Source: a virus. From it: a DNA stretch of 64,000 bases. The stretch spans positions 746 through 64,745 of IMG/VR virus record IMGVR_UViG_3300045988_162375. One strand, given 5' to 3'. Numbering within the stretch: position 1 is the stretch's first letter; the number at the start of each line of letters is the position of its first letter. Of the stretch, positions 1 to 64,000 are shown piece by piece. Below the pieces are notes generated by a model. It was not told where the DNA came from. It did not search any database and saw nothing but the letters and a program-made list of their open reading frames with translations. A program made the position numbers and the translations under genes.

Positions 1-170
1 ATCTTCAAATTCTTTCGGAGAACGATCTTTTGTAACTAAAGTATAAGAGTCTCCTAAACTAAAATTCATTTCTAAACCGTCATTTGTAATTTTTCTTAAT
101 GTAAACATAAATGTATATATTTATAAATTATTTTAAACTAGATATGTAACATAGAGTTCTTTTTAGGAGC

Positions 171-2396
171 TCACGCTACATCATTTAGTAATCTTAGTAT
201 AGTAGAATCATCAAGCCTTTCGAAAAGTTCTTCAGGCCCTTTGTAAAGATTCATGTCTATAGCTTTTTCTATGGGTTCAATTTTCTTAGGAATAGTTGGA
301 TTGTTTATATTACTTTTATAGAACTGATTCTCTGTTCTAATTAAATAATCACCTGTATGGTTCTTATTTCTAAGTTCCTGAACCTCTTCTAAGGTATATT
401 CATGATTTGGATCTAAGTTATTATTAAATCTTAATTCCATTAATCTGGAATAAATTTCTGAAGGCTTATCCAAATAATCATCATACATTATTCCTGGTTT
501 TAATCCTCATCTATCAATAATTTCTTTAACTTTGGCAATCTGTTCATAAGGTCTAGATGCATGAGTTCATTCATGAACTTCTGTACTCTTACTATCATCA
601 GAAGTGGTTATAGTTTTCTCTTTATGATTAGTCAGTCCTGTAATTTTGTCTGGGAGTTTTCCTCTTTTAAAAGAGTATTTACTCATAGATGCAGATTGTC
701 TAAAATAAGGATTTTCTATTAATCCAGGTATTGCCAATCATCCTGAATAAACAGAATTATTTTTAAGTTTATCCTTCCTCTGTGAAAGCCAATTATCAAC
801 TCATTTTCGAGTATCTGCCCCATCTTGAGCTTTAATAATTCCTCCATTACGTTCTGATACTACCTCATTTCCAAGAACACCTGCTCCAAGTATCGCAGGG
901 ACTCTTCTAAATAGTTTCAAAATGATATCCTTATTCTCTTTCCAGAAGGTTTCTTTAGCTTGTAAAGCATTAGAGCTTGTAGTTGGATAAAACATGTTAG
1001 CATCCCAACCTATATCAAAGATTTTTCTAGCTTCTGCTTCAGTTAATTCTGTAAAAGAAGATCTAATTCCAGCTTCTGCTTTGTAACTCATAATTTTGGA
1101 ATAGATATCTTTAGCACTATTTTCCTGAGTCATTGCAGATAAGAATTTCTTTGGAAACAATTCTTTCTCTGTATAAGATAATCCTCTTAATCCAAAATCA
1201 TCTTTAGTTCCAACTAATTCTTGAAGAAGCTGCTTTGATGCAGCCTTCTCTCCTGAACGTAAAGGATTTTGTGCTGCAGGATTTATTTCAAGAATTGTTT
1301 CTCCAGTCTTTGCATCTTTAAAGAATGCATAGTCATGTTTTGGATTCCCCAATCTAACTTTAGAAATTTGTTTAGGAACCTCTAATCTTTCAGCTGCGGG
1401 AATACTTCCTTTATGAGCATTTCTTAACCATTTTAAAGCACCATGAAAATATTTAGATAAATCATTTCCATAATGTTTATAAATTAAGTTAACCCCTTCT
1501 TCTGCAGCTTTTACTGTATTTTTAGCAACTTCAGATGTACCCACTACTCCAGGCAGAACAGCTAGTCTGGCCGAATCTTCATCTCCTGTTGCTGAGTAAT
1601 GGAATAAACCGTAAGGAGTAAATCCTGCTATAATATCAGCTGGAGCTGAATTTGCTCAACTACTTGAATTGTATGCAGTAGCAATATTGTCTCATTTCCT
1701 TCTAAGTCAAGATCTATTATCTGGCCTAATTTCTCCAGTCCCTCCTGCTTGAAATTTAAGAATTCCTCCATGCTTAGCAGAGGCTATTATTCTTTTTAAA
1801 GTATCTGCATACCTTGGGTCTGTTGCATAACCTCCTTTGGCCACTCTGTCTGCGAAACCAGCTATGTCTCCAGTAAAAGCCTTATATCTATTGTTATTAA
1901 GTAGAGAAATTTTATATTTTGCATAGTCTTCTAAAGAATCAAAATCTCTAAAACTATCATTAATATAAACATCTTTCCCATTAATAACTTCTCTTGTTCT
2001 TTTTACAGAGCCTTTTCCTTTAATACCTCCAAAATTGAATTTACCAGAAGGCTTAGTTCCTCAGGCAGATTCAAGTCCATCTTGTGCAACTAACGCTTTG
2101 GCATAGGCTGCATTTAAACCCATTTGAGAAAGGATTCTCTCATAAATAGGTAACATAGTAGCCTTAAATTCATTCTTACTTTTAAATGAAGATGAAGTAG
2201 TATTTGCACTAATTGTATATGTAGGTTTTGATTCTTTCTCGGCTCTAGGTTTTTCTTCTGAAGTTTCAATACTATCAATTATAGGGGAGGCAACAGTTTG
2301 AGGTCTTGGTTCTTCCCTTTCTTCAGTGTTGAATCTGGGTAAATAACCTTGGAGCTCATCTGGCTCTCTTGAAATTTTCCTATACCATGTTTTCAT
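171..2396 (-). CDS. Large peptidoglycan hydrolase with glucosaminidase (FlgJ-like) domain, probably virion-associated. A single ~742-codon gene containing ~8 in-frame TGA codons
   Basis: Track ORFs 171-488, 801-1544 and 2061-2396 (all minus) are in the same frame and separated only by TGA codons. Motifs GGYATDPRYADTLKRII and FQAGGTG match the mannosyl-glycoprotein endo-beta-N-acetylglucosaminidase family. Confidence 0.55.
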
Positions 2397-2486
2397 AATT
2401 ACATTATTTGATCGCTACAAATATAGTTATAGTTCTATTTAAAACAAAATAAAAGCAGCCTTTTTATGAAGACTGTTTTTAAGAGG

Positions 2487-3029
2487 CTATGCTTTGAAAA
2501 AATAGATTTTATTTCCCTTAGTATTTCCTATATCAATATGTAATCATGTAATTTCTCCATTATTATCTCATTTTTCTACACGTATAGGATACTTAAGTTT
2601 ATCTTGATTATTTTCGAGGATTTCTCGCATCTCTTTAGCGGTTAATTTAGCTGATATTAAATCAAAAGCTTGTCCTTTATAATGATAACCTGTAGGAGTT
2701 CCTACTCCACATCCAGGTTCTCTATAACCGCTGTAATTTCTAGAGCCTCCTGCAGCTCAATTGTTACATATAAGAGGGGCATTTAGAATTTCTCTAACGT
2801 TCTCCAATGCTTCAAGAGCTTTTGGATCTAGAAATTTTATAGCATCATCTCCATATTGATTATATATTTTAGATGATACTAATTCTTTTACTTGAAAGTA
2901 TTTATTTGCTTGCATAATTTTATACAATAAGTTATGGCTACATCATTCTCTAATTAAAGACGGAATTGGTCTTTTGAATACAATATTGTTAGGATATAAT
3001 TCTTTTAAATATTGAATTATTTTCTTCAT
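2487..3029 (-). CDS. Peptidase M15-family (L-Ala-D-Glu / D-Ala-D-Ala peptidase-like) cell-wall hydrolase, 181 codons with 3 in-frame TGA
   Basis: Minus-strand reading from ATG at 3029 gives MKKIIQYLKELYPNN...; SGYR, HxxGxAxD (HYKGQAFD) and WLHID zinc-ligand motifs; frame passes through 3 TGA; stop TAG. Confidence 0.55.
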
Positions 3030-3266
3030 TTCTTTTCTTGAAAAATGAATTGTTTTATCATATATTTTTAGTTTTTGCTAAGTTAGAAAAAATTTTGGGA
3101 AAATACAAGAAATTGTGTAGGTATTGTGAGGGAGAGGACAGTTATCTTTTTTGGCCCCCTCCCGTTTTGTTTGGAAAATTGAAAATTTTTTTGAGACTAA
3201 TTTTATGGAGTTATATTTATACAAATATCTGGGAATAATCCCAATAACAACAAAACTCTCAAAACA

Positions 3267-3833
3267 ATGGCAAAAATCATTTCATCCGTCAAAATTGACG
3301 AAACGGCGATTTTCTTCACGTCGAACAGACCGACCGAAGGCACTAAAATTCTGTTTCTTTCGACCGAAGCCGCAAACGGCATTCTTACAGGTTACGACAA
3401 AAACGAGGACGGCGCGGCAGTGTACGCAAACGGCATTCGTTGCATCCTTTGCGACGAAGTAGGCTTGCGTCCTTACGTTATCCCCGTCAACGATTTTATG
3501 GCGCAAAGTACGGCGTTAATTAACAACAAATTCACGCCGCAGGACAGCCACACAATCACAAAGCGCATCCGCACTTTTGGCACGCCTGCTTTGCAGGAAC
3601 TCGGCAATGCTTGTGCGGTTGCTGTTGTGGGTGCGACCTATCCCATGAAAGTCAAAAAGTTTACATCTGACGACACGTACAATTGGACGACGTTAGGAGT
3701 AGACGAAACAAAAGACACTTATAAACTGAAAGACGGCGTAATTACTTACGACAAGAAAACAATTACCCTTGAGGAATGCGCCAAATTCTTCGAGGAACAC
3801 CAGAAACGGCAAAACGACAGACTTAACAAATAA
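3267..3833 (+). CDS. hypothetical protein (higher-GC block, no TGA)
   Basis: 188-aa intact ORF; composition (~50% GC) distinct from neighbours; hairpin-terminator-like sequence downstream at ~3985-4020. Confidence 0.45.
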   Translation: MAKIISSVKIDETAIFFTSNRPTEGTKILFLSTEAANGILTGYDKNEDGAAVYANGIRCILCDEVGLRPYVIPVNDFMAQSTALINNKFTPQDSHTITKRIRTFGTPALQELGNACAVAVVGATYPMKVKKFTSDDTYNWTTLGVDETKDTYKLKDGVITYDKKTITLEECAKFFEEHQKRQNDRLNK

Positions 3834-4155
3834 CAATCGAGGGAGTGAGAAATCACTCCCTTTTAATACCTTTAAGACCATGAAAGACATTATCGACGAA
3901 CTTTTCGAGGATTTTTACGCAAATGCAGAAATTGCAGCGTTGAACGAGTGTGCAAACTCTCAAATCATTCAGTTTTAACCCCACAACAACGAAGAGAGGG
4001 CGTAATGCCCTTTCTTTTTTCTTATGAGGGTATGGAGTTATATTCCTACAAGTCTTTGGGCATCGTGGTATCATAGCCTCATATCATGTATATCCATTTA
4101 AAACAAAGCCCTTTTCCTGCCTAAAGTTGTAAACAATTTAAATTTAAGTTATAAA

Positions 4156-4785
4156 ATGGCAAAAGTACCTGTTCTTAAAATTAAGCAAGAGAACTTCAAT
4201 GGCATCATGGCCAATCAGGAGTTCGCAACGCTCCGCATCCAGAATCAGCTGGGTGATCGTTTCTTCATTCCGAAGCCTGAAATGCTCCTCGTCGTAGGTT
4301 CGTCGATTCCTGCACTCGATCGTGATGGCAACACCATCAAGGACGAGAAGGGCAACGAGACGTATCGTTCGGTAGGTCAGCATTTCCCCGCAGTTCGTAT
4401 CGTCGACGGCAAGCCGACGGAAGTTGTCGAGCTGTATGTCGGTCAGCTCGTGAAGCTGGACATCAACCGCAAGCTGGTCTTCCCTGGCATCCTTTCGGAT
4501 TCTCTCCGTAAGGGTTCGGATGACTTCAAGAAGGCCATCTGCGGGAAGGTTCTGGAGATCACCGAAGAAACCGAATGCGACGATCGCGTCTGGGATGCGA
4601 ACAACGCTCGCTGGATGCGCGATCCCGAGGATGACACGAAGTTCGTGTCGCAGAAGAAGCGTGCCTTCAAGTTCGAACCGAAGGCTTCGGCACTGAACGC
4701 CGCAGATACCGACGAAGCATACAAGATGCTCGAACGGTATATCACCGAGATGTACTCGGAAATCGCTGAGACCGTTGAGAAATAG
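4156..4785 (+). CDS. hypothetical protein (higher-GC block)
   Basis: 209-aa ORF with an AAGTTATAAAATG ribosome-binding context; overlapping minus-strand ORFs are likely GC-frame artefacts. Confidence 0.45.
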   Translation: MAKVPVLKIKQENFNGIMANQEFATLRIQNQLGDRFFIPKPEMLLVVGSSIPALDRDGNTIKDEKGNETYRSVGQHFPAVRIVDGKPTEVVELYVGQLVKLDINRKLVFPGILSDSLRKGSDDFKKAICGKVLEITEETECDDRVWDANNARWMRDPEDDTKFVSQKKRAFKFEPKASALNAADTDEAYKMLERYITEMYSEIAETVEK

Positions 4786-5349
4786 TCTCATCACTCTGAA
4801 AGGTAGATGTGATTGACCGTATGTAATTACTTATTACGGTAAATATCGCATCTACCTTTCAGAGATCCCAATTAAAGCATATACATATTGGGAACTAATT
4901 AAAACAAACATCAAGATTAACGGAGAGTTTTGTTACATATTGCTACGGGCGATGTAAAGCTGGCTATGTTAAAACTCTCCCCTTAATGCAGCTTTAGCGG
5001 TGACAAGCCCGTGTAAATGCAGAGTCAAGGGTTTTGTTGTTATAGGGAGAGGCGTGAGAAACCTCTCCCAAATACTTTTAAAATTATGGATACATTAGCA
5101 CTTATTGGAGCTATTGCAGCGATTATAATCATTGCATACTTACTTCGAGATTTTCTCGACAAACCTTGTAAGTTTTAAGCTTATGAAAGACACAATAAAA
5201 GCAGCTATGAAAGCTGCATTGGCAGATATGGGAGTATCTCAAGATAAATATCAAGCTCTTGAATTTTCTGTAAAAAGTTTACAGGAGATTCGAGAGAATG
5301 ATGTAGTCATTCATAAAGAAACAACAGTAGCAATTAAAATAGTTCAGTA

Positions 5350-5685
5350 ATGAATAAAAATCTGAGAATCCTTAAATGGATTTATACGGAGGGTTTAAAA
5401 GAAAACCCGATGCCATATAAAGAGTTAGCTGAGCATTGTGGAGTATGTTCTGCCACAATTGCTTCTGTGGTTCGTAAGCTTGAGGCATTTGGAATTTTAA
5501 AGATTTCCAATAAAGGTAAAAGAAATGCCAAGTATAAGTGGATTAGCTCTGTGCAGCCGAATGAAAGTTTGGCTATCAGAGTAGGTAGAACTAAACTTAC
5601 TACTATGAATTTTACCGATTTTGAAGATTCTCGGCTTATTCAGGAATTGAAGAGCCGTGGTTATGTGATTTTCAAAGAGGTATAA
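5350..5685 (+). CDS. winged-helix DNA-binding regulator (putative)
   Basis: 111 aa; HTH-like segment ELAEHCGVCSATIASVVRKLEAFGIL; small upstream ORF 5132-5350 may be co-transcribed. Confidence 0.4.
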   Translation: MNKNLRILKWIYTEGLKENPMPYKELAEHCGVCSATIASVVRKLEAFGILKISNKGKRNAKYKWISSVQPNESLAIRVGRTKLTTMNFTDFEDSRLIQELKSRGYVIFKEV

Positions 5686-5708
5686 AGAAATTGAAGAGTA
5701 AGGAGGAA

Positions 5709-6296
5709 TTAATCTTCCTTCTCTTCAACTTCTTGTTCATAAGTAGTTAGTCTTTGATGTTGGATAACATTTTCTTCCAGAGGTTCACTGTTAACTGTTT
5801 CCCAACTTTCTTTTGGAATATCTCCAATTGCATAATCTACTTGAAATCTAAGTAATTTGGATCTATCTGCAAGTTTCCCTTTAAAGAAGAATAGAGGGTT
5901 TAGTTTGTATCTAGATCTACTTACTGCATAGATTAAATGTTTTTTAAGTAAAGCAGATATTGCATTATTGACAGTTCCAAGAGATACATTAATTTCTCCT
6001 GCTCACTTTTCTTTATCTTCCTTAAGAATAGTGATGATGTTTCCTTCATTTGTTGTTCCATTATTCATAGGTACATCTCTTCATATTAATGCCATTATTT
6101 TCATTTGAGTGGCATTATCCAAATTGATGAAAGAACTAATATCATTTAAGTAGACCATAATAAATTCATCATACGTTGAAAGTTTTTTTACTTGACGTAC
6201 TGTTTCTACTACATGAATATTTGTTATTTCACCAGTTGCTTGATCTAGATCATAATGTGTATTTTGATCTTTAATTTCAACTAATCCCATATTCAT
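5709..6296 (-). CDS. RepA_N-like replication initiator / DNA-binding protein, 196 codons with 2 in-frame TGA
   Basis: Track ORF 6081-6296(-) continues in frame through TGA to a TAA at ~5709-5711; residues ...GEINVSLGTVNNAISALLKKHLIYAVSRSRYK... resemble RepA_N wHTH; direct repeats lie immediately 5' of the gene (6297-6480). Confidence 0.4.
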
Positions 6297-6480
6297 TCAT
6301 TTTAATTACTAAACAAAGATAGTAAGATTACTTATATTCACCAAATTTGATGAATATTATTTTCAGAAAAAATTTAAAATTCATCTGAGATGATATTTAT
6401 ATTCATTAATTTTGATGAATTCATTCAGGGAGTGAACATTTTTCATTCAGGGAGTGAATTAAGTATTCGTAGTGAATGAA
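6297..6480. promoter_or_regulatory. Direct-repeat (iteron-like) region upstream of the RepA_N-like gene; candidate origin/operator
   Basis: Tandem TCATTCAGGGAGTGAA x2 (~6423-6460) and TTGATGAAT x2 (~6347, ~6411), AT-rich. Confidence 0.35.
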
Positions 6481-7458
6481 TATTAAAATGGAATTAACCT
6501 CGATTTAGAGGAAATATGAAGCATTTAGGGCTTCCATTTAGATGAGATAAGAAAATTCTCTTCTTATCTTTTCAACAGCATCCAAACTTGAAAATATGTC
6601 AGAGTATTCTGCAATAAATATAACACAATCAGTACTTCCTAGTGACGATAAAAAGTATCCACTTAAAGAGAATTCTACTATAAATTGGAATATGGATATG
6701 TTAATGAGATATTTTGAGGGTGTGAAGAAGATGAAAGGTGCTAGAGGGGACAGTCAAATCCTCCCTTCCTCTCCAGAAACTTTCTCTCTTTCTTAATCTC
6801 AAAATTCATCTCTAATATCCTTCCACATGGTACTTATTCTCAATCCAAATACTAAAGAAGCTACAACTCTCAACCTTTCTGAATTTCAACTCTTTATTGG
6901 AAATCGTCATCTCTCTATAAAAGATCTCTCTGGAGATCTTACCATAGAAAATATTCCAATTAATGAAAATAGGAAATCGAGAAAGCCTCTTCAAGTTTCT
7001 ATTCAGTCATATAAATTACAAATATTCAAATAGCCATGCCTGTAGAAATGATTATTATGTTAGTGGGGCTTGGATTGGGAGGTCATTTTGGCAAAGCCTT
7101 GGAAGATTCTGGTAAAGAGAATTTTACCAAGGATGAAATTCTTTCAATTCATGCATCTTCGATTGCGAAGTTCTGTGAAGATCTCAAAAAGAAACAGCAA
7201 GAAGAGCAGCAGAAAGCCAAGGAAGCAGAGCTTTCGAAATTGGGAATTCTTCCTAAATCTGGAATTTCGTAACAAATAAAATATACGTAAAACATCTACT
7301 ATTAAATAGTAGCCATAATTAATCTACCACAGAGTAGGATCACTTGGTTTAGAATCTCTTAAATGAAAACGCGTAAGTAGTTTTTGAGAAGCTCATAGCA
7401 TCAAGTATGGTTGTGTATTTTTTCTTTTTGAATCTTTTAAGTTTAACAATATCTAAAA

Positions 7459-7719
7459 TTGTACACCATGGAATACAAAGCAATTTCCAAGAAGACGATG
7501 CGATCGAAGGATTTCAAAGCTTTCAAAGCTCTCAAAGCAAAGAAACCTGGTTATCGCATGTACATCGTGACAACGGAAAAGAACACGAGAGACGTACTTT
7601 TCCGAACTCCGCGTGGATTCTTCATGCAGGAAGATGCCTTTCCTGCAATTGAAATCTCTGTAACACAGGCTCAAGCTTTCTTCGATAAGTATGGCATCGG
7701 AGTCGAAACAGGCTGGTAG
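7459..7719 (+). CDS. hypothetical protein (higher-GC)
   Basis: 86-aa ORF; the overlapping opposite-strand ORFs are likely spurious. Confidence 0.35.
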   Translation: MYTMEYKAISKKTMRSKDFKAFKALKAKKPGYRMYIVTTEKNTRDVLFRTPRGFFMQEDAFPAIEISVTQAQAFFDKYGIGVETGW

Positions 7720-7878
7720 ATATGACCAGAGAAGAGCTCAAAGAAAGAGTATCAAAGCTCATTCAAACATTAGAGAACGTTGAGAGATCTCTTCAGTTTA
7801 CAAATATCCCTGTACACGTTCTCATCAACTATATCAAAGAAGAAACAAACATTGACATCACAAAAAACTAAAAAGATC

Positions 7879-8214
7879 ATGGCAAAGAAAGAAATCAAAA
7901 AGCAGACCATCGAAGAAATCCTTGCAGAGCACACTCCGACCTCCGACGCCGTCAAGAGCGCAGTCCAGCGTTACAACGAAGAGAAGAAGAAGAAGCAGGA
8001 ACAGATCATCATCGATACCCTCGGCGCCGTCGACTGTATCGTCTCGGACCTTGTGGACGACCTTCGCAGGATCCGTGCAGAAGAGAAACGAGCTCAGCAG
8101 CGTATCCTCGACGTGACGGCGGCCAAGGAGGCCTATCTAGCAGATCCCGATCAGGAGGTTCTGGCCCAGGGGCTTCGCAAGGCAGGCATCAGCCTGTCCC
8201 GTTATGCAGAGTAA
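7879..8214 (+). CDS. hypothetical coiled-coil protein (higher-GC)
   Basis: Track ORF 7780-8214; a more plausible start is ATG at ~7879 (MAKKEIKKQ...). Confidence 0.4.
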   Translation: MAKKEIKKQTIEEILAEHTPTSDAVKSAVQRYNEEKKKKQEQIIIDTLGAVDCIVSDLVDDLRRIRAEEKRAQQRILDVTAAKEAYLADPDQEVLAQGLRKAGISLSRYAE

Positions 8215-8741
8215 CGGGAACTCGTCTAAGCGAGTCTAAACAGATCTTTAAGCTTAGAGCGTCTCTGGTCTTTATGACCAGAGGGTAGATAGAAGAAATT
8301 TAGATTTATAAAAATTTTAAATTTCTTATAAATTTATTATTATTGTGTTAATATTAACCCACCTAATTATAAATAATATGGAAGAATTTTGAATTCGGAA
8401 ATATAATACTTAAAGGTGGGGCGGAGGATATGGCCAGTTCCCTTGAGACAGTGCCATATTCAAGTATGTTATCTAGTCAATAATGTACTTCAGAGAAGGT
8501 TTTATACGCTCTGTTCCATTGTGCTATCAAGCCTTAACCCGACTTAAACTTAGTCTATGGGACTTTGATCGGTCCCATAGGCTCTTATGTGGTAGTGATT
8601 GCCGCGTTACTTCAATTTTGTTCATAGTGTTATTACTCTCTTCGAAATTGCCACATCTTGCAAGATCTGAGGGTTTGGTTGCAATCCAAGAAGCAGAAGA
8701 AAGAAAATGGTTATAAACTAAGTATTTCAAGCAACAACGTC

Positions 8742-8816
8742 GCTCGGTTCGTCTAGTTGGCCTAGGACGCAGGATTTTCATTCCTGAAATCATGGGTTCA
8801 AATCCCATACCGAGTA
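8742..8816 (+). tRNA. tRNA-Glu(TTC)
   Basis: Cloverleaf with acceptor GCTCGGT/ACCGAGT, Glu-like D arm TCGTCTAGTTGGCCTAGGAC, anticodon loop TTTTCAT, T-loop GGTTCAAATCC. Confidence 0.8.
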
Positions 8817-9235
8817 CAACTTAAACTTAAATAAATGAAATCTTTCCTCATAACGTATCTCTTCTATAACGAAGAAGGTATTCCGATTCAAAGTTCTCTT
8901 CCTGTTCTTGCTAAAGATGAATCTGACGCAAGAAATACTATGAAGTTACTCGCATTTGGGTGTATTGAAATCATATCAATTCAAAGAAATGGATAATGAA
9001 ACTCTCGGAGGTTGCATGGGAGCAATCATCGGAATTGTTGTAATTATCGCTATTGCAGCCTTCTTTATGAGCATTTTCATTTATTTGCTCTGGCCTGTAG
9101 TGATTCCCGCAGTATTTCCCAAACTTGTAGCAGAAGGTTACATTGTAGGTAAACTTTCACCTGCGCTCTCTTTAGGAGTTGCTATACTTTGTGCAAGTCT
9201 CTTTAAGGGAACTAGTTATAAAAATTAAAATTATT

Positions 9236-9309
9236 GGTGGTTTCATCTAATTGCGTTAGGATACCAGAGTCTCAGTCTGGAAATAGAGGTTGGAGTCCTC
9301 TAACCACTA
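9236..9309 (+). tRNA. tRNA-like gene with anticodon loop GTCTCAG (CTC by canonical numbering), G1-U72
   Basis: Acceptor GGTGGTT/AACCACT, anticodon stem CCAGA/TCTGG, T arm AGAGG-TTGGAGT-CCTCT; D arm irregular; overlaps 5' end of track ORF 9290. Confidence 0.4.
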
Positions 9310-9340
9310 CAAATGTTTAACAATATCACAAATTGTACTT

Positions 9341-10069
9341 ATGACAAAAAATCTGTTCTCGAATCGCACTCCTTTTGAGAAGTGTTATCTCGTAGAAAAC
9401 GTAAAACAGCTTTTGTTCATTCCTGGGAATCGTAGTCTTAGAATGGCTCATGTCAAGAGCATTTTCAAAGCCTTCCTTAACGGAGAGTGGATTCCTCCCG
9501 TGTTTGTCACTTCCAAAGGAGAGGTACTGGATGGTCAGCATCGTATCGCAGCATTTCGTATGCTGAAGGAGAAATACCCTGACAGCAAAGCAGCTCTTCC
9601 TGTGATGGTTGTTAATGTAGACGAATCAGCTCTGCTGTCGGCAATCAAGTTTAATTCGGGACATGCCAATTGGGTGATTGAGGACTACATGAGAGCGCAT
9701 CTGGAGAAAGGTATTCATGGGTATGAGCAGCTTCGTGACTTTTTGAAGGCTTACCCTGAATTCGAAATCAAAGCTGCAATCCAGCTTATCAAGGGTAAGC
9801 ACTCTACGAAAGAGTTCAAAGAAGGAGCTCTGAAAATCTCTGATGAAGAGTACATGGAAGCTTCCAAAAAGGCTGCTGCTCTGTGTCTTATCTCAGTGAA
9901 ACTCAACACCAAGGTCGTTTTCCGTCGGGATGTCGTGGTGGCATTCTACCGTGTATGGGATAAAATCCCTAATATCCAGACGTATGTCAAACGACTGAGT
10001 CTCTTCAAAATGCCGCTCACTGAATCCCGTAAAGAATGGGAGAGAGCGTACGAGGACTTACTGCGGTAA
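9341..10069 (+). CDS. ParB-like nuclease domain protein
   Basis: LDGQHRIAAF motif (ParB/Srx fold); start moved to ATG ~9341 because the track start overlaps a tRNA. Confidence 0.5.
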   Translation: MTKNLFSNRTPFEKCYLVENVKQLLFIPGNRSLRMAHVKSIFKAFLNGEWIPPVFVTSKGEVLDGQHRIAAFRMLKEKYPDSKAALPVMVVNVDESALLSAIKFNSGHANWVIEDYMRAHLEKGIHGYEQLRDFLKAYPEFEIKAAIQLIKGKHSTKEFKEGALKISDEEYMEASKKAAALCLISVKLNTKVVFRRDVVVAFYRVWDKIPNIQTYVKRLSLFKMPLTESRKEWERAYEDLLR

Positions 10070-11571
10070 GACCTCTATAAGTCAATAAAGTTTTTACTTT
10101 ATGCCTGCTACGATTTTCGAGCGTGTGATTAAATAGAAATTCCTTTAAGGAATTCTATTATGAACGCAGGTCGGTGATGGTCACTATCTCAGCCTCGCCA
10201 CAACGAAATACGCGCTGTCTGCTGTTGTTTTCTTTTTACATAACTTGAATCAACTGGATTAAACCTTGATTTAGAGAGGGAATTAAAGGCAATCCTTATA
10301 AATAAGCCTGTATTTTACTTCTGCCGTGGTAACGCAGATGAATAAGTGTTTGGTTGATTTAAGGTGAATCGTTTTCTTCGATTGTAGGTTCTTGTCGTAA
10401 GAAGTAACCTACGGGTTGTAGAGTTCGGATTTACCAATCCTTAAACCTATTTAACCAACTCTACAAGCTTTGTAAATTTAGTCACTTTACAAAGTGTAGC
10501 TCTACCTGCTGAGCGAGTCCTCTTACGGAGTTCGAGGAAGGATGCAGGACGACTTGCGCCAAGGTCCGAAGAATGTCTACTTCGTCGACACAGCAAGAGA
10601 TCTTTACTTGAAGGCTCATACTTTCTTTGTTTGTCCAGAGAGTGTAAAGATTTTAATATTTATGTGGCCGATTAATTTATCTATATCTGTAGCCTGGCAA
10701 GCGTTGACAATGCAGATATTTTTTTAATTTGAAAATTATGATTGGAATATATATATTCTGGGGAGTGATGACTATTTTATCCTTTTCACTATGGTTCATT
10801 GCGAGAGCTGCGTGGATTAAGAATACTCCTGATAAAAATAAATGTTTTTGGGTTTGTTTAGTAGGAACAATTCTTATACAATTTTTATTATTTGCAGCAG
10901 TAGAAACCGCAAAACCTAAAACAACTCTTCCAACAGAGAAAGTAAAAGTTACTATTAATAGTAACATTCCTAGAGACTCTATAGAATTAATAGTCAATTC
11001 CAATTATGAAGCACATAGTACTGATCTCCCATAACAGCGAAAATTCTTGGAAAGGTTTTTCAAGTTATAAAGAAGCTTTACAGTATATGGATTATTTAGA
11101 GGAACAGTTTGACGATATTACTGTAGAACTGGCCTATCTTTCTGAATAAGAAATTTAATCAAACAATAAACAGTATGAAGGGTGGAAAACCTGGACTGAA
11201 TGTCCGTCGCAAAGGTGCTCTTGCTCACCTAGAAGCTACGTATGCAGCTTTCAAAAAAGCAGGAAAAGACAAGGAAATCAAAGGGAAGATCATTCCTTTT
11301 GACCATGAACTCGCTCGTATGGAGCGTGAAATGGAAGTACTCAAATCTCGAATCTACAACTAAAGAGAAAACACATGGCAATTATCGGACAAGTACATCG
11401 TATCACTGAGAAACTCAGACTGGAAGCGATGAAAAAGGAAGCACGTCGGACTCGTCATTACATTCAGAAGATCGAGTTCTTCAACCCGAAAACGAAAAAG
11501 AAAGAGATTCGGGAGATCGAACATTTCAAGCCCAAGAAGAAAAAGGAAGAAACCGCAGCGTAAAGCTGTAG

Positions 11572-11644
11572 AGAGCTATAGTATTTATAGGTAAGTACAC
11601 TACTCTGAGGAGTAGAGATAGAGGTTCAAATCCTCTTAGCTCTC
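11572..11644 (+). tRNA. tRNA-like gene with a non-canonical 6-nt anticodon loop (possible pseudogene)
   Basis: Perfect acceptor AGAGCTA/TAGCTCT and T arm AGAGG-TTCAAAT-CCTCT, but anticodon arm CTACT-CTGAGG-AGTAG has a 6-nt loop. Confidence 0.3.
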
Positions 11645-12205
11645 CAAGACTTTTAAAATTTGTATAATGGAAAAAGTGACACAAAATGTACCTGATACAG
11701 GTTGTACAGATCCTGATGAATTCGTGAATGACCCTTGTATCGAAGCCATAGAGGATGAAGAACTTCTTAACATAGAATAATATGTACATAATAACTTTAA
11801 TTTTAGGAATTGTAGGTGTCGTCCTTCTTGCTTTTGCAATCAGGGAAGATGAAGATGATCGAGCCTTCCCGTTGGGAATACTATCAGTAGTCTCTCTGAT
11901 ATGCTCAGTGATGCTCTGGTGCTATACTGACACCAAGCATGAACGAGAACAACCCTTAACAACAATTTCAACTTTTGTTGAGGAGCATTCTCAATATCTC
12001 TCTCCAACTACAGTGAGAACTATAAGTGCAGCACCTATTCGGAAAATACCTGATGGATGTTTCGTATATAATGTTATTCTGGTTGATCAGGATTCTATGT
12101 ATACGTATTCTGCAGTTCTGGACCCTGAGAACATTGAGGTAGTTAATTTTATTCTCGAAGAATCTATTCCTCGACTCGAAAATCATCAAAATAAAAAAAT
12201 AAACA

Positions 12206-12868
12206 ATGGCAAAAAATCGTCTTTTTGGTTGGATGTTCGTTGAGGACTCCAATAAAGAGTCTGAGGCAGTTAAACCTTGTCCTTCACAGGAAGCGTCTGC
12301 TCCTGCTGCGGTTGCTGTTCCCAGTCCTGTCGTAACTTCTGTGCCTGCTCCTACGATTATGGCATCAGGAGATGTAGATACCAAACTGGTGGAACTCCTG
12401 GAACGCAAGATCAACGAAGCAAATCTTCCTGGTCCTGACTATCTGGAACTTCTCCAGTCTGCGGAACAGATGAAGCAGTATATCCCTGATGAGACTACAC
12501 GTCTCAAAGCTGCTTTTGGTTCCATTCAGGGCATGGATCCTCGGATGACGAAGGATGTCGTTCTGGCATCGATTGACACCTATCTGGGTGTAATTGAAGC
12601 TGAACGAGGGAAAGCAAAGCTTCGCATGGAAAAGCTTCGTAAGGAAACTGTCGAGGATAAGGCAGAAGAGCTGAAGGCAACGAATCTTCGTATCGAGCAG
12701 CTTCGTGAGGAACTGAAAACTCTCACAGACAAGTCAATTGATCTCAATTCCGAAATTCAGAAGAATACGGCAGAGACGACCGCATTTGAAGCTAGAACGA
12801 ATGCGACCATCGACAAGGTTACGAATCGTCTGAACGAGGACAAGGTCCGACTGGCACAAATTCTGTAA
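12206..12868 (+). CDS. hypothetical coiled-coil protein
   Basis: 220 aa, Pro/Ala-rich linker then long heptad-like region; higher GC. Confidence 0.4.
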   Translation: MAKNRLFGWMFVEDSNKESEAVKPCPSQEASAPAAVAVPSPVVTSVPAPTIMASGDVDTKLVELLERKINEANLPGPDYLELLQSAEQMKQYIPDETTRLKAAFGSIQGMDPRMTKDVVLASIDTYLGVIEAERGKAKLRMEKLRKETVEDKAEELKATNLRIEQLREELKTLTDKSIDLNSEIQKNTAETTAFEARTNATIDKVTNRLNEDKVRLAQIL

Positions 12869-12870
12869 GT

Positions 12871-13905
12871 ATGATGCTGCCTGAAGGTTCAAGTCTCTCT
12901 AACTGGGAAAAACCAGGAGGCAAAACTGGTATGGTAGTTTTGGGTTTGTTAGGTGCAGGAGGGTTGATGCTTTTTTATAAAGCTCTTCCTTTCCTGATTA
13001 CTCTGGCATCTAATACACTGTACTTTGGGCTGCTCCTGGGATTAATTGCAGGAATTATCTATCTCCTGTGTGATCCCAAGTTCAGGAAAATCTGCTCTGC
13101 CACTTATTTTATGTTAATGAGAAAGCTGACTGGATTGGTTATTGAAATCGATCCTATTGCTATCGTGGAACAACGTATCCGTGATATGCAGAAAAAGTCA
13201 GCTGACATTAAAAAGGTAATGGGAGATCTCAGAGGTTGTATCATTCGTTCTAAGAACGATATTCAGAACGATACAAGGGAAATGCGTAATTGCATGGATG
13301 AAGCACAAGTGTCTGAGCGTAATGGAAACATTGCAATGGCAACAATTCAAAAGCGCCAAGCACTTCGTCTTAAAGAATCGTTAGATGATCAGTTACTTGC
13401 TCTTAAGAACTCAGAAATGTGGTTTGATAAGCTTAAAAAGCTTGAAGAGTATGCTAATCTGACGATTCAGGATGTTACTAACGAAGTAAATATTCGTAAG
13501 AAAACATTCGAGCGCATTCGTGCCCAGCACAAAGCTTTCAAATCTGTAATGTCTATCGTTAAGGGAGACCCTGACGAATTGGCAATGTTCACTGATGCTA
13601 TGGATTTCATGGCAAAGGATATCTCGGATAAAATCGGAGAGATGGAACATGTCATTGACTCTACTACGGGTATGCTGGCTGACCTGGACGCAAAGAATGG
13701 TGTTGCCAATATGAGGGCAGAAGAATTGTTGGAACGATACAACAAGTCAGGAATTGACAGTCTCTTTAATAAGTTCTCTGATGGTCGTAAGGCTATCGCT
13801 GCACCGAAAGTAGGGGAGTATGTTCAGTTCCAAGAAATTCTCAAAGTCCCCGTAAATGGTAACGAAGCCGCTCCCAAGTCCCTCGACGATTTCTGGGGTG
13901 AGTAA
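12871..13905 (+). CDS. membrane-anchored coiled-coil protein
   Basis: 344 aa; two N-terminal hydrophobic helices then a long charged helical region; adjacent to 12206 and probably operonic. Confidence 0.4.
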   Translation: MMLPEGSSLSNWEKPGGKTGMVVLGLLGAGGLMLFYKALPFLITLASNTLYFGLLLGLIAGIIYLLCDPKFRKICSATYFMLMRKLTGLVIEIDPIAIVEQRIRDMQKKSADIKKVMGDLRGCIIRSKNDIQNDTREMRNCMDEAQVSERNGNIAMATIQKRQALRLKESLDDQLLALKNSEMWFDKLKKLEEYANLTIQDVTNEVNIRKKTFERIRAQHKAFKSVMSIVKGDPDELAMFTDAMDFMAKDISDKIGEMEHVIDSTTGMLADLDAKNGVANMRAEELLERYNKSGIDSLFNKFSDGRKAIAAPKVGEYVQFQEILKVPVNGNEAAPKSLDDFWGE

Positions 13906-14641
13906 ATTCTTTCTGAATAATAGAAATATTGCTATATGTATTCTTCTGAATACTGTAGTGATATTTCTGTTGTCCTTTCATCGATTCCAACATGTCCTTT
14001 TGCCACTAGATGTGGCGTTTACCATATTCTTTATAATAGAGATGATTGTCAAGATTAGATGTCTTGGTAAATTATTCTTTAAGGATAAAGAATGTGTTTT
14101 TGATTTATTAATTGTTGTAGTTTCATCAATCCCATTATTTGGGTTATTCAGTTTAGATTGGATTCAAGTAATGCGATTGACTCGAATATTTAAGAGTCTT
14201 CGATTGTTTGAATTGATTCCTAATTACAAAAAGCTACTCATCAATTTTAGGTTAGTAATTCGAAGTTGCATTGGAATCTTAGTAGGATTATCTATTTTGA
14301 TTTTTCTATTATCAATTATTCTGTCTTCTTTATATGGAAATATAGTTCCAGAGTATTTTGGAAATCCCCTTGAAAGTATTTATTCAGTTTTCCGATTGTT
14401 TTCTATTGAGGGTTGGTATGATATTCCAAATGCTATTGCTGAGCGTAGTTCCTATGTAATGGGATATTTATCTAAGTTTTTCTTATCAGGTATAGTTCTT
14501 GTTTTTGGTATATTCGGAATGGGATTTGTATCATCTATGTTTATTGATGAGGTAACTTCAGATAATAATGATGAAGTTCTACAACGATTAAGTAAGTTAG
14601 AAGAAATTTTAAAGAAAATACAAGAAAATGGCACAACTTAA
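13856..14641 (+). CDS. 6TM voltage-gated cation channel (BacNaV/NaChBac-like) with C-terminal coiled coil
   Basis: Six hydrophobic segments; S4-like helix with basic residues every third position (MRLTRIFKSLRLFEL); pore-like FRLFSIEGWYD resembling the TLESW filter; start may be a later ATG. Confidence 0.5.
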   Translation: MVTKPLPSPSTISGVSKFFLNNRNIAICILLNTVVIFLLSFHRFQHVLLPLDVAFTIFFIIEMIVKIRCLGKLFFKDKECVFDLLIVVVSSIPLFGLFSLDWIQVMRLTRIFKSLRLFELIPNYKKLLINFRLVIRSCIGILVGLSILIFLLSIILSSLYGNIVPEYFGNPLESIYSVFRLFSIEGWYDIPNAIAERSSYVMGYLSKFFLSGIVLVFGIFGMGFVSSMFIDEVTSDNNDEVLQRLSKLEEILKKIQENGTT

Positions 14642-16154
14642 GCCAGGATTCAAAGTAGTCCTGATCATGGTCGCTGTAATTGCAGCATTTTTCGTAATCA
14701 AAGCCGTCGTCCCTTCCTCCTCGTCGTCGGGATCATCCTCTACTTCGGGTCTCGGCGACATCTTCGGAGGAAAACCGACCATCAACATCGGAGTTAACAC
14801 GTATGCGGGGTTTGCTCCCATTGTGTGGATTAATGGTGGTCTTCGTCCCAATGACGAGTCTATCCTGACTAAGGAATATGGCATTCGTGCCAATATCATT
14901 ATCCAAGATGATTTTGTTGCTGGACGTAACGCTTTCCTGAATGGGGATATCGACCTTATTTATTGTACTACGGATGTATTGGCCGTAGAGATGGGTGAAG
15001 GTTCCGCAATGAACAGTGCTAAGTATGTAATGATGCTTAACCGTTCTCAGGGGGCAGATGCAATGGTAGTTACCAAGAATATTCGTACCGTTGCAGATCT
15101 TAAGGGTAAAAAGATTGCAGTAGCTGAAGGAACTGCATCTCATACTCTTCTTCTGAATATTCTTGAAACAAACGGGATCAGTCAGCATGACGTAACACTT
15201 GTGAAAGTTGATAACGGTGGTGCTGCAGCTGACACATTCAAAGCAGGTCAGGTAGATGCTTGTGTTACATGGGCACCTGATGACCAGGCTTGTGTAGATG
15301 CTATTCCTGGTTCGAGAGTCCTCGTTTCAACCAAACATGCAAAAGACCTTGTAACAGATGGTCTTGTAGGAAAGGCAGAGTGGCTGGATAAGAATCATAA
15401 CGATGTTAAAAAACTTATTTCTGCAATTCTGTATGCAAATTCGAAGTTGAATCATGATCCTGCAACTGTAAAGGAAGCATCAAAGATTTTTGCAAAAGCG
15501 TTCGGTACTGACCCTGAGTTTGCTGAAATTGGATGTAGCAATATCTGGTTTGCAACTCTGGGAGATGAAGAGAATTTCTTTGGCATAACTTCTGATTATA
15601 TGGGAATGAAGGCTGAGGAGATCTATTCAAAGATGGCTCGGACCTATGCTAATCTTGGACTTACTAAGAGTCCTCTGGGTTGGCGTAAGGTATCGGATAT
15701 GTCGTTCATCGAGGAGCTTTCCAATGAGGGTACTGTACAAGGCAATCAGGCTCCTCAACCCGCAGTTAAGTTCTCTGCTGTAACATCAGAAGTCAGGGAA
15801 AAACAGGCAATTTCTAATAAGAAGTTGACTATTAATTTCCCTGTCAATGGTGACATCCTCGACAATGATGCTCGAGCTCTTATTGATCGAGAGTTTGTTC
15901 CGATTGCTAAGCAGTTCAACAACGCACGTGTTCGTATTGAAGGTAACACTGACAATACGGGTAATCGTGCGTACAACGAGTCTCTTTCATCTCGACGGGC
16001 TCAGGCTGTAGCTAATTATTTAATTAATGACTACGGTTTTGATCCCAATCGATTTATCATCGTTGGTAACGGTCCTAAGAATGCTATCAATGATGGTGTT
16101 CAGGGTTCCAATATCAACTATCGAACTACTGATTTCATGCTCGTAACTGAGTAG
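14628..16154 (+). CDS. ABC transporter substrate-binding protein (NitT/TauT-type) fused to a C-terminal OmpA-like domain
   Basis: 508 aa; N-terminal TM anchor and Ser-rich linker, SBP-like core, C-terminal NTDNTGNRAYNESLSSRRAQAV OmpA-family motif. Confidence 0.55.
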   Translation: MAQLKPGFKVVLIMVAVIAAFFVIKAVVPSSSSSGSSSTSGLGDIFGGKPTINIGVNTYAGFAPIVWINGGLRPNDESILTKEYGIRANIIIQDDFVAGRNAFLNGDIDLIYCTTDVLAVEMGEGSAMNSAKYVMMLNRSQGADAMVVTKNIRTVADLKGKKIAVAEGTASHTLLLNILETNGISQHDVTLVKVDNGGAAADTFKAGQVDACVTWAPDDQACVDAIPGSRVLVSTKHAKDLVTDGLVGKAEWLDKNHNDVKKLISAILYANSKLNHDPATVKEASKIFAKAFGTDPEFAEIGCSNIWFATLGDEENFFGITSDYMGMKAEEIYSKMARTYANLGLTKSPLGWRKVSDMSFIEELSNEGTVQGNQAPQPAVKFSAVTSEVREKQAISNKKLTINFPVNGDILDNDARALIDREFVPIAKQFNNARVRIEGNTDNTGNRAYNESLSSRRAQAVANYLINDYGFDPNRFIIVGNGPKNAINDGVQGSNINYRTTDFMLVTE

Positions 16155-16155
16155 T

Positions 16156-16992
16156 ATGCAGTTGTTCAAAATGGGTGGGACGATTACCCATAAACAAGCA
16201 TTGGCAACAGGTATCATAGGAGCAATAGTTCTGCTGCTTCTATGGTATCTAGTTACCATGTCAGGGGAAATCATTCGTCCTCAGATTTTACCGAATCCTA
16301 TAAATGTGCTCAAGGCATATCCAGATTTAATCTCTAACTCAGCCCTCTTTACCAATACTTGGTATACAGTAAAGCTGAACCTTATGGGATATTTCTATGC
16401 TTTAATCATTGCAATCCCTTTGGGCCTTATTATAGGATTGTTTCCTGTCACAAAAGCGTTGTTTGGTAAGTACTTTGATGCTCTTCGGTATCTTCCTATT
16501 CCTGCAGTGTCTGGTATTTTTATCGCAGCTATTGGCATAGGATTTGATATGAAGGCTAGTTTTCTTGCTTTCGGAATCATCATATACATTCTTCCTGTTG
16601 TTGTTCAACGAGTATCTGAACTTCAGAATCCCGCCAACGATAAGGATTATGTGTATTTACAAACCATTTCAACGTTAGGTGCAACAAACTGGCAGAAATT
16701 TCGATATGTTTATTTTCCTTATGTGATGCAGCGAGTTTCAACCGATGTAATCAATTTAACTGCGATTTCCTATACTTATATAGTAATTGCAGAAACTCTT
16801 AATAAAGAGGGTGGTATCGGTGCACTGATAAATATAATGAGTAGGCAGTCGAGAACTGCAGAAGTTTATGCACTTCTCTTCTTAATTATCGGTATTGGAA
16901 TACTCCAAGATGTCCTTCTAAAGAAATTGGATGTTGTACTTTTTCCTTCAAAGTACAACAAACCATCCATCAAATCCAAAATAATGAAATAA
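16156..16992 (+). CDS. ABC transporter permease (TauC/SsuC-like)
   Basis: 278 aa polytopic membrane protein immediately following the SBP gene. Confidence 0.6.
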   Translation: MQLFKMGGTITHKQALATGIIGAIVLLLLWYLVTMSGEIIRPQILPNPINVLKAYPDLISNSALFTNTWYTVKLNLMGYFYALIIAIPLGLIIGLFPVTKALFGKYFDALRYLPIPAVSGIFIAAIGIGFDMKASFLAFGIIIYILPVVVQRVSELQNPANDKDYVYLQTISTLGATNWQKFRYVYFPYVMQRVSTDVINLTAISYTYIVIAETLNKEGGIGALINIMSRQSRTAEVYALLFLIIGIGILQDVLLKKLDVVLFPSKYNKPSIKSKIMK

Positions 16993-16994
16993 GT

Positions 16995-17831
16995 ATGGGG
17001 CTCTTTGATGGTTTAACTGGATCCGTTCCAGTTCCCACATCTCGTTATGAGGCCGTGGATGTAATTAACTTAAGAAATCTTAACCAGTCTTTTGATACTC
17101 CTAAAGGAAAGTTCACTCTCTTTAAGGATTTCAGTCTGGATATAAAAGACTTCTCAGGAGAAGGGCAGTTTATCAGTATCTTAGGAAAGAGTGGTTGTGG
17201 TAAATCTCAACTGCTCAAAATCATCTCTGGGCTTACACAGCCAGATTCAGGTGAAGTTCTTGTCTATGGAAAGCCACAGACAGGAAAAATCCCTATGGTA
17301 TTTCAGCAGTATTCTTCATTTCCATGGATGTCAGTTCTTGACAATGTAAAACTTCCGCTTATTCTTCGAGGAGTTTCTGATAAAGAAGCTACAGAGAGGG
17401 CTATGGAAATGATCAAAATTGTAGGTCTGGAAGGTAATGAAACTAAATGGGGTCAGTATCCTGTGTTATCGGGAGGACAGCTTCAACGAGTTTCAATGGC
17501 GCGAGCCCTGGTTGCAGATAACAAAATTCTTTTGTTAGATGAAGCCACTGGTGCATTAGATATTGTTATGAAACGAGAGATTCAGAACACCATTTTGGAT
17601 ATCTATTATAACGCCAAATTCGATCCTACAATCCTCAATGTTACACATAGCATTGAGGAGGCTGTATATCTCTCAAATCGAATTTACATTTTAGCTCCTA
17701 ATCCCTGTAAAGTTCAGGCTGTCATTGATGTTAACTTTGACGGTAGGAGAACGGATGCAATTCGTCAAACTACAGCATTTGCAAATTATGTGAAACAAGT
17801 AGAACAAGTAATGTCAGAAACACATGAGTAA
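16995..17831 (+). CDS. ABC transporter ATP-binding protein
   Basis: Walker A GKSGCGKS, signature LSGGQLQRV, Walker B ILLLDEATGALD. Confidence 0.7.
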   Translation: MGLFDGLTGSVPVPTSRYEAVDVINLRNLNQSFDTPKGKFTLFKDFSLDIKDFSGEGQFISILGKSGCGKSQLLKIISGLTQPDSGEVLVYGKPQTGKIPMVFQQYSSFPWMSVLDNVKLPLILRGVSDKEATERAMEMIKIVGLEGNETKWGQYPVLSGGQLQRVSMARALVADNKILLLDEATGALDIVMKREIQNTILDIYYNAKFDPTILNVTHSIEEAVYLSNRIYILAPNPCKVQAVIDVNFDGRRTDAIRQTTAFANYVKQVEQVMSETHE

Positions 17832-18002
17832 AATCAATTTCAAAGCTTTTCCTATGTATTTCAAGGAGAAGGTCTATGATGCCGAGGGCAATGTAAAGCG
17901 TAACAAAGATGGCGAAATCGTTTACCAGCGCGTACAGCGTATGGTACGTCATAACGCAGCCTACTTTCCTAGCCGAAAGTAAAACGGTTCTTTGAAACTC
18001 TG

Positions 18003-18029
18003 GTCGGAGATTAAACTCTCCGACTTTTA
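18003..18029 (+). terminator. Rho-independent terminator-like hairpin
   Basis: GTCGGAG-ATTAAACT-CTCCGAC followed by TTTTAT, 3' of the ABC operon. Confidence 0.45.
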
Positions 18030-18030
18030 T

Positions 18031-18101
18031 GGTGGAGTTGTCTAGCGATTTAGGACGCCAGTTCTCAGCTGGAAACAGTAGTTTGAATCTACTCTCCACT
18101 A
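18031..18101 (+). tRNA. tRNA-like gene, anticodon loop TTCTCAG (CTC), G1-U72
   Basis: Acceptor GGTGGAG/CTCCACT, T arm AGTAG-TTTGAAT-CTACT; paralogous to the 9236 gene. Confidence 0.4.
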
Positions 18102-18305
18102 CACTATTTTAATTATTTAATTTAGTTAGGGGTGCTCCTATATAATGCACGGTAGGATATTACCTAAGTATGCCCGAGCTAGTTGCTGAGAATCTCGTTA
18201 AACTTTAGAAATGTGGGTTTCAGAATTTATAATCCCCCGCAGCTAAAAATTCCCAGATACTATCAACTGGGAGCCTAACGGTATCCTCTTTGATAGTATC
18301 TATTT

Positions 18306-18378
18306 GGTCTGTTCGTCTAGTGATCTAGGACATTATCTTCTCAAGGTAAAGACAGAGGTTTGAATCCTCTACAGACTA
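18306..18378 (+). tRNA. tRNA with Glu-like D arm and anticodon loop TTCTCAA (CTC), G1-U72
   Basis: Acceptor GGTCTGT/ACAGACT, D arm TCGTCTAGTGATCTAGGAC, anticodon stem TTATC/GGTAA, T arm AGAGG-TTTGAAT-CCTCT. Confidence 0.5.
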
Positions 18379-18394
18379 CTAATATTAGTAAACT

Positions 18395-18769
18395 ATGAAG
18401 CTTAACAAATATAAAATGAAAATAGGAATTCCTGAGTCTGTGGAATTTCTTGTATATGGAAAAGATAATTTTGAGATTCCCAAGGAGATAGAAGAGATAA
18501 CTCTTCTTCAGGAAAATCTCAATAAAGAAGAGCTGGATGCTAACTTTGATCTTCCTATATATGAATTTACTGATTTTATGATTCTTTTCCTTCCTTTTAA
18601 AGGGAAACAGAAGAGAACTAGGGACAAAATTCTAAATGAAGTAGGAATTGTTTGTTGGGGAGACTTAGAAGTTGCGTATTACAACATTCGAAAACATGGA
18701 AGTGCTCTTTCTAAAAAACAGCGGGAGCTAGTTATTGAAAAATACTCAGAAATAATCAATGGAATATAA
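18395..18769 (+). CDS. hypothetical protein
   Basis: 124-aa ORF, AT-rich, no TGA. Confidence 0.3.
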   Translation: MKLNKYKMKIGIPESVEFLVYGKDNFEIPKEIEEITLLQENLNKEELDANFDLPIYEFTDFMILFLPFKGKQKRTRDKILNEVGIVCWGDLEVAYYNIRKHGSALSKKQRELVIEKYSEIINGI

Positions 18770-20340
18770 ACGTGTAAAACTCACAAAAGTAGGACTCACT
18801 GGTAGAATTCCTGATGGATTGCATCCTAACGGAATTGAAGTGGGTTATATAGAGGAAGGTTATATGGTAGAGCCTCCTAAAGTTGGAGAAATGTTTCTTC
18901 TCTATCCTCACAATAAAGTAGCCTTTAGTAATACTCCCTATTTTCATACTTCTCTTGTAACAGAGGTAATCTCAGCTACTGAATTCAGAACGTTAAACAG
19001 TTTATATAAAATCGAAGTAATATAGAAGGATTAGGTTGGTGGATATACTTGTGTTCTGTTGCTGGAGGGATATCAACTGTCTCATTGATATGCTCCATAG
19101 TATGCTTAGCTGCTTTTTTATTACTTCTGTTTCATATTGTAGTGATGAATGTGAATTGACTTATCTATAAACCTAATGCTATAGGAGAAATATTTATTAA
19201 AGGAATTTCATAATGAAACAACAATTGTATAGAGAAGTAAATGATGGTGTAGGAACTAAACTTATAGAAGTTTCTGAGGAAGAAGTCAAAGCTGCTAAAG
19301 AAAAGTATGCTAAGACAGGTGAATGTGATTGTATTTACATTTATGATGAATCTAGTTACTGTGGTTGGGATCTAAGATATTGTGGTATTTGTGGGAGCTT
19401 AGTTAGCCTCGTTTAAACATATAATACAAAATATGAAAGTTCGATTCAACAACAAAAAGAAATATTGGTATAAACCAGGGAAAATTTAACAAAGGGCTAT
19501 ATTACCGTATCCAAACCAGAGCCCTTGAGGCTAAAAGGAGCCATGGATTTTACCATGAGGAAGCTCAAAGTCAACAGTCTATTGGGTAATTCCATAGGAG
19601 TGCTGTTAGGGATACATTTTTAATTTAACTGGATAGAAGGGTAACTATGTATGAACAAATTGAGTTTACAGTTACGTTGGTAGTGTAAAAGCAACACATT
19701 TAGGATTACATTAGGGATAAGGGTACTGAAATGTACAACAGATTGAGGATGAGAAAACTCATGGCTGCATAAAAACAGTGAAATTCTGTAACTAATGTGA
19801 GAAGTAAGTTAAGTTAATTTTATAGACTTTCAGGCTTAAGTAAAAGACCAAGTGAATTCTGTTTCATGTCACTAATATCATAGATATTCTTAAAGGTAAT
19901 CTTTAGTGACCGCTGGCCTTCCGTGGGTACAGGTTGTGCTTGAAAAGAGGAAGTATAAGAATAGGCAGATACTTGCATACTTGAGAGTCATTACATCTCC
20001 TCAATGACTTGGTAAGAGAGGAGATTTTTGCATAATTATATCTCGCGGAAATGATAAGAGTACGGATGTTTACCTGTTCTCTGATATGATTATGTTTAGA
20101 CTATAGGAGTTTGATCGCTCCTATAGTCACCGTTTGCTTCAGAGGCTTAAGTCATACTAAGTAAATCTTGCTTGAATCTAATAAGCTGGAGTTCGAACCT
20201 ATTCAATGACTTAGTAAAGAGAATAGGATTTTTATATAGTATATGAAAGAAATCAAAGAATATCAAATATTAGGGATAGGATTTTTAGCGATAGCTATCC
20301 TTGCAGGGTTAATCCTAATTCTTATGTAGTTTTTATTTTA

Positions 20341-20413
20341 GGGCCTATAGTTAAAAGGTTTATAACGCACGACTCATAATCCTGTATTCCTGGTTCGAGT
20401 CCAGGTAGGCCCA
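20341..20413 (+). tRNA. tRNA-Met(CAT)
   Basis: Acceptor GGGCCTA/TAGGCCC, anticodon loop CTCATAA, T arm CCTGG-TTCGAGT-CCAGG. Confidence 0.8.
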
Positions 20414-21555
20414 CTAATTTAAGATATAAGCAATGAATGTAGATAAAGAACATATTATAAGTTATTTCCAAGATATTATTCATATATGTGAGAAGACGAC
20501 AACTGGAAATGTTTCTCATCAAATGAGTAATATTAGGATTACTTATAGTTATATTGCTGATAAAGTAAAGGAGCAATATGGAGAGAACATAGCATATAAT
20601 AATCTTATGCACGTTGTAGAGCTAGCTTCTGGAGCCACAACTGGTAACATTACTCATAAAGTTGCAACTATAAAGGGTTTATGCCGAAGATGTATTGATT
20701 TTATTAATGAATACGGATTAGAATAATCATGGGATTTTTAATTTGGATAGTGGCAGGTTCAACAATTCTATATATTTTAACGGTAGATGATTGTGAAGAT
20801 TTTTTCAGTAAAGTTTTTGTATCTATAATATATTTTAGTATTTTTGTAGCAATAGTTCTCTTTGTTAAGAGTGATGTAGTGTGTAATATACACATGGAAG
20901 CTTATGAAAAGGGGAAGCTTGAGAAAGTATATACTATAAGAGATTCTGATACAACATATAAATGGACCTACCGTGAGAAGAATTAGTTTTGAAACAGCTA
21001 ATTTAGCTGCTGAGAAAGGATATGATGAGGACTGTGATTCTGTTTATGATATTTATGGAAATATTATAGATATAGACAACTATGGTTTAGGTATTATTCC
21101 TGAATATTGTTGTCCAGCTCCATATCAGGCGGAGTTACAAGAGTGGCTGAGAAACGAGCATGGAGTAAGTGTATTAGTCTATTTAGATGAAACACTATCA
21201 TATATATGGACTATTACTTGTTTGCATCCTAGAGCCTCAATCATGGAATATCATCAGTCTAATGAGGTATGGTGTGGACATTATGAGGATTGCTTAGAAG
21301 CAGGCTTACAGGCAGCTTTAAAGCTATTGTAAATATTTAAAATCCTAATATGACGATATTAGGTCGCAAGTGCTCTCACTATCGGAGAAAGTAATGGTAG
21401 TTAGTAGTTATACTAGTTTAACGTGAATGAAAATAATCTATCGTTGTAGGTTTAATAGTAAAATCCAGTAACCTAACAAAGGCAGGAAAATGCAAAAAGT
21501 GCTACAGTTTTGTGAAGAGTCAAGGATAACTTGAGAAAGCTAGTCAAAACAAGAT

Positions 21556-21640
21556 GCCGAGATGGCGAAATGGCAGCCGCAGGGGACTTAAAATCCCCTG
21601 GTCAGTAATGGCCGTGCGGGTTCGACTCCCGCTCTCGGTA
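21556..21640 (+). tRNA. tRNA-Leu(TAA), type II
   Basis: Anticodon arm GGGGA-CTTAAAA-TCCCC, long variable arm GGTCAGTAATGGCCGT, T arm GCGGG-TTCGACT-CCCGC, A73. Confidence 0.8.
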
Positions 21641-22089
21641 CAGCAGTTATTTGATTACGCAACTAAGACAATAACAGCTTATGCACGAATGCGTCGTGAC
21701 GATAGGCAGGTGATAGTGAGGAAGACTACCGTAGGAAATGACGGGGCAGACTGTAAAGTTCTATCCAGATACTTACCTCCAGCAGTGGCTAAAAGAGTAT
21801 CATTTTTATTGAAATATTTTAATATATGGAAATTGTAAATATTATAGCAGCTTGTATAGTTGCTTACTTTCTTCAACTTGGTATGGGTGCTGTATTGGGA
21901 ACTAATCAAAATAAGTGGCTAAAGATTGGATTTATTATTCCTGGTATTGGCCTCCTTGTACAGCTCGTATATTTATTTTATTGCATGTTCTATATAATGT
22001 TTGATGAGGAGTAAGGTAATAAGGTGACATACAGCAATCTTTTTAAATTATTGCATTTGGGTAAATATGAACGTCACCTACCATTGATA

Positions 22090-22161
22090 GGAGTATGGCG
22101 CAATTGGTTAGCGCACCTCCCTGATACGGAGGGGGTTTCTGGTTCGAATCCAGATACTCCT
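22090..22161 (+). tRNA. tRNA-Ile(GAT)
   Basis: Acceptor GGAGTAT/ATACTCC, D arm GGCGCAATTGGTTAGCGC, anticodon arm CCTCC-CTGATAC-GGAGG. Confidence 0.8.
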
Positions 22162-22176
22162 ACTAATTACTTTTAT

Positions 22177-22617
22177 ATGTATAAAATCTTACTTTGTTTA
22201 CTTTTAGCATTTACTACTAATTATGGATATTCCCAATTAAAGTATAATCAAATAGATATCGAAATCGGGTTAAGTAGTAGTATTGATGAGCCACATATAA
22301 ACATGTTATATGTTGGAGGAACTATTTATAATGCATATTTAGAGTTTCAAACCAATGCATTTACAAAAGGAATGGGGTGTAACAATCTTATAGATATGAA
22401 AGCTATAAATGTTGGAGCTGTCTTCCCTATGTATCAAACTAATAAATTTTCATATATTATAACTCCTAAAATTGGTATATGGACTACTAATCCAAATACA
22501 TATTTTTGTGGAGGATTGAATTTCAGTGTAGTATATAAGTTTATACGAATATCTTTGCTTACAACATTTGTAAGAAGTGAGCAATTTATAGGAATTGGCT
22601 TAGGAGTTTCATTATAA
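22177..22617 (+). CDS. secreted/outer-membrane-like hypothetical protein
   Basis: Track ORF 22024-22617 overlaps tRNA-Ile; plausible start MYKILLCLLLAF (signal-peptide-like) at ~22177. Confidence 0.35.
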   Translation: MYKILLCLLLAFTTNYGYSQLKYNQIDIEIGLSSSIDEPHINMLYVGGTIYNAYLEFQTNAFTKGMGCNNLIDMKAINVGAVFPMYQTNKFSYIITPKIGIWTTNPNTYFCGGLNFSVVYKFIRISLLTTFVRSEQFIGIGLGVSL

Positions 22618-22624
22618 GTCCAAT

Positions 22625-22699
22625 TGGGGTGTGGTGTAGTGGCGGCACGTTGGATTTTGATTCCAAAAGCATCCGTAGGTTCGATTCCTACCACCCCAA
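22625..22699 (+). tRNA. tRNA-Gln(TTG)
   Basis: Acceptor TGGGGTG/CACCCCA, anticodon arm TTGGA-TTTTGAT-TCCAA, T arm GTAGG-TTCGATT-CCTAC. Confidence 0.75.
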
Positions 22700-22908
22700 C
22701 AATAATTAAAACAACAGTTATGATTTGGTATATTATCTTAGTAATTTTTATCATCTATCTTTTGGTAGTTTCAGGAATTATGTTTTTCTTTGCAACTAAG
22801 TTCGGATTGGTAAATACTATTGTTCAATGGGAAAAGAAAGATACTTTTTATATCTTTTGCCCCATTGTGCATTTATTTACATTGTACTATTTCTGGACTC
22901 TCAAATAG

Positions 22909-22982
22909 GACGCCTTGCCTGAATTGGTTAAAGGAGCTGCCTGCAAAGCAGTTTTGTGTGGGTTCGAGTCCTACAGGCGTCT
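22909..22982 (+). tRNA. tRNA-Cys(GCA)
   Basis: Acceptor GACGCCT/AGGCGTC, anticodon loop CTGCAAA, T-loop TTCGAGT. Confidence 0.75.
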
Positions 22983-22998
22983 CATTATAAATTTATAT

Positions 22999-23820
22999 TG
23001 CGGGGTAGAGCAGAGGCCAGCTCGTCAGCCTCATAACGGACTTATGTCTAAGATGAAGCTTGTCTACTTATTTATACGAACCTTTGTAAAGTTCGAAATT
23101 TTTTGTATATTTGTAGTATAAATTAATAATTAATACTATGAATAAATACTCAAAACAAGAACTAGAAACGTATATTTTAAAGGATAAACTTTCATATACA
23201 GCAATTGGAGGTATTTATGGAGTAACTGGAGCAGCAATAAAGAAAGCTGCTTTAAGGTATGGAATTATATTACCTAAAAAGAGAACCATAAATGCGAAAG
23301 AGAACTTTAGTCACAAAGGGAAATCTAAAGTAGACTCTTTTTCAGATTCAGAATTTATAGAAATTATTTCTAGTAACATTGGTTGGAAAAATATTGGATT
23401 TGCGCTGGGATATACTAACCGCCCATCAAGTGATGTTGTTTCAAATATAAAAAGTAGATGCTCGAAGTTAGGTATTGAGCCTATTATTGAACAACCTTCT
23501 CCAATACTATTTAAAACTAAGGGAGAATTATTATCTTCTAGAAAAAATTACCAAAGTTATAGAAGTTCTATTAGAAAACATGCTGAGTTAACCTATTTTA
23601 GATCAACTAAGGTTAAAAAATGTGCAATATGTGGATATGATAAACATATAGAAATTGCACATATTAAATCAGTAGCAGAGTTTGATGATTCTGTAACAAT
23701 TGCTGAAATCAATTCCGTTGATAATCTCATAGCTTTATGCCCTAACCATCATTGAGAATACGATAATGGATTGATTACGATATAAGCTGAAGGTCGGGGG
23801 TTCGAATCCCTCTCCCGCTA
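22999..23820 (+). tRNA. Split initiator-like tRNA(CAT): 5' part 22999-23036, 3' part 23786-23820, interrupted by a ~750-nt insertion encoding an HNH endonuclease
   Basis: 5' part TGCGGGG-TA-GAGCAGAGGCCAGCTC-G-TCAGC-CTCATAA closely resembles bacterial tRNA-fMet including the 1:72 mismatch; 3' part GCTGA-AGGTC-GGGGG-TTCGAAT-CCCTC-TCCCGCT-A supplies the complementary anticodon-stem strand, T arm and acceptor strand. Confidence 0.5.
23138..23755 (+). CDS. HNH homing endonuclease (inside the split tRNA(CAT))
   Basis: 205 aa; C-terminal HNH motifs (CAICGYDKHIEIAHIKS...LIALCPNHH); paralogous to the two HNH ORFs at 28.7 and 29.7 kb; contains no TGA. Confidence 0.65.
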   Translation: MNKYSKQELETYILKDKLSYTAIGGIYGVTGAAIKKAALRYGIILPKKRTINAKENFSHKGKSKVDSFSDSEFIEIISSNIGWKNIGFALGYTNRPSSDVVSNIKSRCSKLGIEPIIEQPSPILFKTKGELLSSRKNYQSYRSSIRKHAELTYFRSTKVKKCAICGYDKHIEIAHIKSVAEFDDSVTIAEINSVDNLIALCPNHH

Positions 23821-23878
23821 GAGTATACAGATAGTATACCTCCACGTGGTTATACTCGGGTAACGCTAAATTACTATC

Positions 23879-24523
23879 ATGGTTTGCATATATCGTATAA
23901 TAAATAAAATAAATAATAAACAATATGTAGGTAAAACTACAGTAGGAATCTGAAGAAGATGAAAGACTCACATAAGGGATTGTGAGAAAAGGGAAGAAGA
24001 AAGTCGTCCGCTGTATAGAGCTTTTCACAAGTATGGAATTTCTAATTTTAGAATTGAAATTTTAGAAGAATGCACTTTAGAAAAGTTATCAGAAAGGGAA
24101 ATCTATTGGATAAGTAAGCTTAATACTTATAAATTTGGGTATAACGCTACCAAGGGTGGAGATGGTTCACAGCTGTACAATTATGAGGAAATAGTAGCTC
24201 TTTATAAAGAAGTAAAGTATGTATGTAAAGTTGCAGAAATTGTGCAATGTTCAACCGATACTGTTAGTAAATGCTTAAAACTTTATCAAATTCCAGTATA
24301 CCATCATTTATCAGGTAATGTTAATTCTCCAAGAAAGATTCAGCAGTACTCTTTAGAAGGTGATTGATTATGTGAATTTAATTCAGTGCAGGAAGCTGCG
24401 GAGTGATTATATAATAATGGAAAGGTTAAAACTTTGAGTTCTGGAGTCCGAGGTCATATATCGGATGCCGCTAGAGGTAAAATAAAATCCGCATATAAAT
24501 ACACATGAAAATATAAACAATAA
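23879..24523 (+). CDS. GIY-YIG homing endonuclease, 215 codons with 5 in-frame TGA
   Basis: N-terminus MVCIYRIINKINNKQYVGKTT (GIY-YIG), YWISKLNTYKFGYN; track shows no ORF here because the gene is broken by TGA codons. Confidence 0.55.
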
Positions 24524-24591
24524 GGTGTCAAACAGCAAACTTTTACAATCGAATGACTTTTAATCATTAAATGATGTAGGGATACCTTTCT

Positions 24592-24665
24592 GGAACATAT
24601 GGTGTAATTGGCTAACATATCGCCCTGTCACGGCGAAGTTCGGGGTTCGAATCCCCTATGTTCCG
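24592..24665 (+). tRNA. tRNA-Asp(GTC)
   Basis: Acceptor GGAACAT/ATGTTCC, anticodon arm TCGCC-CTGTCAC-GGCGA, T-loop TTCGAAT. Confidence 0.8.
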
Positions 24666-24679
24666 CAAAATTATGATTT

Positions 24680-25066
24680 ATGGATGTAAAATGGCTATCT
24701 GATAAGTCTTTTGTAGTTAGGGGTACTACATATACTGTACAAGCTCCTGTTACTTTAGAGGAAGCTTTGGAAGAGATGCAAACTGCACTTTCCGAGATAA
24801 AAAAGAAAAAGGAGTATTATAAAGGTTTATTGGAAAAACTAAATTTCTCTGATTCTTTTTTGAATAAAGCTCCTATCAAAGTAATAGTAGATAAAATTAA
24901 AATTGAGGAAGATACATATAAAATGTTATTCTTTCTTAATGAAGAAGAATATAAATATACCTTGCATTTAAAAATCATTTTAAGAGTACTTGATTTTGTT
25001 AACCTAGCATATCAGGAACTTGACTATAAAATGAAACATAAATTAATTCCTGAAGATTTAGACTAA
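24680..25066 (+). CDS. hypothetical protein
   Basis: 128-aa ORF between GIY-YIG gene and tRNA-Ser. Confidence 0.35.
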   Translation: MDVKWLSDKSFVVRGTTYTVQAPVTLEEALEEMQTALSEIKKKKEYYKGLLEKLNFSDSFLNKAPIKVIVDKIKIEEDTYKMLFFLNEEEYKYTLHLKIILRVLDFVNLAYQELDYKMKHKLIPEDLD

Positions 25067-25134
25067 ATGATAGGTGCTGATCCTTTATAAATGTGAAAGG
25101 CTCTCAAGATATATCTAAATAATAGGAATGATTC

Positions 25135-25223
25135 GGAGGGTTGTCAGAGTTGGTTTATTGTGTCACTCTTGAAAAGTGATGTACGTGATGAGCGTACCAG
25201 GGGTTCGAATCCCTTACCCTCCG
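25135..25223 (+). tRNA. tRNA-Ser(TGA), type II
   Basis: Acceptor GGAGGGT/ACCCTCC, anticodon arm TCACT-CTTGAAA-AGTGA, long variable arm, G73. Confidence 0.8.
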
Positions 25224-25294
25224 CGCGGTAGTAGTTCTTTGTGAAATTCTCTGCGGTATACAGTTAGTGGAAGCATAAAAGAATTTCACTTTAA

Positions 25295-25366
25295 GCACCT
25301 TTGGTGTAATTGGTAACACGATGGTCTCCAAAACCATAGTTTAGAGTTCAAGTCTTTAAGGGTGTG
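25295..25366 (+). tRNA. tRNA-Trp(CCA)
   Basis: Anticodon arm ATGGT-CTCCAAA-ACCAT, T arm TAGAG-TTCAAGT-CTTTA, acceptor GCACCTT/AGGGTGT with G1-U72. Confidence 0.7.
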
Positions 25367-25423
25367 CATAGTTTTATTATTATTTATTACAAAGTCTCTT
25401 CAGCAAAATTTATAGCATGGGGG

Positions 25424-25495
25424 CACTACGGTCACAGGTTCAATTCCTGTTTAATAGAAAAGTTCTATTAATAGCTCAGTTGGTAGAGCATAGTT
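25424..25495 (+). tRNA. Inverted-order tRNA halves (3' half 25424-25458 immediately upstream of a complementary 5' half 25465-25495): candidate permuted tRNA gene or remnant
   Basis: 3' half: CACTA-CGGTC-ACAGG-TTCAATT-CCTGT-TTAATAG-A; 5' half: CTATTAA-TA-GCTC-AGTTGGTA-GAGC-A-TAGTT; acceptor strands are perfectly complementary and anticodon-stem strands pair 4/5. Confidence 0.3.
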
Positions 25496-25516
25496 AAAAA
25501 TATAGAGACTTTATAT

Positions 25517-25607
25517 CTGGGTATGGAGGAGTCAGGTCAACCTCGCTGGTTTTGGGAACCAGAGCAAGCTGTAATGGCGGGCGCAAGTTCGAATCTTGCT
25601 ATCCAGA
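25517..25607 (+). tRNA. tRNA with anticodon TGG (Pro-like, G37) but an unusually long (~20 nt) variable region, 91 nt
   Basis: Acceptor CTGGGTA/TATCCAG, D arm GAGG-AGTCAGGTCAA-CCTC, anticodon arm CTGGT-TTTGGGA-ACCAG, T arm GCAAG-TTCGAAT-CTTGC. Confidence 0.4.
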
Positions 25608-25623
25608 CAATATTTAAAAATAT

Positions 25624-26199
25624 ATGAATAAGATAGATAAATATTTAAGAAGGTTTGCATACAAAATTGAAACCTCTGAGACAAAGGAATCTAGGTATTA
25701 TACTATTGGGGATTTAATCGTTAGAGTATCTAATCATATTGGGAAAAATTCTTCTGGGAATATATCAATAATTATTGACAGAAATAATTATATACTTTAT
25801 GTTCCATCAACTAATAAAGTAAGTCTTATTTCTTATGAGGAGTGTAAAACTTTAATCAGAGGTATTGTATTACATGCTTCTTTATTTTTGGTTGGAGATT
25901 CTACATATCAAAAAAGTCTTGTTAAGGAGAATGAAGAGTTAAAATTTCAGATTAGTAATTTAAAGCAGAAAATAAATATTCAGGAAAGACAATTAATTCC
26001 GAAGAAAAAACCAAATGATACGTCTATCAAAGTAATTCGAGCTATTTTAATAAATTTAGAAAAGTGCAAAAAGAAAAAAATTAAAGTTAAGTATGGCTCT
26101 TGTGAATTTCAAACGTTACCTGACAGTACGATTTATGAAATTTGGAAAGATCCAGAAATTCGAAAATATGTTAAAGAACTTAAAATTAATTTAATATGA
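25624..26199 (+). CDS. hypothetical protein
   Basis: 191-aa ORF. Confidence 0.35.
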   Translation: MNKIDKYLRRFAYKIETSETKESRYYTIGDLIVRVSNHIGKNSSGNISIIIDRNNYILYVPSTNKVSLISYEECKTLIRGIVLHASLFLVGDSTYQKSLVKENEELKFQISNLKQKINIQERQLIPKKKPNDTSIKVIRAILINLEKCKKKKIKVKYGSCEFQTLPDSTIYEIWKDPEIRKYVKELKINLI

Positions 26200-26981
26200 A
26201 ATTAAATGTATTGCTCGCAAAACTGGAGCAGGGTGCTTCCCAGTTTAAAGCTCTCCTTCGAGATTATACAACCTTCTTTAAGAAGGAGTCAGACAACTTT
26301 CGAGGTGTTAAAAATACCTACGAACCTCGTCCTGACACTGTAGATCTTCCCAGTGAACGTAAACTCATTGCGGTTGTAACAACTGTAGATGAGAAATTCG
26401 ACTATTTCACTAATATGGTAAAAAGCTATATCAGTGAGATGTTTAATTGTGAAGCAACTAATGCATCGGGAACTGCTCGTGCAGATCTGGTTGTGGATGG
26501 TAATGTAATTGCTAATCTGAGCAGTCTGGAGCTTCTTAAGCTCAAGTCATTTCTGGAAAATCCTCAGCTTCAGGAGATGTTCCAGAACATTCCCGTTCGT
26601 AAAGATTCTGAGATCTGGGAACCATGTACTGAAGAAATGTATGCAGGTCGAGCAATTATGCAGTCTCCCCTTCTGAAAGGTACTAAAAAGTCTATCACTA
26701 AGACTCAGTACATTTTGGAAGATCCGAATGTTCAGAAGCTCGGCAATGCAACTCACTATCAGCCCCAAATTGCAGTAAAAGATACTGTGATGGAACTTGG
26801 TGATTATACCATGCAGCGTTTCTCTGGTGAGTGGACCCCTCGTCAGCGAGCATTAGCTCTTCAGCGTAGAAGTACTCTTCTGTCAGCAACTATTGCTGCA
26901 CTGAAAGTAGCAAATGAGGTAGAAGCAGTAAAATCCAATCTGGATTCAGAATGGCTGCTGAACTATCTCCAAGGTAGGTAA
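26196..26981 (+). CDS. hypothetical protein
   Basis: 261-aa ORF, moderately higher GC, start overlaps upstream stop. Confidence 0.4.
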   Translation: MKLNVLLAKLEQGASQFKALLRDYTTFFKKESDNFRGVKNTYEPRPDTVDLPSERKLIAVVTTVDEKFDYFTNMVKSYISEMFNCEATNASGTARADLVVDGNVIANLSSLELLKLKSFLENPQLQEMFQNIPVRKDSEIWEPCTEEMYAGRAIMQSPLLKGTKKSITKTQYILEDPNVQKLGNATHYQPQIAVKDTVMELGDYTMQRFSGEWTPRQRALALQRRSTLLSATIAALKVANEVEAVKSNLDSEWLLNYLQGR

Positions 26982-27148
26982 TAAAACAAACAAAATATTT
27001 GACGATAGACTTAGCTTCAGACTTAGACTAAGTAGCAAAGAGCTGTAATATCCTAGATAAATTACAAGGAGCTACATAAGATTTAGTGTCGCGTCAAAAG
27101 CTTTAGTCTCAAAGTTAATAAGGATGTGCTAATTCACTAATAAAAAAA

Positions 27149-27232
27149 TCATAAGACTGGGGGTTCGAGTCCCCCATTCGCCGCTAATTAAATCACTATA
27201 TGGCGAATTGGAGAAATGGTTAACTCGTATGA
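27149..27232 (+). tRNA. Second inverted-order tRNA half pair (3' half 27149-27183, 18-nt spacer, 5' half 27202-27232)
   Basis: 3' half: TCATA-AGACT-GGGGG-TTCGAGT-CCCCC-ATTCGCC-G; 5' half: GGCGAAT-TG-GAG-AAATGGTTAA-CTC-G-TATGA; acceptor and anticodon-stem strands are perfectly complementary. Confidence 0.3.
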
Positions 27233-27342
27233 ATACAATAAGTTAAAGTGAATTAGATGCACATTATCGTACAATATTTAAAAATACTGTAATTCATCAA
27301 TGAAGGAGAAGTAAGCGGGCCATGCTTGCTTCTCCATTTTAT

Positions 27343-27422
27343 GGCCCTGTAAGCAAATTGGTAAAGCTGCTTATATATTCTAGGTTCATAAGTGTGTGGA
27401 GGTTCGAATCCTTCCATGGCCA
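27343..27422 (+). tRNA. tRNA-like gene with a 13-nt anticodon loop (anticodon undetermined)
   Basis: Acceptor GGCCCTG/CATGGCC, U8, D arm AGC-AAATTGGTAA-GCT, stem CTTAT/ATAAG enclosing ATATTCTAGGTTC, T arm GGAGG-TTCGAAT-CCTTC. Confidence 0.3.
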
Positions 27423-27522
27423 CATGGTTTTCGTAATTTGATTTGTTTTAGTGAAAGGTAACTTACAGCAAATTTAAGTATAATTCGTCTGTTAATTATT
27501 CATAGTTACCTAGTTTTAAGGA

Positions 27523-27609
27523 GCGGGTATGGCGCAATTGGTAGCGCAGAGCACTTTTAATGCTAAGGGAGCCGAAAGGCCGTTCAGGGTTCAAGTCCCT
27601 GTGCCCGCA
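27523..27609 (+). tRNA. Type-II-fold tRNA (19-nt variable arm, A73) with anticodon loop CTTTTAA (TTT, Lys-type)
   Basis: Acceptor GCGGGTA/TGCCCGC, D arm GCGC-AATTGGTA-GCGC, anticodon stem GAGCA/TGCTA (one mismatch), variable GGGAGCCGAAAGGCCGTT, T arm CAGGG-TTCAAGT-CCCTG. Confidence 0.45.
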
Positions 27610-27801
27610 CTATTTTTTGGATATATAAAATAAAGTTATTATCTTTGTAACACAAGGTTACTTCAGCAAGCTTCTTCTACTGAATTGTATTTTGTTGAAC
27701 AGCGATCTGGGTTCGAGTCCCAGTTATAGGAAACTTCAGGGCTGAGAAGTACTATAGTCGTCTAATGGTAGGATGTAAATTAGAGTAACCTAGCCCAATA
27801 T

Positions 27802-27885
27802 GTACAGATGGCCGAGTGGTCGATGGCACAAGACTGTTAATCTTGCAGATTTATCTCACCGTAGGTTCGATTCCTGCTCTGTACG
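27802..27885 (+). tRNA. Ser-like type-II tRNA (G73, 15-nt variable arm) with anticodon loop CTGTTAA (GTT, Asn-type; one change from Ser GCT)
   Basis: Acceptor GTACAGA/TCTGTAC, D arm GCC-GAGTGGTCGAT-GGC, anticodon arm CAAGA-CTGTTAA-TCTTG, variable CAGATTTATCTCACC, T arm GTAGG-TTCGATT-CCTGC. Confidence 0.5.
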
Positions 27886-27903
27886 CTTAAACTTTAATGA
27901 AAA

Positions 27904-28362
27904 ATGATAAAGATTTATCTTGCAGGTCCGTTTTTCAATGAAAAAGAACGGCATCTTGTAGAAACTGCAGCACTCATTCTGCGTAATCAAGGATATGAAG
28001 TTATAGTTCCTATGGAACACTTCATTGAAAATGGTGAAAAGTTAACTAATGAAGAGTGGGCACGTAAAGTATTTGAATATGATGTAGAGCAAATCAGAAA
28101 TGCAGATTGTATACTTGCAATTTATCATGGTCATTACTCTGATAGTGGTACTGCATGGGAAATAGGCTTTGCATTTGCACATGATACAACTTGTATTGTT
28201 GCTCATGTTGATCCAAGTATTACAGCAAGTATCATGCCTGTTACTGGATGCTACTACAATATTAAATTCTCAGATATTGGTAAGATAGATCTGAAGAATT
28301 TACTTGATAATGAAAGGCCTTCTTCCAGAGGATTGAATGCTTGGATAGTAGAGCAGAAGTAA
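27904..28362 (+). CDS. nucleoside 2-deoxyribosyltransferase-family protein
   Basis: N-terminal IYLAGPFF motif and GTAWEIGFA region typical of Nuc_deoxyrib_tr/DNPH1-like proteins. Confidence 0.5.
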   Translation: MIKIYLAGPFFNEKERHLVETAALILRNQGYEVIVPMEHFIENGEKLTNEEWARKVFEYDVEQIRNADCILAIYHGHYSDSGTAWEIGFAFAHDTTCIVAHVDPSITASIMPVTGCYYNIKFSDIGKIDLKNLLDNERPSSRGLNAWIVEQK

Positions 28363-28576
28363 CACAACTAGGATTTGTAGTGAAATGTAAAGCCGAGAGT
28401 GCGGTATGGACATTGCAGGCTCTGATATGAAGGCACTCTAATCTATCAGTATTAGTCCAGAGATCAGAAATGATTCAAAGCGAAAATTTCATAGTTGTGT
28501 TTTTACAAGGTCTCTTACAGCAACCTTTATTTAGCAATAGACTTTTAATCTACGGAGCTTTATAGAGACCTTTTAT

Positions 28577-28648
28577 GAGGTATTGGTGTTAGTGATAGCA
28601 TATGTGACTTCCAATCACAAGGGGAGAGTTTGAATCTCTTATACCTCT
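28577..28648 (+). tRNA. tRNA-Gly(TCC)
   Basis: Acceptor GAGGTAT/ATACCTC, anticodon arm TGTGA-CTTCCAA-TCACA, T-loop TTTGAAT. Confidence 0.75.
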
Positions 28649-28683
28649 CAATTGTAACTAATAATTATTAATAAACTAAATTA

Positions 28684-29418
28684 ATGAAACGTTTTAAAGA
28701 ACTTTCAGATGATATAATCAGAACTGTGTGAAATAACAGTAAAAGTTTGTTTGAAATTTGTAAAAAGTTAGAAATTCATGATAATATTTCTAATAGAAAT
28801 AAATTAAAAGAATGGGCAGTTAAAAATAAAGTGGAGATTCCTGTTACTAACATACTTACAAAAGATAGTTATGAAAAGAATCCTAAACTATGTAAACAAT
28901 GCGGAAGTGCAATTTCATGAAGTAAGAGAGCCAATGACTTTTGTTCCCATTCATGCAGTGCTACATATATAAATTTAAAAAGAGGCGCTAAGTCAAGTGG
29001 TAAGTATGTTCGTGGTGCTACTTCTATCTGTGTAAATTGTGGAAATGTAGTACCTGCAAGAAATCAATATTGTAATCACAAATGCCAAGCTGAATATGCC
29101 TACAAGGAATTTATCAAACGCTGAAAAGAAGGTAAAGAATTAGGAATGGCAGGTGAAGATGGATTATCTGCACATATTCGACGATATTTATTAGAGAAGG
29201 CTAATTATACCTGTGAAATTCCAGGATGTGGATGTAATTTCATTAATTCTTATACTAATTTATCCATTCTTCAGGTACATCATATTGATGGAGATGCAAC
29301 TAACAATAAAGAAGAAAATCTCCAGGTTTTGTGTCCAAATCATCATGCAATGACTGAACATTTTGGATCAAGGAATAAAAATAGTACTAGACGATATCGA
29401 TACTCTAAAAATAAATAG
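28684..29418 (+). CDS. HNH endonuclease, free-standing between tRNA genes, ~245 codons with 3 in-frame TGA
   Basis: Frame from MKRFKELSDDIIRTV-W-NNSK... runs through 3 TGA into track ORF 29146-29418 (HHIDGD...NLQVLCPNHH); N-terminus paralogous to the 23138 HNH. Confidence 0.55.
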
Positions 29419-29644
29419 TTTATAGGCTAGCTCAAAGCCTATTCGAACAAACTACCGAAGTACAAGGTAATGAGCACTCCCTAAATGTTAGGGTAAAGTC
29501 GATGCTGATAGACAATAAAGAAACAAGTTAGTTTCATTCAGCAATTTTAGCGGCGTAATAACTCTTAACATATAAATTGATCATTTGTATGGAGTTTCTG
29601 TGGCAATAAAAAATCAGACGTGCAAACTACGATAGTGTTTATAA

Positions 29645-29726
29645 GCCTCCTTGGCACAGCGGCGACTGCAACGGTTTTGTAATCCGTCTTCATTTGAACG
29701 CGTCGGTTCGAGTCCGACAGGAGGCT
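29645..29726 (+). tRNA. tRNA with 14-nt variable arm and anticodon region TTTTGTAAT (TGT by canonical numbering, ambiguous)
   Basis: Perfect acceptor GCCTCCT/AGGAGGC, T arm GTCGG-TTCGAGT-CCGAC, variable CTTCATTTGAACGC, anticodon stem ACGG(T)/(T)CCGT with a 31-39 mismatch. Confidence 0.4.
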
Positions 29727-29742
29727 CTAAAATACTATAATT

Positions 29743-30309
29743 ATGAAACAATCAAAATATGATTATAATTTATTAAATAAATGAATTAATGAGGAGAATC
29801 TCAGTTATGAAGAAATAGGTCGTAAGTATGGAGTTACTGGGAATGCTATTAAGAAAGCAGCTAAACGTATTGGTGTTACTTTAACTCCTAGGAAAGCTCT
29901 AAAGACTCTTAAGAGTGTAAGAATCAGGAAATGTATAAATTGTGACAAAGTGCTCGATTATACCGCTGCTAAATTTTGTTCAAAACACTGTCAATGAGAT
30001 TTCCAATACAAAAAATATATTTCTTTGTGAAAAAGTGGCAAAGTAAACGGAATTACTGGGAAAGCTGATATTTCATCACATGTTAGACGTTATTTATTTG
30101 AAAAATACCATTCAAAATGTCAAATATGTGGATGATCTCAAATAAATCCTGTAACTGGTAAGATCCCTTTACAAATTCATCATATAGATGGAGACTGTTT
30201 AAATAATAAAGAAAATAATCTTCAATTGTTGTGCCCTAATTGCCATTCTTTAACTTCAACTTTTGGAAGTCTAAATCCCAATAGTAAAAGGAGTTACAGA
30301 AGACATTAA
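29743..30309 (+). CDS. HNH endonuclease, free-standing, 189 codons with 4 in-frame TGA
   Basis: MKQSKYDYNLLNK-W-INEENLSYEEIGRKYGVTGNAIKKAAKRIGV..., C-terminal HHIDGD...LLCPNCH; paralog of the 23138 and 28684 genes. Confidence 0.55.
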
Positions 30310-30321
30310 ATTTTATAGATG

Positions 30322-30394
30322 GGGGAGCATGTACCAAGGCTGGCGATAGACACTTGCAATGTCTGTGTGGTGAGTTCGATTCTCATCTTCTCCA
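30322..30394 (+). tRNA. tRNA-Ala(TGC)
   Basis: G3-U70 pair in acceptor GGGGAGC/CTTCTCC, anticodon arm AGACA-CTTGCAA-TGTCT, T-loop TTCGATT; D arm irregular. Confidence 0.6.
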
Positions 30395-30513
30395 CAATCT
30401 TCTATAAACTAGAGTTCTATATAGAAAGAGTACTGTAATCTGTTAAGGGCTTATAAATCAGACGTTAAAGAAAAAAGTCTTCGGGGCTGAAGAGCCCTGC
30501 TATGAACTTAATT

Positions 30514-30540
30514 CCAGTAGAAATACTGGAATTTTTTATT
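30514..30540 (+). terminator. Rho-independent terminator-like hairpin
   Basis: CCAGTA-GAAA-TACTGG followed by AATTTTTTATT. Confidence 0.45.
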
Positions 30541-30613
30541 GGGACTGCGGTGTGCGTGGTGCGCTCGTTGGACTGAAAATCCAAAGGTGAACGTTCGACT
30601 CGTTCCAGTCCCA
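30541..30613 (+). tRNA. tRNA-Phe(GAA)
   Basis: Acceptor GGGACTG/CAGTCCC, anticodon arm TTGGA-CTGAAAA-TCCAA, T arm GAACG-TTCGACT-CGTTC. Confidence 0.8.
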
Positions 30614-30700
30614 CTAATAGGCTACATACAGCAATTAGCTTCTTAATGTATTTTTTTGGATGATAGTGCAGCCTTTCTTTGAAATTAATTATTACAAAAT

Positions 30701-31189
30701 ATGACTTGGTATTTAATTTTATTAGTAATCTCTGCTTGTATCTTAATTGGACAGACAGTCTTATCCTTTATTGGAGGAGAGATTGATGTTGATATGGATA
30801 CAGACATAGATTCGAGTGACATGTTATCTTTTAAGGGTATTGTTCACTTTGTATTTGGATTTTCTCTAACATTGACTACAATGGGAGGAGTTTCAGTACT
30901 ATCTACTTTCGTAGCTGTTTTGGTAGGATTGTTATTTACTATGATTCTGTTCTATCTTTACAGATACATATATAAGCATCTTCGTCAAGAAATCATCTAT
31001 CAAGATGAAATTAAGGATACTCCCGCACAGGTTTATTATTGGGACTCCGAGTTAAATAAAGGAGAGGTAGTAGTAAAGCTGGAAGGAAGATTAGTATATG
31101 TGGATGCAACATCCACAAAGAATGTTAACTATCAACCTGGAGAATCAGTTATAGTGGAAGGTACACGACATCAAGTAACAATTAAATAA
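30701..31189 (+). CDS. NfeD-like membrane protein (partner of SPFH protein)
   Basis: 162 aa; N-terminal TM helices and C-terminal beta-rich soluble domain; immediately upstream of a flotillin-like gene. Confidence 0.45.
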   Translation: MTWYLILLVISACILIGQTVLSFIGGEIDVDMDTDIDSSDMLSFKGIVHFVFGFSLTLTTMGGVSVLSTFVAVLVGLLFTMILFYLYRYIYKHLRQEIIYQDEIKDTPAQVYYWDSELNKGEVVVKLEGRLVYVDATSTKNVNYQPGESVIVEGTRHQVTIK

Positions 31190-31196
31190 TTAAAAG

Positions 31197-32810
31197 ATGA
31201 CTCTATTTATCATTCTCGGTGCAGCACTACTGTTAGTGTTGCTCTCAGTAGTGGGAATTCTCTCACGGTACAGAAAATGTCCTTCTGACAAGATTCTTGT
31301 AATCTTTGGTAAGACAGGGGGCGAAAAATCTGCTAAGTGCATTCATGGAGGAGCAGCTTTCGTGGTACCTATCGTACAGGGTTACAGTTTCATGTCACTT
31401 AAACCTTTGCAGTTTGAGTGTAATCTTCAGAAAGCTCTGTCTTCACAGAATATCCGAGTAGATGTTCCAACTACTGTGACTGTAGGTATTTCTACAGAAC
31501 CTGAAGTAATGCAAATGGCTGCAGAGCGATTGCTTGGATTGACTACTGACCAGATTGAAGATCTCGTTAAGGATATTGTATATGGTCAGATGCGTCTAAT
31601 TGTGTCTAATATGACCATTGAAGAGCTGAACTCTGAACGAGACAAGTTCCTGGAAGAAGTGAAGAATGTTGTTGGTGGAGAGCTTCGTAAGATTGGCCTG
31701 CATCTTATCAACGTCAATATCACTGATATCAGGGATGAGGCAGGTTATATCATCGCATTAGGTCAGAAGGACAAAGCAATTGCTCTTAATAAGGCAAATG
31801 TTGAAATCGCTAAGGCTGAAAAGGACGGTGCAACTCAAACTGCAGAGCAGAACAAAATTAAGAACTCTGAAGTTGCTGTAACCCAACGTGAGGAAGCAGT
31901 TGCGGTCGCAGTGGCAAATGCCGAGCGAGATTCCAAGGTTGCAGAAACTCAGCGTACTCGTGATATCAATGTGGCAACTGCTAAAGCAGAAGGTGAGATT
32001 GGTAAAATCGAAGCTGAGAAGACTGTAACAAACAAGAATGCTGAGTTGGAAGTTGTGCGAGCAGATGCTGAAAAGGCTGCAAACACAGCTCGTGTAAAAG
32101 CAGAAGCTGAAGTCGCTAAGGAGAAAGAGCTTGCTCAAGTAGAAGTTGTTAAGGCTGAAGCAAAAGTGCTGCAAGAGCAAGAACTCGCTCAGAAGACTGC
32201 AGAAGAAGCTCGTGCTCAGCGTCAAGAAGCAGCCTTACATGCTGATAAGATTGTACCTGCAGAAATTTCTAAGAAAGAGAGTCTGCTGCGTGCTGAAGCT
32301 TATCAGCTGGAACAGGAGAAAATCGCAGAAACTAATGCTAATAAGACTAAAATCGAAGCTGATGGTAAAGCGCAAGCTGAAGCTCTCAAGGGTGAAGGTG
32401 AGGCTAAAGCCATTACTGCTAAAGGTCTTGCTGAAGCAGAGGTTGTTCGTCAGAAAGGTTTGGCTCAGGCAGAAGCAGAGAAAGCTTCTCTTAAGGCTCA
32501 GGCAGATGGTTTCCGTGAGATGATCGAAGCTGCCAAAACTGATCCTGCGATTGCAATTCAGTTCAAGATGGTTCAAGAAGGAACCTACGAAAACATTGCT
32601 AAGCAACAGGTTGAGGCTTACAAGCACATGAACTTCGGTAATGTGACCATCATGGACACTACGAAGGGTGGAGGCCTCACAAATGTGATGCAAAGCCTTC
32701 TGTCTCAAGTATCCCCCATGCTGAATGTTATGAAAGAAATGAAAATTCCTGGAGTATCAAAGGCATTGGAAGAGAAAACTGAGGATGCTAAATTTCCTGA
32801 AGTTAAGTAA
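31197..32810 (+). CDS. SPFH/band-7 (flotillin-like) protein with long Ala/Glu/Lys-rich coiled coil
   Basis: 537 aa; N-terminal TM, SPFH-like region, ~250-aa EA-repeat coiled coil (AEAEVAKEKELAQVEVVKAEAK...). Confidence 0.6.
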   Translation: MTLFIILGAALLLVLLSVVGILSRYRKCPSDKILVIFGKTGGEKSAKCIHGGAAFVVPIVQGYSFMSLKPLQFECNLQKALSSQNIRVDVPTTVTVGISTEPEVMQMAAERLLGLTTDQIEDLVKDIVYGQMRLIVSNMTIEELNSERDKFLEEVKNVVGGELRKIGLHLINVNITDIRDEAGYIIALGQKDKAIALNKANVEIAKAEKDGATQTAEQNKIKNSEVAVTQREEAVAVAVANAERDSKVAETQRTRDINVATAKAEGEIGKIEAEKTVTNKNAELEVVRADAEKAANTARVKAEAEVAKEKELAQVEVVKAEAKVLQEQELAQKTAEEARAQRQEAALHADKIVPAEISKKESLLRAEAYQLEQEKIAETNANKTKIEADGKAQAEALKGEGEAKAITAKGLAEAEVVRQKGLAQAEAEKASLKAQADGFREMIEAAKTDPAIAIQFKMVQEGTYENIAKQQVEAYKHMNFGNVTIMDTTKGGGLTNVMQSLLSQVSPMLNVMKEMKIPGVSKALEEKTEDAKFPEVK

Positions 32811-32854
32811 TTAACTTCTTTATGAGCTGTATAGTTAATATGCAGCTCTTTTAT

Positions 32855-32940
32855 CCCGACGCGGCTACGATGGTGGAGTGGCGCAGCACTGTAAATGCTG
32901 TACATCAGAAACTCATGAGGTTCGAATCCTCACGGCGGGA
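32855..32940 (+). tRNA. tRNA-Tyr(GTA), type II
   Basis: Anticodon arm CAGCA-CTGTAAA-TGCTG, 15-nt variable arm, T arm TGAGG-TTCGAAT-CCTCA, A73. Confidence 0.65.
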
Positions 32941-32956
32941 CTAATTTATATTGACA

Positions 32957-33426
32957 TGAAAATTGTAGATAATTTTATATTCTTCTGGGGAGGTTGGTTA
33001 AGTAACTTTCATCCTTGTAGAATAGTATTTGGCTCTAAAGTTTTTAAATCATCTGAACAGCTTTTTATGTATCTTAAAGCTTTGCATTTTGGTGATATAG
33101 AAACAGCAGAGAGGATTCTATTAGCAGAGACTCCAAAGGAAGCTAAAACCCTTGGTAGGGAGGTTAGAAACTTTGATGAAAAATCCTGGAATGAGGTTAA
33201 GATTCAGAAAATGTATCTTGCCTTGGAAGGTAAATTTAGCCAAAATAAAGATTTAATGGATAAACTTAAAGACCCAGCATTAAATGGGAAATTCTTTGTT
33301 GAAGCATCCCCCTTTGATAGAGTCTGGGGTATAGGCTATGATCAAGATCATGCACTTCAAAACCAATCAAATTGGGGAGAAAATCTACTTGGTAAGACTC
33401 TTACCTTTTACAGAGGATCTTTATAA
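32957..33426 (+). CDS. NADAR (YbiA-like) domain protein
   Basis: FFWGGWLSNFHPC...FKSSEQLFMYLKALHFGD...PKEAKTLGREV...ASPFDRVWGIGY match NADAR family conserved blocks; track start 32878 overlaps tRNA-Tyr, so start moved to ATG ~32957. Confidence 0.6.
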
Positions 33427-33433
33427 ACAATTT

Positions 33434-33470
33434 GCGGATATTGACATCGCTCAATATCCGCTTTATTTTT
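33434..33470 (+). terminator. Rho-independent terminator
   Basis: GCGGATATTGA-CATCGC-TCAATATCCGC followed by TTTATTTTT. Confidence 0.55.
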
Positions 33471-33483
33471 AAAACTTAATAAG

Positions 33484-35175
33484 ATGTTTGAAGCAAAAAA
33501 GAAAACATTATTTGCTGTTGATAGCAGTAAATCGGCATCTAAATCAGCCTTTATTCAGGCAGGATTAAAAACTGCAGCAGAAACCACTACAGGTAACGGT
33601 GGTAAAGCCTATTCCAGTACAGGGGATCCCTTCGTTGACCAGTTTGGTAGTACATCTAAGTACAGAGAGATTCGCCCATTTGCAGAAATTGCAAAAGATT
33701 GTGAAATTCTCTGGGCAGAAAATAAAGAAGATACTGTTAAATTTATCTTTTTCTTGCGAATGATTTGTCGTAAGATTAATGATAAAGAGTATGGTACCAA
33801 AGAAGCACAGAAGGGTTCTGAACTTCGTCATGAAGGTATTATGCGTCTCATCTGGCTGCATATCAAAGATAAAGAAGTGTTCTGGAAGAATGCTTGGTTG
33901 ATTCCCTTAGTGGGTTCTTGGAAAGATCTCTTCGTTATGCTTCGTTATGACTTAGTTTATAACGGCTGGGAACACCGAGTTCTGGATTGGCGCCGTTTTG
34001 CAGATCTGATTACTGCTGGCCTTAGTTCTGATTCCCAAACGAATCTTCTTCGTAAGTATCTTCCTCAGATCAAGGCACATTCCAAGTGTACTACAGTAGA
34101 GGCACAAGCAAATTGTATGATTGCAAAATGGCTGTGTTCAGAACTTTACGGTGCGTCAGGAGCAAAGACAGATGCTGAAAAGTATCAGGTATATCGTTCT
34201 TATGCAAAGATGAAAGCCGCAGGGACAGCACATAGCTGGCAACAGCTTATTTCAAAGCAACGATATACAGAGATTGACTTTGATAAGATTCATGGTCGTG
34301 CCTTAAACCTTCTTGTACACTCCAAGTTCTTAGAGAATCATAATCTCAAAGAGAAGTATCAGGAATGGATAGGAGCTCCAGAGACAAAGAAGGTGAAGTA
34401 CACAGGTTTTGTACATGAGCTCTTTAAACCTATTTGTAACACTGCTCCTTATAATATAGAGCAGCATATCAAAGATACTATTAATAAGCAGTTTATGACT
34501 CTTGTTAATAAGTGTAAGGAAGAGGGCAATACTACAGATCTAATTGTAGTACGTGATACTTCTGGTTCAATGGGTGCAGAAGCAACTGGAACTTCCATGT
34601 CTTGTTACAATGTAGGTAAGGCAATTGCTCTGTATTTCTCTTACTTCTTGAGAGGAAGGTTTCAAAATGCATGGATTGAGTTCAACTCGAAAGCTATGAT
34701 GCATGAGTGGAAAGGAGAAACTCCTCTGGAAAAATGGTTTAATGACCATTCAGGGTACTATGGAAGTACAAACTTTGAGGGTGTTATTAACCTCTTTACT
34801 CAGTTGAAACTTGAAGGTGTTCCAGAAGAGGAATTTCCTAAAGGAATTCTTTGTATCAGTGATTGTGAGTTTGATGCTTCAAGTCTGAATAAGACTTCAG
34901 TTGAAAGAGTTCATGATACATTGACAGCTGCAGGATTTTCTAAAGAGTATGTTGATAATTTTGTCATTTGCCTTTGGAATTTGAGAAATGATTACTACGG
35001 ACATAATGTACAAAATCGTGTTCCATTCCAAACTTATGGTGACGTCAAGAATGTCTACTATATGTCTGGATATTCAGCACAGATTGTATCTTTCTTAAAT
35101 GGGAAGGTGCAGACTACACGGGATCTGTTTGATGAGGCTATGAATCAAGAGATTCTGTCTCTCATTAAGATGTAA
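33484..35175 (+). CDS. vWA-domain protein with N-terminal helical domain (Ro60/TROVE-like or DUF2828-like architecture)
   Basis: 563 aa; C-terminal MIDAS-type motif LIVVRDTSGSMGAEATG; large N-terminal alpha-rich domain. Confidence 0.45.
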   Translation: MFEAKKKTLFAVDSSKSASKSAFIQAGLKTAAETTTGNGGKAYSSTGDPFVDQFGSTSKYREIRPFAEIAKDCEILWAENKEDTVKFIFFLRMICRKINDKEYGTKEAQKGSELRHEGIMRLIWLHIKDKEVFWKNAWLIPLVGSWKDLFVMLRYDLVYNGWEHRVLDWRRFADLITAGLSSDSQTNLLRKYLPQIKAHSKCTTVEAQANCMIAKWLCSELYGASGAKTDAEKYQVYRSYAKMKAAGTAHSWQQLISKQRYTEIDFDKIHGRALNLLVHSKFLENHNLKEKYQEWIGAPETKKVKYTGFVHELFKPICNTAPYNIEQHIKDTINKQFMTLVNKCKEEGNTTDLIVVRDTSGSMGAEATGTSMSCYNVGKAIALYFSYFLRGRFQNAWIEFNSKAMMHEWKGETPLEKWFNDHSGYYGSTNFEGVINLFTQLKLEGVPEEEFPKGILCISDCEFDASSLNKTSVERVHDTLTAAGFSKEYVDNFVICLWNLRNDYYGHNVQNRVPFQTYGDVKNVYYMSGYSAQIVSFLNGKVQTTRDLFDEAMNQEILSLIKM

Positions 35176-35183
35176 ACTTAATA

Positions 35184-35215
35184 GGCTCTAGTAGAAATAC
35201 TAGAGCCTTTTTATT
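35184..35215 (+). terminator. Rho-independent terminator
   Basis: GGCTCTAGTA-GAAA-TACTAGAGCC followed by TTTTTATT. Confidence 0.55.
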
Positions 35216-35645
35216 AATAATCTAATTATGGGTAAGTACCTTAAAGATTATCAAATTCCTGATTATTGCGAGGAGGATAAACCTAGAATGCCAAAGCGGC
35301 CTAAGAAGTTTAAAGACCAAGAGGGAGGAAAACCTTTAGTAAAGAAAAAGTTCAAGCGATGAAGAGATGATTCTTAAGAGTATTTAGAAGGTTTAATGAA
35401 CCATCAACTGATAGTTCAAAAGAATTTCCTAAAAAAGTAATTGACTTAGAACAATTTGACGATGTATTCATAGTTACTAATAAAAAAGTATATAAGGCCT
35501 GGGTTATGAAAAGAACCAGTAGACTTTTACAGATTTTTATTTGGGAGTCTAAAAAGGAGGTAATTATAAATACAATTGGACAAGCTAATTCTAGTGTTAT
35601 TCCTTTTGGCAAGGATAGCTATTTAATTATAAATAAAAAAGATAT

Positions 35646-36227
35646 ATGCGATTACTTGTAGTAGTTGATATGCAAGAAGACTTCATCAGAGGTGCATTAA
35701 CGGTTCCTGGTGCTGAAGAAATAATTTCTCCTATAGAGAAATTAGTTAAAGAGTATATAACAGCAGATGATGCTGTCCTTTTTACTCGGGATACTCATTA
35801 TGAGCATAGTGATACTAGGGGATTCAGCTATGCTATGACTCGTGAAGGTAGAAATCTTCCAATTCTTCATTGCGTTTGTGGAACTGAAGGTCATAAGCTT
35901 ATTAAGGAATTTAAGCCTTATCTTCGTTCCTGCTATGTAATGGATAAACTAAATAGGTTTGGATTTATCCAGGATGAGTTTAATGATGCCAAGATAGATG
36001 ATGGAGAATATTTATTCGACATCGCTGATTGCATTACAGAAATTACTTTGGTTGGTGTAGTAACTAATCTTTGTGTTATTTCATGTGCTGTAAGTTTTCA
36101 GCAAATATTCCCTGATGCAGATATCATCATAGATGCTTCCTGCTGTCGTTCCAATAACAATGAACTTCATAACAAAGCTTTAGATGTTATGGAGGGTTTA
36201 CAAATGACTATAATTAATCGTTATTAA
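35646..36227 (+). CDS. pncA: nicotinamidase / isochorismatase-family cysteine hydrolase (PncA-like)
   Basis: N-terminal LLVVVDMQEDF (catalytic Asp), TNLCVISC (catalytic Cys), 193 aa. Confidence 0.55.
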   Translation: MRLLVVVDMQEDFIRGALTVPGAEEIISPIEKLVKEYITADDAVLFTRDTHYEHSDTRGFSYAMTREGRNLPILHCVCGTEGHKLIKEFKPYLRSCYVMDKLNRFGFIQDEFNDAKIDDGEYLFDIADCITEITLVGVVTNLCVISCAVSFQQIFPDADIIIDASCCRSNNNELHNKALDVMEGLQMTIINRY

Positions 36228-36228
36228 T

Positions 36229-37713
36229 ATGTTTAAACCTTGTGGAGCTCTACTGACTGATTTTTATAAGCAGGATCACCAGCGTCAATATGACCCTAGC
36301 ATCACTAAGGTAGTTTCTTACTATGTACCTCGTAAAACTAGGATTCCTGAATTTGATAAGGTAGTAGTTTTTGGTATTCAAGCATTTATTGAGGAGTATC
36401 TGATTGAGTACATGAATGAAACTTTCTTTAACCGTCCCTTAGAAGAAGTTATTGCAGAATATGAATTTGTGATTTCTTCTACTATGGGAGCAGACCGTGT
36501 TAACTCGGATAAAATTAAAAACCTTCATGAATTAGGATATCTTCCTATCGAAATTTGGGCACTTCCTGAGGGATATAAAGTAGGAATGAATATCCCCTGT
36601 ATCGAGATTTCTAATACTAATCCAGAATTTGCATGGTGTACTAATTTCATTGAAACCTTGATGCTCTCTGAGCTTTGGTATCCAATGTGTGTTGCAACTG
36701 CTGTAACTAAATATCGTAGTATCGTAAATGATTTTTATTCTAAAACTTCTGATATTTCTGGTCGTTCTGCTATTTCTGAGTTCGGATTTAGAAGTTTAGT
36801 TGGACTTCATGGTGCTATTAAAGCTTCGTGTGGATTTTTGCTCTCTTTTAATAAGACTGCGACTATTCCTGGCATTATGTATGCTTCAAAGTATTATCAT
36901 ACCCCAATGTCTGTAGTAGGTGGAGGTATGGCTTCTACTGAGCACTCCGTAATGTGTAGTTCTGCTGCCATTGATGGGGATGAAAAAGTTATGATTCGAC
37001 GCCTCCTTACTGAGGTCTATCCTAATGGATCATTCTCTATGGTAAGTGATTCCTATGATTACTGGAATGTTGTCGATGAGATTCTCCCATCTCTTAAGGA
37101 AGAAATTCTCAGTAGAAATGGTACTTTGTATGTTCGTGGTGACTCTGGAGATCCTGTAGAAATTGTAACTGAGACGGTTTTTTCTCTTTGGGAGACTTTT
37201 GGAGGCACTGTCAACTCTAAGGGATATAAAGTCTTAGACCCTCATGTTCGAGCTTTATATGGTGATGGCATCACTCAGTTACGTGCAAAACAGATTTATC
37301 AGATTTTGTATGATAAAGGATTCTCTGCAGAGAATGTTGCACTTGGTGCAGGAGGATTTTCCATGCTTTCTTACATGGATGAGTTTGGGAATGTAGATAT
37401 GTTCTCTCGCGATACATTTAATGTAGCAATTAAATGCAGCTATGTAGAACAAACCATTGATGGAAAAACTAAATCTATCATGGTCTACAAAGATCCTAAA
37501 ACGGATTCAGGAATGAAGAAATCCCACAAAGGATGTTGTGCTGTTTTCTACAACCATGTAACTGGTGAGTTTGATTGTGATGAAGGTATGACACTGAAAG
37601 AAGCTCATAATGAGCCTTTCAATTTACTTCGTCCTATCTTTTCAGATGGAAAAATGAGAGAGCAAACTACTCTCACAGAAATTCGTAGAACTCTTTGGAA
37701 CGGGAAATTCTAA
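36229..37713 (+). CDS. NAMPT/NAPRT-family phosphoribosyltransferase (NadV or PncB, or Namat-like)
   Basis: 494 aa; N-terminal LLTDFYKQDHQRQYDP characteristic of the nicotinamide/nicotinate PRTase family. Confidence 0.55.
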   Translation: MFKPCGALLTDFYKQDHQRQYDPSITKVVSYYVPRKTRIPEFDKVVVFGIQAFIEEYLIEYMNETFFNRPLEEVIAEYEFVISSTMGADRVNSDKIKNLHELGYLPIEIWALPEGYKVGMNIPCIEISNTNPEFAWCTNFIETLMLSELWYPMCVATAVTKYRSIVNDFYSKTSDISGRSAISEFGFRSLVGLHGAIKASCGFLLSFNKTATIPGIMYASKYYHTPMSVVGGGMASTEHSVMCSSAAIDGDEKVMIRRLLTEVYPNGSFSMVSDSYDYWNVVDEILPSLKEEILSRNGTLYVRGDSGDPVEIVTETVFSLWETFGGTVNSKGYKVLDPHVRALYGDGITQLRAKQIYQILYDKGFSAENVALGAGGFSMLSYMDEFGNVDMFSRDTFNVAIKCSYVEQTIDGKTKSIMVYKDPKTDSGMKKSHKGCCAVFYNHVTGEFDCDEGMTLKEAHNEPFNLLRPIFSDGKMREQTTLTEIRRTLWNGKF

Positions 37714-38483
37714 TGAAAGAAGTATATGAAGGAATAGTTTCCTTTCTTAAGAATTATCAAGAACGTACCCATGTGAAAGGGTATGTTCTTGGTATTTCTG
37801 GAGGAAAGGATTCTACTGTAGTGGCCAAATTATTGGTAGATTCTATAGGTAAGGAAAATGTATTAGGTGTGCTAATGCCTAATGGTAAGCAAGCTGATAT
37901 TGAGGATAGTTATACAGTATGTGACTTTCTTGATATTAACTATACTGTTGTTAATATAGAAAATGCGTTTGATGAACTTATTCATCAAATTGATGTTTCG
38001 AAAATAACTACAGTGGAAGGGAATGAAGAAAACATTCCAGTAACGGAAAAGGCTCTTACTAATGTTCCTCCTCGTATTCGTATGACTATTCTATATACTA
38101 TAGCTCAGTCTGTAGGATATCGAGTAGCGGGGACTAGTAATGCTTCAGAATTATTTATTGGTTGGGGAACTAAATGGGGAGATTTGGCATCTGATATTAA
38201 TCCTATTTCTCAATTAACATGTTCTGAAGTTATTTCTTTAGGAGACTATATGGGACTCCCATATGATCTTATACATAAGACTCCTGCAGATGGATTAACA
38301 GGAAAGTCTGATGAAGAAAATTTTGGTTTTACATATAAAGAACTTGACACTCTTATTGTAAAGCAGCGAAATCTTACTTGCACAGGTAGAATACAATGTG
38401 CTTTTACTGAACAAGAATTAAAAATCTTAAAATTACATGAAGCTGCGTATCACAAAGATCATGTAATTAAAATACATTATTAA
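37695..38483 (+). CDS. nadE: NH3-dependent NAD+ synthetase (NadE-like PP-loop ATP pyrophosphatase)
   Basis: PP-loop YVLGISGGKDSTVVAKLL; 262 aa. Confidence 0.6.
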   Translation: MEREILMKEVYEGIVSFLKNYQERTHVKGYVLGISGGKDSTVVAKLLVDSIGKENVLGVLMPNGKQADIEDSYTVCDFLDINYTVVNIENAFDELIHQIDVSKITTVEGNEENIPVTEKALTNVPPRIRMTILYTIAQSVGYRVAGTSNASELFIGWGTKWGDLASDINPISQLTCSEVISLGDYMGLPYDLIHKTPADGLTGKSDEENFGFTYKELDTLIVKQRNLTCTGRIQCAFTEQELKILKLHEAAYHKDHVIKIHY

Positions 38484-38484
38484 T

Positions 38485-39375
38485 ATGGGAAGCGGATCAT
38501 GGAGTTCTAACACATATAAAGCTTTTGCTGATAGCTATACTAAAAAATCCAGAGAAGAAATCTTTCATCAAAGATCTCTACACGAAGAAATGGATCTTAC
38601 AAAAAGTAAGACGCATATTCGAGAATCTAGAGATTCTGAGGAACACCCAGAATCTCTTCCAGTTTTCATTGCATTAGATGAAACTGGTTCAATGGGCTCA
38701 ATTCCTGATAAGATGATCAGGGATTATCTTCCGAAGTTAATGGATTCTATTATTGATTCTATTGGAGTTAAACACCCTCAAATTCTTTTTATGGGAGTAG
38801 GAGATCATGAATGTGATTACTGCCCGTGTCAGGTAGGTCAATTCGAATCTTCAACTGTTGCAATTAATCAATGTCTCTCTAAAATCTATTTGGAGGGTCG
38901 TGGTGGAGGTAATAGTGGAGAATCCTACTTACTTCCTTGGATTATTGCAGGAAATCACACGTCAATTGATAGCTGGGAAAAGCGAAAGCAAAAAGGATTC
39001 CTTTTTACAGTTGGTGATGAACCTACTTTGACAAGAATAAGTAGGGGAACTTTGGCATCCCTCACTGGAATGGAGTATGAGCGTGATTATACCTGGCAGG
39101 AGGCTTATGAACTTGCCTGTGAGAAATATCATGTGTTTCATATCCATGTTCGACATGGAAGTGAACATTATGATGAGGTAGTAGCTAAACAAATGAAAGA
39201 AATTCTTAGAGAAAACTTTATTGTGTGTAAACCTGATGAAGTTGTAGAAGCCATTTGTGAAGCTATGGGTAAAACTCTAAAAGGTAGCTCTTCAGTAATT
39301 GAAGAGGTTTCTGCAGAAAAAACTGTAGAAAATACAGAATCAAAACCTAATATATTTGACATACATCGACGATAA
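38485..39375 (+). CDS. hypothetical protein, possible vWA-like fold
   Basis: 296 aa; motif VFIALDETGSMGS resembles a MIDAS variant. Confidence 0.3.
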   Translation: MGSGSWSSNTYKAFADSYTKKSREEIFHQRSLHEEMDLTKSKTHIRESRDSEEHPESLPVFIALDETGSMGSIPDKMIRDYLPKLMDSIIDSIGVKHPQILFMGVGDHECDYCPCQVGQFESSTVAINQCLSKIYLEGRGGGNSGESYLLPWIIAGNHTSIDSWEKRKQKGFLFTVGDEPTLTRISRGTLASLTGMEYERDYTWQEAYELACEKYHVFHIHVRHGSEHYDEVVAKQMKEILRENFIVCKPDEVVEAICEAMGKTLKGSSSVIEEVSAEKTVENTESKPNIFDIHRR

Positions 39376-40469
39376 TGTATAATATTGTAGTGGGTTGTAC
39401 GTTTGGCGACGAGGGTAAGGGTCAAGTGACTCATGCCCTTTGTTGCGACGCTAAAAGAAAGCGTTTAAAACCTCTGGTTGTTAGATTTTCTGGAGGGCAT
39501 CAAGCAGGGCACACAGTAACTACTTCATCTGGAACAATGCATATATTTTCTTGCTTTGGATCTGGAACATTTGCTGAAGCACCTACCTATTGGATGAAGC
39601 AATGTGTTATGGATCCACTACAATGGATGCGGGAACGAGAGGAGTTGGATTTCTTAGGATGTAATATCCCTATCCAATATTTTGATCCATATGTACAAGT
39701 AACAACTCCTTTTGACGTAATGCTGAATTCTGAAAGGAGTAAAGGTTTTACAGTAGGAAAAGGGATATGGGAGACTGTTCAGAGACAAAGAGAAGGACTA
39801 GCTTTATATGTAAAAGATTTAGCTTTTCCTCAAGTTGTAAAAATGAAGCTCCGATTAATTAGAGAATGGGCGGAAGATAGACTCCAGTTTAAGGAAACTT
39901 ATTCAAGATTTGCTCATGTTTTCGATAACTTAGATTCTTTAGTACATACTTATTGTAAGATTTTTTATCCCAATATAGTATTGGAGGATACGTTATCTAA
40001 ATTAGCATGGAAAGAAAAGACTTCTGTGATATTTGAGGGTTCTCAAGGAGTACTTTTGGACCCTAATATTGGATTTTCACATGAATATACTACCCCACTT
40101 CCATGTTGTCCATCGTGGGACAATCTCCCATTCTTTTTAAGTGATGATCAACTAATATTTAATTTTGTATATAGATCTTATTTAACAAGACATGGTAAAG
40201 GGCCTGTTGGAGGTTCTATATTCAAGGAGATTAATAATCCTTATGAAACAAATTTAAATAATCCTTTTCAAGGGGAATTTCAAACTTATGAATTCAATAA
40301 GGAATTAGTCTTGTATGGAATTGATCATGTTAAATCACACTTTAATCCTGAATATAAGGTAAGGTTGATTGAAACATGTTGTGACATATGTGCAGGACAT
40401 GACTTAGGAATCCCTTATAATTACTCTATCAAAACCTGCAAAAAGAATTTTGACTCTGTATGCAAATAA
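39375..40469 (+). CDS. Adenylosuccinate synthetase homolog, short form (PurA-like, or possibly PurZ-like)
   Basis: N-terminal VGCTFGDEGKGQV and VVRFSGGHQAGHTV match the PurA P-loop/GDP-binding signatures; 364 aa, shorter than bacterial PurA (~430 aa). Confidence 0.55.
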   Translation: MYNIVVGCTFGDEGKGQVTHALCCDAKRKRLKPLVVRFSGGHQAGHTVTTSSGTMHIFSCFGSGTFAEAPTYWMKQCVMDPLQWMREREELDFLGCNIPIQYFDPYVQVTTPFDVMLNSERSKGFTVGKGIWETVQRQREGLALYVKDLAFPQVVKMKLRLIREWAEDRLQFKETYSRFAHVFDNLDSLVHTYCKIFYPNIVLEDTLSKLAWKEKTSVIFEGSQGVLLDPNIGFSHEYTTPLPCCPSWDNLPFFLSDDQLIFNFVYRSYLTRHGKGPVGGSIFKEINNPYETNLNNPFQGEFQTYEFNKELVLYGIDHVKSHFNPEYKVRLIETCCDICAGHDLGIPYNYSIKTCKKNFDSVCK

Positions 40470-41281
40470 TTAACTTTTTATACCCAGAAAAGTCAGAAAT
40501 AAAGTATCGAATTGATACTTATCCTGATTCTCAATCTCATCTTGTACTTGAGTCTGAAATGGATAGACGAAAGTCTTTGTCGATATATACTAGACTGTCC
40601 AATTTGAATGATATTTGGATCCTAATGCAATTAGCTGATATTTGTCATCGTCAAGGTATCCAGATTTCCTTTTTACGAATAGCTTATTTATTTGCAGCAC
40701 GAACTGATAGATTATTTTCTTTTAACGAAGCATTAGATTTGGAGCTTGTTAAAAAATGTCTTATCTTTGTACAAGCAGATCAAATTCTAATATTAGATCT
40801 TCATTCTAATCGTTTAATTGTAGAAGGAATAGGTGATAATGATTGGCCTACATTTTTTACCTTAAACCCAGGTTTTAATATTCCAGAGAGTATTTTATTC
40901 CCTGATGAAGGCGCTTATCATCGTTACAGTGAGCTTTTAGACTTTAATATAAAATATCGTACTACAACGTATGTTGCTACAAAGCATAGGATCTCAAGGG
41001 ATAAGTTAGAGGTAAAATTACCTTCTGAAATAAAGCCAAATACTTCTATTCTAGTTTTTGATGATTTATGTGATGGTGGGGGAACTTTCTTTGCAATTCA
41101 TAAAGCATTACAAGATATGGGAGTAACTGATGTGCATTTACGTGTTACGCATGCTATCCAAAAAGAACCTTTAGTAAAGTTATCAAAACTTTACAAAACA
41201 ATAACAATTACCAATTCTTATAAGGATTGGGATAAAGAAGAACTTCCAAACAATATAAAAGTAATAAGAGTTTATGAATAA
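40460..41281 (+). CDS. Ribose-phosphate pyrophosphokinase (Prs) family protein; possibly an ADPR-PP synthetase-like enzyme
   Basis: Prs motifs LRIAYLFAARTDR (cf. PYFGYARQDR), DLHS, LFPDEGA, ILVFDDLCDGGGT (PRPP-binding loop). Confidence 0.55.
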   Translation: MQIINFLYPEKSEIKYRIDTYPDSQSHLVLESEMDRRKSLSIYTRLSNLNDIWILMQLADICHRQGIQISFLRIAYLFAARTDRLFSFNEALDLELVKKCLIFVQADQILILDLHSNRLIVEGIGDNDWPTFFTLNPGFNIPESILFPDEGAYHRYSELLDFNIKYRTTTYVATKHRISRDKLEVKLPSEIKPNTSILVFDDLCDGGGTFFAIHKALQDMGVTDVHLRVTHAIQKEPLVKLSKLYKTITITNSYKDWDKEELPNNIKVIRVYE

Positions 41282-41624
41282 ATTTAATGAAATTCTGAGT
41301 GCTACTGGAACTGCGGTACTCAAGAAACGTGCTGAAATCATCAATGCTGATGCCCGCGAAGCAGCTAAGGATCAGGTTAATCTCATTGAGAAAGAGATTC
41401 GTCAGATTAAGTCCAAGATTATGAATCTGGAGGATCTGTCGATTAAATCGACCGAATCACTGGTTGTAGGTACGGATTTTAAGGCAGATGAGTGGGTAAC
41501 TCAGATGTTCAAGCTTCGTGATGACTTGCGCAACGCTGAAATCTGTCTGGAAATTGCTCAGAATATTTATAATGAGTATTTCACGGAACTTCCTGAAGTA
41601 GACTGTGATAAGAAAGCAGAATAG
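41274..41624 (+). CDS. hypothetical coiled-coil protein
   Basis: 116 aa. Confidence 0.3.
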   Translation: MNKFNEILSATGTAVLKKRAEIINADAREAAKDQVNLIEKEIRQIKSKIMNLEDLSIKSTESLVVGTDFKADEWVTQMFKLRDDLRNAEICLEIAQNIYNEYFTELPEVDCDKKAE

Positions 41625-41631
41625 CTTCATA

Positions 41632-41652
41632 GGCGGATTTACTCCGCCTTTT
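41632..41652 (+). terminator. Rho-independent terminator-like hairpin
   Basis: GGCGGA-TTTAC-TCCGCC followed by TTTTAA. Confidence 0.45.
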
Positions 41653-41654
41653 AA

Positions 41655-41728
41655 GGGCCCTTAGCTCAATTGAATAGAGCATCTGACTACGAATTAGAAG
41701 GTTACAGGTTTGAGTCCTGTAGGGCCCA
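41655..41728 (+). tRNA. tRNA-Arg(ACG)
   Basis: Acceptor GGGCCCT/AGGGCCC, D arm TAGCTCAATTGAATAGAGC, anticodon loop CTACGAA, T arm ACAGG-TTTGAGT-CCTGT. Confidence 0.75.
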
Positions 41729-41924
41729 CATATGAAAACTGTTTTATATAGAATACAATCAATTGAAGCCCCAGAAAATGAAGGGTTTCGGTATGGCTCA
41801 TTAAGAACACTATCTAAGACAAAGGTAGATGAAGAAATGTGCTTAAGGAATGAGTTTGGAAGTCATTATCTAATTAATGTTCCAGATTATTGAATTTGTG
41901 AGATTTTAAAAGAAATAGAAGAAG

Positions 41925-42986
41925 ATGATGTATAGTTTAGATGAAATAGGTATTTTACCTAGTTCAAAAGCCACGGATATTACAAGTCGTAGTGAGTGTA
42001 GTCCTTTAGGAGACTTAGGAACATATCCTATTTTTGTTTCTCCTATGACATCCGTTATTGATGAATCAAATTATCAACTTTTTACAAAGGCTGATGTGCT
42101 TCCAATTATTCCAAGACGTGTAGATAATTTACAGTTTAGACTTAATGCATGTAACCATGTTTGGTGTGCATTTAGTTTAAAGGAATTTGAAACATTCTTT
42201 TGTGAAGGAGAACCTTCTGATGAGTGTCCTCTGGTACTTATTGATATGGCTAATGGCCACATGAAGAAAATTTATGACCTGGTTAAGAAGGCTAAGGAAA
42301 AGTGGAGCACGATTATTATCATGGTAGGTAATATAGCTCATCCAGATCTTTATTGGGAATGCTATGATGCAGGGGTGGACTATGTTCGTGTAGGTATTGG
42401 AACTGGCAGTGTATGTACTACAGGAGTAAAAACTGGAGTACATGCTTCTATGGAATGGCTATTGCAACAATTAGTTAAGCGTCGATCCATGATTAAAGAG
42501 TCTCCTAAACCTAAAAAGGCTCCAAAGATTATCGCAGATGGAGGAATTTCTACAATAGATCGAGCTATAAAGTGTTTAGCTTTGGGCGCCGATTATGTAA
42601 TGATGGGTAAAATGTTTGCTCAATGTAACGAAGCTTGTGGGTATGTTAGAACAAAGTGGCCAGATGATAATGATACTATACTTAAATATTTTGCATCTTT
42701 AACTAAAGCAGAAAGTGATCGAATCATTGAAGTGTATCCTAAAGAGCGATTATACTACGGAATGGCAAGTGAACGTGGTCAAAAGGATATTTCAAACACT
42801 AAAAAGGCCGAAGAAGGAATTGAAATTTGGGTTCCTGTTGAATATACTCTTGAATCTTTACTTTCTCAATTTGATTCTGCATTAAGGTCTGCTATGTCTT
42901 ATACAGGATGTAGGACTCTTGAAGAATTCAAAAATGTAAAATGGGAGTATATGTCTCCCTCTGAAAGAAATGCTTATTACAAATAA
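41925..42986 (+). CDS. GMP reductase / IMP dehydrogenase-family enzyme (GuaC-like)
   Basis: 353 aa TIM-barrel; catalytic-Cys loop VGIGTGSVCTTGVKTG and C-terminal KIIADGGISTIDRAIKCLALGADYVMMGKMFA match the IMPDH/GMPR family. Confidence 0.55.
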   Translation: MMYSLDEIGILPSSKATDITSRSECSPLGDLGTYPIFVSPMTSVIDESNYQLFTKADVLPIIPRRVDNLQFRLNACNHVWCAFSLKEFETFFCEGEPSDECPLVLIDMANGHMKKIYDLVKKAKEKWSTIIIMVGNIAHPDLYWECYDAGVDYVRVGIGTGSVCTTGVKTGVHASMEWLLQQLVKRRSMIKESPKPKKAPKIIADGGISTIDRAIKCLALGADYVMMGKMFAQCNEACGYVRTKWPDDNDTILKYFASLTKAESDRIIEVYPKERLYYGMASERGQKDISNTKKAEEGIEIWVPVEYTLESLLSQFDSALRSAMSYTGCRTLEEFKNVKWEYMSPSERNAYYK

Positions 42987-43174
42987 AATGAATAATCTTG
43001 ATTTATACACAGTAATAGTTTTTGGAATCTTTGTTTTATGTTTATTATTAGGACTTGGATTTGCATTAACTATGTGGTCTGCTCCTTGGGGAATATTCTA
43101 CTTCGGAGGAATGATCGTGCTTACTATTTATTATCTTAATATATTAAAAGATAGGATAGAGTAATTAAAGGTTT

Positions 43175-43259
43175 GCGGAGGTGACCAGAATGGATAATGG
43201 ACCAGTCTTCTAAACTGGCGGCTGAATAGCCATTGTGGGTTCGAGTCCCACCCTCCGTA
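43175..43259 (+). tRNA. Type-II-fold tRNA (3-bp D stem, 16-nt variable hairpin, A73) with anticodon loop CTTCTAA (TCT, Arg-type)
   Basis: Acceptor GCGGAGG/CCTCCGT (G1-U72), D arm CCA-GAATGGATAA-TGG, anticodon arm CCAGT-CTTCTAA-ACTGG, variable CGGCTGAATAGCCATT, T arm GTGGG-TTCGAGT-CCCAC. Confidence 0.5.
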
Positions 43260-43911
43260 CTAATAACATTATAATATGGCATGGATATACAGAGATAAAA
43301 ATGGAGACTTAATGTTCTCCAAAGTAAAACCTGAAAAAGTTTATATTTTCAGATTTAAAAATTATGAAATTCATAAAGAATCAGAAAGTAAATATTTTAT
43401 TGGGGATCGTAATTATATTTTTACAGTTAAAATATTAGAATCTTATTTTCAACATCCTGGATATTATGAACTAAAAAGTTTTGATGGAGAGGAAGTATTA
43501 AGAAAAATTTATATTCAAGATGTTATTTTTGAAGGAGACTACACTATGGGTTTTCCTGTAGAATTTAAACCTGAGACTATTTCTGCTTTAAAATCTATTG
43601 TTGATTTAGAGAATCTTACTATTGAGGATGGATTAATTGAACTATAATGAAAGAGATTAAAATTAACAATAACATTGAAGAAGATCATGTTCCTTTATAT
43701 AATCCTGAAGGTAAGTTAGTTGGAATTATAGAAAATGAACTAGCTTTTAATGATGTTCGTATTCAAATCATGGAAAACAAACTAAGAGGGTACTATATTG
43801 TATATAAAGGTCAGGTATGTCGAATAGATATTCATGGAGAATTAGATATTTGGCCTAATGACTTATATAGGACAAATGTAGACCAACTATCAAAATTATT
43901 ATGCTTTTAGT

Positions 43912-44100
43912 ATGAAACAAATAAAAACATACTGTCCAAATTGTGGTAGGGAAACTATTCATGTTATTTATACAGAAGATGGATATGGGGCTTCTGGTGT
44001 AGCAAGAATTTTTTCAAGTTTACTTTCCCTTGGAACGTCTAATTTAGCTTGTACTACATATAGTAAGTGTATTAGTTGTGGAAAGACTAAAGAATTATAA
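43912..44100 (+). CDS. small zinc-ribbon protein
   Basis: 62 aa with CPNCG...CISCG. Confidence 0.3.
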   Translation: MKQIKTYCPNCGRETIHVIYTEDGYGASGVARIFSSLLSLGTSNLACTTYSKCISCGKTKEL

Positions 44101-44504
44101 CTAAATATGGGAACTATAGTAAAACCTTGTGATGATTACCTTCATATGTTAGAGATTCGTAAGTTACTTGAATCTAAAATAAAGGAGTTACATAATCCAT
44201 GTATTCCCAGTATGTGGAGCCCTTTATCTATTTTAAGTGTACTTAATCATAAACTATTTTGTAGAGTTATATACAATGCTGTTTGCTATAGTATAGCAGA
44301 ACGTAATCAGAAAAATATATCATCTAAATATCTTGTGGCAGACATTTCTGTTATTGATGCTTTGTGTATGCATTTAACTGAAGAATGTCCTGGATTTGAA
44401 ACTCCTAGATATTTATATAAAGTAAATATTCTTGGAACAGTACTAGAGGTTATTCAGGACATTCCAAGACCAAATAAAGATAAATATAATTTTTTAATAT
44501 TATA

Positions 44505-44936
44505 ATGAAAACACTTCTTTGGGTAGATGATGCTCGTAATCCAATGGAAGATGATTGGATGAATTTTAGTCCAATTGGTAGAAATTGTAAAGTTGTATGG
44601 GCTCAATCTTACCAAGAAGCGATTGATTTTCTTGAGAAAGAATGGCCTGATGCAATTTGTCTAGATCATGATTTAGGGGAAGAGAAATCTGGATATGATA
44701 TAGCTAAGTATATTGTGGATCGGTGTATTGATGAGGATAAAAAACTTCCTGAGTTTGCTAGTCAGTCTGCTAATCCTGTTGGAAGGGAAAATATTATTAC
44801 ATTATTGAGCAATTATAAGAGACATGAACTTCTAGATCATATTCAAAAAGTTATTGATTATAAACATGATTGGCGGAAAGCAGTACAAGAAGGAAAAAGT
44901 TTGCCAAAATGGAATGGAAAAATTAAAGTCAATTAA
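44505..44936 (+). CDS. hypothetical protein with receiver (CheY-like)-type N-terminal pattern
   Basis: LLWVDDARNP ... ICLDHDLG pattern; 143 aa. Confidence 0.3.
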   Translation: MKTLLWVDDARNPMEDDWMNFSPIGRNCKVVWAQSYQEAIDFLEKEWPDAICLDHDLGEEKSGYDIAKYIVDRCIDEDKKLPEFASQSANPVGRENIITLLSNYKRHELLDHIQKVIDYKHDWRKAVQEGKSLPKWNGKIKVN

Positions 44937-45281
44937 TTTATGACACAGTATATTTATATACATACAAACAAATTTTCTAGGTGATTCCTTTTAAGATATC
45001 TTAAAAAGAAAGGTTATACTTTTAGAAATAACATGACTCAGGAACATATTTTTATTCATCCTTATGGCAGATATGCTTTTTGCATGTGTGAGAAAATCAT
45101 AGCCTATGAGGAAGTATGGGCTTGGGTTGTTTTTAACAGTATATTTAAATAATTTCAACAATGCTTTACTGTAATATATGTGGATCTCCTTTACGATATA
45201 TAGGAGAAACTAAGGATGCTAGTGGAAATGTTATAAGCATCTATTCATGTCCAAAATGTAACAAGTTAGTTTATATTTAGT

Positions 45282-45662
45282 ATGTTCTTTCTTAATTTAG
45301 CTGTATTAATTTTTTGTGGAGCAGTTCTTGGATATGAGAGACAAAAAACTAACAAGGTAATTGGAATTCGTTCCGTTGTTCTACTGATGTTAGGATCTTT
45401 TATATTTACATATATCTCTACAAGAATAGGTGGAGATCCTTCTAGAGTAGCTGCCCAGATAGCTTCTGGAGTTGGCTTTATTGGTGCTGGAATCATTTGG
45501 AAGGATAAATCTACCAATATAGCTAACTTAACAACAGCAATTCTCATTTGGGTTATTGCAGCTTTAGGAAGCATGATTTCTATTGGATTACTTGCTGAAG
45601 CAGTAGTAATAACAGGAGTAATTTACATTGTCCTTAGATTTAATTTTTTGAAGGACGTCTAA
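45282..45662 (+). CDS. mgtC: MgtC/SapB-family membrane protein (N-terminal domain only)
   Basis: GYERQKTNKVIGIRSVVLL, AAQIASGVGFIGAGII, LTTAILIWVIAALG are conserved MgtC-family blocks; 126 aa. Confidence 0.55.
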   Translation: MFFLNLAVLIFCGAVLGYERQKTNKVIGIRSVVLLMLGSFIFTYISTRIGGDPSRVAAQIASGVGFIGAGIIWKDKSTNIANLTTAILIWVIAALGSMISIGLLAEAVVITGVIYIVLRFNFLKDV

Positions 45663-45668
45663 AGGTTT

Positions 45669-45753
45669 GGAGAGTAATCCTTGATGGTGATAGGGCTTGC
45701 CTGCTAAGCAATGTGTGCCTTTCTGGCATGTGGTTCGATTCCACTGCTCTCCG
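45669..45753 (+). tRNA. tRNA-Ser(GCT), type II
   Basis: Acceptor GGAGAGT/GCTCTCC, anticodon loop CTGCTAA, long variable arm, G73. Confidence 0.65.
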
Positions 45754-45977
45754 CAAATAAACTAATATTAGAAGGGTATGGAATTTAAAGTAATCAGAAT
45801 TATCTTTGATAATGGAACAGAACAGGTTTTTAATTTTCAACATGTAAGAGATTTCAGTTACAATGAGAAAAATAAATCTGCAGTTATAACTATAAAAGGA
45901 AACGGACCAAATTGGGATACTCAGCTATTTGATAATATTACTGAATTATATATTTCGAATTTAGAGTAATTAAGGAT

Positions 45978-46060
45978 GCCCCTGTGGCGTAATTTGGTAG
46001 CCGCGCTAGACTTAGGATCTAGTGAGGAAACTCGTGCAGGTTCGAGTCCTGTCAGGGGTA
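45978..46060 (+). tRNA. tRNA-Leu(TAG), type II
   Basis: Anticodon arm CTAGA-CTTAGGA-TCTAG (G37), variable TGAGGAAACTCGT, T arm GCAGG-TTCGAGT-CCTGT, A73. Confidence 0.7.
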
Positions 46061-46089
46061 CTTAACAATGTTTAAAATTATTAATACCA

Positions 46090-46656
46090 ATGAATATTGA
46101 AAATTTTTCAACGATAAATCTTCCTGGTCTAGCAGACCTAGGAGATACTAAAAATTGGGCAAGTATTAAAGGGGATGATCCAGGGCCTAAAGGGCCTATA
46201 GGTTCTGTGGGATATTCAGCAACAGGTGTAGGCAGGGGAAATCTTACTTCTACTACCTCAACTGGAATCGGTACTAATAGTATCACTATAAGCTCTAGTA
46301 ATCCGTATGCATATGGGCCAATTAAAACAGAAAGATTTCCTATGAGTGAAGAACTTTATTTATATATAACTGGTGGTAAAAGTTGTATTTCTACAGCACC
46401 TCCTACTTGGAATAGTCAAGAGAACTGTCTTTGGCATGCAAAAGGTTCCCGAGTATTTTCAATAGAAGGTGATTATGGACTATCTCGTCTTATAAAATCT
46501 TATATTGGTTCTGAACTAGATATAATTTACACATATCTTACTATAAATGGATTTAATGTTTATGCTACTATTTTAGGACCTTCTGGAGAATTATTTGTAG
46601 AAAAGGCACCTATTAAAGGTAAAGAAGATCTAATTCATAGAAATCGAAAGAAATAA
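46090..46656 (+). CDS. hypothetical protein (Gly-rich N-terminus; possible fibre or structural protein)
   Basis: 188 aa; GDDPGPKGPIGSVG collagen-like triplets. Confidence 0.3.
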   Translation: MNIENFSTINLPGLADLGDTKNWASIKGDDPGPKGPIGSVGYSATGVGRGNLTSTTSTGIGTNSITISSSNPYAYGPIKTERFPMSEELYLYITGGKSCISTAPPTWNSQENCLWHAKGSRVFSIEGDYGLSRLIKSYIGSELDIIYTYLTINGFNVYATILGPSGELFVEKAPIKGKEDLIHRNRKK

Positions 46657-46667
46657 TAGAAAGGATG

Positions 46668-47364
46668 GGGATGTAGTGTAATGGTAGCACAGCGGTCTTT
46701 AACTGAATAAAATTATGAGTGATTGAAAAACAATTGAAAAGGGTTACTTAGGTAGCCTACTAGTAGAACAGAAATTTATTGAAAATGGGTATAACCTATT
46801 TAAACCTGTTTTAGAGAATGGGAAAGTAGATTTAATTGCAGAAAAAGATAATAAATATATTAAACTGCAGATTAAAACTATACAAATAGAAAGTAATGGT
46901 AGAAGAATAATTCCAGTGAGAAAAATATCTCATAATATGGGAGAATATAAAGTAAAACTGTATACTGAAAAAGATATAGATTATTTTATTGGAGTTGACT
47001 TAGATACTAAAGACTTATATATTTTACCTGTACATTTCTCTTCTCAGTATAGAAGTTCTATTGGTGTAAACAGTTGTCAAGATTACAAAAATAATTTTAA
47101 ACAAATGGAGCCTATTAGTGGAAACACTAATAGTGGACACGATGATAACGTTGAATCCTTAACAGATAATGCTGATGGTAACGACGTCGGAATAGAAGAA
47201 ATTCTAGCCGCGAACGAGTAGATAATCGTGCACCTAAGTCGAAAGATATGGTGAAGACGTACTCTAGACTACAAACGAAAGGCAGTGAAAACTGTAGTGG
47301 TAAGCAAAACCGTAAACGGGGGTCTCCAAAACTCCAGGTGTGGGTTCGAATCCTGCCATCTCTG
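46668..47364 (+). tRNA. Split tRNA-Trp(CCA)-like gene: 5' acceptor/D-arm part 46668-46693, 3' part 47318-47364, separated by a ~620-nt insertion containing an ORF
   Basis: 5' part GGGGATG-TA-GTGT-AATGGTA-GCAC-A; 3' part G-GGGGT-CTCCAAA-ACTCC-AGGT-GTGGG-TTCGAAT-CCTGC-CATCTCT-G. Acceptor strands pair at all 7 positions (3 G-U). No 5' acceptor lies adjacent to the 3' part. Confidence 0.4.
46715..47221 (+). CDS. ORF inside the split tRNA-Trp; putative PD-(D/E)XK-type endonuclease, 169 codons with 1 in-frame TGA
   Basis: MSD-W-KTIEKGYLGSLLVEQKFIENGYNLFKPVLENGKVDLIAEKDNKYIKLQIKT... restriction-endonuclease-like pattern; joins track ORF 46916-47221 in frame. Confidence 0.35.
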
Positions 47365-47885
47365 CTATAAAACTTAAAAATATGACTTATAAACAAATTT
47401 TTATTGGAGGGATTACTATTCTGGGTATGTATATGCTACTGGGTTTGATGTTAAATTTCCCATGTAAATCAGAAGTGCCTCCAGTAAACTCTCCTGTAAT
47501 TATTACAGAAGATTGTGATTCTCTTACAGAGTGGCAAGTTTTTATCATGGCACTTGTTGAAGTAGAATGTGAGAGAAATCCAAAAGTAAAATCTAGTAAA
47601 AATGCAATAGGCCCATTCCAAATTACTAAAATTTATGTTGATGAAGTTAATAACTTATATAACACTAATTTTGTGTTAGAGGATGCTTGGGATCTTGATA
47701 AAGCTTTAACTATGTTTGAAATGATGAATGACCATTATAATCCAACTAGAGATATTGATAGAGCAATTAAACTACATAATCCTGGGGCTGGTAAATGGTA
47801 TGGGAAAAGAATAAAAGATCGTATGGAACTAATTCGATTTAGTGAAGCACTAAGATTCAAAATTGTTGAACTTTACGATAATTAA
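47340..47885 (+). CDS. lytic transglycosylase (SLT-domain) with N-terminal membrane anchor; candidate endolysin
   Basis: ALVEVECERNPKVKSSKNAIGPFQITK matches the SLT catalytic Glu region; N-terminal hydrophobic helix; track start overlaps the tRNA 3' part, true start probably ~47382. Confidence 0.45.
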   Translation: MGSNPAISAIKLKNMTYKQIFIGGITILGMYMLLGLMLNFPCKSEVPPVNSPVIITEDCDSLTEWQVFIMALVEVECERNPKVKSSKNAIGPFQITKIYVDEVNNLYNTNFVLEDAWDLDKALTMFEMMNDHYNPTRDIDRAIKLHNPGAGKWYGKRIKDRMELIRFSEALRFKIVELYDN

Positions 47886-48034
47886 TATGTGGTGGTTGAT
47901 TGGATTACTATTAGCTATTGCTATCATACTTAGTCCTATGTTATGGGCTATTTATAAACATATAACGTATGAGAAGTTGAATAACTAAAATTTTAAGTGG
48001 AGTTGCAATTATTTTAGGAATAACTGTTTACTTC

Positions 48035-48580
48035 ATGAATGTAAGGATAAATGATTTAAATAAATCATTAGATATATCCGTTAATAATGAAAAAGCATAC
48101 TCGGCTGAAAACTCAGCCTTGAAAGAGAGTAATATAGTTTTTAGATTTGAGTTAGCTCAAATGACCCACATGAATGATTCAATTCTTGTGAAAATGCGAG
48201 AAGTAGCCCAAGAACTCAAAATAAAGGATAAGAAATTAGAATCTTTACAATATCAGTTAGAACATATTTCTAAGTCAGATACTATTTTTATTAGAGATAC
48301 TATATTTAAAGATCCTGGTTTTAAACTTGATACGTGTATTCAAGATAAATGGGCTAGAACTTGTCTGCATCTTGAATATCCAAATGAAGTAGGAGTGTCA
48401 AGTGAGTTTAACAATGAAAAATATATTATTACTTCCTGGAAAAAAGAACCAATTAAGCAAAGGAAGTGGTTCCTTCCAAGATGGTTTACGAAAAAACAAA
48501 AAATTATAACTGTTGACGTAGTAGATAAGAATCCTTATGTAACTACAGAAAGACAGAGATTTGTACAAATTGTAGATTAA
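48035..48580 (+). CDS. hypothetical protein
   Basis: 181-aa ORF. Confidence 0.3.
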   Translation: MNVRINDLNKSLDISVNNEKAYSAENSALKESNIVFRFELAQMTHMNDSILVKMREVAQELKIKDKKLESLQYQLEHISKSDTIFIRDTIFKDPGFKLDTCIQDKWARTCLHLEYPNEVGVSSEFNNEKYIITSWKKEPIKQRKWFLPRWFTKKQKIITVDVVDKNPYVTTERQRFVQIVD

Positions 48581-48833
48581 ATGATTACAACAATACCTAC
48601 AAAATATGATATAGGGCAGAAAGTATATTTAAAGAAAACTGCTCTTGACTTTTCTCGAGGATATTTCATTGATGTTGAAGTTCCAGATCCAACTCCTTAC
48701 ATAATTACATCTATTAGAATTCATGTATATCCTGATTATACAAGTATTTATTATCGTATCGATGGAAAACAGGAATCTATTAGGGAGGATAAAGTATTTA
48801 GTTCTTTAGAAGAGGTGGAAGCCCATTGTAAGC

Positions 48834-49328
48834 ATGATTCAGAATAGTTTTTTGGAAAAAGGTAAAGAGAAAGAATTAGAATTTGCCTTAGCTCTTTGCA
48901 AAGCTAAAAGTCTTTCGTCCTCTATAATAGAAGAAGCTAGCAAGGAAGATGACATTTATCGTCATATTGATATCTGGGTAGGAGCAAATAGTTTCGATGT
49001 TAAAGCTGCAAAGAAAATTAACCGCTCTGATTTACTTCCTAACTATGATATTCATTGGATAGAACTCAGAAACGTTCATGGAGACAAAGGCTGGCTATTC
49101 GGGCAAGCTGATTATATAGCCTTTGAGTTGAAAACTACTTGGTGTATCTGTCCAAGAATTTCTTTAATACGGTCTCTAAAGGGTAGAATTGATTTTTCCA
49201 ATTTTACTACTAATAGGGATGATATGTTTAGAGTATATAGACGTAAAGATAGATTAGATGCTATTGTTAAAGTCGATAGTGATTTTTTGACCAAGGTTAC
49301 GTCTAGTTTTTTAATTCCTAAAGAATAG
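48834..49328 (+). CDS. hypothetical protein
   Basis: 164-aa ORF. Confidence 0.3.
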   Translation: MIQNSFLEKGKEKELEFALALCKAKSLSSSIIEEASKEDDIYRHIDIWVGANSFDVKAAKKINRSDLLPNYDIHWIELRNVHGDKGWLFGQADYIAFELKTTWCICPRISLIRSLKGRIDFSNFTTNRDDMFRVYRRKDRLDAIVKVDSDFLTKVTSSFLIPKE

Positions 49329-49525
49329 ACTATGATTTTCTCTTTAGTGTATTACTTGATTTGTGTAGGTATTATTTTTGGATCTGATGATGGAAAACCT
49401 TGGAAGTTTTCAGATTATGTTCTTTTATTATTTGCTGGCATTTATGCTCCTTTAAGTGTAGGAATGTATATTGGTCGATTTTTAAAAGAAAATAAGGTAT
49501 ATAAGGAAGAGTAATCTTCCTATAT

Positions 49526-49601
49526 GGTGCGTATAGCTCAGTTGGTTTAGAGCGCCAGATTGTGGCTCTGGAGGTCACCGATTCGAATTCGGTTATGCAC
49601 C
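49526..49601 (+). tRNA. tRNA-His(GTG) with encoded G-1 and C73
   Basis: G-1 then acceptor GTGCGTA/TATGCAC, D arm GCTC-AGTTGGTTTA-GAGC, anticodon arm CCAGA-TTGTGGC-TCTGG, T arm ACCGA-TTCGAAT-TCGGT. Confidence 0.75.
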
Positions 49602-49899
49602 CTTAAATTATTTTTATGAAGACATTTACTGAGTTTAAAAAACTTATTCCCAATAATAAATTGGGTGTTATTTCTCATCCTTGTAATAATTCAGTAACAG
49701 AGCCAAATATCTTAAAATGTTTGAATTACAAGATGCAATTTTCACTTCGAAAATGTAATCTTATCTATTGGAATATGCTGAAACAGCTTTATATATCATC
49801 TGATGATATGTTTAAATTTCTTAAAGGAGGAGTAAGTTATAGAGAAAGTATGACTGCCTTAATGGTAAGAGTACTAAGAGAAAATGTAGCTAAAAACGT

Positions 49900-50388
49900 A
49901 TGAAAAAACTAAATATAGCACTCGTTGCACATGATACACGAAAACAAGAATTAATTGATTGGGTTAAATTTAATAAACACTTATTATATAACCATCATAT
50001 TACTGCTACTGGCACTACAGGCAGATTACTTGGTAATATCATGGTTAAACAAGTTGCAGAAACAGACTGGAAAGGAAATGAATATTTTGTAAATAAATAT
50101 TTAAATGTAACCTCTGTTCTTTCTGGACCTCTTGGAGGAGATCAAATGATTGGTGCAATGATTGCACAAGGTCAAATTGATGTATTAATCTTCTTCTGTG
50201 ATAATCTTATTACACAAGGACATCAAACAGATATTTCTGCATTAACTCGATTGGCATCCTTATATAATATTGCATTTGCAACAAATAGAACTACAGCAGA
50301 CATGATTCTTACTTCGTCATTATTTGCGAATGAAGAATATTGTCCTGTAAAAGCGGATTTTAGTAGTTATTTAAATCGCAAACTTTAG
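49900..50388 (+). CDS. mgsA: methylglyoxal synthase-like protein (MGS domain)
   Basis: IALVAHDTRKQELIDWV...LYNHHITATGTTGRLL...GPLGGDQMIGAMIAQGQIDVLIFF follows the E. coli MgsA motif order. Confidence 0.55.
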   Translation: MKKLNIALVAHDTRKQELIDWVKFNKHLLYNHHITATGTTGRLLGNIMVKQVAETDWKGNEYFVNKYLNVTSVLSGPLGGDQMIGAMIAQGQIDVLIFFCDNLITQGHQTDISALTRLASLYNIAFATNRTTADMILTSSLFANEEYCPVKADFSSYLNRKL

Positions 50389-50774
50389 TTATGTCAAAAA
50401 GTCGCAAACTTCCAATTTTTAAAGATAAAGGTCTTAAAGGCATTTATCACAGAATCGTTAAAAGGAGAATAAAAAATTATTTAAAGAGTAATTTTTTAAG
50501 ATTACAAGATGAGGATTTTGATTGTAATATTCCAAATCCTAAAACAATAGTTAGCGACTACAATTATAGCGATTATACAATCGATTTACGTTATGAAAAA
50601 GGTAAAAGATGGGGAGAAGAGTGGAAAGCTAAATTCTCTAGAAAATAAACGTATCTTAGATTACATAAAGGCTGTAAGGAAGAAATCAAGGGAAGAGGAG
50701 ATCCAATTGTATGGAAAACCTCTTCCTAAAACTAAGATTAAAGAATCAAAAAAGATATATAAGAGAAATAAAAA

Positions 50775-52151
50775 ATGACTGCATTAGATTTTTTTTATGA
50801 TGAGTTTGTTGCATTTTGCAATAAGTATGATCTAGTGGAACAATTTAATAAAGGGTTGCAGATAAAAGGTTTTCCTTACGAGTTAAGCTGTAAACCCTTT
50901 ATTTTATCTAGGTTATCTCCAGAAATATTTAATTACTCTTTACATTGGGCAGAAACTCCTACCCCAAAATCACATTCATGGAGAGAAATTCATGATCTTT
51001 GGGCAGAAAAAAGTGCAAAGATAGAAAATAGCTTCAAGAAGAAATCAAAAGTATTTGAATCATTTCCAGTATACTACTTTAAGTATAAAGGATATGATTA
51101 TTTAGACTATGTTTCCGATTATATTAGGCAGTTATACTATGCAGATCAGTTAATTCCAGTAAGAGTTATAGATGTAGAACAAGTAGACGTAAAAAATGGA
51201 TGCCCAGAAGGTGTACATATTATTTCAAATATGTCCATGTGGGCATTAAAAATGGTGACTAAGTATAAGGGGGTTGTTGAATATAAGGAGTATGACTTAG
51301 GAAAGAACATTATTAGAATGTCTGATAAGTTTGCATCTATTATGAAAGCATTCCCAGCTGGATTATCTGCCATTCTAGAACTAAATCCTTCTAAAAAGGT
51401 CAATTATCTAGATATTGACTATAATACAGGCAAAGTTTCTTATCTTCCTATAGAGAAAACTCTTAAAAAGGATTTTGAGTCTGTACGTGCATATGCAGAT
51501 AGTAATAGGAAAACAACTACTATAGGACGATTACTCAATAAGTTCAATTGGGCCCCTTATCTAGATAGATGTGATATCGAAAGGATATCTAATTTTGTTT
51601 CTGGATATGGAGAAACTCTTAGTGTAGAAATTTGGGAACCTGAAAAAATACGTATAGCATATTTAGAAGATAATTATGCAGAAGAACTAAGATGTATAAA
51701 ATCTACATTGCATAATTCTTGTATGCGACATGCTGAGTGTCAAGATTTTTTTGAGTTTTATGAAAAAGCTGATGCAAAGATTGCTGTAGCACTTGATGAA
51801 AAAGGTAAAGTTTGTGCCAGAGCAATACTTTGGCAAATCAATGATTCTTTATACTTTCTGGATAGGATTTACTCAATTAGTCCTTTTTACTATGTAAAGT
51901 TTGCAAAAGCTGTTGCAAGTAAGGTTCCTATAGACTTTTATAAAGTAGATAGAACTATATACAATATAAAAACTCTCACTGAAGCAGAAATGCCAGTTTA
52001 TAGATTATTTAGACCGAAGTTAATAAATTATGAAGGATTGGTTCCCTATGTAGATACTTTCTATATATTTGATTCTACTTGTGGAGAACTATTGACTGAT
52101 GCAAAAATTTTTAAACTTCAAACTACTGAAGGAAATTTAATACATATATAA
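50775..52151 (+). CDS. hypothetical protein
   Basis: 458-aa ORF. Confidence 0.4.
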   Translation: MTALDFFYDEFVAFCNKYDLVEQFNKGLQIKGFPYELSCKPFILSRLSPEIFNYSLHWAETPTPKSHSWREIHDLWAEKSAKIENSFKKKSKVFESFPVYYFKYKGYDYLDYVSDYIRQLYYADQLIPVRVIDVEQVDVKNGCPEGVHIISNMSMWALKMVTKYKGVVEYKEYDLGKNIIRMSDKFASIMKAFPAGLSAILELNPSKKVNYLDIDYNTGKVSYLPIEKTLKKDFESVRAYADSNRKTTTIGRLLNKFNWAPYLDRCDIERISNFVSGYGETLSVEIWEPEKIRIAYLEDNYAEELRCIKSTLHNSCMRHAECQDFFEFYEKADAKIAVALDEKGKVCARAILWQINDSLYFLDRIYSISPFYYVKFAKAVASKVPIDFYKVDRTIYNIKTLTEAEMPVYRLFRPKLINYEGLVPYVDTFYIFDSTCGELLTDAKIFKLQTTEGNLIHI

Positions 52152-52152
52152 T

Positions 52153-52518
52153 ATGAAAAATGCACGTTTTTATTACAGTGTTCCGCTGAGCACTGTAAAG
52201 GTTTTAGTTGTAGGAACTCAAGATTTTATTCCTGATGATGTTGCTGGTTTTTACAAATCTTCAATTCAGCCTATGCCTCGAATTACTATTTGTAGTCTGC
52301 TTAATGAGGATCGTACAAAATTATCTTTTGGAGTAGCTGTATGTTCAGCTAAAGATCGTTTCGTAAAGAAGATTGGTCGTGAGTTAGCTTACAAAAGAGC
52401 CCTTGAACATCCTTTCAAAGTAGCTGAAGTTACTAAAGATAATATTCGTGAAGTACGAATGAATGTATCTCAGGCTATTGAAGGAGAAATATGGGCAATG
52501 CATCCTAAGAAATTCTAA
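52153..52518 (+). CDS. hypothetical protein
   Basis: 121-aa ORF. Confidence 0.35.
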   Translation: MKNARFYYSVPLSTVKVLVVGTQDFIPDDVAGFYKSSIQPMPRITICSLLNEDRTKLSFGVAVCSAKDRFVKKIGRELAYKRALEHPFKVAEVTKDNIREVRMNVSQAIEGEIWAMHPKKF

Positions 52519-52668
52519 TGGAGTACGAAATTATAATTCATGGTAAAGTTTCTACTAAAAATGTAGATAAATTCAAAGAATGCTTCGGAAAAGCATTAAC
52601 AGATAGTGAATCCACCTTTAGGGGGAATACTTATATCTATGAATTTACAGAATACGAAGAGGTAAAAG

Positions 52669-53082
52669 ATGATACAGAAAGCTAGGGAATTTACTGTTCC
52701 TATTCTTAATGTCAAAGTGTCAATCTTAATTGGAAGTCCACTATCCGTAGAAAGTTACCTTCAGGATGTTCATAACAAAGTATTCGGACATAGTGCACCA
52801 AATGTAGTTGCAGAAACCTTTTATTCTACTGAATCAGATGCTGATGAGTTTTTGTATATTGCATTATACGATGATACAGATATAAAAGATTCTGCATATA
52901 ACGTTATACATGAATGTCTTCATGCTGCTCATAAAATCTGTACTTTCAGAGGAGTTGAGTTAGATGAAGAGTTTCTATGTTATTTGCAGGGATTCTTAAT
53001 TAACAAAGTATTTGAATGTTTGAATGCTGAACTGATGGTAGTTACAAACCATCAATTGACTGCGGAGGATACTCTGCAATAA
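52669..53082 (+). CDS. hypothetical protein
   Basis: 137-aa ORF; 3' end overlaps RNase H gene in another frame. Confidence 0.35.
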   Translation: MIQKAREFTVPILNVKVSILIGSPLSVESYLQDVHNKVFGHSAPNVVAETFYSTESDADEFLYIALYDDTDIKDSAYNVIHECLHAAHKICTFRGVELDEEFLCYLQGFLINKVFECLNAELMVVTNHQLTAEDTLQ

Positions 53083-53459
53083 TAACTCAAAATGGTGAAG
53101 TTATAAAAAAACTTTACAGAGGTTATAGAAACACTACTAACAACCGTATGGAACTTCTAGGGGTCTTAGAATGTCTTAGATATTTTACAAACCCTGAACA
53201 AATAACCATATATTCGGATTCTCAATATGTAGTATCGAGTATTAACAACAAGCATCTTACCAAGTGGGTTGAAGACAATGATCAATCCAAAAAGAATCTT
53301 GATTTGTGATATCCAATTTATGAATTATTGAAGTTTCATACGGTTACTTTTGTGTGAGTAAAAGGCCATAATAATAACAAATTTAATGAGTTAGCGGATT
53401 TATTTGCAACTCATGCAAGTGATTGTTTAGATCTACCAGAAGATAATGGTTCATTTTAA
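53016..53459 (+). CDS. rnhA: Ribonuclease H (RnhA-like), 148 codons with 3 in-frame TGA
   Basis: MFEC-W-TDGSYKPSIDCGGYSAI...TNNRMELLGVLECL...IYSDSQYVV...NLDL-W-YPIYELL...VTFV-W-VKGHNNNKFNELADLFA. TGA falls at the two Trp positions conserved in E. coli RNase HI (DLW, EWVKGH). No ORF in track because of TGA. Confidence 0.6.
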
Positions 53460-53958
53460 GATTAAAAAAGTCGGAAACCACTGGTATCCATGTGTTAATC
53501 ATGAATATGACAGTGACATATCGTTGGATCCAAAAATTGAGAAATATCTCAATAACTACTCTGTAAAATCTGGATATGTGGATGAAGTTACAATAGAGTT
53601 GGAAGAGATTCCAATGATAACAGAAGATATTAATTTAATCTTCTTTAACGAGTCTGATATTACAAGATATTATACTACTGATGACGATTTCAATCTTAGG
53701 TTTGAAATCAATGACCATGAATTTGAGATTGATGCATATTTATTTGGATGCTTTGAATTGCAATTCAATTTAAATTTTCATGAAAATCTCTATAAATTAC
53801 ATATCTGGTAATGAAATATGAAATCAGGATAGTGCAGATTACTCCCAATGGTTGTTGTTTAGTATATGCTAAAGACTATGAGACCGATGAGGAAATTGAA
53901 GAGATGACAGTGTATAATAAGAAATTACGCTGTTTCATGACAAAGGAACGCAAAAACG

Positions 53959-54534
53959 ATGAAATTAAAAACTGAGGCACAGGAATCAACAGAGAAATTA
54001 GATATTAAGAGAAGGAAGTGTACTTTATCTGAGAATATTCAAAAACTTTTACTGCGGCAATTAAAACACGAGCTGTATAATCATAACCTCTATATGAGTT
54101 TTTCTAACTTTTATGGAGTGCAAGGATTAGCTGTTCTGGAACAGTATTATAAAGAACGTGCAGATGAGGAATATCATCATCATTCATGGATTCGTACATA
54201 TATGAATGAGAATGATGCAGCATATATTTACCCTGATATTCCTGCCATTAGTGAAACTTTTGAAGATAATGTAACGCCATTTAAGTTAACTGTAGATAAG
54301 GAGATTCAAACAACTCAACTTATTTATGAAATTGTGGATGCAGCTCTTGAAGAGGGGGACTGGGCCACTTTTAATTGGCTAAATGGAGATAACGATGAAA
54401 CTGGACGACTTGTTCAAGAACAAGTTGAAGAAGAATCAATCTCACGTACTGCTCTAGATATTGCTATGGAGGAAGGTTCTTGGCTTCGTAAGGAGAAATC
54501 CATTATGAATGCTTATAAAGGAGATGTTGATTAA
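53959..54534 (+). CDS. hypothetical acidic protein
   Basis: 191-aa ORF. Confidence 0.35.
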   Translation: MKLKTEAQESTEKLDIKRRKCTLSENIQKLLLRQLKHELYNHNLYMSFSNFYGVQGLAVLEQYYKERADEEYHHHSWIRTYMNENDAAYIYPDIPAISETFEDNVTPFKLTVDKEIQTTQLIYEIVDAALEEGDWATFNWLNGDNDETGRLVQEQVEEESISRTALDIAMEEGSWLRKEKSIMNAYKGDVD

Positions 54535-55264
54535 GTTACCCGAAGACATTAATGATCTATATTTCTGTGGTGATATTCATGGTAATTTAGATTATTTAAA
54601 GTATTTTATAAATACAGGAGTTGGATTCCCACAAAAGATATTTAACTCCTGTATTGTTTTATGTGGAGATGTAGGATTAGGATTTTCTCCTGATCTTGAA
54701 AGTATGAAGATCTCTTTCTTAAATAAGCTCTGCGAAAAAACTAATAATTATATTATCGCCATAAGAGGGAATCATGATGATCCTCAACAGTTTAAAAACC
54801 TTTATAACAAGAGATTCAAAGCGGTTGAAGATTATTCTGTAATTCAATATAAAGATAAAAATATCTTGTGTATTGGAGGTGGAACTTCTATAGATAGAAT
54901 CTATAGAAAAAATAACAAATGGGGATATTGGGAAGATGAAAAGATTGTTGAGTTGGATAATTTTGATTCAATTCCATATTGTCAAATTATCGCATCCCAT
55001 TGTGCTCCTACCTGTGCATACCCTTATGGAATAGGAAAGTTAGTAATGGAATTCTGTGATGGAGATGATTCATTACTGGAAGAATTACTTTGGGAGAGAA
55101 ATTATCTTCAAACTTGCTACGAAGAAATGTCTAAAAAAGGACCAGTAGAAGATTGGTATTATGGGCATTACCATAGTACTATGGATACTACTGTAGATAA
55201 TACGAGGTTTCATTTACTTGGTATTAATTACCTTTCTAGATATTGTTATAATGATTACAATTAA
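54509..55264 (+). CDS. calcineurin-like metallophosphoesterase
   Basis: LYFCGDIHGN, VLCGDVG, IRGNHDD motifs. Confidence 0.55.
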   Translation: MLIKEMLIKLPEDINDLYFCGDIHGNLDYLKYFINTGVGFPQKIFNSCIVLCGDVGLGFSPDLESMKISFLNKLCEKTNNYIIAIRGNHDDPQQFKNLYNKRFKAVEDYSVIQYKDKNILCIGGGTSIDRIYRKNNKWGYWEDEKIVELDNFDSIPYCQIIASHCAPTCAYPYGIGKLVMEFCDGDDSLLEELLWERNYLQTCYEEMSKKGPVEDWYYGHYHSTMDTTVDNTRFHLLGINYLSRYCYNDYN

Positions 55265-55570
55265 ATGTTGTTTAGTTGCAGTTCAGACTGGACAATATTC
55301 TAAATTGGTGTTTGAGGACCTTAATAGGGATCCTTGCGATGATTTAAAATATGTCACTGTTGTAATGCTTCCAAATTGAGACTATAAAGATACTCTCAAA
55401 ATTGGAGATACTGGATATCTGCAATTTGAAAGTGTAAAAGCTGGAGAAACTCAGTGATATAATAGAGAAATACAAGATTTTGCAGTTTATAAATTTAATG
55501 CTAATTATTTTATAAACTTCATTAAACACAAAGAGATAAATAATATGAAAGAATTTAAGTTTGATTAAAT

Positions 55571-56401
55571 ATGGATACAGAATTTGGAGCTAAGTTAAAG
55601 GAAGCTATAACGGCTAAAGACAATGATATTAATAGCTTGGTATGAAAAGACAAAACTGGTGTAAACATTCGTTTAATGGATATTTCCCAGAATGAACTAA
55701 AGCGATATCATCGTCATTGCGAACAAATGCTAACTAACAGGGACATTTACAAACCTGGTAAATTAGTAATTCGTGAAAACATCCAAAAATGTTGAGATTC
55801 TTGTAATGCTGAATTGTTTGCAAGATATTTAATGCATGATTGTGAGACAGATATTAAAACCAATAAAGATCTACTTGACTTTATCAATGTCCAAAGAAAA
55901 GCAAATAATGTAGATGTGGAAGACAGTATTTCAGTTTTATTTACTGGACTTCCTCCTATCTATGAGAAAGTTACTGTAGGGAAGTTAATGGATGTATGTT
56001 TTGATAAGCTTGATGTACTTAACAAAAAGATGATTACAGACAAGTTTATTATTGCGCAGGGAATCTGACTCACAGACGAAGAAAAACAAGAGCTCACAGA
56101 ATTAGAAACAGGGGGTAAAATTAGAAATCGAATGGAAGTTATCAAGGAAAGACTTTGTCTTAATCCTGATATTAGACTGCGTGTAAGTCCTACAGGACTT
56201 TCATTTGCTGAGTTTAGAGCTTTAATTCAACTTTCTGATCTCCCTAAAATATCTTCCTTGTCTACAATTGCTCTTAAAACTCTTAGAGACAAAGTTTTAC
56301 TGCTTTTGGACAATGATCTTGATTATCATATCAATAAATGGATGAAAATTAAGAAGGATATTGAACGAGTAGCAGAATATAAAAACTGGAATTTAGATTA
56401 G
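55571..56401 (+). CDS. hypothetical protein, 277 codons with 3 in-frame TGA
   Basis: Frame from ATG 55571 runs through TGA at ~55640, ~55784 and 56066, joining track ORFs 55814-56068 and 56132-56401; contains both TGG and TGA codons. Confidence 0.4.
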
Positions 56402-56426
56402 GTTCTGAAAATTAATTTTAGTAATT

Positions 56427-57356
56427 TTGGAACAAGTAAATACAACACTATTAAAAGCTCTATGCGAAATAGTACATCCTTCTAGACAGGAACAGTCCAT
56501 GATAACTTATATACTTAACTTCTGTTATACAATAGAAGGTATACAATTTGAAATGGATGATGAAAATAATCTTTTTATTACAAAAAATACTACTAATCCA
56601 GCGGTATATCCTTGTCTAGTAGCACATATGGATGAAATTCTACATTATACAGGTGTAAAATGTGCAAAAATTAAAGGAAATAAAATTTATGGCTATTATA
56701 AGAAGACAGGAAAACAATGTGGACTTGGGTTAGATGACTGTTTTGGCATCTATATTTGTCTACATTGTTTATATTGCCTTCCAGACCTAAAAGTTTGTTT
56801 CACAACTCAAGAAGAAATGGGTTGTATAGGAGCAGAAATTGCAGGTTTAAATATTGATTTCTTTGATAATTGCAGATTCCTGTTACAAGCTGATAGAATG
56901 GGAGGTCAAGATTTGATTACACATACTAATGGCATAGACATTACTTCAGATGAGTTTCTAGAAGATATAGATAGTCTTTTAGAAAAATATAAGTACAAAG
57001 AGGCACGAGGTACAATGACAGATGTTGGAACTTTAAAAGAAAACATTAATCTGTCTGCAGTTAATATTTCGTGCGGATATTATTGTGCTCATACACACAA
57101 AGAATATGGAAATTTAACGGAGTTAAATAATTGTTTAAATTTTATCTTAGAGATTATTAGGCTTAATGATAAAGTTTATGAACATACAGCTGATCTTTCT
57201 GGATCATATGCAAGGTATTCAGATTTTGATTGGCCTCCTGGAGAATCTAGGCATGTTTATGCTTACCAAGATTCTGATGAAGCTTTCTATGAAAATCTTG
57301 CAGATAAGTGTTCCAACTGTAAGACTTATAGATGTGATGAGTGCGGTTACTATTGA
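56427..57356 (+). CDS. putative M42/M28-type metallopeptidase-like protein with C-terminal zinc ribbon
   Basis: LVAHMDEI (H-x-D) and TTQEEMGCIGAE (EE-x-G) resemble co-catalytic metallopeptidase motifs; CSNCKTYRCDECGYY at C-terminus. Confidence 0.35.
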   Translation: MEQVNTTLLKALCEIVHPSRQEQSMITYILNFCYTIEGIQFEMDDENNLFITKNTTNPAVYPCLVAHMDEILHYTGVKCAKIKGNKIYGYYKKTGKQCGLGLDDCFGIYICLHCLYCLPDLKVCFTTQEEMGCIGAEIAGLNIDFFDNCRFLLQADRMGGQDLITHTNGIDITSDEFLEDIDSLLEKYKYKEARGTMTDVGTLKENINLSAVNISCGYYCAHTHKEYGNLTELNNCLNFILEIIRLNDKVYEHTADLSGSYARYSDFDWPPGESRHVYAYQDSDEAFYENLADKCSNCKTYRCDECGYY

Positions 57357-57364
57357 CGTGGCTA

Positions 57365-58585
57365 ATGGACAAAACTCAACGTCAACGATTAGGCGTTCAA
57401 AAATGAATTAATAATAAAGGAAATGGGATTTGGGTTTGAAGTACTGGTGTTGGTAAATCATTTGGAGCTTTAATGGCTTGTGTGAAATTACTAAAAATTA
57501 GACCAGATGCTAAAATTCTAATTTCTGTACCTACAACAATTCTCAAGGAACAATGACTAAGAGACGTAGCTAAAACTAAATTCTTTGGAAATGTTACTGT
57601 TGAGGTTATTAATTCTATTTTAAAAAAATCTTGAGAAGTTGATTTTCTAATAATTGATGAGCTTCATACTGCGGTATCGGAGCAGTCAATAAAAATATTT
57701 GATCAAGTTAAGTATGATTTCTTTCTGGGGCTTACAGCTACTTTAGAAAGACTTGATGGAAGAGAGGAATTACTATCTTTATATACTAGAGTAATTGATG
57801 TCATTACAACTGAAGAAGCAATAAAAAATGGATGATTATCGCCATTTAGGTATTACAAAGTTCTTGTGGAGGTTGATGACATGGATACTTATTATGTAAT
57901 GAACCAAAAGTTTAATTCAGTTTTTGCATTCTTTAATTTTGATTTCAGTTCTGCAATGAAATGTGCAACTGATCGAAAGTTCCGTAATAATTACGCTTAT
58001 AAGATGGGATATGATAGAAAGCAGGTTTTAAATGCTGCTATGGCGTGGATGCAATTAATGCAGAAGCGCAAAAAATTTGTTATGTCCCACCCTAAAAAGT
58101 TTGAAATAGCGAAAAAAATTATAGAAGCAAGAAAAGATAAAAAAATTATTACTTTTTCAGCCACTATTAAAGATGCGGAATCTTTAAAAGTTGGATATAC
58201 TCTTCATAGCAAAAAGAAAAAACAAGAAAACTCAGAAACTATTGCATTGTTTAAGTCTCAATCTTCAGGGGTTCTTAATACATCTAAAGCAGCTAATGCA
58301 GGATTGGATTGCCCTGATATAAATTGTGAGATTAGAATTAGTGGAACTAGTTCTGGAATTGATGCAAGGCAGATTTTGGGAAGGGGATTGCGTTATGTTA
58401 ATAATAAGATAACTGAAGTTTTTACTTTGGTTGTTAAAGGCACTAATGAAGAATCCTGGTTTAATAAGGCCCATCAAGGCATTTCATATATTACTATCAC
58501 TGAAGATCAACTTGACTTAGTTTTAAAAGGAGAAGAAGTAATCACAAGAAAACGAGATGATGTAATTACTAACTATAGATTTTAA
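57365..58585 (+). CDS. SF2 DEAD/DEAH-box-type helicase, 407 codons with 5 in-frame TGA
   Basis: MDKTQRQRLGVQK-W-INNKGNGIWV-W-STGVGKS (Walker A), LIIDELH (Walker B), continuing in frame into track ORF 57866-58585 with QILGRGLR motif VI. Confidence 0.55.
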
Positions 58586-58650
58586 ACAGTACTAAGTATC
58601 GTAATAACTGTAGGTACTTAGATTTGAATTTAACTTCCAAAACTATATAA

Positions 58651-59250
58651 ATGGAGTTAAATACAATACTTAACATAATGGCAGAATATCATATTAGTGC
58701 AGACGAACTGTTACTAATATGATTAACTCTCTATGCTCGGGATGAAGAAGGCCATTCTGAGCTTTTCTTAAAGTGGTGGACAGATTGTGAGGGAAAACAG
58801 AAACTGAAAACCATGTTTGAGAACCTAAAAGAAAAATCCATAATCAAGAAGAATTATAATCCAGAATCTTATGTTCCTAATGATATTGAATTTAATAAAA
58901 ATTTTCTAAAGAAGTATTATAAACAATCAGGAGTTCTTGGAAAAGAGCTATTTGATAACTATGAACCATTTATCCAAATTAATGGAAAGATGGCCAGTCT
59001 TAGAAATATTGCTAAGAAATTTTATACTTTAGAGGAATTTTACTTTTATTATTCTTCTCAAATAGGACATAATCCAGAAAAGCATAAAGAGGTGATGGAA
59101 ATTTTACGATGGGCTCGTGAAAACAAGCTTTGTAAAGTTTCTATTCTTGAGTTCGTTGCTTCTCATAAATGGAATGAATTTGCACAGATGAAGGCTGAAG
59201 GATTTAGTCCTGATGTTGGTACTTCTTTTGATGTTTATCAGGATTTTTAA
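58651..59250 (+). CDS. hypothetical protein, 1 in-frame TGA
   Basis: ATG 58651 in frame with track ORF 58813-59250 through one TGA. Confidence 0.35.
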
Positions 59251-60344
59251 TGGAGGATCTAAATTTACTTTGGCATTTAATTGAGCAAGGCAGAAAAGGG
59301 GAAAATAAAGGTTTGTCTGTAGGATTACCTAAATTAGACAAGATTATAGGTGGAATACAACCCTCGAGATACTATTGTATATCTGGAGCATCTTCTGCAG
59401 GTAAAACTGCTTTAGTTCTGTATTTCATATATCGGCTTTTTAAGGATTATCCTAAAGAACCTATATATCTTGTTTATTTTAGTTTGGAGATTGGTTCTGA
59501 AGTGCTACTAGCGAAGCTTATGGCTTTGTATTGTGCAGAAGAATTTGGAGTATATCTTACTATAAATGATATCCTTTCCTTTGATTCTATTCTCAGTGAT
59601 TCTGATTATCAGTATCTAAAGAAGGCAAGAGACTGGATTGCAACTCTTGGTTCCAGGTTAATTATTCTTGATAAGGGTCTTAATGCTCGCATTCTATATA
59701 AAGAGATTTGTGAGCTTATGAAGAAATTAGGTTCTATAGAAAATGTAGGAAATAAAGAAGTTTATGTTCCAAAACATCCTAGGCAAAGAGTAATTGGAGT
59801 TATTGATCACATGTCATTAATTAGACCAGAAGAAGGAAGAACCTTAAAAGCTGAAATTGATTTAACTTCGTCTTTTATGGTTACACTAAAACGTAAGTTT
59901 TATCTTTCTTGAATGGCTTTAATGCAGCAGAATAGAGAATCTTCTTCTATGGATAGAAGAAAAGCAGAACTTAATGAACCAGGTTTAAATGACGTAAAGG
60001 ATTCAGGAGGACCTGTTCAAGATAGTGATGTGGTTCTTCAACTATATTATCCTGCAAGAGACAAAATTCCAACATACCGAGAGTATAAAATTCTCGGACC
60101 TCATAGTTTAGCTGGAAGATTTAGAAGTATTATTGTATCTAAGAATAGATATGGTATTGCAGACAGAGTAATAGGATGTGGATTTTATGGAGAAGTTGGA
60201 TGGTTTAAAGAACTTCCACTAGGAAGAGATATTACTGACTTCACAAAATATTTGGACATTAACGCTAACATTAGAGGTATAGATACAACTGTAGTAGGTA
60301 CAGTAGAAATAGATAAGAACAACATCGTATATAGTTTATCATAA
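59250..60344 (+). CDS. DnaB-family replicative helicase (RecA-fold C-terminal domain), 1 in-frame TGA
   Basis: Walker A GASSAGKT; track ORFs 59250-59912 and 59913-60344 are joined by a single TGA; H4 region LMQQNRESSSMDRRKAELNEPGLNDVKDSGGPVQDSD matches DnaB. Confidence 0.55.
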
Positions 60345-60345
60345 T

Positions 60346-61083
60346 ATGTCTATTGTATTACCAACAGCGAAGGTTCCCGCTGAAACTCAGGATCCTAAAA
60401 ACTTAATTCTATTTGGACTTCCTAAAGTAGGAAAAACTACCATTCTTAGTACACTGGAAAATAATCTTATTCTTGACTTTGAAAATGGTTCTACATATGT
60501 AGATGCTCTTAAAGTTAAGGTTTCTAGTTTAAAAGAGCTAAAAGAGGTTATTAAAGCTATCAAGGATGCAGGAAAGCCATATACTTATATTACAATTGAT
60601 ACAATCACAGCCTTAGAAGAAATGACCAAAGATATGGCTCTTAAAATGTGGCAAAATTCTCCTCAGTTTACTACAAAGTATGAAATTAAGGACGTTACAC
60701 AAATTCCTAATGGAGCTGGATATAGTTTTTGAAGGCAGGCACTGGAAACAGTTATTGACTTAATTGCCTCTGCTGCTCCTAACTTAATTATTTGTGGTCA
60801 CGTTAAAGATACAGCATTATCTGAAGGTCTTGATGGATCTGTAAAAGATCTTGATCTTGTAGGTAAAACTAAAAGGGTATTATCTGCTAAATCTGATGCA
60901 ATTGGATTTGTTCATCGTGATGAAGAATCTAATTTGTGTATCAATTTTGGTATGAATGGAGAAGTACTTTGTGGTGCTCGTCCTGCTCATTTGGCAAATA
61001 AAGATATCATTGTAGCTGAGTATCAAGAAGATGGTACATTTGTATCTCATTGGGAGAGAATCTATCCCTCTCTGTCTAAATAA
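60346..61083 (+). CDS. RecA-like/AAA ATPase (Sak4-like?), 246 codons with 1 in-frame TGA
   Basis: LILFGLPKVGKTT Walker A; the ORF continues past TGA at 60730 to TAA at 61081. Confidence 0.45.
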
Positions 61084-61088
61084 ATCAT

Positions 61089-61589
61089 ATGTTTAAAGTA
61101 ACATTTGAATTTGATGAAACAACTAAGTCTATTAGTAACTTAAAGTGTGAGGAACTTAAGTCTTCAAAACCAAAGGTTAACTCTAATGGGCAACCAATCA
61201 TTGAAGTAGGAGAAAATAAGTTAATTATTTCTCCTGAAGCAGCCGCTCTAATCGGAGCAACTGCTGGAGATAGAATCTCAATTGCTTATTCTCAAAAATC
61301 TAATGAGGTAACTATTCCTCTTATTGGCAAATCTGAAATGTTTGCGGATAAAGATGCTGGGAACAAGCTAACTAAATCAAATACTGTTTCCTTTAAAGGT
61401 AAGCAAAGAACTATGCTATTACAGTATGGTTCTATATTCAAACTGGAACAAAGTACTAGAGATCAGGTATTTGACCTGATAGCAGTTACTGAAGATTCTA
61501 GTACAGAATTGGCTTCAGAGGAATTAAAAGAAGAGACTCTTGATTTAGATATAACAAATTTTGAAGAATTAGATAAATTACCTTTTTAA
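61089..61589 (+). CDS. hypothetical protein with acidic C-terminal tail ending LPF
   Basis: 166 aa, ...EELDKLPF. Confidence 0.35.
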   Translation: MFKVTFEFDETTKSISNLKCEELKSSKPKVNSNGQPIIEVGENKLIISPEAAALIGATAGDRISIAYSQKSNEVTIPLIGKSEMFADKDAGNKLTKSNTVSFKGKQRTMLLQYGSIFKLEQSTRDQVFDLIAVTEDSSTELASEELKEETLDLDITNFEELDKLPF

Positions 61590-61604
61590 TAAAAAATAAA
61601 TAAT

Positions 61605-62294
61605 ATGGGAATGTATGATGCTACCAGCGCGGCTCGTGCTGAGGTTAAACCCGCAGCGAGTTATTTGCGTGCAGGTATTCACAATGTAAGATTCACTGGT
61701 GTTGAGAAAGGAACTAGCGAATATTCAACAATTGATTTTTCCTTTGAGGGTGTTGATGAAGGAGAAGTAGGTGCTCTTCATAATGAGCGTATGTTCGAGC
61801 CTAAGTCCTCAGAACGTATGCCTAATCGTTTCAATTCAGCTATTACTGATCCTTCTCAGGCAGAACAGTTTATGTGTAAACTTATGCATATTATTGCTGC
61901 ACTAAATCCTGCTGCACATAAAAAGATTCAAGATGGGACTGCCAAGTTTGCACCAAGTGATTTCGACACTCTTATTAAACTGGTTAAGAAGATTCTCGAT
62001 CCAGTAGTTGGTACAGAGGTTCAGATTAAACTTCTGCCTAATGGTCGTTTCTGTGGTTTTCCAGGATTTCCTGCAAGAATCAGCAAGAATGGAGATCTCT
62101 TCTTGAGTACTTCATTCATTGGGCAGGATCTAACTTTATCTGCCTATGAAAAGGCACAAATTGATAAAGCAAACGCTGCTCAGCCTACTAATATGACTAA
62201 TACTGGTTCTGAACTCGACAGCATGCGTCGTGATATTGATGAATTGGAAGAAGAGAGTTCCAGTTCAATTGATGACGACGATTTGCCTTTCTAA
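61605..62294 (+). CDS. putative ssDNA-binding/annealing protein with SSB-like acidic tail
   Basis: 229 aa ending ...SSSIDDDDLPF (cf. SSB C-terminal DDDIPF). Confidence 0.35.
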   Translation: MGMYDATSAARAEVKPAASYLRAGIHNVRFTGVEKGTSEYSTIDFSFEGVDEGEVGALHNERMFEPKSSERMPNRFNSAITDPSQAEQFMCKLMHIIAALNPAAHKKIQDGTAKFAPSDFDTLIKLVKKILDPVVGTEVQIKLLPNGRFCGFPGFPARISKNGDLFLSTSFIGQDLTLSAYEKAQIDKANAAQPTNMTNTGSELDSMRRDIDELEEESSSSIDDDDLPF

Positions 62295-62308
62295 ATTTAG
62301 AAGTTTAG

Positions 62309-63352
62309 ATGCAATTTACATTAGGACCGACCACTGTTACTAAAGAACTAATTCTGAACAGTGTAAGTGAAGAAACTTTAATGGAGCATTATTTAGGAGT
62401 CCCTGTGAAAAAGGGACTCCTAAAATCTCCGTTAAGACAAGATAATAAACCCACTTGTGCTTTTTATAGAAACAAGAAAGGAGATCTTATATTTAAGGAC
62501 TTCCGTGGTGATTTTTCAGGTAATTTCATTTCGGTTGTAATGTATAAATTTCAATGCTCTTACGGAAAAGCCTTAAATATTATTGCTAATGACTTTGGAA
62601 TAGTCTCTCGACCTAAACTGCAAGTTAATCCCCCTCTTATTAAATATACAAATAAAAAGTTTGAGGAAACACAAGAAGCTATTATACAAATAGAAGTGAA
62701 GGATTTTGAACAGTATGAGTTAGATTGATGGCTAAAATTTGGAGTTACTAGAAAGATATTAAGGAAATTTAGAATATTTTCCTGTAAGAACGTTTTTCTA
62801 AATGGAAACATATTTCATCTTCATAAAGATAAACAATTAGTTTTTGGATATTTTGGAGGTATTCGAGAAGATATTGAACGCTGGAGAATATATTTTCCTG
62901 GCAATACAAAGTATAAATTTATATCTAATTGAAAATCTTTTAGGTTGCAGGGAGCACATGCTCTTCCCAAAGAGGGAGGAGAATATCTTGCAATTACTAA
63001 ATCTTTAAAAGATGTTGCATGTTTATATAGTTGTGGTATTACAGCTATAGCCCCAATTTCTGAGAACTGTTTTGTTACAGAGGCTCAATTTGAAAGGCTA
63101 AGTAAAAAATTTAAAAAAATTATTCTTTTTTACGATAATGACTCTGCTGGAATAACTCACATGAATAAGTTTAGAAAACAATTTCCAGATGTTTATGTGT
63201 TATGAATCCCCCGTCATTTTGGCGCGAAAGATATTTCTGACTATTATAAGAAGTATGGTAGGGAAAAAACACTGAACTTAATCGAACAAGCTAAACTTAA
63301 GGTTAATGCCGAAGAAGAAAGAAGAAGAAAGTCCAAAGAAAAAGAGGTCTAA
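62309..63352 (+). CDS. DnaG-type primase (Toprim domain), 348 codons with 3 in-frame TGA
   Basis: Track ORFs 62309-62728 and 62945-63205 share a frame through TGA; Toprim ILFYDNDSAGITHM; putative zinc-binding N-terminal region. Confidence 0.45.
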
Positions 63353-63701
63353 ATCATACTCTAGAACTAAAGGACATTCATATGAAACTAAAATAGCTAA
63401 GGAACTTAGGGAATTAGGATACGAAGGAATTGTTACCTCCAGATCTGAATCTAAATCTACTGATGATAAGAAAGTAGATTTGATTGATACTCAAAACCAA
63501 TTTCCTTACTATGTTCAGTTAAAGTGTACCCAGAATACTCCAGCATATCATCAAATAAGTGCAGAGTGTCCATTAAAGGATAAACCATTTATTTTAATCT
63601 GAAATAAACAAGTTAAAAAGCAGACTAATATTTGCTCAGCTGGAGAAGTTGTTATTATTCCTAAAGAAGAATTTTATAAATTAATTAAATTGAAAGAGTA
63701 G
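63306..63701 (+). CDS. hypothetical basic protein, possible PD-(D/E)XK nuclease, 1 in-frame TGA
   Basis: ...VDLIDTQNQFPYYVQLKCTQ...; the frame continues through TGA at 63600 to TAG at 63699; overlaps the primase 3' end in another frame. Confidence 0.3.
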
Positions 63702-63730
63702 AAGAGGGATCTTCTGCTCTTTTTTGTTAT

Positions 63731-64000
63731 ATGAAAACATTATTTGTATTTCAAATTCAATCATTTACTGATGTGGTTACAAATAGTTCTAGTGAGCTGT
63801 TTGTATTTACTGGAACCACTGAAGTTGTAAGTGATATATTAGATTCTAATGTTCCAGGATGGGAACACGAATATGATGACCCACAGTCAGTACAGGATTT
63901 AAGTCCCAGCTCTTTAGAAACTTATCTTTCTTATGCTTACAACAATTATGATTGGAACTGGGACAATAAACGAATAACTAGAGAAACAAGTAGACAAACT
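63731..64000 (+). CDS. hypothetical protein (truncated by window end)
   Basis: ATG at 63731, open to end of window. Confidence 0.3.
   Translation, partial: MKTLFVFQIQSFTDVVTNSSSELFVFTGTTEVVSDILDSNVPGWEHEYDDPQSVQDLSPSSLETYLSYAYNNYDWNWDNKRITRETSRQT

What the first reader, a model, noticed from the sequence alone, without database searches (positions are those of the whole stretch)
25409..27232. Two loci with a tRNA 3' half placed immediately upstream of its own complementary 5' half (permuted tRNA genes or deletion remnants)
Two loci show the same layout: 25424-25495 (7-nt spacer, forming a 9-bp hairpin across the junction) and 27149-27232 (18-nt spacer). In both, the acceptor-stem strands of the upstream 3' half and downstream 5' half are perfectly complementary, and the anticodon-stem strands also pair. 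Both breakpoints fall in the anticodon loop. This is the architecture of circularly permuted tRNA genes known from a red alga and a few archaea, and not described in phages. An alternative is recombination between tandem tRNA copies leaving 3'-half/5'-half remnants, but that requires two independent events with identical breakpoints. A third orphan 3' half lies at ~27690-27731.
Basis: seen in the sequence. Interest (0 to 1): 0.8.

Follow-up and report, generated by a model that had tools for sequence, protein, structure and literature searches.

The report
Phage tRNA-mimic Y-like small RNAs
The two "back-to-front tRNA genes" are real and under selection, but they are most likely tRNA-shaped small RNAs of the Y-RNA (YrlA) kind that partner a Ro60-like protein encoded 6-8 kb downstream, and they belong to a large family of phage small RNAs that I did not find described in Rfam 15 or in the paper library searched.

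Summary
At 25391-25512 (L1) and 27126-27262 (L2) a T-arm and a 3' acceptor strand lie upstream of a perfectly complementary 5' acceptor strand and a D-arm. The "orphan" at about 27700 (L3, 27655-27791) has the same layout.

The permuted-tRNA reading is not supported.
- No 7-nt anticodon loop can be rebuilt.
- The "anticodon stem" opens into a large asymmetric internal loop, which is closed by a terminal helix made of leader and trailer.
- In relatives the loop closing the acceptor stem is 2-73 nt long, often only 2-4 nt.

Deletion remnants are also excluded: all 7 acceptor pairs covary and are 100% paired.

The canonical GNCGAA motif is replaced by (U)ACAGCAA. That handle is shared with short stem RNAs that resemble Dictyostelium Class I RNAs. 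Verdict: a new variant of a known kind.

The parts
25391..25512 (+). L1, a tRNA-mimic Y-like RNA. Terminal helix 5' strand 25391-25399. UCAGCAA motif 25400-25406. G-run 25419-25423. AC-like stem strands 25425-25428 and 25491-25494. Variable loop 25429-25433. T-arm 25434-25450. Closed acceptor-like hairpin 25451-25471 (7 bp, extendable to 9). U8-A9 equivalents 25472-25473. D-arm 25474-25489. A-rich 3' internal loop 25495-25503. Terminal helix 3' strand 25504-25512.
   Evidence: Rfam YrlA hit over the full model, 31.8 bits. Covariation in 7 site variants: 94.6% of cells paired, acceptor helix 7/7 pairs with changes on both sides. Model R1 scores it 129.8 bits.
27126..27262 (+). L2, a tRNA-mimic RNA without the ACAGCAA motif. 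Terminal helix GTG+CTAATTCACT 27126-27138 pairs with AGTGAATTAG+(ATG bulge)+CAC 27247-27262. AC-like stem TCATA 27149-27153 / TATGA 27228-27232. T-arm 27159-27175. Acceptor-like strands 27176-27182 and 27202-27208, separated by 19 nt (27183-27201). D-arm with a 3-bp stem 27211-27226.
   Evidence: R1 36.1 bits, E 4e-6. Present in all 14 close relatives. Compensatory changes A-T to G-C (L010) and C-G to T-A (L008) in the acceptor-like stem; substitutions concentrate in the spacer.
27655..27791 (+). L3, a third and more degenerate member. Terminal helix AGGTTACT 27655-27662 / AGTAACCT 27784-27791. UCAGCAA 27663-27669. T-arm 27707-27723. Acceptor-like strands TTATAG 27724-27729 / CTATAG 27752-27757, enclosing a small hairpin. 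Weak D-arm about 27759-27775.
   Evidence: R1 30.2 bits, E 1e-4. One relative (L013) gains a C-G pair and carries a G-C to A-U swap in the acceptor-like stem. Copies with internal deletions occur in L007 and L008.
22022..22079 (+). E1, a short stem + ACAGCAA RNA (AGGTGAC...GTCACCT), 9 nt upstream of tRNA-Ile.
24522..24588 (+). E2, a short stem + ACAGCAA RNA. Its interior holds a 4-bp stem with loop CUUUUAA. It ends 3 nt before tRNA-Asp.
27456..27511 (+). E4, a short stem + UUACAGCAA RNA, 11 nt upstream of tRNA-Lys.
28507..28572 (+). E6, a short stem + UUACAGCAA RNA. Its interior holds a 4-bp stem with loop CUUUUAA. It ends 4 nt before tRNA-Gly(UCC) at 28577-28648.
   Evidence: R1 24.2 bits through the handle alone. 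The tRNA is; its anticodon was read.
33484..35175 (+). Ro60-like protein (563 aa): helical-repeat N-terminal part plus vWA domain. Pfam DUF7788, and DUF2828 just below cut-off. Proposed protein partner of the RNAs.
25295..25608 (+). Flanking tRNA-Trp (25295-25367) and tRNA-Pro (25517-25608), which bracket L1 at 23 nt and 4 nt. Their processing would release L1 from a polycistronic tRNA transcript (inferred).

Best explanation
L1, L2 and L3 are genes for small non-coding RNAs of the Y-RNA / YrlA kind, not tRNA genes.

Each RNA folds into a tRNA-shaped module: a T-arm, a 7-bp acceptor-like stem closed by a loop, a D-arm and a short anticodon-like stem. [quoted passage not shown]

Proposed mechanism, with shown and inferred steps marked:
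1. The RNAs are transcribed with the surrounding same-strand tRNA cluster. They are released when RNase P and the 3'-end enzymes process the neighbouring tRNAs. The position is shown; the processing is inferred.
2. The fold forms. This is shown by covariation.
3. The terminal helix plus the (U)ACAGCAA / A-rich internal loop is the handle bound by the phage's Ro60-like ring protein (ORF 33484-35175). This is inferred from gene linkage across distant phages and from the known Ro60-Y RNA mode of binding.
4. The tRNA-like module presents a tRNA shape to tRNA-binding factors, so the particle could tether, gate or decoy host RNA-processing, RNA-repair or tRNA-targeting enzymes during infection. This is inferred by analogy with Ro60-Y RNA-PNPase complexes and the phiLo phage Ro60.
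5. Copies with a 7-bp acceptor stem and a longer closing loop (L1, L2) may in addition be cut by RNase P and receive CCA, giving a two-piece RNA, as shown for Mycobacterium smegmatis YrlA. This is untested here.
For: Topology and sequence:
- The Rfam YrlA consensus has exactly this order: terminal stems, T-arm, closed hairpin, UA, D-arm.
- L1 matches it end to end at 31.8 bits, E 1.4e-5 locally.
- Four distant family members hit YrlA at 32-42 bits.
- L1 carries the YrlA-typical D-arm UAGCUCA..GGUAGAGC.

Selection on the fold:
- At the L1 site, seven variants in near-identical phages keep 94.6% of cells paired, with 14 of 29 pairs changed on both sides. The acceptor-like helix is 7/7 covarying and 100% paired. 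Slid controls give 32-52%.
- Across 31 distinct sequences of all three loci, 95.6% of cells are paired.
- L2 and L3 show compensatory swaps in close relatives.

Protein partner:
- ORF 33484-35175 has a Ro60 fold and lies on the same strand.
- It is related in sequence to mycobacteriophage 'Ro-like RNA binding proteins'.

Linkage:
- Model R1 hits 44 of 64 loci carrying homologues of this protein at 42-57% identity, plus two close relatives at 78-85% (L030, L049). All hits are on the gene's strand, 23 within 1 kb and 31 within 2.5 kb, typically 100-700 nt downstream.
- This includes locus L075, which has no tRNA gene.
- It also includes Mycobacterium phage Tourach: 42.8 bits, E 6.5e-8, 100 nt after gp54.

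Shared handle:
- (U)ACAGCAA next to the terminal helix is nearly invariant in 54 aligned members.
- Stem + CAGCAA elements number 464 on the gene strand against 89 on the other strand in 1.15 Mb.

Precedent:
- tRNA-like YrlA RNAs next to Ro60 genes in 254 bacteria and 22 phages. YrlA is modified by TruB and DusA. M. smegmatis YrlA, which has a 7-bp acceptor stem, is cut by RNase P and gets CCA (PMC4201824).
- Thermus phage phiLo Ro60 binds two phage Y-like RNAs and host PNPase (PMC12135203).
Against: - No element reaches Rfam's YrlA gathering score (31.8-42 bits against 69).
- The motif that defines the YrlA Ro-binding site (GNCGAAN0-1G / CGAA) is absent. L1 and L3 have UCAGCAA instead, and L2 has neither.
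- In this window the RNAs lie 5.7-8.1 kb upstream of the gene, outside the 4-kb criterion used for YrlA. Here they sit directly in front of tRNAs, so a role tied to tRNA transcript processing rather than to Ro60 is not excluded.
- RNA-protein binding, expression and RNA ends are all untested.
- Some relatives carry internally deleted copies of L1 and L3, so individual copies are dispensable.
Confidence: 0.78

Rival explanations
1. These are true circularly permuted (or split) tRNA genes. The transcript is cut in the leader and trailer, the ends are ligated (for example by RtcB or a phage RNA ligase) to form an anticodon loop, and the acceptor ends are opened by RNase P and RNase Z plus CCA addition. 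The product is a decoding tRNA.
For: - The layout is a circular permutation of the cloverleaf.
- The acceptor stems are 7 bp and followed by a discriminator-like base.
- Leader and trailer pair, as in permuted and split tRNA precursors.
- ARAGORN accepts the rejoined halves as 'tRNA with intron'.
- tRNA-Val is missing from the window's set.
- Relatives of the Ro60-like gene sit near RtcB in a Listeria phage.
Against: - No anticodon loop is conserved or reconstructable.
- ARAGORN's anticodons (GGG, AAA) depend on an arbitrary splice choice.
- L2 can only give AAA or ACA, and the A-run length varies between near-identical phages.
- There is no bulge-helix-bulge motif.
- The acceptor loop is only 2-4 nt in many members.
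- The conserved ACAGCAA and A-rich loop have no role in a tRNA.
- Linkage is to a Ro60-like gene, even in loci without any tRNA.
- No RNA ligase or splicing endonuclease was found among the 21 window proteins scanned.
Confidence: 0.03
2. These are decaying remnants of tandem tRNA genes (3' half of one copy plus 5' half of the next) left by deletions or recombination, with no function.
For: - The elements lie in a dense tRNA cluster that also holds an HNH endonuclease gene and a split tRNA-fMet.
- Some relatives carry internally deleted copies.
Against: - Both sides of all seven acceptor pairs change together and stay 100% paired.
- The same architecture recurs in phages whose Ro60-like proteins are only 42-57% identical, and in a mycobacteriophage, a Bacillus phage and a cyanophage.
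- The handle motif is conserved.
- Remnants would need two deletions per locus with matching breakpoints.
Confidence: 0.02
3. These are tRNA-like RNAs that work independently of the Ro60-like protein. Examples: processing punctuation or chaperone elements for the polycistronic tRNA transcript, or decoys that soak up host tRNA-cleaving defence nucleases or tRNA-modifying enzymes.
For: - In this window every member (L1, L3, E1, E2, E4, E6) ends 3-12 nt before a tRNA.
- E2 and E6 carry a tRNA-Lys(UUU)-like anticodon loop.
- The tRNA-like interior at the L1 site is swapped between near-identical phages, as might be expected in an arms race.
- L2 lacks the handle motif.
Against: - In distant phages the elements cluster next to the Ro60-like gene rather than next to tRNAs, including loci with no tRNA nearby.
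- The decoy idea is compatible with Ro60 binding rather than an alternative to it.
Confidence: 0.14
4. This is a two-piece (permuted) tmRNA-like gene.
For: Permuted tmRNA genes also place the T-arm and 3' acceptor strand upstream of the 5' acceptor strand. There is a weak Rfam tmRNA hit to the L2 T-arm (14.1 bits).
Against: - ARAGORN, which detects permuted tmRNA, reports none.
- The Rfam hit covers 17 nt of T-arm only.
- There is no tag reading frame or pseudoknots, and a D-arm is present.
Confidence: 0.01

Closest known systems
YrlA (Rfam RF02553), the tRNA-mimicking Y RNA-like RNAs of bacteria and phages that partner Ro60/Rsr (Chen et al. 2014, PMC4201824; structure preprint 10.1101/312249)
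   Same: - Same order of elements: terminal helix from the 5' and 3' ends, internal loops, short stem, T-arm, closed acceptor-like stem, UA, D-arm.
- Same near-invariant T-loop and D-arm sequences in L1.
- Encoded on the same strand as a Ro60-fold protein gene, and adjacent to it in most relatives.
- Several copies per genome.
- A 7-bp acceptor-like stem, as in M. smegmatis YrlA, which is cut by RNase P and receives CCA.
   Different: - Scores are below the family threshold.
- The GNCGAAN0-1G Ro-binding motif is replaced by (U)ACAGCAA, and is absent in L2.
- YrlA's second stem is missing.
- The partner protein belongs to the DUF2828/DUF7788 family, which Pfam did not match to its TROVE model.
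- In this phage the RNAs are scattered in the tRNA cluster 6-8 kb from the gene.
- The tRNA-like interior is swapped between near-identical phages.
Thermus phage phiLo Ro60 with Yrl1 and Yrl2 (PMC12135203)
   Different: phiLo Yrls were picked by a CGAA motif and a stem-bulge-stem shape, and the text I read does not describe them as tRNA-like. Protein sequence similarity is not detectable by HMMER.
Circularly permuted tRNA genes (Cyanidioschyzon merolae, some green algae, Thermofilum pendens). From my own knowledge; not checked in the library.
   Same: The 3' half lies upstream of the 5' half, the acceptor strands are joined by an intervening sequence, and leader and trailer pair.
   Different: Those genes rebuild a normal anticodon loop (or other loop) through a bulge-helix-bulge site cut by the archaeal/eukaryal splicing endonuclease, and give decoding tRNAs. 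Here there is no such site, no anticodon loop, and a conserved non-tRNA handle.
Dictyostelium Class I RNAs (Rfam RF01414; Kjellin et al. 2021, PMC7919456)
   Same: The handle of L1, L3 and E1-E6, and above all the short elements next to the Ro60-like gene in other phages, share these features with Class I RNAs:
- AAG start.
- A 6-9 bp terminal stem whose sequence varies but whose pairing is kept.
- (C)UUACAGCAA(U/A)U directly after the 5' strand.
- A variable interior and an A-rich stretch.
- A CUG(U/A) end.

Rfam hits reach 39.3, 37.3, 30.7 and 26.2 bits, against a gathering score of 41.5.
   Different: - All hits are below threshold, and the window's own elements are not detected at all.
- Class I RNAs are eukaryotic, 42-65 nt, have no tRNA-like insert, and are reported as unique to dictyostelids with Rnp1A as the known binder.
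- Homology versus convergence is untested.
Two-piece (permuted) tmRNA genes of alpha-proteobacteria and cyanobacteria. From my own knowledge.
   Same: A permuted tRNA-like domain whose acceptor ends are separated by an excised spacer.
   Different: There is no mRNA-like tag region or pseudoknots, a D-arm is present, and ARAGORN does not detect it.

Membership tests
YrlA / bacterial-phage Y RNA | tRNA-like module in the order T-arm, closed acceptor-like stem, D-arm, inside a stem formed by the RNA's 5' and 3' ends | tested here: met
   L1, L2 and L3. Supported by covariation. The Rfam YrlA consensus structure has the same order.
YrlA / bacterial-phage Y RNA | Score at or above the Rfam gathering threshold (69 bits) | tested here: not met
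   L1 scores 31.8 bits. L2 and L3 are not reported at E<=10. Distant members score 32-42 bits.
YrlA / bacterial-phage Y RNA | GNCGAAN0-1G (CGAA) motif near the 5' end, the proposed Ro60 contact | tested here: not met
   No CGAA in the 5' parts of L1, L2 or L3. L1 and L3 and 54 aligned relatives have (U)ACAGCAA at that place. L2 has neither.
YrlA / bacterial-phage Y RNA | Encoded within about 4 kb of a Ro60 orthologue, on the same strand | tested here: inconclusive
   In the window the strand is the same but the distance is 5.7-8.1 kb. In distant relatives 31 of 44 loci with a hit have one within 2.5 kb, and all are on the same strand. In Mycobacterium phage Tourach the hit lies 100 nt downstream.
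YrlA / bacterial-phage Y RNA | Bound by Ro60/Rsr; carries tRNA modifications; in some species cut by RNase P and given CCA | not testable with these tools
   Needs RIP/EMSA, modification mapping and end mapping.
Ro60 / TROVE protein (for ORF 33484-35175) | Ring of helical repeats followed by a vWA domain | tested here: met
Ro60 / TROVE protein (for ORF 33484-35175) | Sequence match to the Pfam TROVE domain or to solved Ro60 proteins | tested here: not met
   Pfam finds only DUF7788 and DUF2828. There are no PDB sequence hits. Foldseek sees only vWA.
Circularly permuted tRNA gene | 3' half upstream of 5' half, with complementary acceptor strands | tested here: met
Circularly permuted tRNA gene | Joining the transcript ends rebuilds a canonical loop (7-nt anticodon loop with U33, purine 37 and a sensible anticodon) that is conserved in relatives | tested here: not met
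   Internal loops are 16-33 nt and 2-15 nt with no conserved anticodon frame. The only options for L2 are AAA or ACA, next to a length-variable A-run.
Circularly permuted tRNA gene | Bulge-helix-bulge site at the leader-trailer junction, and a splicing endonuclease plus ligase to use it | tested here: not met
   The leader-trailer helix is separated from the AC-like stem by large asymmetric loops. No endonuclease or ligase was found among the 21 window proteins scanned. The rest of the genome was not examined.
Circularly permuted tRNA gene | An intervening sequence between the acceptor ends that must be removed by RNase P and RNase Z | tested here: inconclusive
   L1 has 7 nt and L2 has 19 nt, so cleavage is possible. 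But 12 of 54 relatives have loops of 4 nt or fewer.
Dictyostelium Class I RNA (RF01414) | Short terminal stem plus the conserved 11-nt motif (CCUUACAGCAA in the Rfam consensus) next to its 5' strand, length 42-65 nt | tested here: inconclusive
   The motif and stem are present in E4 and E6 (UUACAGCAA), and as UCAGCAA in L1 and L3. Phage elements next to the Ro60-like gene score 19-39 bits against a gathering score of 41.5. The window's own elements are not reported.
Permuted (two-piece) tmRNA | tRNA-like domain plus a tag-encoding mRNA-like domain with pseudoknots | tested here: not met
   ARAGORN finds no tmRNA. The Rfam tmRNA hit is limited to the T-arm.

The most novel reading that the evidence does not exclude
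L1 and L3 are the tRNA-cargo members of a large modular family of phage small RNAs that I did not find described. The common handle is a terminal stem, (C)UUACAGCAA and an A-rich loop. It would be the recognition site of the DUF2828/DUF7788 branch of Ro60-like proteins. The variable interior (a tRNA mimic, an anticodon-loop mimic, or others) would be an exchangeable cargo.

The family is present but not annotated in the GenBank records I examined for one cultured phage from each of four groups: Listeria phage LMTA-94 (a P100-type Pecentumvirus), Bacillus phage Tsamsa, Mycobacterium phage Tourach (genus Faithunavirus) and Leptolyngbya phage Lbo-JY46.

The same handle defines Dictyostelium Class I RNAs. 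If this reading is right, those RNAs, thought to be unique to social amoebae, would be Y-RNA counterparts of a Ro60-like protein.
Probability: 0.3. Interest if true: 0.85.

Novelty: new variant of a known kind. Interest (0 to 1): 0.55.

Why it matters
- It removes a tempting but wrong claim (permuted tRNA genes in a phage) and replaces it with a testable one. A divergent branch of the Ro60-Y RNA system, with its own RNA handle, appears to be common in large tRNA-rich phages. Rfam's curated thresholds and the GenBank records I examined do not report it.
- The tRNA-shaped cargo is swapped between near-identical phages, which points to a role in the conflict over tRNAs and RNA repair during infection.
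- Four cultured phages I examined carry the same elements, so RNA-protein binding, RNase P cleavage and knock-outs can be tried directly. They infect Listeria, Bacillus, Mycobacterium and Leptolyngbya.
- The resemblance of the handle to Dictyostelium Class I RNAs, if it reflects common function, would give those RNAs a candidate protein partner and a mechanism.

Tried and rejected
- Megablast of 25200-27900 against GenBank phages: no match.
- Rejoining the halves and running ARAGORN with introns: it calls tRNA-Pro(GGG) for L1 and tRNA-Phe(AAA) for L2. The splice points are arbitrary, so this is not evidence of an anticodon.
- Looking for distant 5' partners of the 3' halves (split tRNA with a long insert): none found for L1-L3 other than the adjacent ones. 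The same approach did find a real split tRNA-fMet elsewhere.
- AFDB50 fold search, to look for a Dictyostelium homologue: library not available.
- Supplement of Chen et al. 2014, to see which phages they listed: not held.
- Avesson et al. 2011, for the Class I RNA binding proteins: not held.
- Literature searches for DUF2828, for 'Ro-like' phage RNAs, and for Dictyostelium with Ro60/TROVE/Y RNA: nothing relevant.
- A sigma-70 promoter scan of 24500-28800 found no more sites than in shuffles, so it gives no information on transcription units.
- My first idea that the CAGCAA region is a promoter or a ribozyme. I dropped the promoter idea because a complementary 3' strand covaries with the upstream strand. 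I found no Rfam ribozyme match there, but a new ribozyme class is not formally excluded.


Full report
**1. What is in the sequence**

The window is AT-rich and phage-like. ARAGORN tRNAs, all on the + strand. Rfam adds two more tRNAs and a Pistol ribozyme.

- L1: T-arm 25434-25450. TTAATAG plus A, six more bases, then CTATTAA at 25465, followed by TA and a canonical D-arm.
- L2: T-arm 27159-27175. ATTCGCC plus G, 18 bases, then GGCGAAT at 27202. The 'anticodon stem' strands TCATA and TATGA flank the whole module.

- In both loci the sequence upstream of the '3' half' pairs with the sequence downstream of the '5' half'. This is 9 bp in L1 and 10+3 bp in L2.
- The 'orphan' at about 27700 is a third complete copy, L3 at 27655-27791. 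It has its own terminal helix, a 6-7 bp acceptor-like hairpin carrying an extra stem-loop, and a weak D-arm.

**2. Remnant, permuted tRNA, or something else**

Fourteen closely related IMG/VR phage contigs were found through the DUF7873 protein that lies between L1 and L2. All carry the three elements.

At the L1 site the terminal helix and the adjacent UCAGCAA are identical in all of them. The interior comes in at least six versions with different acceptor-like stems: TTAATAG/CTATTAA, CTGGGTA/TACTCAG, TTATTAG/CTAATAA, CCAATAG/CTATTGG, CCAACTG/CAGTTGG and CTAACTG/CAGTTAG. The closing loops are 4-16 nt.

Counts on the alignment of seven variants:
- 94.6% of cells are paired, against 32-52% when the partners are slid.
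- 14 of 29 pairs have changes on both sides.
- The acceptor-like helix has 7 of 7 such pairs and is 100% paired.

L2 shows A-T to G-C and C-G to T-A swaps in its acceptor-like stem among 91-99% identical relatives, and its spacer is the most variable part. L3 gains a C-G pair and has a G-C to A-U swap in one relative. Selection therefore acts on the fold, which rules out inert deletion remnants.

The same data argue against a decoding tRNA. When the halves are rejoined, ARAGORN accepts a cloverleaf 'with intron', but the anticodon depends on an arbitrary cut. In 54 aligned family members:
- The segment between terminal helix and AC-like stem is 16-33 nt on the 5' side and 2-15 nt on the 3' side, with no conserved anticodon frame.
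- The conserved residues there are (U)ACAGCAA and an A-rich run.
- The loop closing the acceptor stem ranges from 2 to 73 nt and is 4 nt or fewer in 12 members. In those there is nothing to excise.

In L2 the only 7-nt joins give AAA or ACA, next to an A-run whose length differs between near-identical phages.

**3. What it resembles**

An Rfam search at E-value threshold gave a full-length match of L1 (25405-25515) to YrlA (RF02553): 31.8 bits against a gathering score of 69, E 4.6e-4 in 5.3 kb and 1.4e-5 locally.

The YrlA consensus structure is terminal stems, a short stem, T-arm, closed hairpin, UA, D-arm. That is exactly the '3' half then 5' half' layout, and it has the same D-arm sequence.

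Chen et al. 2014 (PMC4201824) describe YrlA as follows:
- It is the tRNA-mimicking Y RNA of bacteria and 22 phages.
- It is encoded near, and on the same strand as, the Ro60 orthologue.
- It carries a GNCGAAN0-1G motif.
- It is modified by TruB and DusA.
- In M. smegmatis, where the acceptor stem has 7 bp, it is cut by RNase P and given CCA.

They also warn that tandem tRNAs can mimic YrlA. Here the T-arms and D-arms belong to no called tRNA. With my model, tandem tRNAs score at most about 22 bits.

**4. The protein partner**

ORF 33484-35175 (+ strand) matches phrog_850 'RNA-binding protein', Pfam DUF7788, and DUF2828 just below cut-off. Sequence searches of the PDB find nothing, and Foldseek finds only vWA domains.

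tblastn links the ORF to proteins annotated 'Ro-like RNA binding protein' in mycobacteriophages such as Tourach, Rumpelstiltskin and Faith1. It also links it to 'DUF2828' proteins of Listeria, Enterococcus, Staphylococcus and Bacillus phages and of jumbo enterobacterial phages.

**5. Linkage across distant phages**

A covariance model (R1) built from the seven L1-site variants finds L2 (36.1 bits) and L3 (30.2 bits) as the next best hits in the window.

I then searched 64 IMG/VR loci holding homologues of the Ro60-like protein. Most are 42-57% identical; two close relatives, L030 and L049, are 78-85%. Results:
- R1 hits 44 loci at E of 2e-5 or better.
- Every hit is on the gene's strand.
- The nearest hit is within 1 kb in 23 loci and within 2.5 kb in 31, usually 100-700 nt downstream of the stop codon.

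The set includes L075, which has no tRNA gene in ±10 kb. In Mycobacterium phage Tourach, R1 hits 100 nt downstream of gp54 (42.8 bits, E 6.5e-8) in a stretch not annotated in the record. Four distant members again hit Rfam YrlA below threshold at 32-42 bits, and none reaches the gathering score.

In the window itself the gene is followed by a terminator-like hairpin and no elements. In this lineage the RNAs sit in the tRNA cluster 5.7-8.1 kb upstream.

**6. The handle**

The canonical CGAA motif is absent. Instead, (U)ACAGCAA directly follows the 5' strand of the terminal helix in L1, L3 and nearly all 54 aligned relatives. L2 lacks it.

The same handle closes four short elements in the window, each ending 3-12 nt before a tRNA:
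- E1 22022-22079
- E2 24522-24588
- E4 27456-27511
- E6 28507-28572

Next to the Ro60-like gene of other phages such elements form tandem arrays, one unit of which carries the tRNA-like insert:
- Five units in Leptolyngbya phage Lbo-JY46.
- Four in L075.
- Three in Tourach.
- Others upstream of the gene in Bacillus phage Tsamsa and Listeria phage LMTA-94.

Over the 64 loci there are 464 stem + CAGCAA elements on the gene strand against 89 on the other strand.

These short units hit Rfam's Dictyostelium Class I RNA model at 39.3, 37.3, 30.7 and 26.2 bits, against a gathering score of 41.5. The model's consensus is a 6-bp stem, CUUACAGCAAUUAAA, an A-rich run, the 3' stem, then UG. Class I RNAs are reported to be unique to dictyostelids, with only one direct binder known (PMC7919456). 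I could not test whether this is homology.

**7. Most likely mechanism**

Shown:
- The fold.
- Its conservation.
- Its linkage to a Ro60-fold gene.
- Its position between tRNAs.

Inferred:
- The RNAs are released from the tRNA transcript by tRNA-processing enzymes.
- The terminal helix plus the ACAGCAA/A-rich loop binds the Ro60-like ring.
- The tRNA-shaped module engages tRNA-binding factors, so the particle tethers, gates or decoys host RNA enzymes. This is by analogy with Ro60-Y RNA-PNPase and the phiLo system (PMC12135203) and with the general link of TROVE proteins to RNA repair in jumbo phages (PMC7824862).
- L1 and L2, with 7-bp stems and 7- and 19-nt loops, may also be opened by RNase P and given CCA.

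The swapping of the tRNA-like interior between near-identical phages, and the decayed copies in some relatives, remain unexplained.

**8. Verdict**

- The permuted-tRNA interpretation is not supported, and the remnant alternative is refuted.
- The elements work like YrlA-type Y RNAs, but they fail two membership criteria: the Rfam threshold and the CGAA motif. Their partner is a Ro60 fold that sequence methods do not call TROVE.
- I therefore rate them a new variant of a known kind.
- The handle family and its likeness to Class I RNAs are the most novel open lead.

Noticed in passing
window 22022-22079, 24522-24588, 27456-27511, 28507-28572; also L095:6862-7213, L075:11680-12080, L096:5460-5720, L097:3430-3880, L098:3740-3910: Short RNAs of about 55-70 nt made of a terminal stem, (C)UUACAGCAA, a variable interior and an A-rich run. 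In the window each ends 3-12 nt before a tRNA. In other phages they form tandem arrays beside the Ro60-like gene. They hit Rfam's Dictyostelium Class I RNA model just below threshold (up to 39.3 bits against 41.5).
   Followed up: partly
window 24556-24570 (E2) and 28539-28553 (E6): Both short elements contain a 4-bp stem with the loop CUUUUAA, identical to the anticodon loop of the phage's own tRNA-Lys(UUU) at 27523-27610. This may be an anticodon-arm mimic.
   Followed up: no
window 22998-23821: A tRNA-fMet-like gene (anticodon CAT) is split in the anticodon loop by 749 nt that contain an HNH endonuclease ORF (23138-23755). ARAGORN calls it only with the intron option. No Rfam group I intron match was found.
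   Followed up: partly
window 23821-23876: A weak full-length match to the F. prausnitzii HDV-like ribozyme model (20.3 bits against 44) starts exactly at the 3' end of the split tRNA-fMet. This is the arrangement I recall, from my own knowledge, for 'theta' ribozymes that process phage tRNA 3' ends.
   Followed up: partly
window 8220-8290: Pistol self-cleaving ribozyme, 73 bits, well above Rfam's threshold.
   Followed up: no
window 25517-25608, 27523-27610, 27802-27886, 29645-29727, 43175-43260: Several tRNAs with anticodons for Pro, Lys, Asn, Thr and Arg are 83-92 nt long, with long variable arms (or small inserts). This is unusual for these isoacceptors.
   Followed up: no
window 27343-27422: Rfam calls a tRNA here (44.2 bits) and ARAGORN does not. 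It has a 13-nt loop where the anticodon loop should be and one acceptor mismatch. A terminator-like hairpin precedes it at 27305-27335.
   Followed up: no
window 9236-9309 and 47280-47364: Two more tRNA-like stretches not called by either tool. The first is a full cloverleaf with a TTGGAGT T-loop. The second is a T-arm plus 3' acceptor strand (47340-47364) with no 5' partner found nearby.
   Followed up: partly
window 25232-25280: A 10-bp hairpin GTGAAATTCT...AGAATTTCAC with a 29-nt loop lies between tRNA-Ser and tRNA-Trp. It has no CAGCAA motif.
   Followed up: no
window 32878-33426 and 35646-42986: A NADAR-domain protein lies directly upstream of the Ro60-like gene. Downstream is a block of NAD and purine metabolism genes: nicotinamidase-like, NAMPT, NAD synthase, adenylosuccinate synthetase-like and IMPDH/GMP reductase-like. 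In Listeria phage LMTA-94 the DUF2828 gene lies near RtcB and a DUF1768 protein. From my own knowledge, not tested here, DUF1768 is the earlier name of the NADAR domain.
   Followed up: no
L001-L014 at the site matching window 25391-25512: The tRNA-like interior of L1 differs strongly between phages whose flanking genes are 92-100% identical, while the terminal helix is unchanged. Two relatives (L007, L008) carry internal deletions. This suggests cassette exchange or fast diversification.
   Followed up: partly

Follow-up and report, generated by a model that had tools for sequence, protein, structure and literature searches.

The window, by which we mean the whole 64-kb stretch of viral DNA analyzed here, codes for five tRNAs that combine a long variable arm with the anticodons of proline, lysine, asparagine, threonine and arginine. 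These five belong to a large and widespread phage-associated class of tRNAs with a class I isotype and a long arm, and we found no earlier description of this phage class in the literature. They are very probably charged with their cognate amino acids, and the reading that we tentatively prefer is that they decode their own codons from within a type II architecture, in which the arm would act as a steric disguise against tRNA-targeting nucleases.

A long extra arm is a textbook property of Leu, Ser and Tyr tRNAs, and the ordinary type II set listed in a preliminary description of this DNA (Leu-TAA, Leu-TAG, Ser-TGA, Ser-GCT, Tyr-GTA) is also found in the window; its tRNA-Ser(GCU) looks 8/4 in the acceptor/T stack. 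The same description had claimed long arms on the following five tRNAs, and both ARAGORN and the Rfam tRNA covariance model agree.

25517-25608, plus strand: tRNA-Pro(UGG), 92 nt, called by ARAGORN; Rfam tRNA model, 50.5 bits, 17-nt insertion in the variable region
25563-25582, plus strand: variable region of tRNA-Pro(UGG), 20 nt
27523-27610, plus strand: tRNA-Lys(UUU), 88 nt, called by ARAGORN; Rfam, 60.3 bits, 15-nt insertion
27566-27584, plus strand: variable region of tRNA-Lys(UUU), 19 nt, hairpin GCC-GAAA-GGC
27802-27886, plus strand: tRNA-Asn(GUU), 85 nt, called by ARAGORN; Rfam, 57.8 bits, 11-nt insertion
27846-27860, plus strand: variable region of tRNA-Asn(GUU), 15 nt
29645-29727, plus strand: tRNA-Thr(UGU), 83 nt, called by ARAGORN; Rfam, 48.8 bits, 11-nt insertion
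29688-29701, plus strand: variable region of tRNA-Thr(UGU), 14 nt
43175-43260, plus strand: tRNA-Arg(UCU), 86 nt, called by ARAGORN; Rfam, 52.0 bits, 12-nt insertion
43219-43234, plus strand: variable region of tRNA-Arg(UCU), 16 nt, hairpin GGCT-GAAT-AGCC

All five match the Rfam model end to end, with 48.8 to 60.3 bits against a gathering score of 29. The inserted bases (11 to 17) are confined to the variable region, the anticodon arm lies where hand folding had placed it, and the measured variable regions agree with the 14 to 20 nt claimed. The anticodon of the tRNA at 29645, earlier given as TGT or ambiguous, is UGU, with no ambiguity. In tRNA-Pro(UGG), the D arm combines a 4-bp stem with an 11-nt loop, and the acceptor end shows C1-G72 and A73. 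The D arm of tRNA-Lys(UUU) is class I-like (4 bp, 8-nt loop). tRNA-Asn(GUU) shows G1-C72, U2-A71, A3-U70, C11-G24 and a Ser-like D arm, tRNA-Thr(UGU) shows G1-C72, C2-G71 and U73, and tRNA-Arg(UCU) has A20 and G1.U72. The discriminators of Lys (A73), Asn (G73) and Arg (A73) are as described earlier, as is the 3-bp D stem of Arg, which consists of three Watson-Crick pairs. In Thr and Arg the D stem is 3 bp long and the D loop is enlarged; Pro has the enlarged loop on a 4-bp stem. The arms of the long alleles are of a Tyr-like type, with a stem of 3 to 4 bp and 3 to 4 unpaired nucleotides on the 3' side, compared with 4 to 7 bp and one unpaired nucleotide in Ser arms. The Arg arm of the window is clearly stable (1 of 200 shuffles) and those of Pro and Lys moderately so; the A/U-rich Asn and Thr arms, folded alone, have an MFE of 0 and no predicted stability.

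About 30 related gut-phage contigs of ~175 kb share these long alleles. Each of the five slots is occupied, at a syntenic position, by the long-arm allele or by an unrelated short allele with the identical anticodon. The long allele is present in 17 contigs and the short one in 9 at both the Pro and Thr slots, in 20 and 3 at the Lys slot, in 6 and 18 at the Asn slot (one contig has both) and in 7 and 11 at the Arg slot. The slots assort largely independently, each genome has one allele per anticodon, with a single exception, and these five are the only class I anticodons ever long in this phage group. They read about 23% of the codons of the window. The arm stems covary in Arg (GGCT/AGCC, GGCT/AGTC and GAGC/GCTC, with full compensation in relative L020) and in Asn (AGAT/ATCT, AGGG/TCCT and AGGG/CCCT, in relatives L003, L010 and L033). 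As the same long alleles recur in some 30 relatives and their stems covary, the long arms are more than chance.

The preliminary description had preferred mischarging by SerRS or LeuRS through the long arm, and here our results depart from it. The isotype-specific marks of the long alleles are the same as in the short alleles that they replace, and G2-C71, present in every Ser tRNA of this phage group and in 106 of 110 surveyed phage Ser tRNAs, is absent from all five. To judge from these sequences, mistranslation by the five tRNAs is unlikely, as cognate identity marks are kept and none of the five joins G2-C71 to a long arm stem, the signature of Ser. A body classifier, which calls the isotype with the anticodon masked and was also run with D-arm features removed, assigns the Pro tRNA of the window to Pro (0.98 to 1.0) and the Thr tRNA to Thr (0.84 to 0.98). 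It is ambiguous among Leu, Gly and Lys for Lys (Leu, 0.17 to 0.61), ambiguous for Asn (Ser, 0.14 to 0.47, or 0.14 to 0.75 over the Asn-long variants) and Leu-like for Arg (0.54 to 0.88), so that some dual charging of these three is possible. The Ser call on the long Asn is weak, since the classifier gives it to the group's short Asn alleles as well. The window's Arg has A20, as do 81% of long-arm Arg tRNAs, compared with 7% of Leu tRNAs. With D-arm features removed, the cognate call is reached as often for long-arm tRNAs (64.9%) as for short ones (67.4% in cross-validation), and Ser, Leu or Tyr is called no more often among 328 long-arm tRNAs (7.3%) than among short ones (5.9%).

Mistranslation could in principle be deliberate or tolerated, with SerRS, LeuRS or TyrRS charging some of these tRNAs via their type II shape and Asn replaced by Ser, and Lys or Arg by Leu. 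Neither LeuRS nor SerRS reads the anticodon, and G73, G1-C72, A3-U70, C11-G24 and the Ser-like D arm of the long Asn, like the Ser and Leu calls just given, speak for such charging. We nevertheless regard it as very unlikely: the cognate marks on Pro and Thr are unmistakable, the short arms with their unpaired 3' nucleotides are unlike those of Ser, and the long allele is usually the only one that the phage has for these codons, about 23% of those in its genes. Two points count against our preferred reading. The bodies of the window's Lys, Asn and Arg are not called cognate with confidence, and four of the five cognate synthetases belong to class II and come to the tRNA from its variable-loop side, so the extra arm could hinder them.

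Several known systems share part of this architecture. Canonical bacterial type II tRNAs (Leu, Ser, Tyr, Sec) likewise carry a hairpin arm, placed between positions 45 and 46-48, tend to a D stem of 3 bp with a 10- to 11-nt D loop, and have a 7/5 acceptor/T stack, and tRNA-Tyr is the closest in arm geometry (3- to 4-bp stem, 4- to 5-nt loop, 3 to 4 unpaired 3' nucleotides). The phage five differ from them in anticodons and marks, which are those of Pro, Lys, Asn, Thr and Arg, and from Ser in the lack of its signature with a single unpaired 3' nucleotide. Allo-tRNAs, found by metagenome mining and in some cases in phages, also join a long arm to many non-Ser, non-Leu anticodons, but they have an 8/4 or 9/3 stack, a Sec-like D arm and Ser identity, and are suppressors or inactive (Mukai et al. 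2017, PMC5389517), whereas the phage five have a 7/5 stack and cognate marks. The nematode nev-tRNAs, which have a class II shape with Gly or Ile anticodons, raise the same question of charging by an "arm" synthetase versus decoding by the anticodon, and their leucylation in vitro is an argument for mistranslation (Hamashima et al. 2012, PMC3333845). They are, however, eukaryotic and Leu-derived, whereas most phage long-arm tRNAs have cognate-type bodies, with a Leu-like score only in the window's Arg and partly in its Lys. That isotype need not dictate arm length in nature, and that a single synthetase can accept both architectures, is known from the type I (short-arm) tRNA-Leu of Streptomyces (PMC6614811); unlike our case, that one involves arm loss, a cellular genome and one isotype.

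Pattern scans seeded by anticodon over IMG/VR loci and cellular genomes brought together hundreds of different long-arm class I tRNAs (Lys, Asn, Thr and others) from unrelated phages. Of the IMG/VR loci seeded with Lys, 64 of 119 held a confirmed long-arm tRNA of that anticodon, as did 92 of 116 for Asn, 28 of 115 for Thr and 19 of 119 for Arg. The carriers are diverse (T5-like, T4-like, Caulobacter and Rhodobacter phages, huge phages), and a single family of long-arm tRNA-Asn is found in about 490 records of cultured enterobacterial phages, among them EPS7 and the BASEL phages Bas27 and Bas30. In cellular genomes only 14 of 120 matches were real long-arm cases, four of them archaeal intron-type insertions and the other ten in loci where 8 kb hold 2 to 31 tRNAs (at least 7 in nine of the ten); cellular long-arm class I tRNAs are thus rare and mostly lie in phage-like tRNA arrays. 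Marks at the acceptor end are recurrent in the surveyed tRNAs: G73 (80/84) and U1-A72 (56/84, versus 0/110 in Ser tRNAs) in long-arm Asn, G1-C72 and C2-G71 in 27 of 28 Thr, U73 in Cys (7/8) and Gly (4/4), and G73 in Trp (6/6). Compared with shuffled sequences, their arms show a higher stability (mean z, -2.2).

The arm could also be a neutral, tolerated architecture with no function of its own, which we consider rather unlikely. The variable region is one of the few places where a tRNA bears a hairpin insertion, and fast-evolving, cassette-shuffled tRNA genes, perhaps aided by HNH endonucleases, would spread such lineages by recombination. HNH endonuclease ORFs do lie among the tRNAs, as in T5-type tRNA regions; alleles at one slot are unrelated in sequence and so arose by whole-gene replacement rather than insertion; almost every isotype is long-armed somewhere; short-arm tRNA-Leu was also seen in our phage survey, so arm length is loose both ways; and the stem covariation may only reflect keeping an insertion compact. 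This view sits poorly with the strong isotype bias, in which Lys and Asn dominate and no neighbor of long-arm Lys is long-armed among Ala (0/23), His (0/24) or Arg (0/48), and with the restriction to exactly five anticodons in the window's group. Among near-identical genomes, each of the five slots retains both alleles, changes in the D arm accompany the extra arm, and cellular tRNAs, which could bear the same insertion, rarely do.

A further alternative is that the arm tags the tRNA for a phage factor (a synthetase, a modification or repair enzyme, Ro/Y-RNA, a CCA-adding enzyme) or spares it from a phage nuclease that destroys host tRNAs, in either case creating an orthogonal pool. In its favor, the window codes for a Ro60/TROVE-like protein, a cREC domain linked to RNA repair and a YrlA-like RNA that immediately precedes the long-arm tRNA-Pro, and a nucleotidyltransferase, a peptidyl-tRNA hydrolase and a ribonuclease are encoded in the tRNA regions of other long-arm phages. 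Engineered expansion of the variable loop makes tRNA-Pyl orthogonal to one PylRS class by steric exclusion. We still find such a handle improbable, given that no synthetase or tRNA nuclease was recognized within the 64-kb window, no shared partner gene was identified among the very different carriers, and long and short alleles are interchangeable in otherwise near-identical genomes.

Our preferred reading, that of cognate decoders disguised by their arm, agrees with the one alternative of the preliminary description that we favor, replacements resistant to anticodon nucleases, although for the anti-nuclease role itself our confidence is limited. AriB in Escherichia coli targets Lys-UUU, Thr-UGU and Asn-GUU, cutting at 40/41 and also contacting the D loop, and T5 variants of these tRNAs rescue infection (PMC12409363, PMC11464382); Pro-UGG is a minor target. 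The overlap with our five tRNAs is post hoc, Arg-UCU is not an AriB target, and this PARIS specificity comes from one E. coli system, which may not be that of this phage's host. A link to defense is also seen in the surroundings of the tRNA region, where genes of counter-defense and RNA repair are found: NAD salvage, a Ro-like protein with a Y-RNA-like element, a cREC domain and HNH endonucleases. T5 tRNA-Tyr escapes Retron-Eco7 via its variable loop (PMC11555353), and anticodon-loop variants of mycobacteriophages are a further example of escape from tRNA immunity (PMC10264068). As here, known escape alleles differ between members of a phage group and lie in tRNA regions that also have homing endonucleases, but they are point substitutions near the cleavage site, whereas a whole extra helix would provide the putative resistance in our case. 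The canonical U36-C40 motif UAAUC is kept in 65% of long-arm Lys versus 30% of short phage Lys (P = 1e-5), with no such contrast in the broad survey for Asn (40% versus 40%) and no significant one for Thr, and the comparison is confounded by host taxonomy. Within the window's group, UAAUC is present in all scorable long Asn alleles (4 of 5 distinct sequences) versus 0 of 8 short ones, and in every long Thr allele.

The same motif would suit decoys or sponges that soak up or inhibit immune nucleases and deliver no amino acids, and the authors of the AriB study suggest that overexpressed viral tRNAs may inhibit AriB. Decoys, the other alternative of the preliminary description, seem to us highly improbable because aminoacylation identity marks at the acceptor end and D loop, which a decoy would not need, are retained, and the long allele replaces the short one instead of accompanying it. 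Long variable arms are themselves targets of Septu, Retron-Eco7 PtuAB, VapC52 and human SLFN11, so the arm could create a new vulnerability, which counts against a protective role.

On our preferred reading, the five genes would encode working elongator tRNAs for their own anticodons, with a short Tyr-type extra arm; in this ~175-kb human-gut phage they are the long alleles of slots that ordinary short tRNAs can also occupy. Their anticodons and acceptor or D-loop determinants would still be recognized by the cognate synthetases, and EF-Tu and the ribosome would tolerate the arm, as they do in Leu, Ser and Tyr tRNAs. The arm would reshape the molecule where the anticodon stem meets the D and variable regions, and docking or cutting by host tRNA-targeting immune nucleases (e.g., PARIS AriB-like) may then fail; the phage would so retain a usable supply of its most exposed tRNAs.

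ARAGORN identified 24 tRNA genes in the window, every one of them on the plus strand. The textbook long-arm isotypes are Leu, Ser, Tyr, and Sec, and an ordinary long-arm set (Leu-TAA, Leu-TAG, Ser-TGA, Ser-GCT, and Tyr-GTA) is present; five further genes combine a long variable arm with the anticodon of a normally short-arm (class I) isotype.

Long-arm tRNA genes with class I anticodons in the window (ARAGORN)
25517-25608 (+): tRNA-Pro(TGG), 92 nt, variable region 25563-25582 (20 nt)
27523-27610 (+): tRNA-Lys(TTT), 88 nt, variable region 27566-27584 (19 nt)
27802-27886 (+): tRNA-Asn(GTT), 85 nt, variable region 27846-27860 (15 nt)
29645-29727 (+): tRNA-Thr(TGT), 83 nt, variable region 29688-29701 (14 nt)
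43175-43260 (+): tRNA-Arg(TCT), 86 nt, variable region 43219-43234 (16 nt)

The Rfam tRNA covariance model matches each of the five over its full length, with 48.8 to 60.3 bits (gathering score, 29) and posterior probabilities near 1, and places 11 to 17 inserted bases solely between the anticodon stem and the T stem. ARAGORN and the Rfam model thus agree that the long arms, which the preliminary description had drawn from folds made by hand, are real; the alignments set the anticodon loops where those folds had them and gave none of the five a normal variable loop. A hand-fold artifact is ruled out, as two independent tools concur, and so is an intron, since the insertion lies in the variable region and not at 37/38. 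A shared mobile hairpin is likewise ruled out by the unrelated arm sequences of the five. All five form a complete 7/5 cloverleaf in both ARAGORN and the covariance model alignments and possess the conserved core (U8, A14, G18G19, T loop TTCRANT, and R15-Y48, the 15-48 pairs read from the sequence being G-C, A-U, G-C, G-C, and A-U). Their variable regions of 14 to 20 nt, above the 10-nt class II mark, form stem-loops of 3 to 4 bp with 3 to 4 unpaired 3' nucleotides, the stems of Asn and Thr being weak when taken alone. The D arm has 3 bp and a 10-nt loop in two of the five (Thr and Arg) and 4 bp in the others, with loops of 11 nt (Pro), 8 nt (Lys), and 9 nt (Asn).

The window has a G+C content of 35% and encodes NAMPT, a nicotinamidase, an NAD synthase, a PurZ-like adenylosuccinate synthetase, an IMPDH-like protein, a Ro60/TROVE-like protein, and HNH endonucleases, besides many ORFs of unknown function. 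No close relative was found among 50,697 deposited phage genomes (INPHARED), in which the best NAMPT match has 50.6% amino acid identity. Identical or near-identical proteins are found on IMG/VR contigs and on 170- to 176-kb human gut metagenome contigs, Hadza and Chinese cohorts included, so, judging by its proteins, the window is part of a common, uncultured gut phage of about 175 kb. We surveyed the alleles of this phage group by running ARAGORN on about 50 loci from about 30 contigs. At each of the five slots, the gene is either a long-arm allele or a short tRNA (72 to 77 nt) with the same anticodon and an unrelated sequence.

Alleles at the five slots in the phage group (counts over contigs)
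Lys: long 20, short 3
Pro: long 17, short 9
Thr: long 17, short 9
Arg: long 7, short 11
Asn: long 6, short 18

Allele states assort largely independently, the window being long at all five slots, and Arg-long was seen only together with Thr-long (5/5 contigs). Genomes have one allele per anticodon, with the sole exception of one contig (L033) that has both Asn forms, and the remaining class I anticodons of the group are never longer than 78 nt. The tRNA, sometimes with its neighborhood, is replaced between conserved flanks. HNH endonuclease ORFs lie among the tRNA genes (23138-23755 and 29146-29418, plus strand, in the window; loci L041 to L050 in relatives), their presence differing between relatives, and may drive the exchange of cassettes at these slots; SegB is the driver of such exchange in the tRNA regions of T4 and T6. 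No tRNAs were found near the divergent relatives of the Ro gene (L035 to L040). The arm could also be a neutral, tolerated architecture that has spread through cassette exchange, a reading that we rather doubt.

The arm stems keep their pairing among relatives, both in Arg (GGCT/AGCC, GGCT/AGTC, and GAGC/GCTC) and in Asn (AGAT/ATCT, AGGG/TCCT, and AGGG/CCCT), and Arg covaries at the acceptor, anticodon, and T stems as well; this covariation was read off the sequences, the MAFFT alignments of the arm regions not being structure-aware. By this evidence, the long alleles are maintained genes and not decaying copies. One decaying copy was seen, a long Asn gene with a D-loop deletion (12195-12271 of the related contig L006). 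The closest non-self relatives of the long Pro, Asn, and Thr alleles are short alleles of their own isotype, which leaves a recent origin from a Ser, Leu, or Tyr gene by an anticodon point mutation unsupported for these three; Arg may have arisen in this way.

The main reading of the preliminary description was that SerRS or LeuRS would charge the five through their long arms and so mistranslate the corresponding codons. The identity marks are common to the long and short alleles of one anticodon and recur in the long-arm tRNAs of unrelated phages. As a proxy for the isotype-model check proposed with that reading, we built a classifier from 1,951 phage tRNAs after masking their anticodons and cutting out their variable regions; in cross-validation, its accuracy was 78.5%.

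Identity marks, E. coli identity sets, and classifier calls for the five genes of the window
Pro: C1-G72, A73; E. coli set G72/A73/G35/G36; called Pro (0.98-1.0)
Thr: G1-C72, C2-G71, U73; E. coli set G1-C72/C2-G71/G35/U36; called Thr (0.84-0.98)
Arg: G1.U72, C2-G71, A73, A20; E. coli set A20/C35; called Leu (0.54-0.88)
Asn: G73; E. coli set G34/U35/U36/G73; ambiguous, Ser (0.14-0.47), Cys, Asn (0.15-0.23)
Lys: A73; E. coli set U35/A73; ambiguous, Leu (0.17-0.61), Gly, Lys (0.11-0.23)

By E. coli rules, which may not be those of the host, the five carry the cognate identity sets for ProRS, ThrRS, ArgRS, AsnRS, and LysRS, from which we infer that they are charged by their cognate enzymes. Every Ser tRNA of the phage group has G1-C72 and G2-C71, and all with one exception have G73; G2-C71 occurs in none of the five long-arm genes and G73 solely in Asn, so none has the full tRNA-Ser set of G73, G2-C71, and a long arm stem followed by one unpaired 3' nucleotide. 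For Pro and Thr, whose cognate marks speak against mischarging, mistranslation seems excluded as far as a sequence can exclude it. The Leu call for Arg, the Leu component for Lys, and the Ser component for Asn speak in its favor. However, the Arg gene is classed as Leu and yet has A20, which is found in 86% of the short and 81% of the long phage Arg tRNAs and in 7% of the Leu tRNAs, and mistranslation is unlikely for Arg on account of this base. The Ser component for Asn is weak, as two short Asn alleles of the phage group are likewise classified as Ser, and the long Pro, Thr, and Asn alleles are not Leu-like. The five anticodons would read about 23% of the codons in the 54 ORFs of the window, which would make general mischarging costly. 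The mischarging proposal thus appears to be mostly wrong, with the bodies of Lys and Asn remaining ambiguous, and taken as a whole we regard it as very improbable.

The picture is similar in the broader phage set. Of 328 long-arm class I tRNAs, 62% were classified in agreement with their anticodon and 12.8% as Ser, Leu, or Tyr. When the D-arm features were omitted, because they are tied to the architecture, cognate calls reached 64.9% for the long-arm tRNAs compared to a cross-validated 67.4% for short ones, and Ser, Leu, or Tyr calls were no more frequent (7.3% versus 5.9%). Long-arm Asn tRNAs have G73 in 80/84, U1-A72 in 56/84 (short Asn, 44/67; Ser, 0/110), and G2-C71 in 31/84 versus 106/110 for Ser. 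Long-arm Thr tRNAs have G1-C72 and C2-G71 in 27/28 and U73 in 24/28, and the discriminator is U73 in 7/8 Cys and 4/4 Gly, G73 in 6/6 Trp, and A73 in 64/79 Lys. The extra arm is short, with a 3- to 4-bp stem, a loop of 4 to 5 nt, and mostly 3 to 4 unpaired 3' nucleotides, a geometry similar to that of tRNA-Tyr and different from that of tRNA-Ser, whose arms have 4 to 7 bp and one unpaired nucleotide. It is more stable than its own shuffles (mean z, -2.2; n = 118). The D arm moves toward the type II form along with the extra arm: among 282 long-arm class I tRNAs, 51% have a 3-bp D stem, versus 25%, and the median D loop is 10 nt, versus 8 nt. Counted in this way, the arm, the D arm, and the identity marks indicate that the phage long-arm class I tRNAs are a coherent structural class, with type II architecture and class I identities.

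Their distribution was examined with a pattern composed of the anticodon loop, a gap of 22 to 30 nt, and the T loop, whose matches are either long-arm tRNAs or chance hits; 115 to 120 loci per scan were checked with ARAGORN.

Long-arm tRNAs confirmed among the matches listed in each scan
Lys-UUU, IMG/VR: 64 of 119
Asn-GUU, IMG/VR: 92 of 116, at least 89 distinct sequences
Thr-UGU, IMG/VR: 28 of 115, with a weaker pattern
Arg-UCU, IMG/VR: 19 of 119
Lys-UUU, 185,579 species genomes: 14 of 120

Lys and Asn are the commonest long-arm isotypes in phages among the matches listed. The Lys-UUU genes of IMG/VR comprise at least 66 distinct sequences in at least 50 clusters at 75% identity, many on contigs of 200 to 600 kb. 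Four of the 14 confirmed among the matches listed from the species genomes are archaeal, with an insertion of the 37/38 type directly after the anticodon loop and an appearance unlike that of the five. The other 10 lie in loci with 2 to 31 tRNAs per 8 kb (nine with at least 7) that look like phage tRNA arrays in MAG contigs. Four Terracidiphilus/Terriglobia MAG contigs (L181, L243, L284, and L289) have near-identical long-arm tRNA-Lys(UUU) genes among 7 to 31 tRNA genes per 8 kb, and these acidobacterial arrays are either phage contigs binned with their host or cellular tRNA arrays. Neighboring genes in the phage loci are also long armed for Cys, Trp, Gly, Met, Pro, Val, Gln, Phe, Glu, Ile, His, Asp, and Lys-CUU; next to long-arm Lys, Cys (8/18), Trp (6/24), and Asn (6/32) have the largest share of long genes, and Ala, His, and Arg have none. 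Short-arm tRNA-Leu genes also occur in phages, at least 19 distinct ones in a first survey, like the 77-nt tRNA-Leu(UAA) of Bas27 (4948-5024 of the fetched locus L643), so arm length is uncoupled from isotype in both directions.

Cultured phages carry such genes too, labeled plainly as tRNA-Lys or tRNA-Asn in deposited genomes. Caulobacter phages CcrBL9 and CcrSC have an 87-nt tRNA-Lys, Rhodobacter phage RcXuper has two of 88 nt, and Ruegeria phages DSS3P8 and V10 also have a long-arm tRNA-Lys. A single 83-nt tRNA-Asn family (arm GTC-GAAA-GAC plus AAC) accounts for 494 records, mostly T5-like phages (Epseptimavirus and Tequintavirus) that infect Salmonella and E. coli, among them EPS7 and the BASEL phages Bas27 and Bas30, and extends to ~170-kb phages of Klebsiella, Enterobacter, Serratia, and Erwinia. 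The Asn gene of T5 is short, so the long/short dimorphism recurs in the T5-like group. Bas34 has a degenerate copy of the long-arm Asn gene (312-394 of L644; Escherichia phage SelmaRatti, MZ501103, 72598-72680), in which the 3' acceptor strand is unpaired; ARAGORN makes no call, and the record annotates a 77-nt tRNA-Asn there. The tRNA-Asn of Bas34 itself was insufficient against PARIS (PMC12409363), which the broken gene may explain; because of the broken acceptor stem, this published result has no bearing on a role of the arm against nucleases, and we discarded it as a test.

Concerning what the arm may do, the window encodes isoacceptors of tRNAs that an immune nuclease is known to cleave (Lys-UUU, Thr-UGU, and Asn-GUU), and Arg tRNAs are targets of colicin D. 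AriB, the tRNA-cutting nuclease of the PARIS defense of E. coli, cuts these three between positions 40 and 41, with the D loop as a further recognition element (PMC12409363, PMC11464382), with Pro-UGG as a probable minor target (PMC12409363), and escape of T5 from PARIS needs its own Lys, Thr, and Asn variants (PMC11464382, PMC12409363). The trio is contained within the five, an overlap noticed post hoc. Known escape variants are mutations of the anticodon stem-loop (PMC10264068), and the tRNA-Tyr of T5 evades Retron-Eco7 via its variable loop (PMC11555353). The canonical U36-C40 sequence of the anticodon arm, UAAUC, is kept in the scorable long Asn alleles of the window's group (4/5 distinct sequences scored) and in all its long Thr alleles, and is found in 0/8 short Asn and 2/5 short Thr alleles. 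In the broad set, it is present in 65% of long-arm and 30% of short Lys tRNAs (p = 1e-5), Lys alone being significant, with no significant contrast for Asn or Thr. This pattern fits two alternative escape routes. The tRNA region, moreover, sits amid counterdefense and RNA-repair genes.

Because of the AriB targets, the escape of T5, the retention of UAAUC, and the neighboring counterdefense genes, we favor a steric disguise against tRNA-targeting defenses as the role of the arm. The arm would alter the shape and leave synthetase identity intact, blocking the docking of host tRNA-cleaving immune nucleases (PARIS AriB-, PrrC-, or colicin-like), and an arms race, in which hosts also have nucleases that target the arm, would preserve the long/short polymorphism. 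Two points tell against such a disguise: class II enzymes, to which four of the five cognate synthetases belong, face the variable side, and several defenses cut long variable arms. That arm addition is a general counterdefense device of phages, through blocked docking, or else the mark of a private phage tRNA pool, we put at somewhat under an even chance. It is unlikely that the arm is a handle for a phage factor or protects from a phage-made nuclease directed at host tRNAs. The preliminary description had offered decoys or replacements resistant to anticodon nucleases as its alternative: the former we consider extremely improbable, the latter plausible.

Compared to known classes, the five share the long variable stem-loop of canonical class II tRNAs (Leu, Ser, Tyr, and Sec) and differ from them in anticodons (TGG, TTT, GTT, TGT, and TCT) and identity marks. 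Allo-tRNAs, with Ser identity and an 8/4 or 9/3 stack (PMC5389517), differ from the five, which are 7/5, and so do nev-tRNAs, which are leucylated eukaryotic tRNAs with Leu bodies (PMC3333845). Functionally closest are the phage tRNA variants that escape immune nucleases, to which the five, as candidates, would add a structural change of a new kind. No description of long-arm tRNAs of class I isotypes in phages was found in the literature searched in full text, a partial coverage that makes an earlier mention possible. The class is widespread in phages and seems to have gone unremarked.

Several other RNA elements and genes of the window deserve a record of their own.

Other elements of the window
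4980-5030 (+): twister-P1-like match, 47.1 bits, below the gathering score of 67.2
8220-8290 (+): pistol ribozyme, 73 bits (gathering score, 34.5)
9236-9309 (+): Glu-like tRNA, CTC, 46.4 bits, from the Rfam model alone and not ARAGORN
11572-11645 (+): tRNA-like gene with a 6-nt anticodon loop (ARAGORN "ga")
25405-25515 (+): permuted tRNA-like element (T arm, closed acceptor stem, D arm) directly upstream of the long-arm tRNA-Pro
27343-27422 (+): conserved 80- to 81-nt tRNA-like gene with a CTA (amber-reading) anticodon
28577-28648 (+): tRNA-Gly(TCC), 49.7 bits, from the Rfam model alone and not ARAGORN
32855-32941 (+): tRNA-Tyr(GUA) with C1-G72, an A5.G68 mismatch, and a poorly paired 14-nt variable region
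33484-35175 (+): Ro60/TROVE-like protein (DUF2828 and DUF7788, phrog_850)
35646-42986 (+): metabolic block with nicotinamidase, NAMPT, NAD synthase, PRTase-like protein, PurZ-like adenylosuccinate synthetase (phrog_1211), and IMPDH/GMP-reductase-like protein
44505-44936 (+): gene for a small cREC_REC ("cyclic-phosphate processing receiver") protein (domain E = 2e-21); the long-arm tRNA-Arg lies 1.2 kb upstream
45669-45754 (+): tRNA-Ser(GCU) with an 8-bp acceptor stem and a 4-bp T stem (ARAGORN)

Altogether, the window has at least 27 tRNA or tRNA-like genes. The permuted element, which shows compensated variation in relatives, matches the whole Rfam YrlA (Y RNA-like) model with 31.8 bits, below the gathering score of 69 (E = 0.0055 in the window and 1.4e-5 in 161 nt), and together with the Ro60/TROVE-like protein suggests a phage Ro/Y-RNA module. 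The tRNA-Tyr just upstream of the Ro-like gene is conserved in relatives; its C1-G72 is a first pair of the archaeal/eukaryal type. The CTA gene (Rfam, 44.2 bits) folds with either a 13-nt anticodon "loop" or an interrupted anticodon stem of 8 bp and occurs in L002, L003, and L005 to L009 among other related contigs, ARAGORN calling it "Pyl" in relatives. Recoding of TAG as the context of the odd tRNAs was dropped, since no long ORF with an internal in-frame TAG was found in the window, where 5/54 ORFs end in TAG. The relatives' counterparts of the gene at 11572-11645 have 8-nt anticodon loops (gtgt, gcgt; 14819-14891 of L002 and 14579-14651 of L003), and all of these genes may be frameshift-prone or nondecoding tRNAs. 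The metabolic block, supplemented in relatives by a NADAR-domain gene, points to NAD+ reconstitution (a known theme of counterdefense) and possibly to a modified purine pathway, and the cREC_REC family is associated with RNA-repair systems. The tRNA-Ser(GCU) is missed by the Rfam tRNA model at its gathering score, scores 41.9 bits with the tRNA-Sec model, and fits the 8/4 tRNA-Ser reported for phages (Mukai et al., PMC5389517).

Phages thus place a long arm on Pro, Lys, Asn, Thr, and Arg tRNAs here and on almost every isotype elsewhere, with cognate marks kept. This may be a new and simple route by which they escape tRNA-targeting defenses, and it may help to explain why the alleles of phage tRNA genes are so puzzlingly diverse. 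A tRNA of this kind, the 83-nt tRNA-Asn, is present in the cultured E. coli K-12 phages Bas27, Bas30, and EPS7, for which PARIS and other defenses are available in the laboratory, so the proposal can be tested directly. Such tRNAs are natural scaffolds for tRNA engineering (orthogonal or tagged tRNAs), and for annotation they are a warning that "isotype mismatch" flags on such genes are no signal of a pseudogene. If our reading is true, many synthetases, class II enzymes facing the variable side among them, would tolerate an extra helix, and the rule that only Leu, Ser, and Tyr tRNAs are class II in bacteria would hold for cells, not for their viruses.

Follow-up and report, generated by a model that had tools for sequence, protein, structure and literature searches.

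The NADAR gene and the surrounding locus

The DNA analysed in this work, hereafter the window, is a stretch of 64 kb from a phage genome of roughly 170 kb. The 30-40 kb part gave no match by megablast against 50,697 phage records; relatives were found in metagenomes only, and the phage is uncultured. The GC content of 35% and the absence of Shine-Dalgarno motifs suggest a Bacteroidota-like host. The features around the gene of interest, which encodes a NADAR-domain protein, are presented in Table 1.

Table 1. Features of the NADAR locus and of the region downstream of it (positions in the window)
Feature	Position	Strand	Remarks
Terminator-like hairpin and T-run	32824-32848	+	10 pairs, then TTTTAT; separates the SPFH/Band-7 gene from the tRNA-Tyr/NADAR unit
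tRNA-Tyr(GTA)-like element	32855-32941	+	ARAGORN; ends 14 nt 5' of the NADAR start codon
NADAR-domain protein gene	32956-33426	+	156 aa, ATG start, TAA stop; predicted catalytic residues E34, K41, E116
Terminator-like hairpin	33434-33461	+	11-bp stem, then TTTATTTTT; 8 nt 3' of the NADAR stop
Ro60/TROVE-like RNA-binding protein gene	33484-35175	+	563 aa; DUF2828 and DUF7788/vWA; phrog_850 'RNA-binding protein'
Terminator-like hairpin	35183-35208	+	3' of the TROVE gene, 5' of the NAD gene block
Variable NAD/nucleotide cassette	35646-41281	+	context only
Isochorismatase/nicotinamidase-like gene	35646-36227	+	first NAD-related gene, 2.2 kb downstream of NADAR
NAMPT/Namat-like gene	36229-37713	+	438 bits to NF006629
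NadE gene	37695-38483	+	
MIDAS-motif protein gene	38485-39375	+	296 aa
Short PurA-like gene	39375-40469	+	
Short Prs/Adps-like gene	40460-41281	+	273 aa

The preliminary description had given the gene as 32957-33426; its end is right, and its start is one base off the frame, the ATG lying at 32956. A longer ORF with a GTG start at 32878 runs into the upstream tRNA call and finds no support among the homologues, which are mostly 156 aa long. The pairwise dN/dS values of the gene in the lineage range from 0.06 to 0.23, showing that it evolves under purifying selection. We concluded that this is a genuine and intact NADAR gene of the phage.

The tRNA-Tyr(GTA)-like element was not matched by the Rfam tRNA model even at E<=1, and ARAGORN made no tRNA-Tyr call in the sister loci L011, L014 and L001. 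Its 3' half, comprising the T-arm and the acceptor, is kept before the NADAR gene in all members of the lineage. The hairpin that stands between the NADAR and TROVE genes has a dG of -16.4 kcal/mol (z=-5.8; 0 of 200 shuffles equally good) and is kept, with changes in the stem, throughout the lineage including a 62%-identical branch. The NADAR gene is thus a separate unit bracketed by terminator-like hairpins. The TROVE gene is the sole protein-coding neighbour kept beside it in every lineage member; we regard it as context, and a joint action of the two proteins is putative. A search of Rfam around the two genes for Y RNA or other structured RNA returned nothing at E<=1.

Family, fold and ADP-ribose pocket of the protein

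The protein matched Pfam NADAR (PF08719) at E=1.1e-40, scoring 140 bits where the cut-off is 35.1, over model positions 11-160 of 163, and PHROG phrog_1017 at 9.4e-45. Its AlphaFold2 model has a mean pLDDT of 97.0 and a pTM of 0.91. When this model was searched with Foldseek, the ADP-ribose-bound NADAR of Phytophthora (8BAU) was retrieved with a TM of 0.85 and E. coli YbiA (2B3W) with a TM of 0.75, and no fold other than NADAR was found at E<1. The evidence for family and fold is far beyond chance. The isoelectric points compared among NADARs, from 5.0 to 9.5, were uninformative.

The ADP-ribose pocket was mapped by aligning the protein with HMMER to 8BAU and using the contact list in Schuller 2023. 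The contacts of 8BAU (E43/K50/K75/G78/R79/V81/Y84/D86/W89/R93/E125/D130/W133) map, in the same order, onto E34/K41/K64/G67/R68/V70/F73/E75/W78/K82/E116/D121/W124 of the phage protein, so that all 13 contacts are kept, 10 of them identical and 3 conservative. Across 26 homologues with identities down to 39%, E34, K41, G67, R68, W78, E116, D121 and W124 are invariant and K64 and F73 nearly so. The Glu/Lys/Glu catalytic triad (E34, K41, E116) is present, with the seven-residue Glu-Lys spacing of NADARs: E34/K41 here, E43/K50 in the Phytophthora protein (Pn), E88/K95 in C7 and E36/K43 in T4. E116, within the motif VEASP, corresponds to E125 of 8BAU (SEQRES 127) and does not vary across the family alignment. 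By this residue the protein is assigned to the YbiA-type (Glu) subfamily, as against the Asp (BC4488/DarT1-linked) and His (T4-phage) types. K64 is the equivalent of the lysine C7 K115 / Pn K75; the lysine of the C7 K115 type is required for rescue from DarT1 but not for catalysis. The conserved NADAR/YbiA blocks recognised in the preliminary description were therefore borne out by the Pfam match, the fold, the triad and the pocket.

One alternative is that the protein is an N-glycosidase of the YbiA/COG3236 kind that destroys reactive intermediates of the riboflavin pathway as metabolic housekeeping or damage control. It does pass the cut-off of NCBIfam TIGR02464, 'riboflavin biosynthesis intermediates N-glycosidase' (133.1 bits versus 73.7), although this is a generic domain model that does not separate substrates, and homologues are labelled 'ribA/ribD-fused' or 'GTP cyclohydrolase II' in several databases. 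However, the window and the immediate surroundings of NADAR at the loci examined (38 lineages) yielded no riboflavin genes, the residues binding adenine and pyrophosphate are kept although a ribosylaminopyrimidine phosphate substrate would not need them, and YbiA itself also hydrolyses guanine-ADPr (PMC11125620). We consider a riboflavin-related function most improbable.

Relation to the NAD genes

The NADAR gene had also been described as lying next to an island of NAD+ genes, and from this proximity an anti-defence island had been proposed. NAD genes do occur downstream in the region, at the distance given in Table 1, but the TROVE gene and two terminator-like hairpins stand between. In the sister phages L013, L014, L002 and L003 the NAD cassette is partly or wholly deleted, and NADAR and TROVE are retained in the sister phages with the NAD genes deleted. 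An operon of NADAR and the NAD genes was rejected because the two hairpins and the TROVE gene intervene and these natural deletion variants exist. Pfam analysis of 150 immediate neighbours of NADAR (two genes per side in 38 other, dereplicated lineages) revealed no dominant partner, and neither NAD genes nor ADP-ribosyltransferases (ARTs) were among them. The link between NADAR and the NAD genes is loose and the "NAD island" argument weak. The occurrence of phage NADARs beside NAD-salvage genes has, moreover, already been published (2022-2024).

Within the cassette, identification of the PurA-like gene as PurZ of Z-genomes was rejected, the score being 26.9 bits against a cut-off of 300. The criteria for NARP1 are a Prs-like Adps within 10 genes of a NAMPT-like Namat, an Adps without the C-terminal PRPS module and a Namat with an aromatic selectivity clamp. 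The NAMPT-like and Prs-like genes are four genes apart and the Prs-like protein is short like Adps; the "-like" labels are sequence matches, in which Namat and Nampt, or Adps and Prs, are not told apart.

The NAD genes are of interest for another explanation, according to which the substrate of NADAR would be soluble ADP-ribose derivatives, such as N-glycosidic ADPr conjugates, immune signals of the cyclic ADPr type or by-products of RNA repair, and the freed ADP-ribose could be rebuilt to NAD+ by the Prs/Adps-like and NAMPT/Namat-like enzymes. It is in line with this explanation that the Prs-like protein has the shortness of Adps proteins, that its gene and the NAMPT-like gene are within the ten-gene spacing set for NARP1, and that a cREC-domain protein is also encoded in the region. 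The presence of NAD genes no more than 10 kb from NADAR in the lineage of the phage and at least three others agrees with it as well: in L077/L086 NADAR is flanked at 3 kb on either side, by a Prs-like gene upstream and a NAMPT-like gene downstream, while NadE is present in L019 and, alongside a nicotinamidase-like gene, in L037/L044. In a further locus, L108, there is a weak CTP_transf_like match 0.7 kb upstream. The cassette is, however, dispensable where NADAR is kept (L013, L014), an operon link is lacking, and the 38 lineages have no NAD genes as immediate neighbours. In addition, action on a soluble ADPr signal is not known for any NADAR, a literature search combining NADAR with Thoeris yielded no report of it, and the conservation of K64, the equivalent of the DarT1-rescue lysine, hints at a macromolecular substrate. 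Action on soluble derivatives thus appears quite unlikely.

Neighbours of NADAR genes elsewhere

A profile search of the genome contigs with a 9-sequence NADAR alignment gave 9 loci, and 753 INPHARED records are of phages that carry NADAR. The genes seen repeatedly around NADAR elsewhere are those for RNA repair, for PARG glycohydrolases and, in some cases, for NAD salvage. RtcB, HAD_SAK_2, PolyA_pol and Metallophos are among the immediate neighbours in the 38 lineages, and several other lineages carry RtcB or a CCA-adding enzyme no more than 10 kb away from NADAR. Close relatives (44-50% identity) adjoin PARG-type ADP-ribose glycohydrolases in Bacteroidales-type contigs and in jumbo phages, which fits a role in clearing macromolecular ADP-ribose. 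TROVE is rare, being present in 228 of the 50,697 phage records, and is found within 6.5 kb of NADAR in another three, unrelated groups of phages: Listeria Pecentumvirus, where RtcB and a ligase accompany the two genes, Yersinia Eneladusvirus, where an RNA ligase does so, and the jumbo-phage locus L060.

These neighbours bear on the possibility that the chemistry is the same but the substrate is RNA, namely guanosine- or cytidine-ADPr made in tRNA, rRNA or mRNA by ART toxins of the host, and that the locus belongs to a region of RNA repair and protection with TROVE and the phage tRNAs. The order tRNA-like element-NADAR-TROVE is found in every lineage member, even with the NAD cassette deleted. 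Among hydrolases, reversal of guanosine ADP-ribosylation in RNA has been found for NADARs alone (PMC11833690), and cytidine-ADPr is reversed by some of them (PMC12945103); together with the associations described above, these data speak for RNA. On the other hand, the strong hairpin described above parts NADAR from TROVE, the TROVE of Enterococcus Schiekvirus has no NADAR within 20 kb, and no Y RNA or other Rfam family was detected around the two genes. As both genes are typical of the accessory/tRNA region in large myoviruses, their co-location may be non-functional, and the in vivo role demonstrated so far for phage NADARs concerns DNA only. On balance we regard RNA as an unlikely physiological substrate, yet a better candidate than the soluble derivatives.

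A broader version takes the tRNA-like element, NADAR and Ro60/TROVE, not NADAR and the NAD island, as the conserved unit, one that would turn up again close to RNA ligase/RtcB and PARG genes in large phages of unrelated groups. NADAR might then repair ADP-ribosylated bases of RNA (e.g. tRNA guanosine or cytidine) in the course of infection, as one of several enzymes that together shield against ADP-ribosylating toxins, and the ADP-ribose might be recycled to NAD+ by the Adps/Namat-like genes. This version seems to us improbable, to about the same degree as the action on soluble derivatives.

A retron cassette of Rikenellaceae genomes has a NADAR of 46% identity as its third gene, after those for the retron RT and for a 307-aa protein with an RNDYSH motif. 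The 307-aa protein had no match in Pfam or PADLOC, and its motif makes it a candidate HEPN protein. Given this cassette, the phage copy could be an orphan antidote to an undescribed retron-type system.

Predicted function

NADARs were stated in the preliminary description to hydrolyse guanine-linked ADP-ribose, and this is true of every NADAR assayed so far (PMC11543638, PMC11125620, PMC11833690); all subtypes tested hydrolyse guanine-ADPr and none hydrolyses thymine-ADPr (PMC11125620). From this published biochemistry of relatives, we strongly infer that the phage protein would de-ADP-ribosylate guanine and possibly cytosine. The explanation that we prefer, and hold with moderate confidence, is that this stand-alone Glu-type NADAR removes ADP-ribose from a nucleobase and is predicted to be used as an orphan counter-defence against a host toxin. 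The protein would bind the ADP-ribose moiety of the modified nucleobase and would hydrolyse the N-glycosidic linkage that joins the distal ribose to the base (guanine N2, possibly cytosine), and the products would be free ADP-ribose and unmodified nucleic acid. Marks set on phage DNA by a toxin of the host, of the DarT1 type or another guanine-specific ART, would in this way be erased and replication would continue. The physiological target may be phage DNA that carries the marks of a DarT1-like toxin of the host.

No ART, macrodomain or sirtuin was found by Pfam, which can miss divergent ARTs, among the approximately 110 ORFs of the window, and neither Pfam nor PADLOC revealed DarT or another ART there. 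As no partner ART adjoins NADAR in this large phage, an orphan, antitoxin-like counter-defence is its most likely use. The same searches bear on a different idea, that NADAR balances an ART encoded by the phage itself, providing self-immunity or a timer as suggested for T4-like phages with Alt/Mod. NADAR genes are expressed with ARTs in T4-like phages (Iyer et al. 2022), and toxin-antitoxin pairs of ART and NADAR do exist, as in DarT1-NADAR and YarT-YbiA (PMC11125620). Nevertheless, with no ART, macrodomain or sirtuin found by Pfam in the part of the genome covered, such a balance is very unlikely.

As for the preferred counter-defence role, the proposal made earlier that the protein is an antidote to DarT is plausible and stands in part. 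The 34%-identical NADAR of phage Bas60 counters DarTG1/DarT1 (PMC11257639), but no DarT or other ART lies in the window, and guanosine and cytidine of RNA are NADAR substrates as well. Activity in vitro on guanine-ADPr is no guarantee of protection in vivo: YbiA and T4 gp30.3 are active in vitro, yet do not rescue E. coli from DarT1 (PMC11125620). It should be mentioned that the protein is of the Glu type, not the DarT1-linked type, and has no similarity to T4 AdfN, both of which count against the preferred explanation. It should also be mentioned that its conserved neighbours, the tRNA-like element and Ro60/TROVE, are RNA-related and indicate RNA as much as DNA.

The idea of an anti-DarT role for phage NADARs is not new (Johannesman 2024, Schuller 2023, Cihlova 2024), and phage NADARs as anti-DarT1 factors, exemplified by AdfN, were published in 2022-2024. 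If the preferred explanation is true, the reversal of nucleic-acid ADP-ribosylation by NADAR extends from coliphages to uncultured gut/rumen phages of about 170 kb that probably infect Bacteroidota, and guanine-targeting ADP-ribosyltransferase defences are active in the hosts of these phages. The gain would be incremental, since phage orphan NADARs are already established as anti-DarT1 factors. The repeated occurrence of this NADAR clade by Ro60/TROVE, RNA-ligase and PARG genes, and the retron-NADAR cassette of Rikenellaceae, bear on whether the protection given by phage NADARs covers RNA in addition to DNA.

Comparison with known NADARs

AdfN (T4 gp30.3) belongs to the same superfamily and has the same proposed job, that of an orphan phage NADAR clearing guanine-ADPr from phage DNA; it functions only where the DNA carries the T-even modification. 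BLASTP gave no similarity between the two proteins (E=2.9), the T4-type clade has His where the phage protein has Glu (E116), and gp30.3 does not match the PADLOC model PDC-M42C, which the phage protein matches. Membership in the AdfN type was rejected on these three grounds. The DarG1 / DarT1-associated NADAR antitoxins of E. coli C7 and Geobacter lovleyi share the fold, the predicted reaction and the K64-equivalent lysine, but have Asp (C7 D171) instead of Glu at the third catalytic position. A PDB search with the NADAR family profile at E<=10 retrieved 8BAU and 2B3W only, and did not reach the DarT1-linked NADAR structure that is described in papers as solved. With Glu in place of Asp, no adjoining DarT1 and the DarT1-linked structure missed by the profile, the DarG1 type was likewise rejected.

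Among solved structures, 8BAU, the NADAR of Phytophthora nicotianae (Schuller et al. 2023), is the best match in both sequence and structure, with E=1e-17 (4.6e-35 with the family profile) and 33% identity. It also has Glu at the E125 position, as in YbiA, but is a eukaryotic protein of 189 aa with extra loops. E. coli YbiA (2B3W) shares the Glu-type NADAR core (E=9.5e-6, or 1.8e-19 with the profile); it differs in having only about 29% identity and in belonging to a LexA-controlled operon, and there is no riboflavin context around the phage gene.

A close known counterpart is found in a non-T4 phage, Escherichia phage Bas60 / PaulScherrer, whose NADAR (bas60_0111, 'putative YbiA-like N-glycosidase') rescues DarTG1-sensitive phages and neutralises DarT1 in experiment (PMC11257639; Johannesman et al. 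2024). The 34% identity of the two phage proteins extends over 169 columns (E=1e-22), and both match PDC-M42C. Both are stand-alone proteins with the Glu/Lys/Glu catalytic residues and no adjoining ART, whereas the Bas60 protein is longer (183 aa, with two insertions) and comes from a Justusliebigvirus of E. coli in which the gene has another neighbourhood.

Identity, fold and selection of the NADAR gene

The ORF starts at an ATG at position 32956 and ends with a TAA at 33426 on the plus strand, encoding a protein of 156 aa. A longer version with a GTG start at 32878 overlaps the tRNA called upstream, and 156 aa is the length of most homologues; therefore, 32956 was taken as the start. The preliminary description had located the gene correctly but began it at 32957 (32957-33426), one base off, in a frame with stop codons. 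Its assignment of the product to the NADAR domain was confirmed. Pfam NADAR (PF08719) matched over nearly the entire model with 140 bits (cut-off 35.1, E=1.1e-40), NCBIfam TIGR02464 scored over its model cut-off, and phrog_1017 (function unknown) matched at 9.4e-45. The AlphaFold2 model, with 26 homologues as input, had a mean pLDDT of 97.0, and a PDB structure search with it gave only two significant matches, both NADAR structures: 8BAU, the Phytophthora nicotianae NADAR with ADP-ribose bound (TM 0.85), and 2B3W, E. coli YbiA (TM 0.75). Within the lineage comprising the window phage and its sisters, pairwise dN/dS was 0.06-0.23 (dS up to 2.4), and the gene is under purifying selection.

Active site and subfamily

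Residues were mapped by comparing a HMMER alignment to 8BAU with the contacts that Schuller et al. 2023 (PMC11543638) list; the SEQRES numbering of 8BAU equals the paper's number plus 2. The 13 ADP-ribose contacts of the P. nicotianae protein (PnNADAR) and their counterparts in the window protein are E43/E34, K50/K41, K75/K64, G78/G67, R79/R68, V81/V70, Y84/F73, D86/E75, W89/W78, R93/K82, E125/E116, D130/D121 and W133/W124; ten are identical and three conservatively replaced. Among the 26 homologues, down to 39% identity, E34, K41, G67, R68, W78, E116, D121 and W124 do not vary, and K64 and F73 hardly vary. Since a Glu occupies the E125 position, the window protein belongs to the YbiA/Pn-type subfamily, which rules out the Asp type of DarT1-linked antitoxins and the His type of T4-like phage NADARs. 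Strong homology predicts that it binds ADP-ribose and hydrolyses a ribosyl-base N-glycosidic bond. That this bond would be in a riboflavin intermediate is hardly probable at all, as there is no riboflavin context and the ADP-ribose pocket is conserved.

Organization of the locus

The features are listed in the table below. Beyond the hairpin that follows the Ro60/TROVE-like gene, the order is a small ORF, an isochorismatase/nicotinamidase-like gene, the NAMPT-like gene, NadE, a 296-aa MIDAS-motif protein, the short PurA-like and Prs-like genes, a 116-aa ORF, tRNA-Arg and the GMP-reductase/IMPDH-like gene.

Features of the window in order of position
Feature	Position	Strand	Remark
ABC importer region	~1-18.8 kb		Pfam matches
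Pistol self-cleaving ribozyme	8220-8290	+	Rfam RF02679
tRNA	27343-27422	+	Rfam, 44 bits
SPFH/Band-7 gene	31197-32810	+
Hairpin	32824-32848		between SPFH/Band-7 gene and tRNA-Tyr-like element
tRNA-Tyr-like element	32855-32941	+	ARAGORN
NADAR	32956-33426	+	156 aa
Hairpin	33434-33461		directly after NADAR
Ro60/TROVE-like gene	33484-35175
Hairpin	35183-35208		after TROVE-like gene
NAD cassette	35646-41281		nicotinamidase-like to Prs-like
NAMPT-family protein	36229-37713	+	438 bits to NF006629
MIDAS-motif protein	38485-39375	+	296 aa
PurA-like protein	39375-40469	+	364 aa
Prs-like protein	40460-41281	+	273 aa
GMP-reductase/IMPDH-like protein	41925-42986	+
cREC_REC protein	44505-44936	+	143 aa, E=2e-21

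In the hairpin directly after NADAR, TTTATTTTT comes after a stem of 11 bp (dG -16.4 kcal/mol, z=-5.8). This hairpin is kept, with an altered stem, in a branch whose NADAR is only 62% identical. This conserved hairpin indicates that NADAR forms a small unit apart from the NAD genes, and we rejected an operon shared with them. NADAR and the tRNA-like element are probably co-transcribed.

The tRNA-Tyr-like element was called by ARAGORN only; the Rfam tRNA model gave no match to it even at E<=1. In three sister phages (L011, L014 and L001 among the loci fetched for comparison) its 5' part is replaced by other sequence and ARAGORN calls no tRNA, and the T-arm and 3' acceptor stay conserved, at 14-15 nt from the start codon of NADAR. 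The element may work as a tRNA or as a signal for processing, or may be a relic. Like the window, an unrelated 248-kb contig (L097/L098, 3020-4270) has a Band-7 gene upstream of its NADAR, which is 49% identical; the distance there is 1.7 kb, and the gene that follows NADAR is sigma-70-like.

Link to the NAD cassette

The order tRNA-like element, NADAR, TROVE is constant within the lineage, but the NAD genes are not. L013, whose NADAR is 96% identical, lacks the genes from nicotinamidase-like through PurA-like, and L014, L002 and L003 lack NadE through PurA-like. The cassette is thus a natural presence/absence polymorphism, with a 3' Prs-like remnant left in all four.

Outside the lineage, 80 IMG/VR loci were fetched; with the other fetched loci and the window, the NADARs formed 40 clusters at 60% identity. 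Among the 150 immediate neighbours (two genes on each side) in 38 other lineages, Pfam revealed no dominant partner, NAD gene or ADP-ribosyltransferase (ART); the counts were three Metallophos, two thymidylate synthase and one each of RtcB, HAD_SAK_2 and PolyA_pol. NAD-related genes lie within 10 kb of NADAR in a minority of lineages: in L077/L086 it is flanked at a distance of 3 kb by a Prs-like gene (upstream) and a NAMPT-like gene (downstream), L019 has NadE, L037/L044 have a nicotinamidase-like gene with NadE, and L108 has a weak nucleotidyltransferase match. The association is real yet loose and lineage-specific, and was already described by Iyer et al. 2022 (PMC9503650). The preliminary description had argued for anti-defence from the adjacent NAD island; this argument is weak, because NADAR is a separate hairpin-bounded unit, sisters lack all or part of the cassette and 38 lineages have no adjoining NAD genes. 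That NADAR is the antidote to a phage-encoded ART is very unlikely, Pfam having found none within the 64-kb window, which is part of a larger genome.

The NAMPT-like protein and the short Prs-like protein, encoded four genes away, appear to fit the published criterion for Namat/Adps of NARP1; with the nicotinamidase-like protein and NadE, a Preiss-Handler-type route could operate instead or as well. NADAR might process soluble ADP-ribose derivatives, the ADP-ribose possibly being fed to Adps/Namat-like enzymes, a role that we consider quite improbable.

The 296-aa protein, between NadE and PurA-like, had no Pfam, NCBIfam or PADLOC match; its homologues number 4,670 (about 45-50% identity for distant ones among the matches listed), and an invariant motif, D-V-T-G-S-M-G, of the MIDAS-like kind suggests that its fold is of vWA type. 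The PurA-like protein is a short, divergent adenylosuccinate-synthetase-like protein and was rejected as PurZ (26.9 bits, cut-off 300). Together with the GMP-reductase/IMPDH-like protein it could shift guanine to adenine nucleotides in this phage of 35% GC. The cREC_REC (cyclic-phosphate-processing receiver) domain belongs to the predicted ADP-ribose/RNA-repair processing set of Iyer et al. 2022 (PMC9503650).

Recurrent neighbours

Only 228 of 50,697 phage records contain TROVE. NADAR has a TROVE gene no more than 6.5 kb away in Listeria Pecentumvirus (with RtcB, ligase and phosphoesterase), Yersinia Eneladusvirus (with RNA ligase) and the jumbo-phage locus L060, and RtcB or a CCA-adding enzyme lies within 10 kb in several further lineages. 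In Enterococcus Schiekvirus, TROVE is present and no NADAR was found within 20 kb. The locus of Enterococcus phage EfV12-phi1 (L094) parallels the window in having, in this order, a long tRNA array, TROVE and nucleotide-metabolism genes, with the published NARP3 pair PnuC and NadR 5-9 kb downstream and no NADAR within 20 kb.

On rumen/Bacteroidales-type contigs (L110, 3977-7128; L111; L100; L102), NADARs with 44-50% identity to the window protein have one or two genes for microbial PARG (PF10021) at their flanks, and the jumbo-phage loci L024 and L042 have PARG 1-2 kb from NADAR and also carry RtcB. Bacterial PARGs reverse 2'-OH ADP-ribosylation of RNA (PMC11833690). These clusters look like multi-enzyme toolkits stripping ADP-ribose from macromolecules.

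In Rikenellaceae MAGs (L095, 852-3760; L103), a tight cassette of three genes stands beside a tyrosine integrase. The first gene is for a retron-type reverse transcriptase (PADLOC retron RT models, E about 1e-100), the second for a 307-aa protein and the third for a NADAR that shares 46% identity with that of the window. The cassette may represent a kind of retron that includes NADAR. The 307-aa protein matched no family; it contains RNDYSH, which we ourselves read as an Rx4H, HEPN-like motif. An RNA-directed or retron-directed role for the window NADAR is rather doubtful.

Taken together, the recurrent neighbours seem to favour macromolecular de-ADP-ribosylation, with RNA a serious alternative to DNA. 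That the window NADAR performs the same chemistry on RNA, in a region of RNA protection, we regard as unlikely.

The phage and its host

The window belongs to a large phage that is uncultured; near-identical IMG/VR contigs reach about 179 kb, and the largest of them span 170-179 kb. ARAGORN found 24 tRNAs, megablast of 30-40 kb against cultured phages gave no match, GC is 35%, Shine-Dalgarno-like motifs are depleted ahead of genes (6 of 72 genes against a 14% background), and the best phage matches of the Prs-like gene are a crAss-like phage and Prevotella Lak phages. These features suggest a Bacteroidota host.

The Pistol ribozyme match is full-length (73 bits, gathering score 34.5, E=2e-11). 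The tRNA at 27343-27422, missed by ARAGORN, has CTA in a plausible anticodon position; in the sister L011 (5397-5477) the tRNA that ARAGORN places just 5' of tRNA-Lys, as in the window, has the anticodon CTA. It is possibly an amber-suppressor tRNA and hence a possible sign of TAG recoding. Pfam matches in about the first 18.8 kb point to a full ABC importer set (a substrate-binding protein like NMT1/THI5, a BPD_transp_1 permease and an ABC_tran ATPase) and, in addition, to an Ion_trans channel and a protein of the OmpA family, which is unusual phage cargo.

Proposed role and comparison with characterised NADARs

A DarT1-like host toxin would place ADP-ribose on guanine, perhaps cytosine, of phage DNA, and an orphan antitoxin-like NADAR would remove it. 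The physiological target is one that we infer, and we see about an even chance that the window NADAR acts in this way. The de-ADP-ribosylation/anti-DarT mechanism put forward in the preliminary description is plausible, but already in print. DarT1 attaches ADP-ribose to guanine in DNA, a modification that NADAR reverses (PMC11543638). In vitro, guanine-ADPr is hydrolysed by all four E. coli/T4 NADAR subtypes and thymine-ADPr by none of them; in vivo, the subtypes differ in rescue from DarT1 (PMC11125620). On RNA, too, NADARs remove ADP-ribose from guanosine (PMC11833690), and some also act on cytidine-ADPr (PMC12945103). DarTG1 is countered by T4 AdfN and, among unrelated phage NADARs, by those of Bas32 and Bas60; the Bas60 protein neutralises DarT1 also without infection (PMC11257639).

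A profile of the window-NADAR family reached only 8BAU (4.6e-35) and YbiA (1.8e-19) in the PDB up to E<=10, so the family is far from the DarT1-linked NADAR described in papers as structurally solved. By BLASTP, T4 gp30.3/AdfN had no similarity to the window protein (E=2.9), while the Bas60 NADAR (bas60_0111) was 34% identical (E=1e-22). The Bas60 NADAR also matched the same PADLOC model, PDC-M42C, as the window protein, whereas AdfN had no PADLOC match. The concept is known, and the window protein, a phage NADAR of the Glu type that stands alone, is a relative of the Bas60 enzyme, which has been validated.
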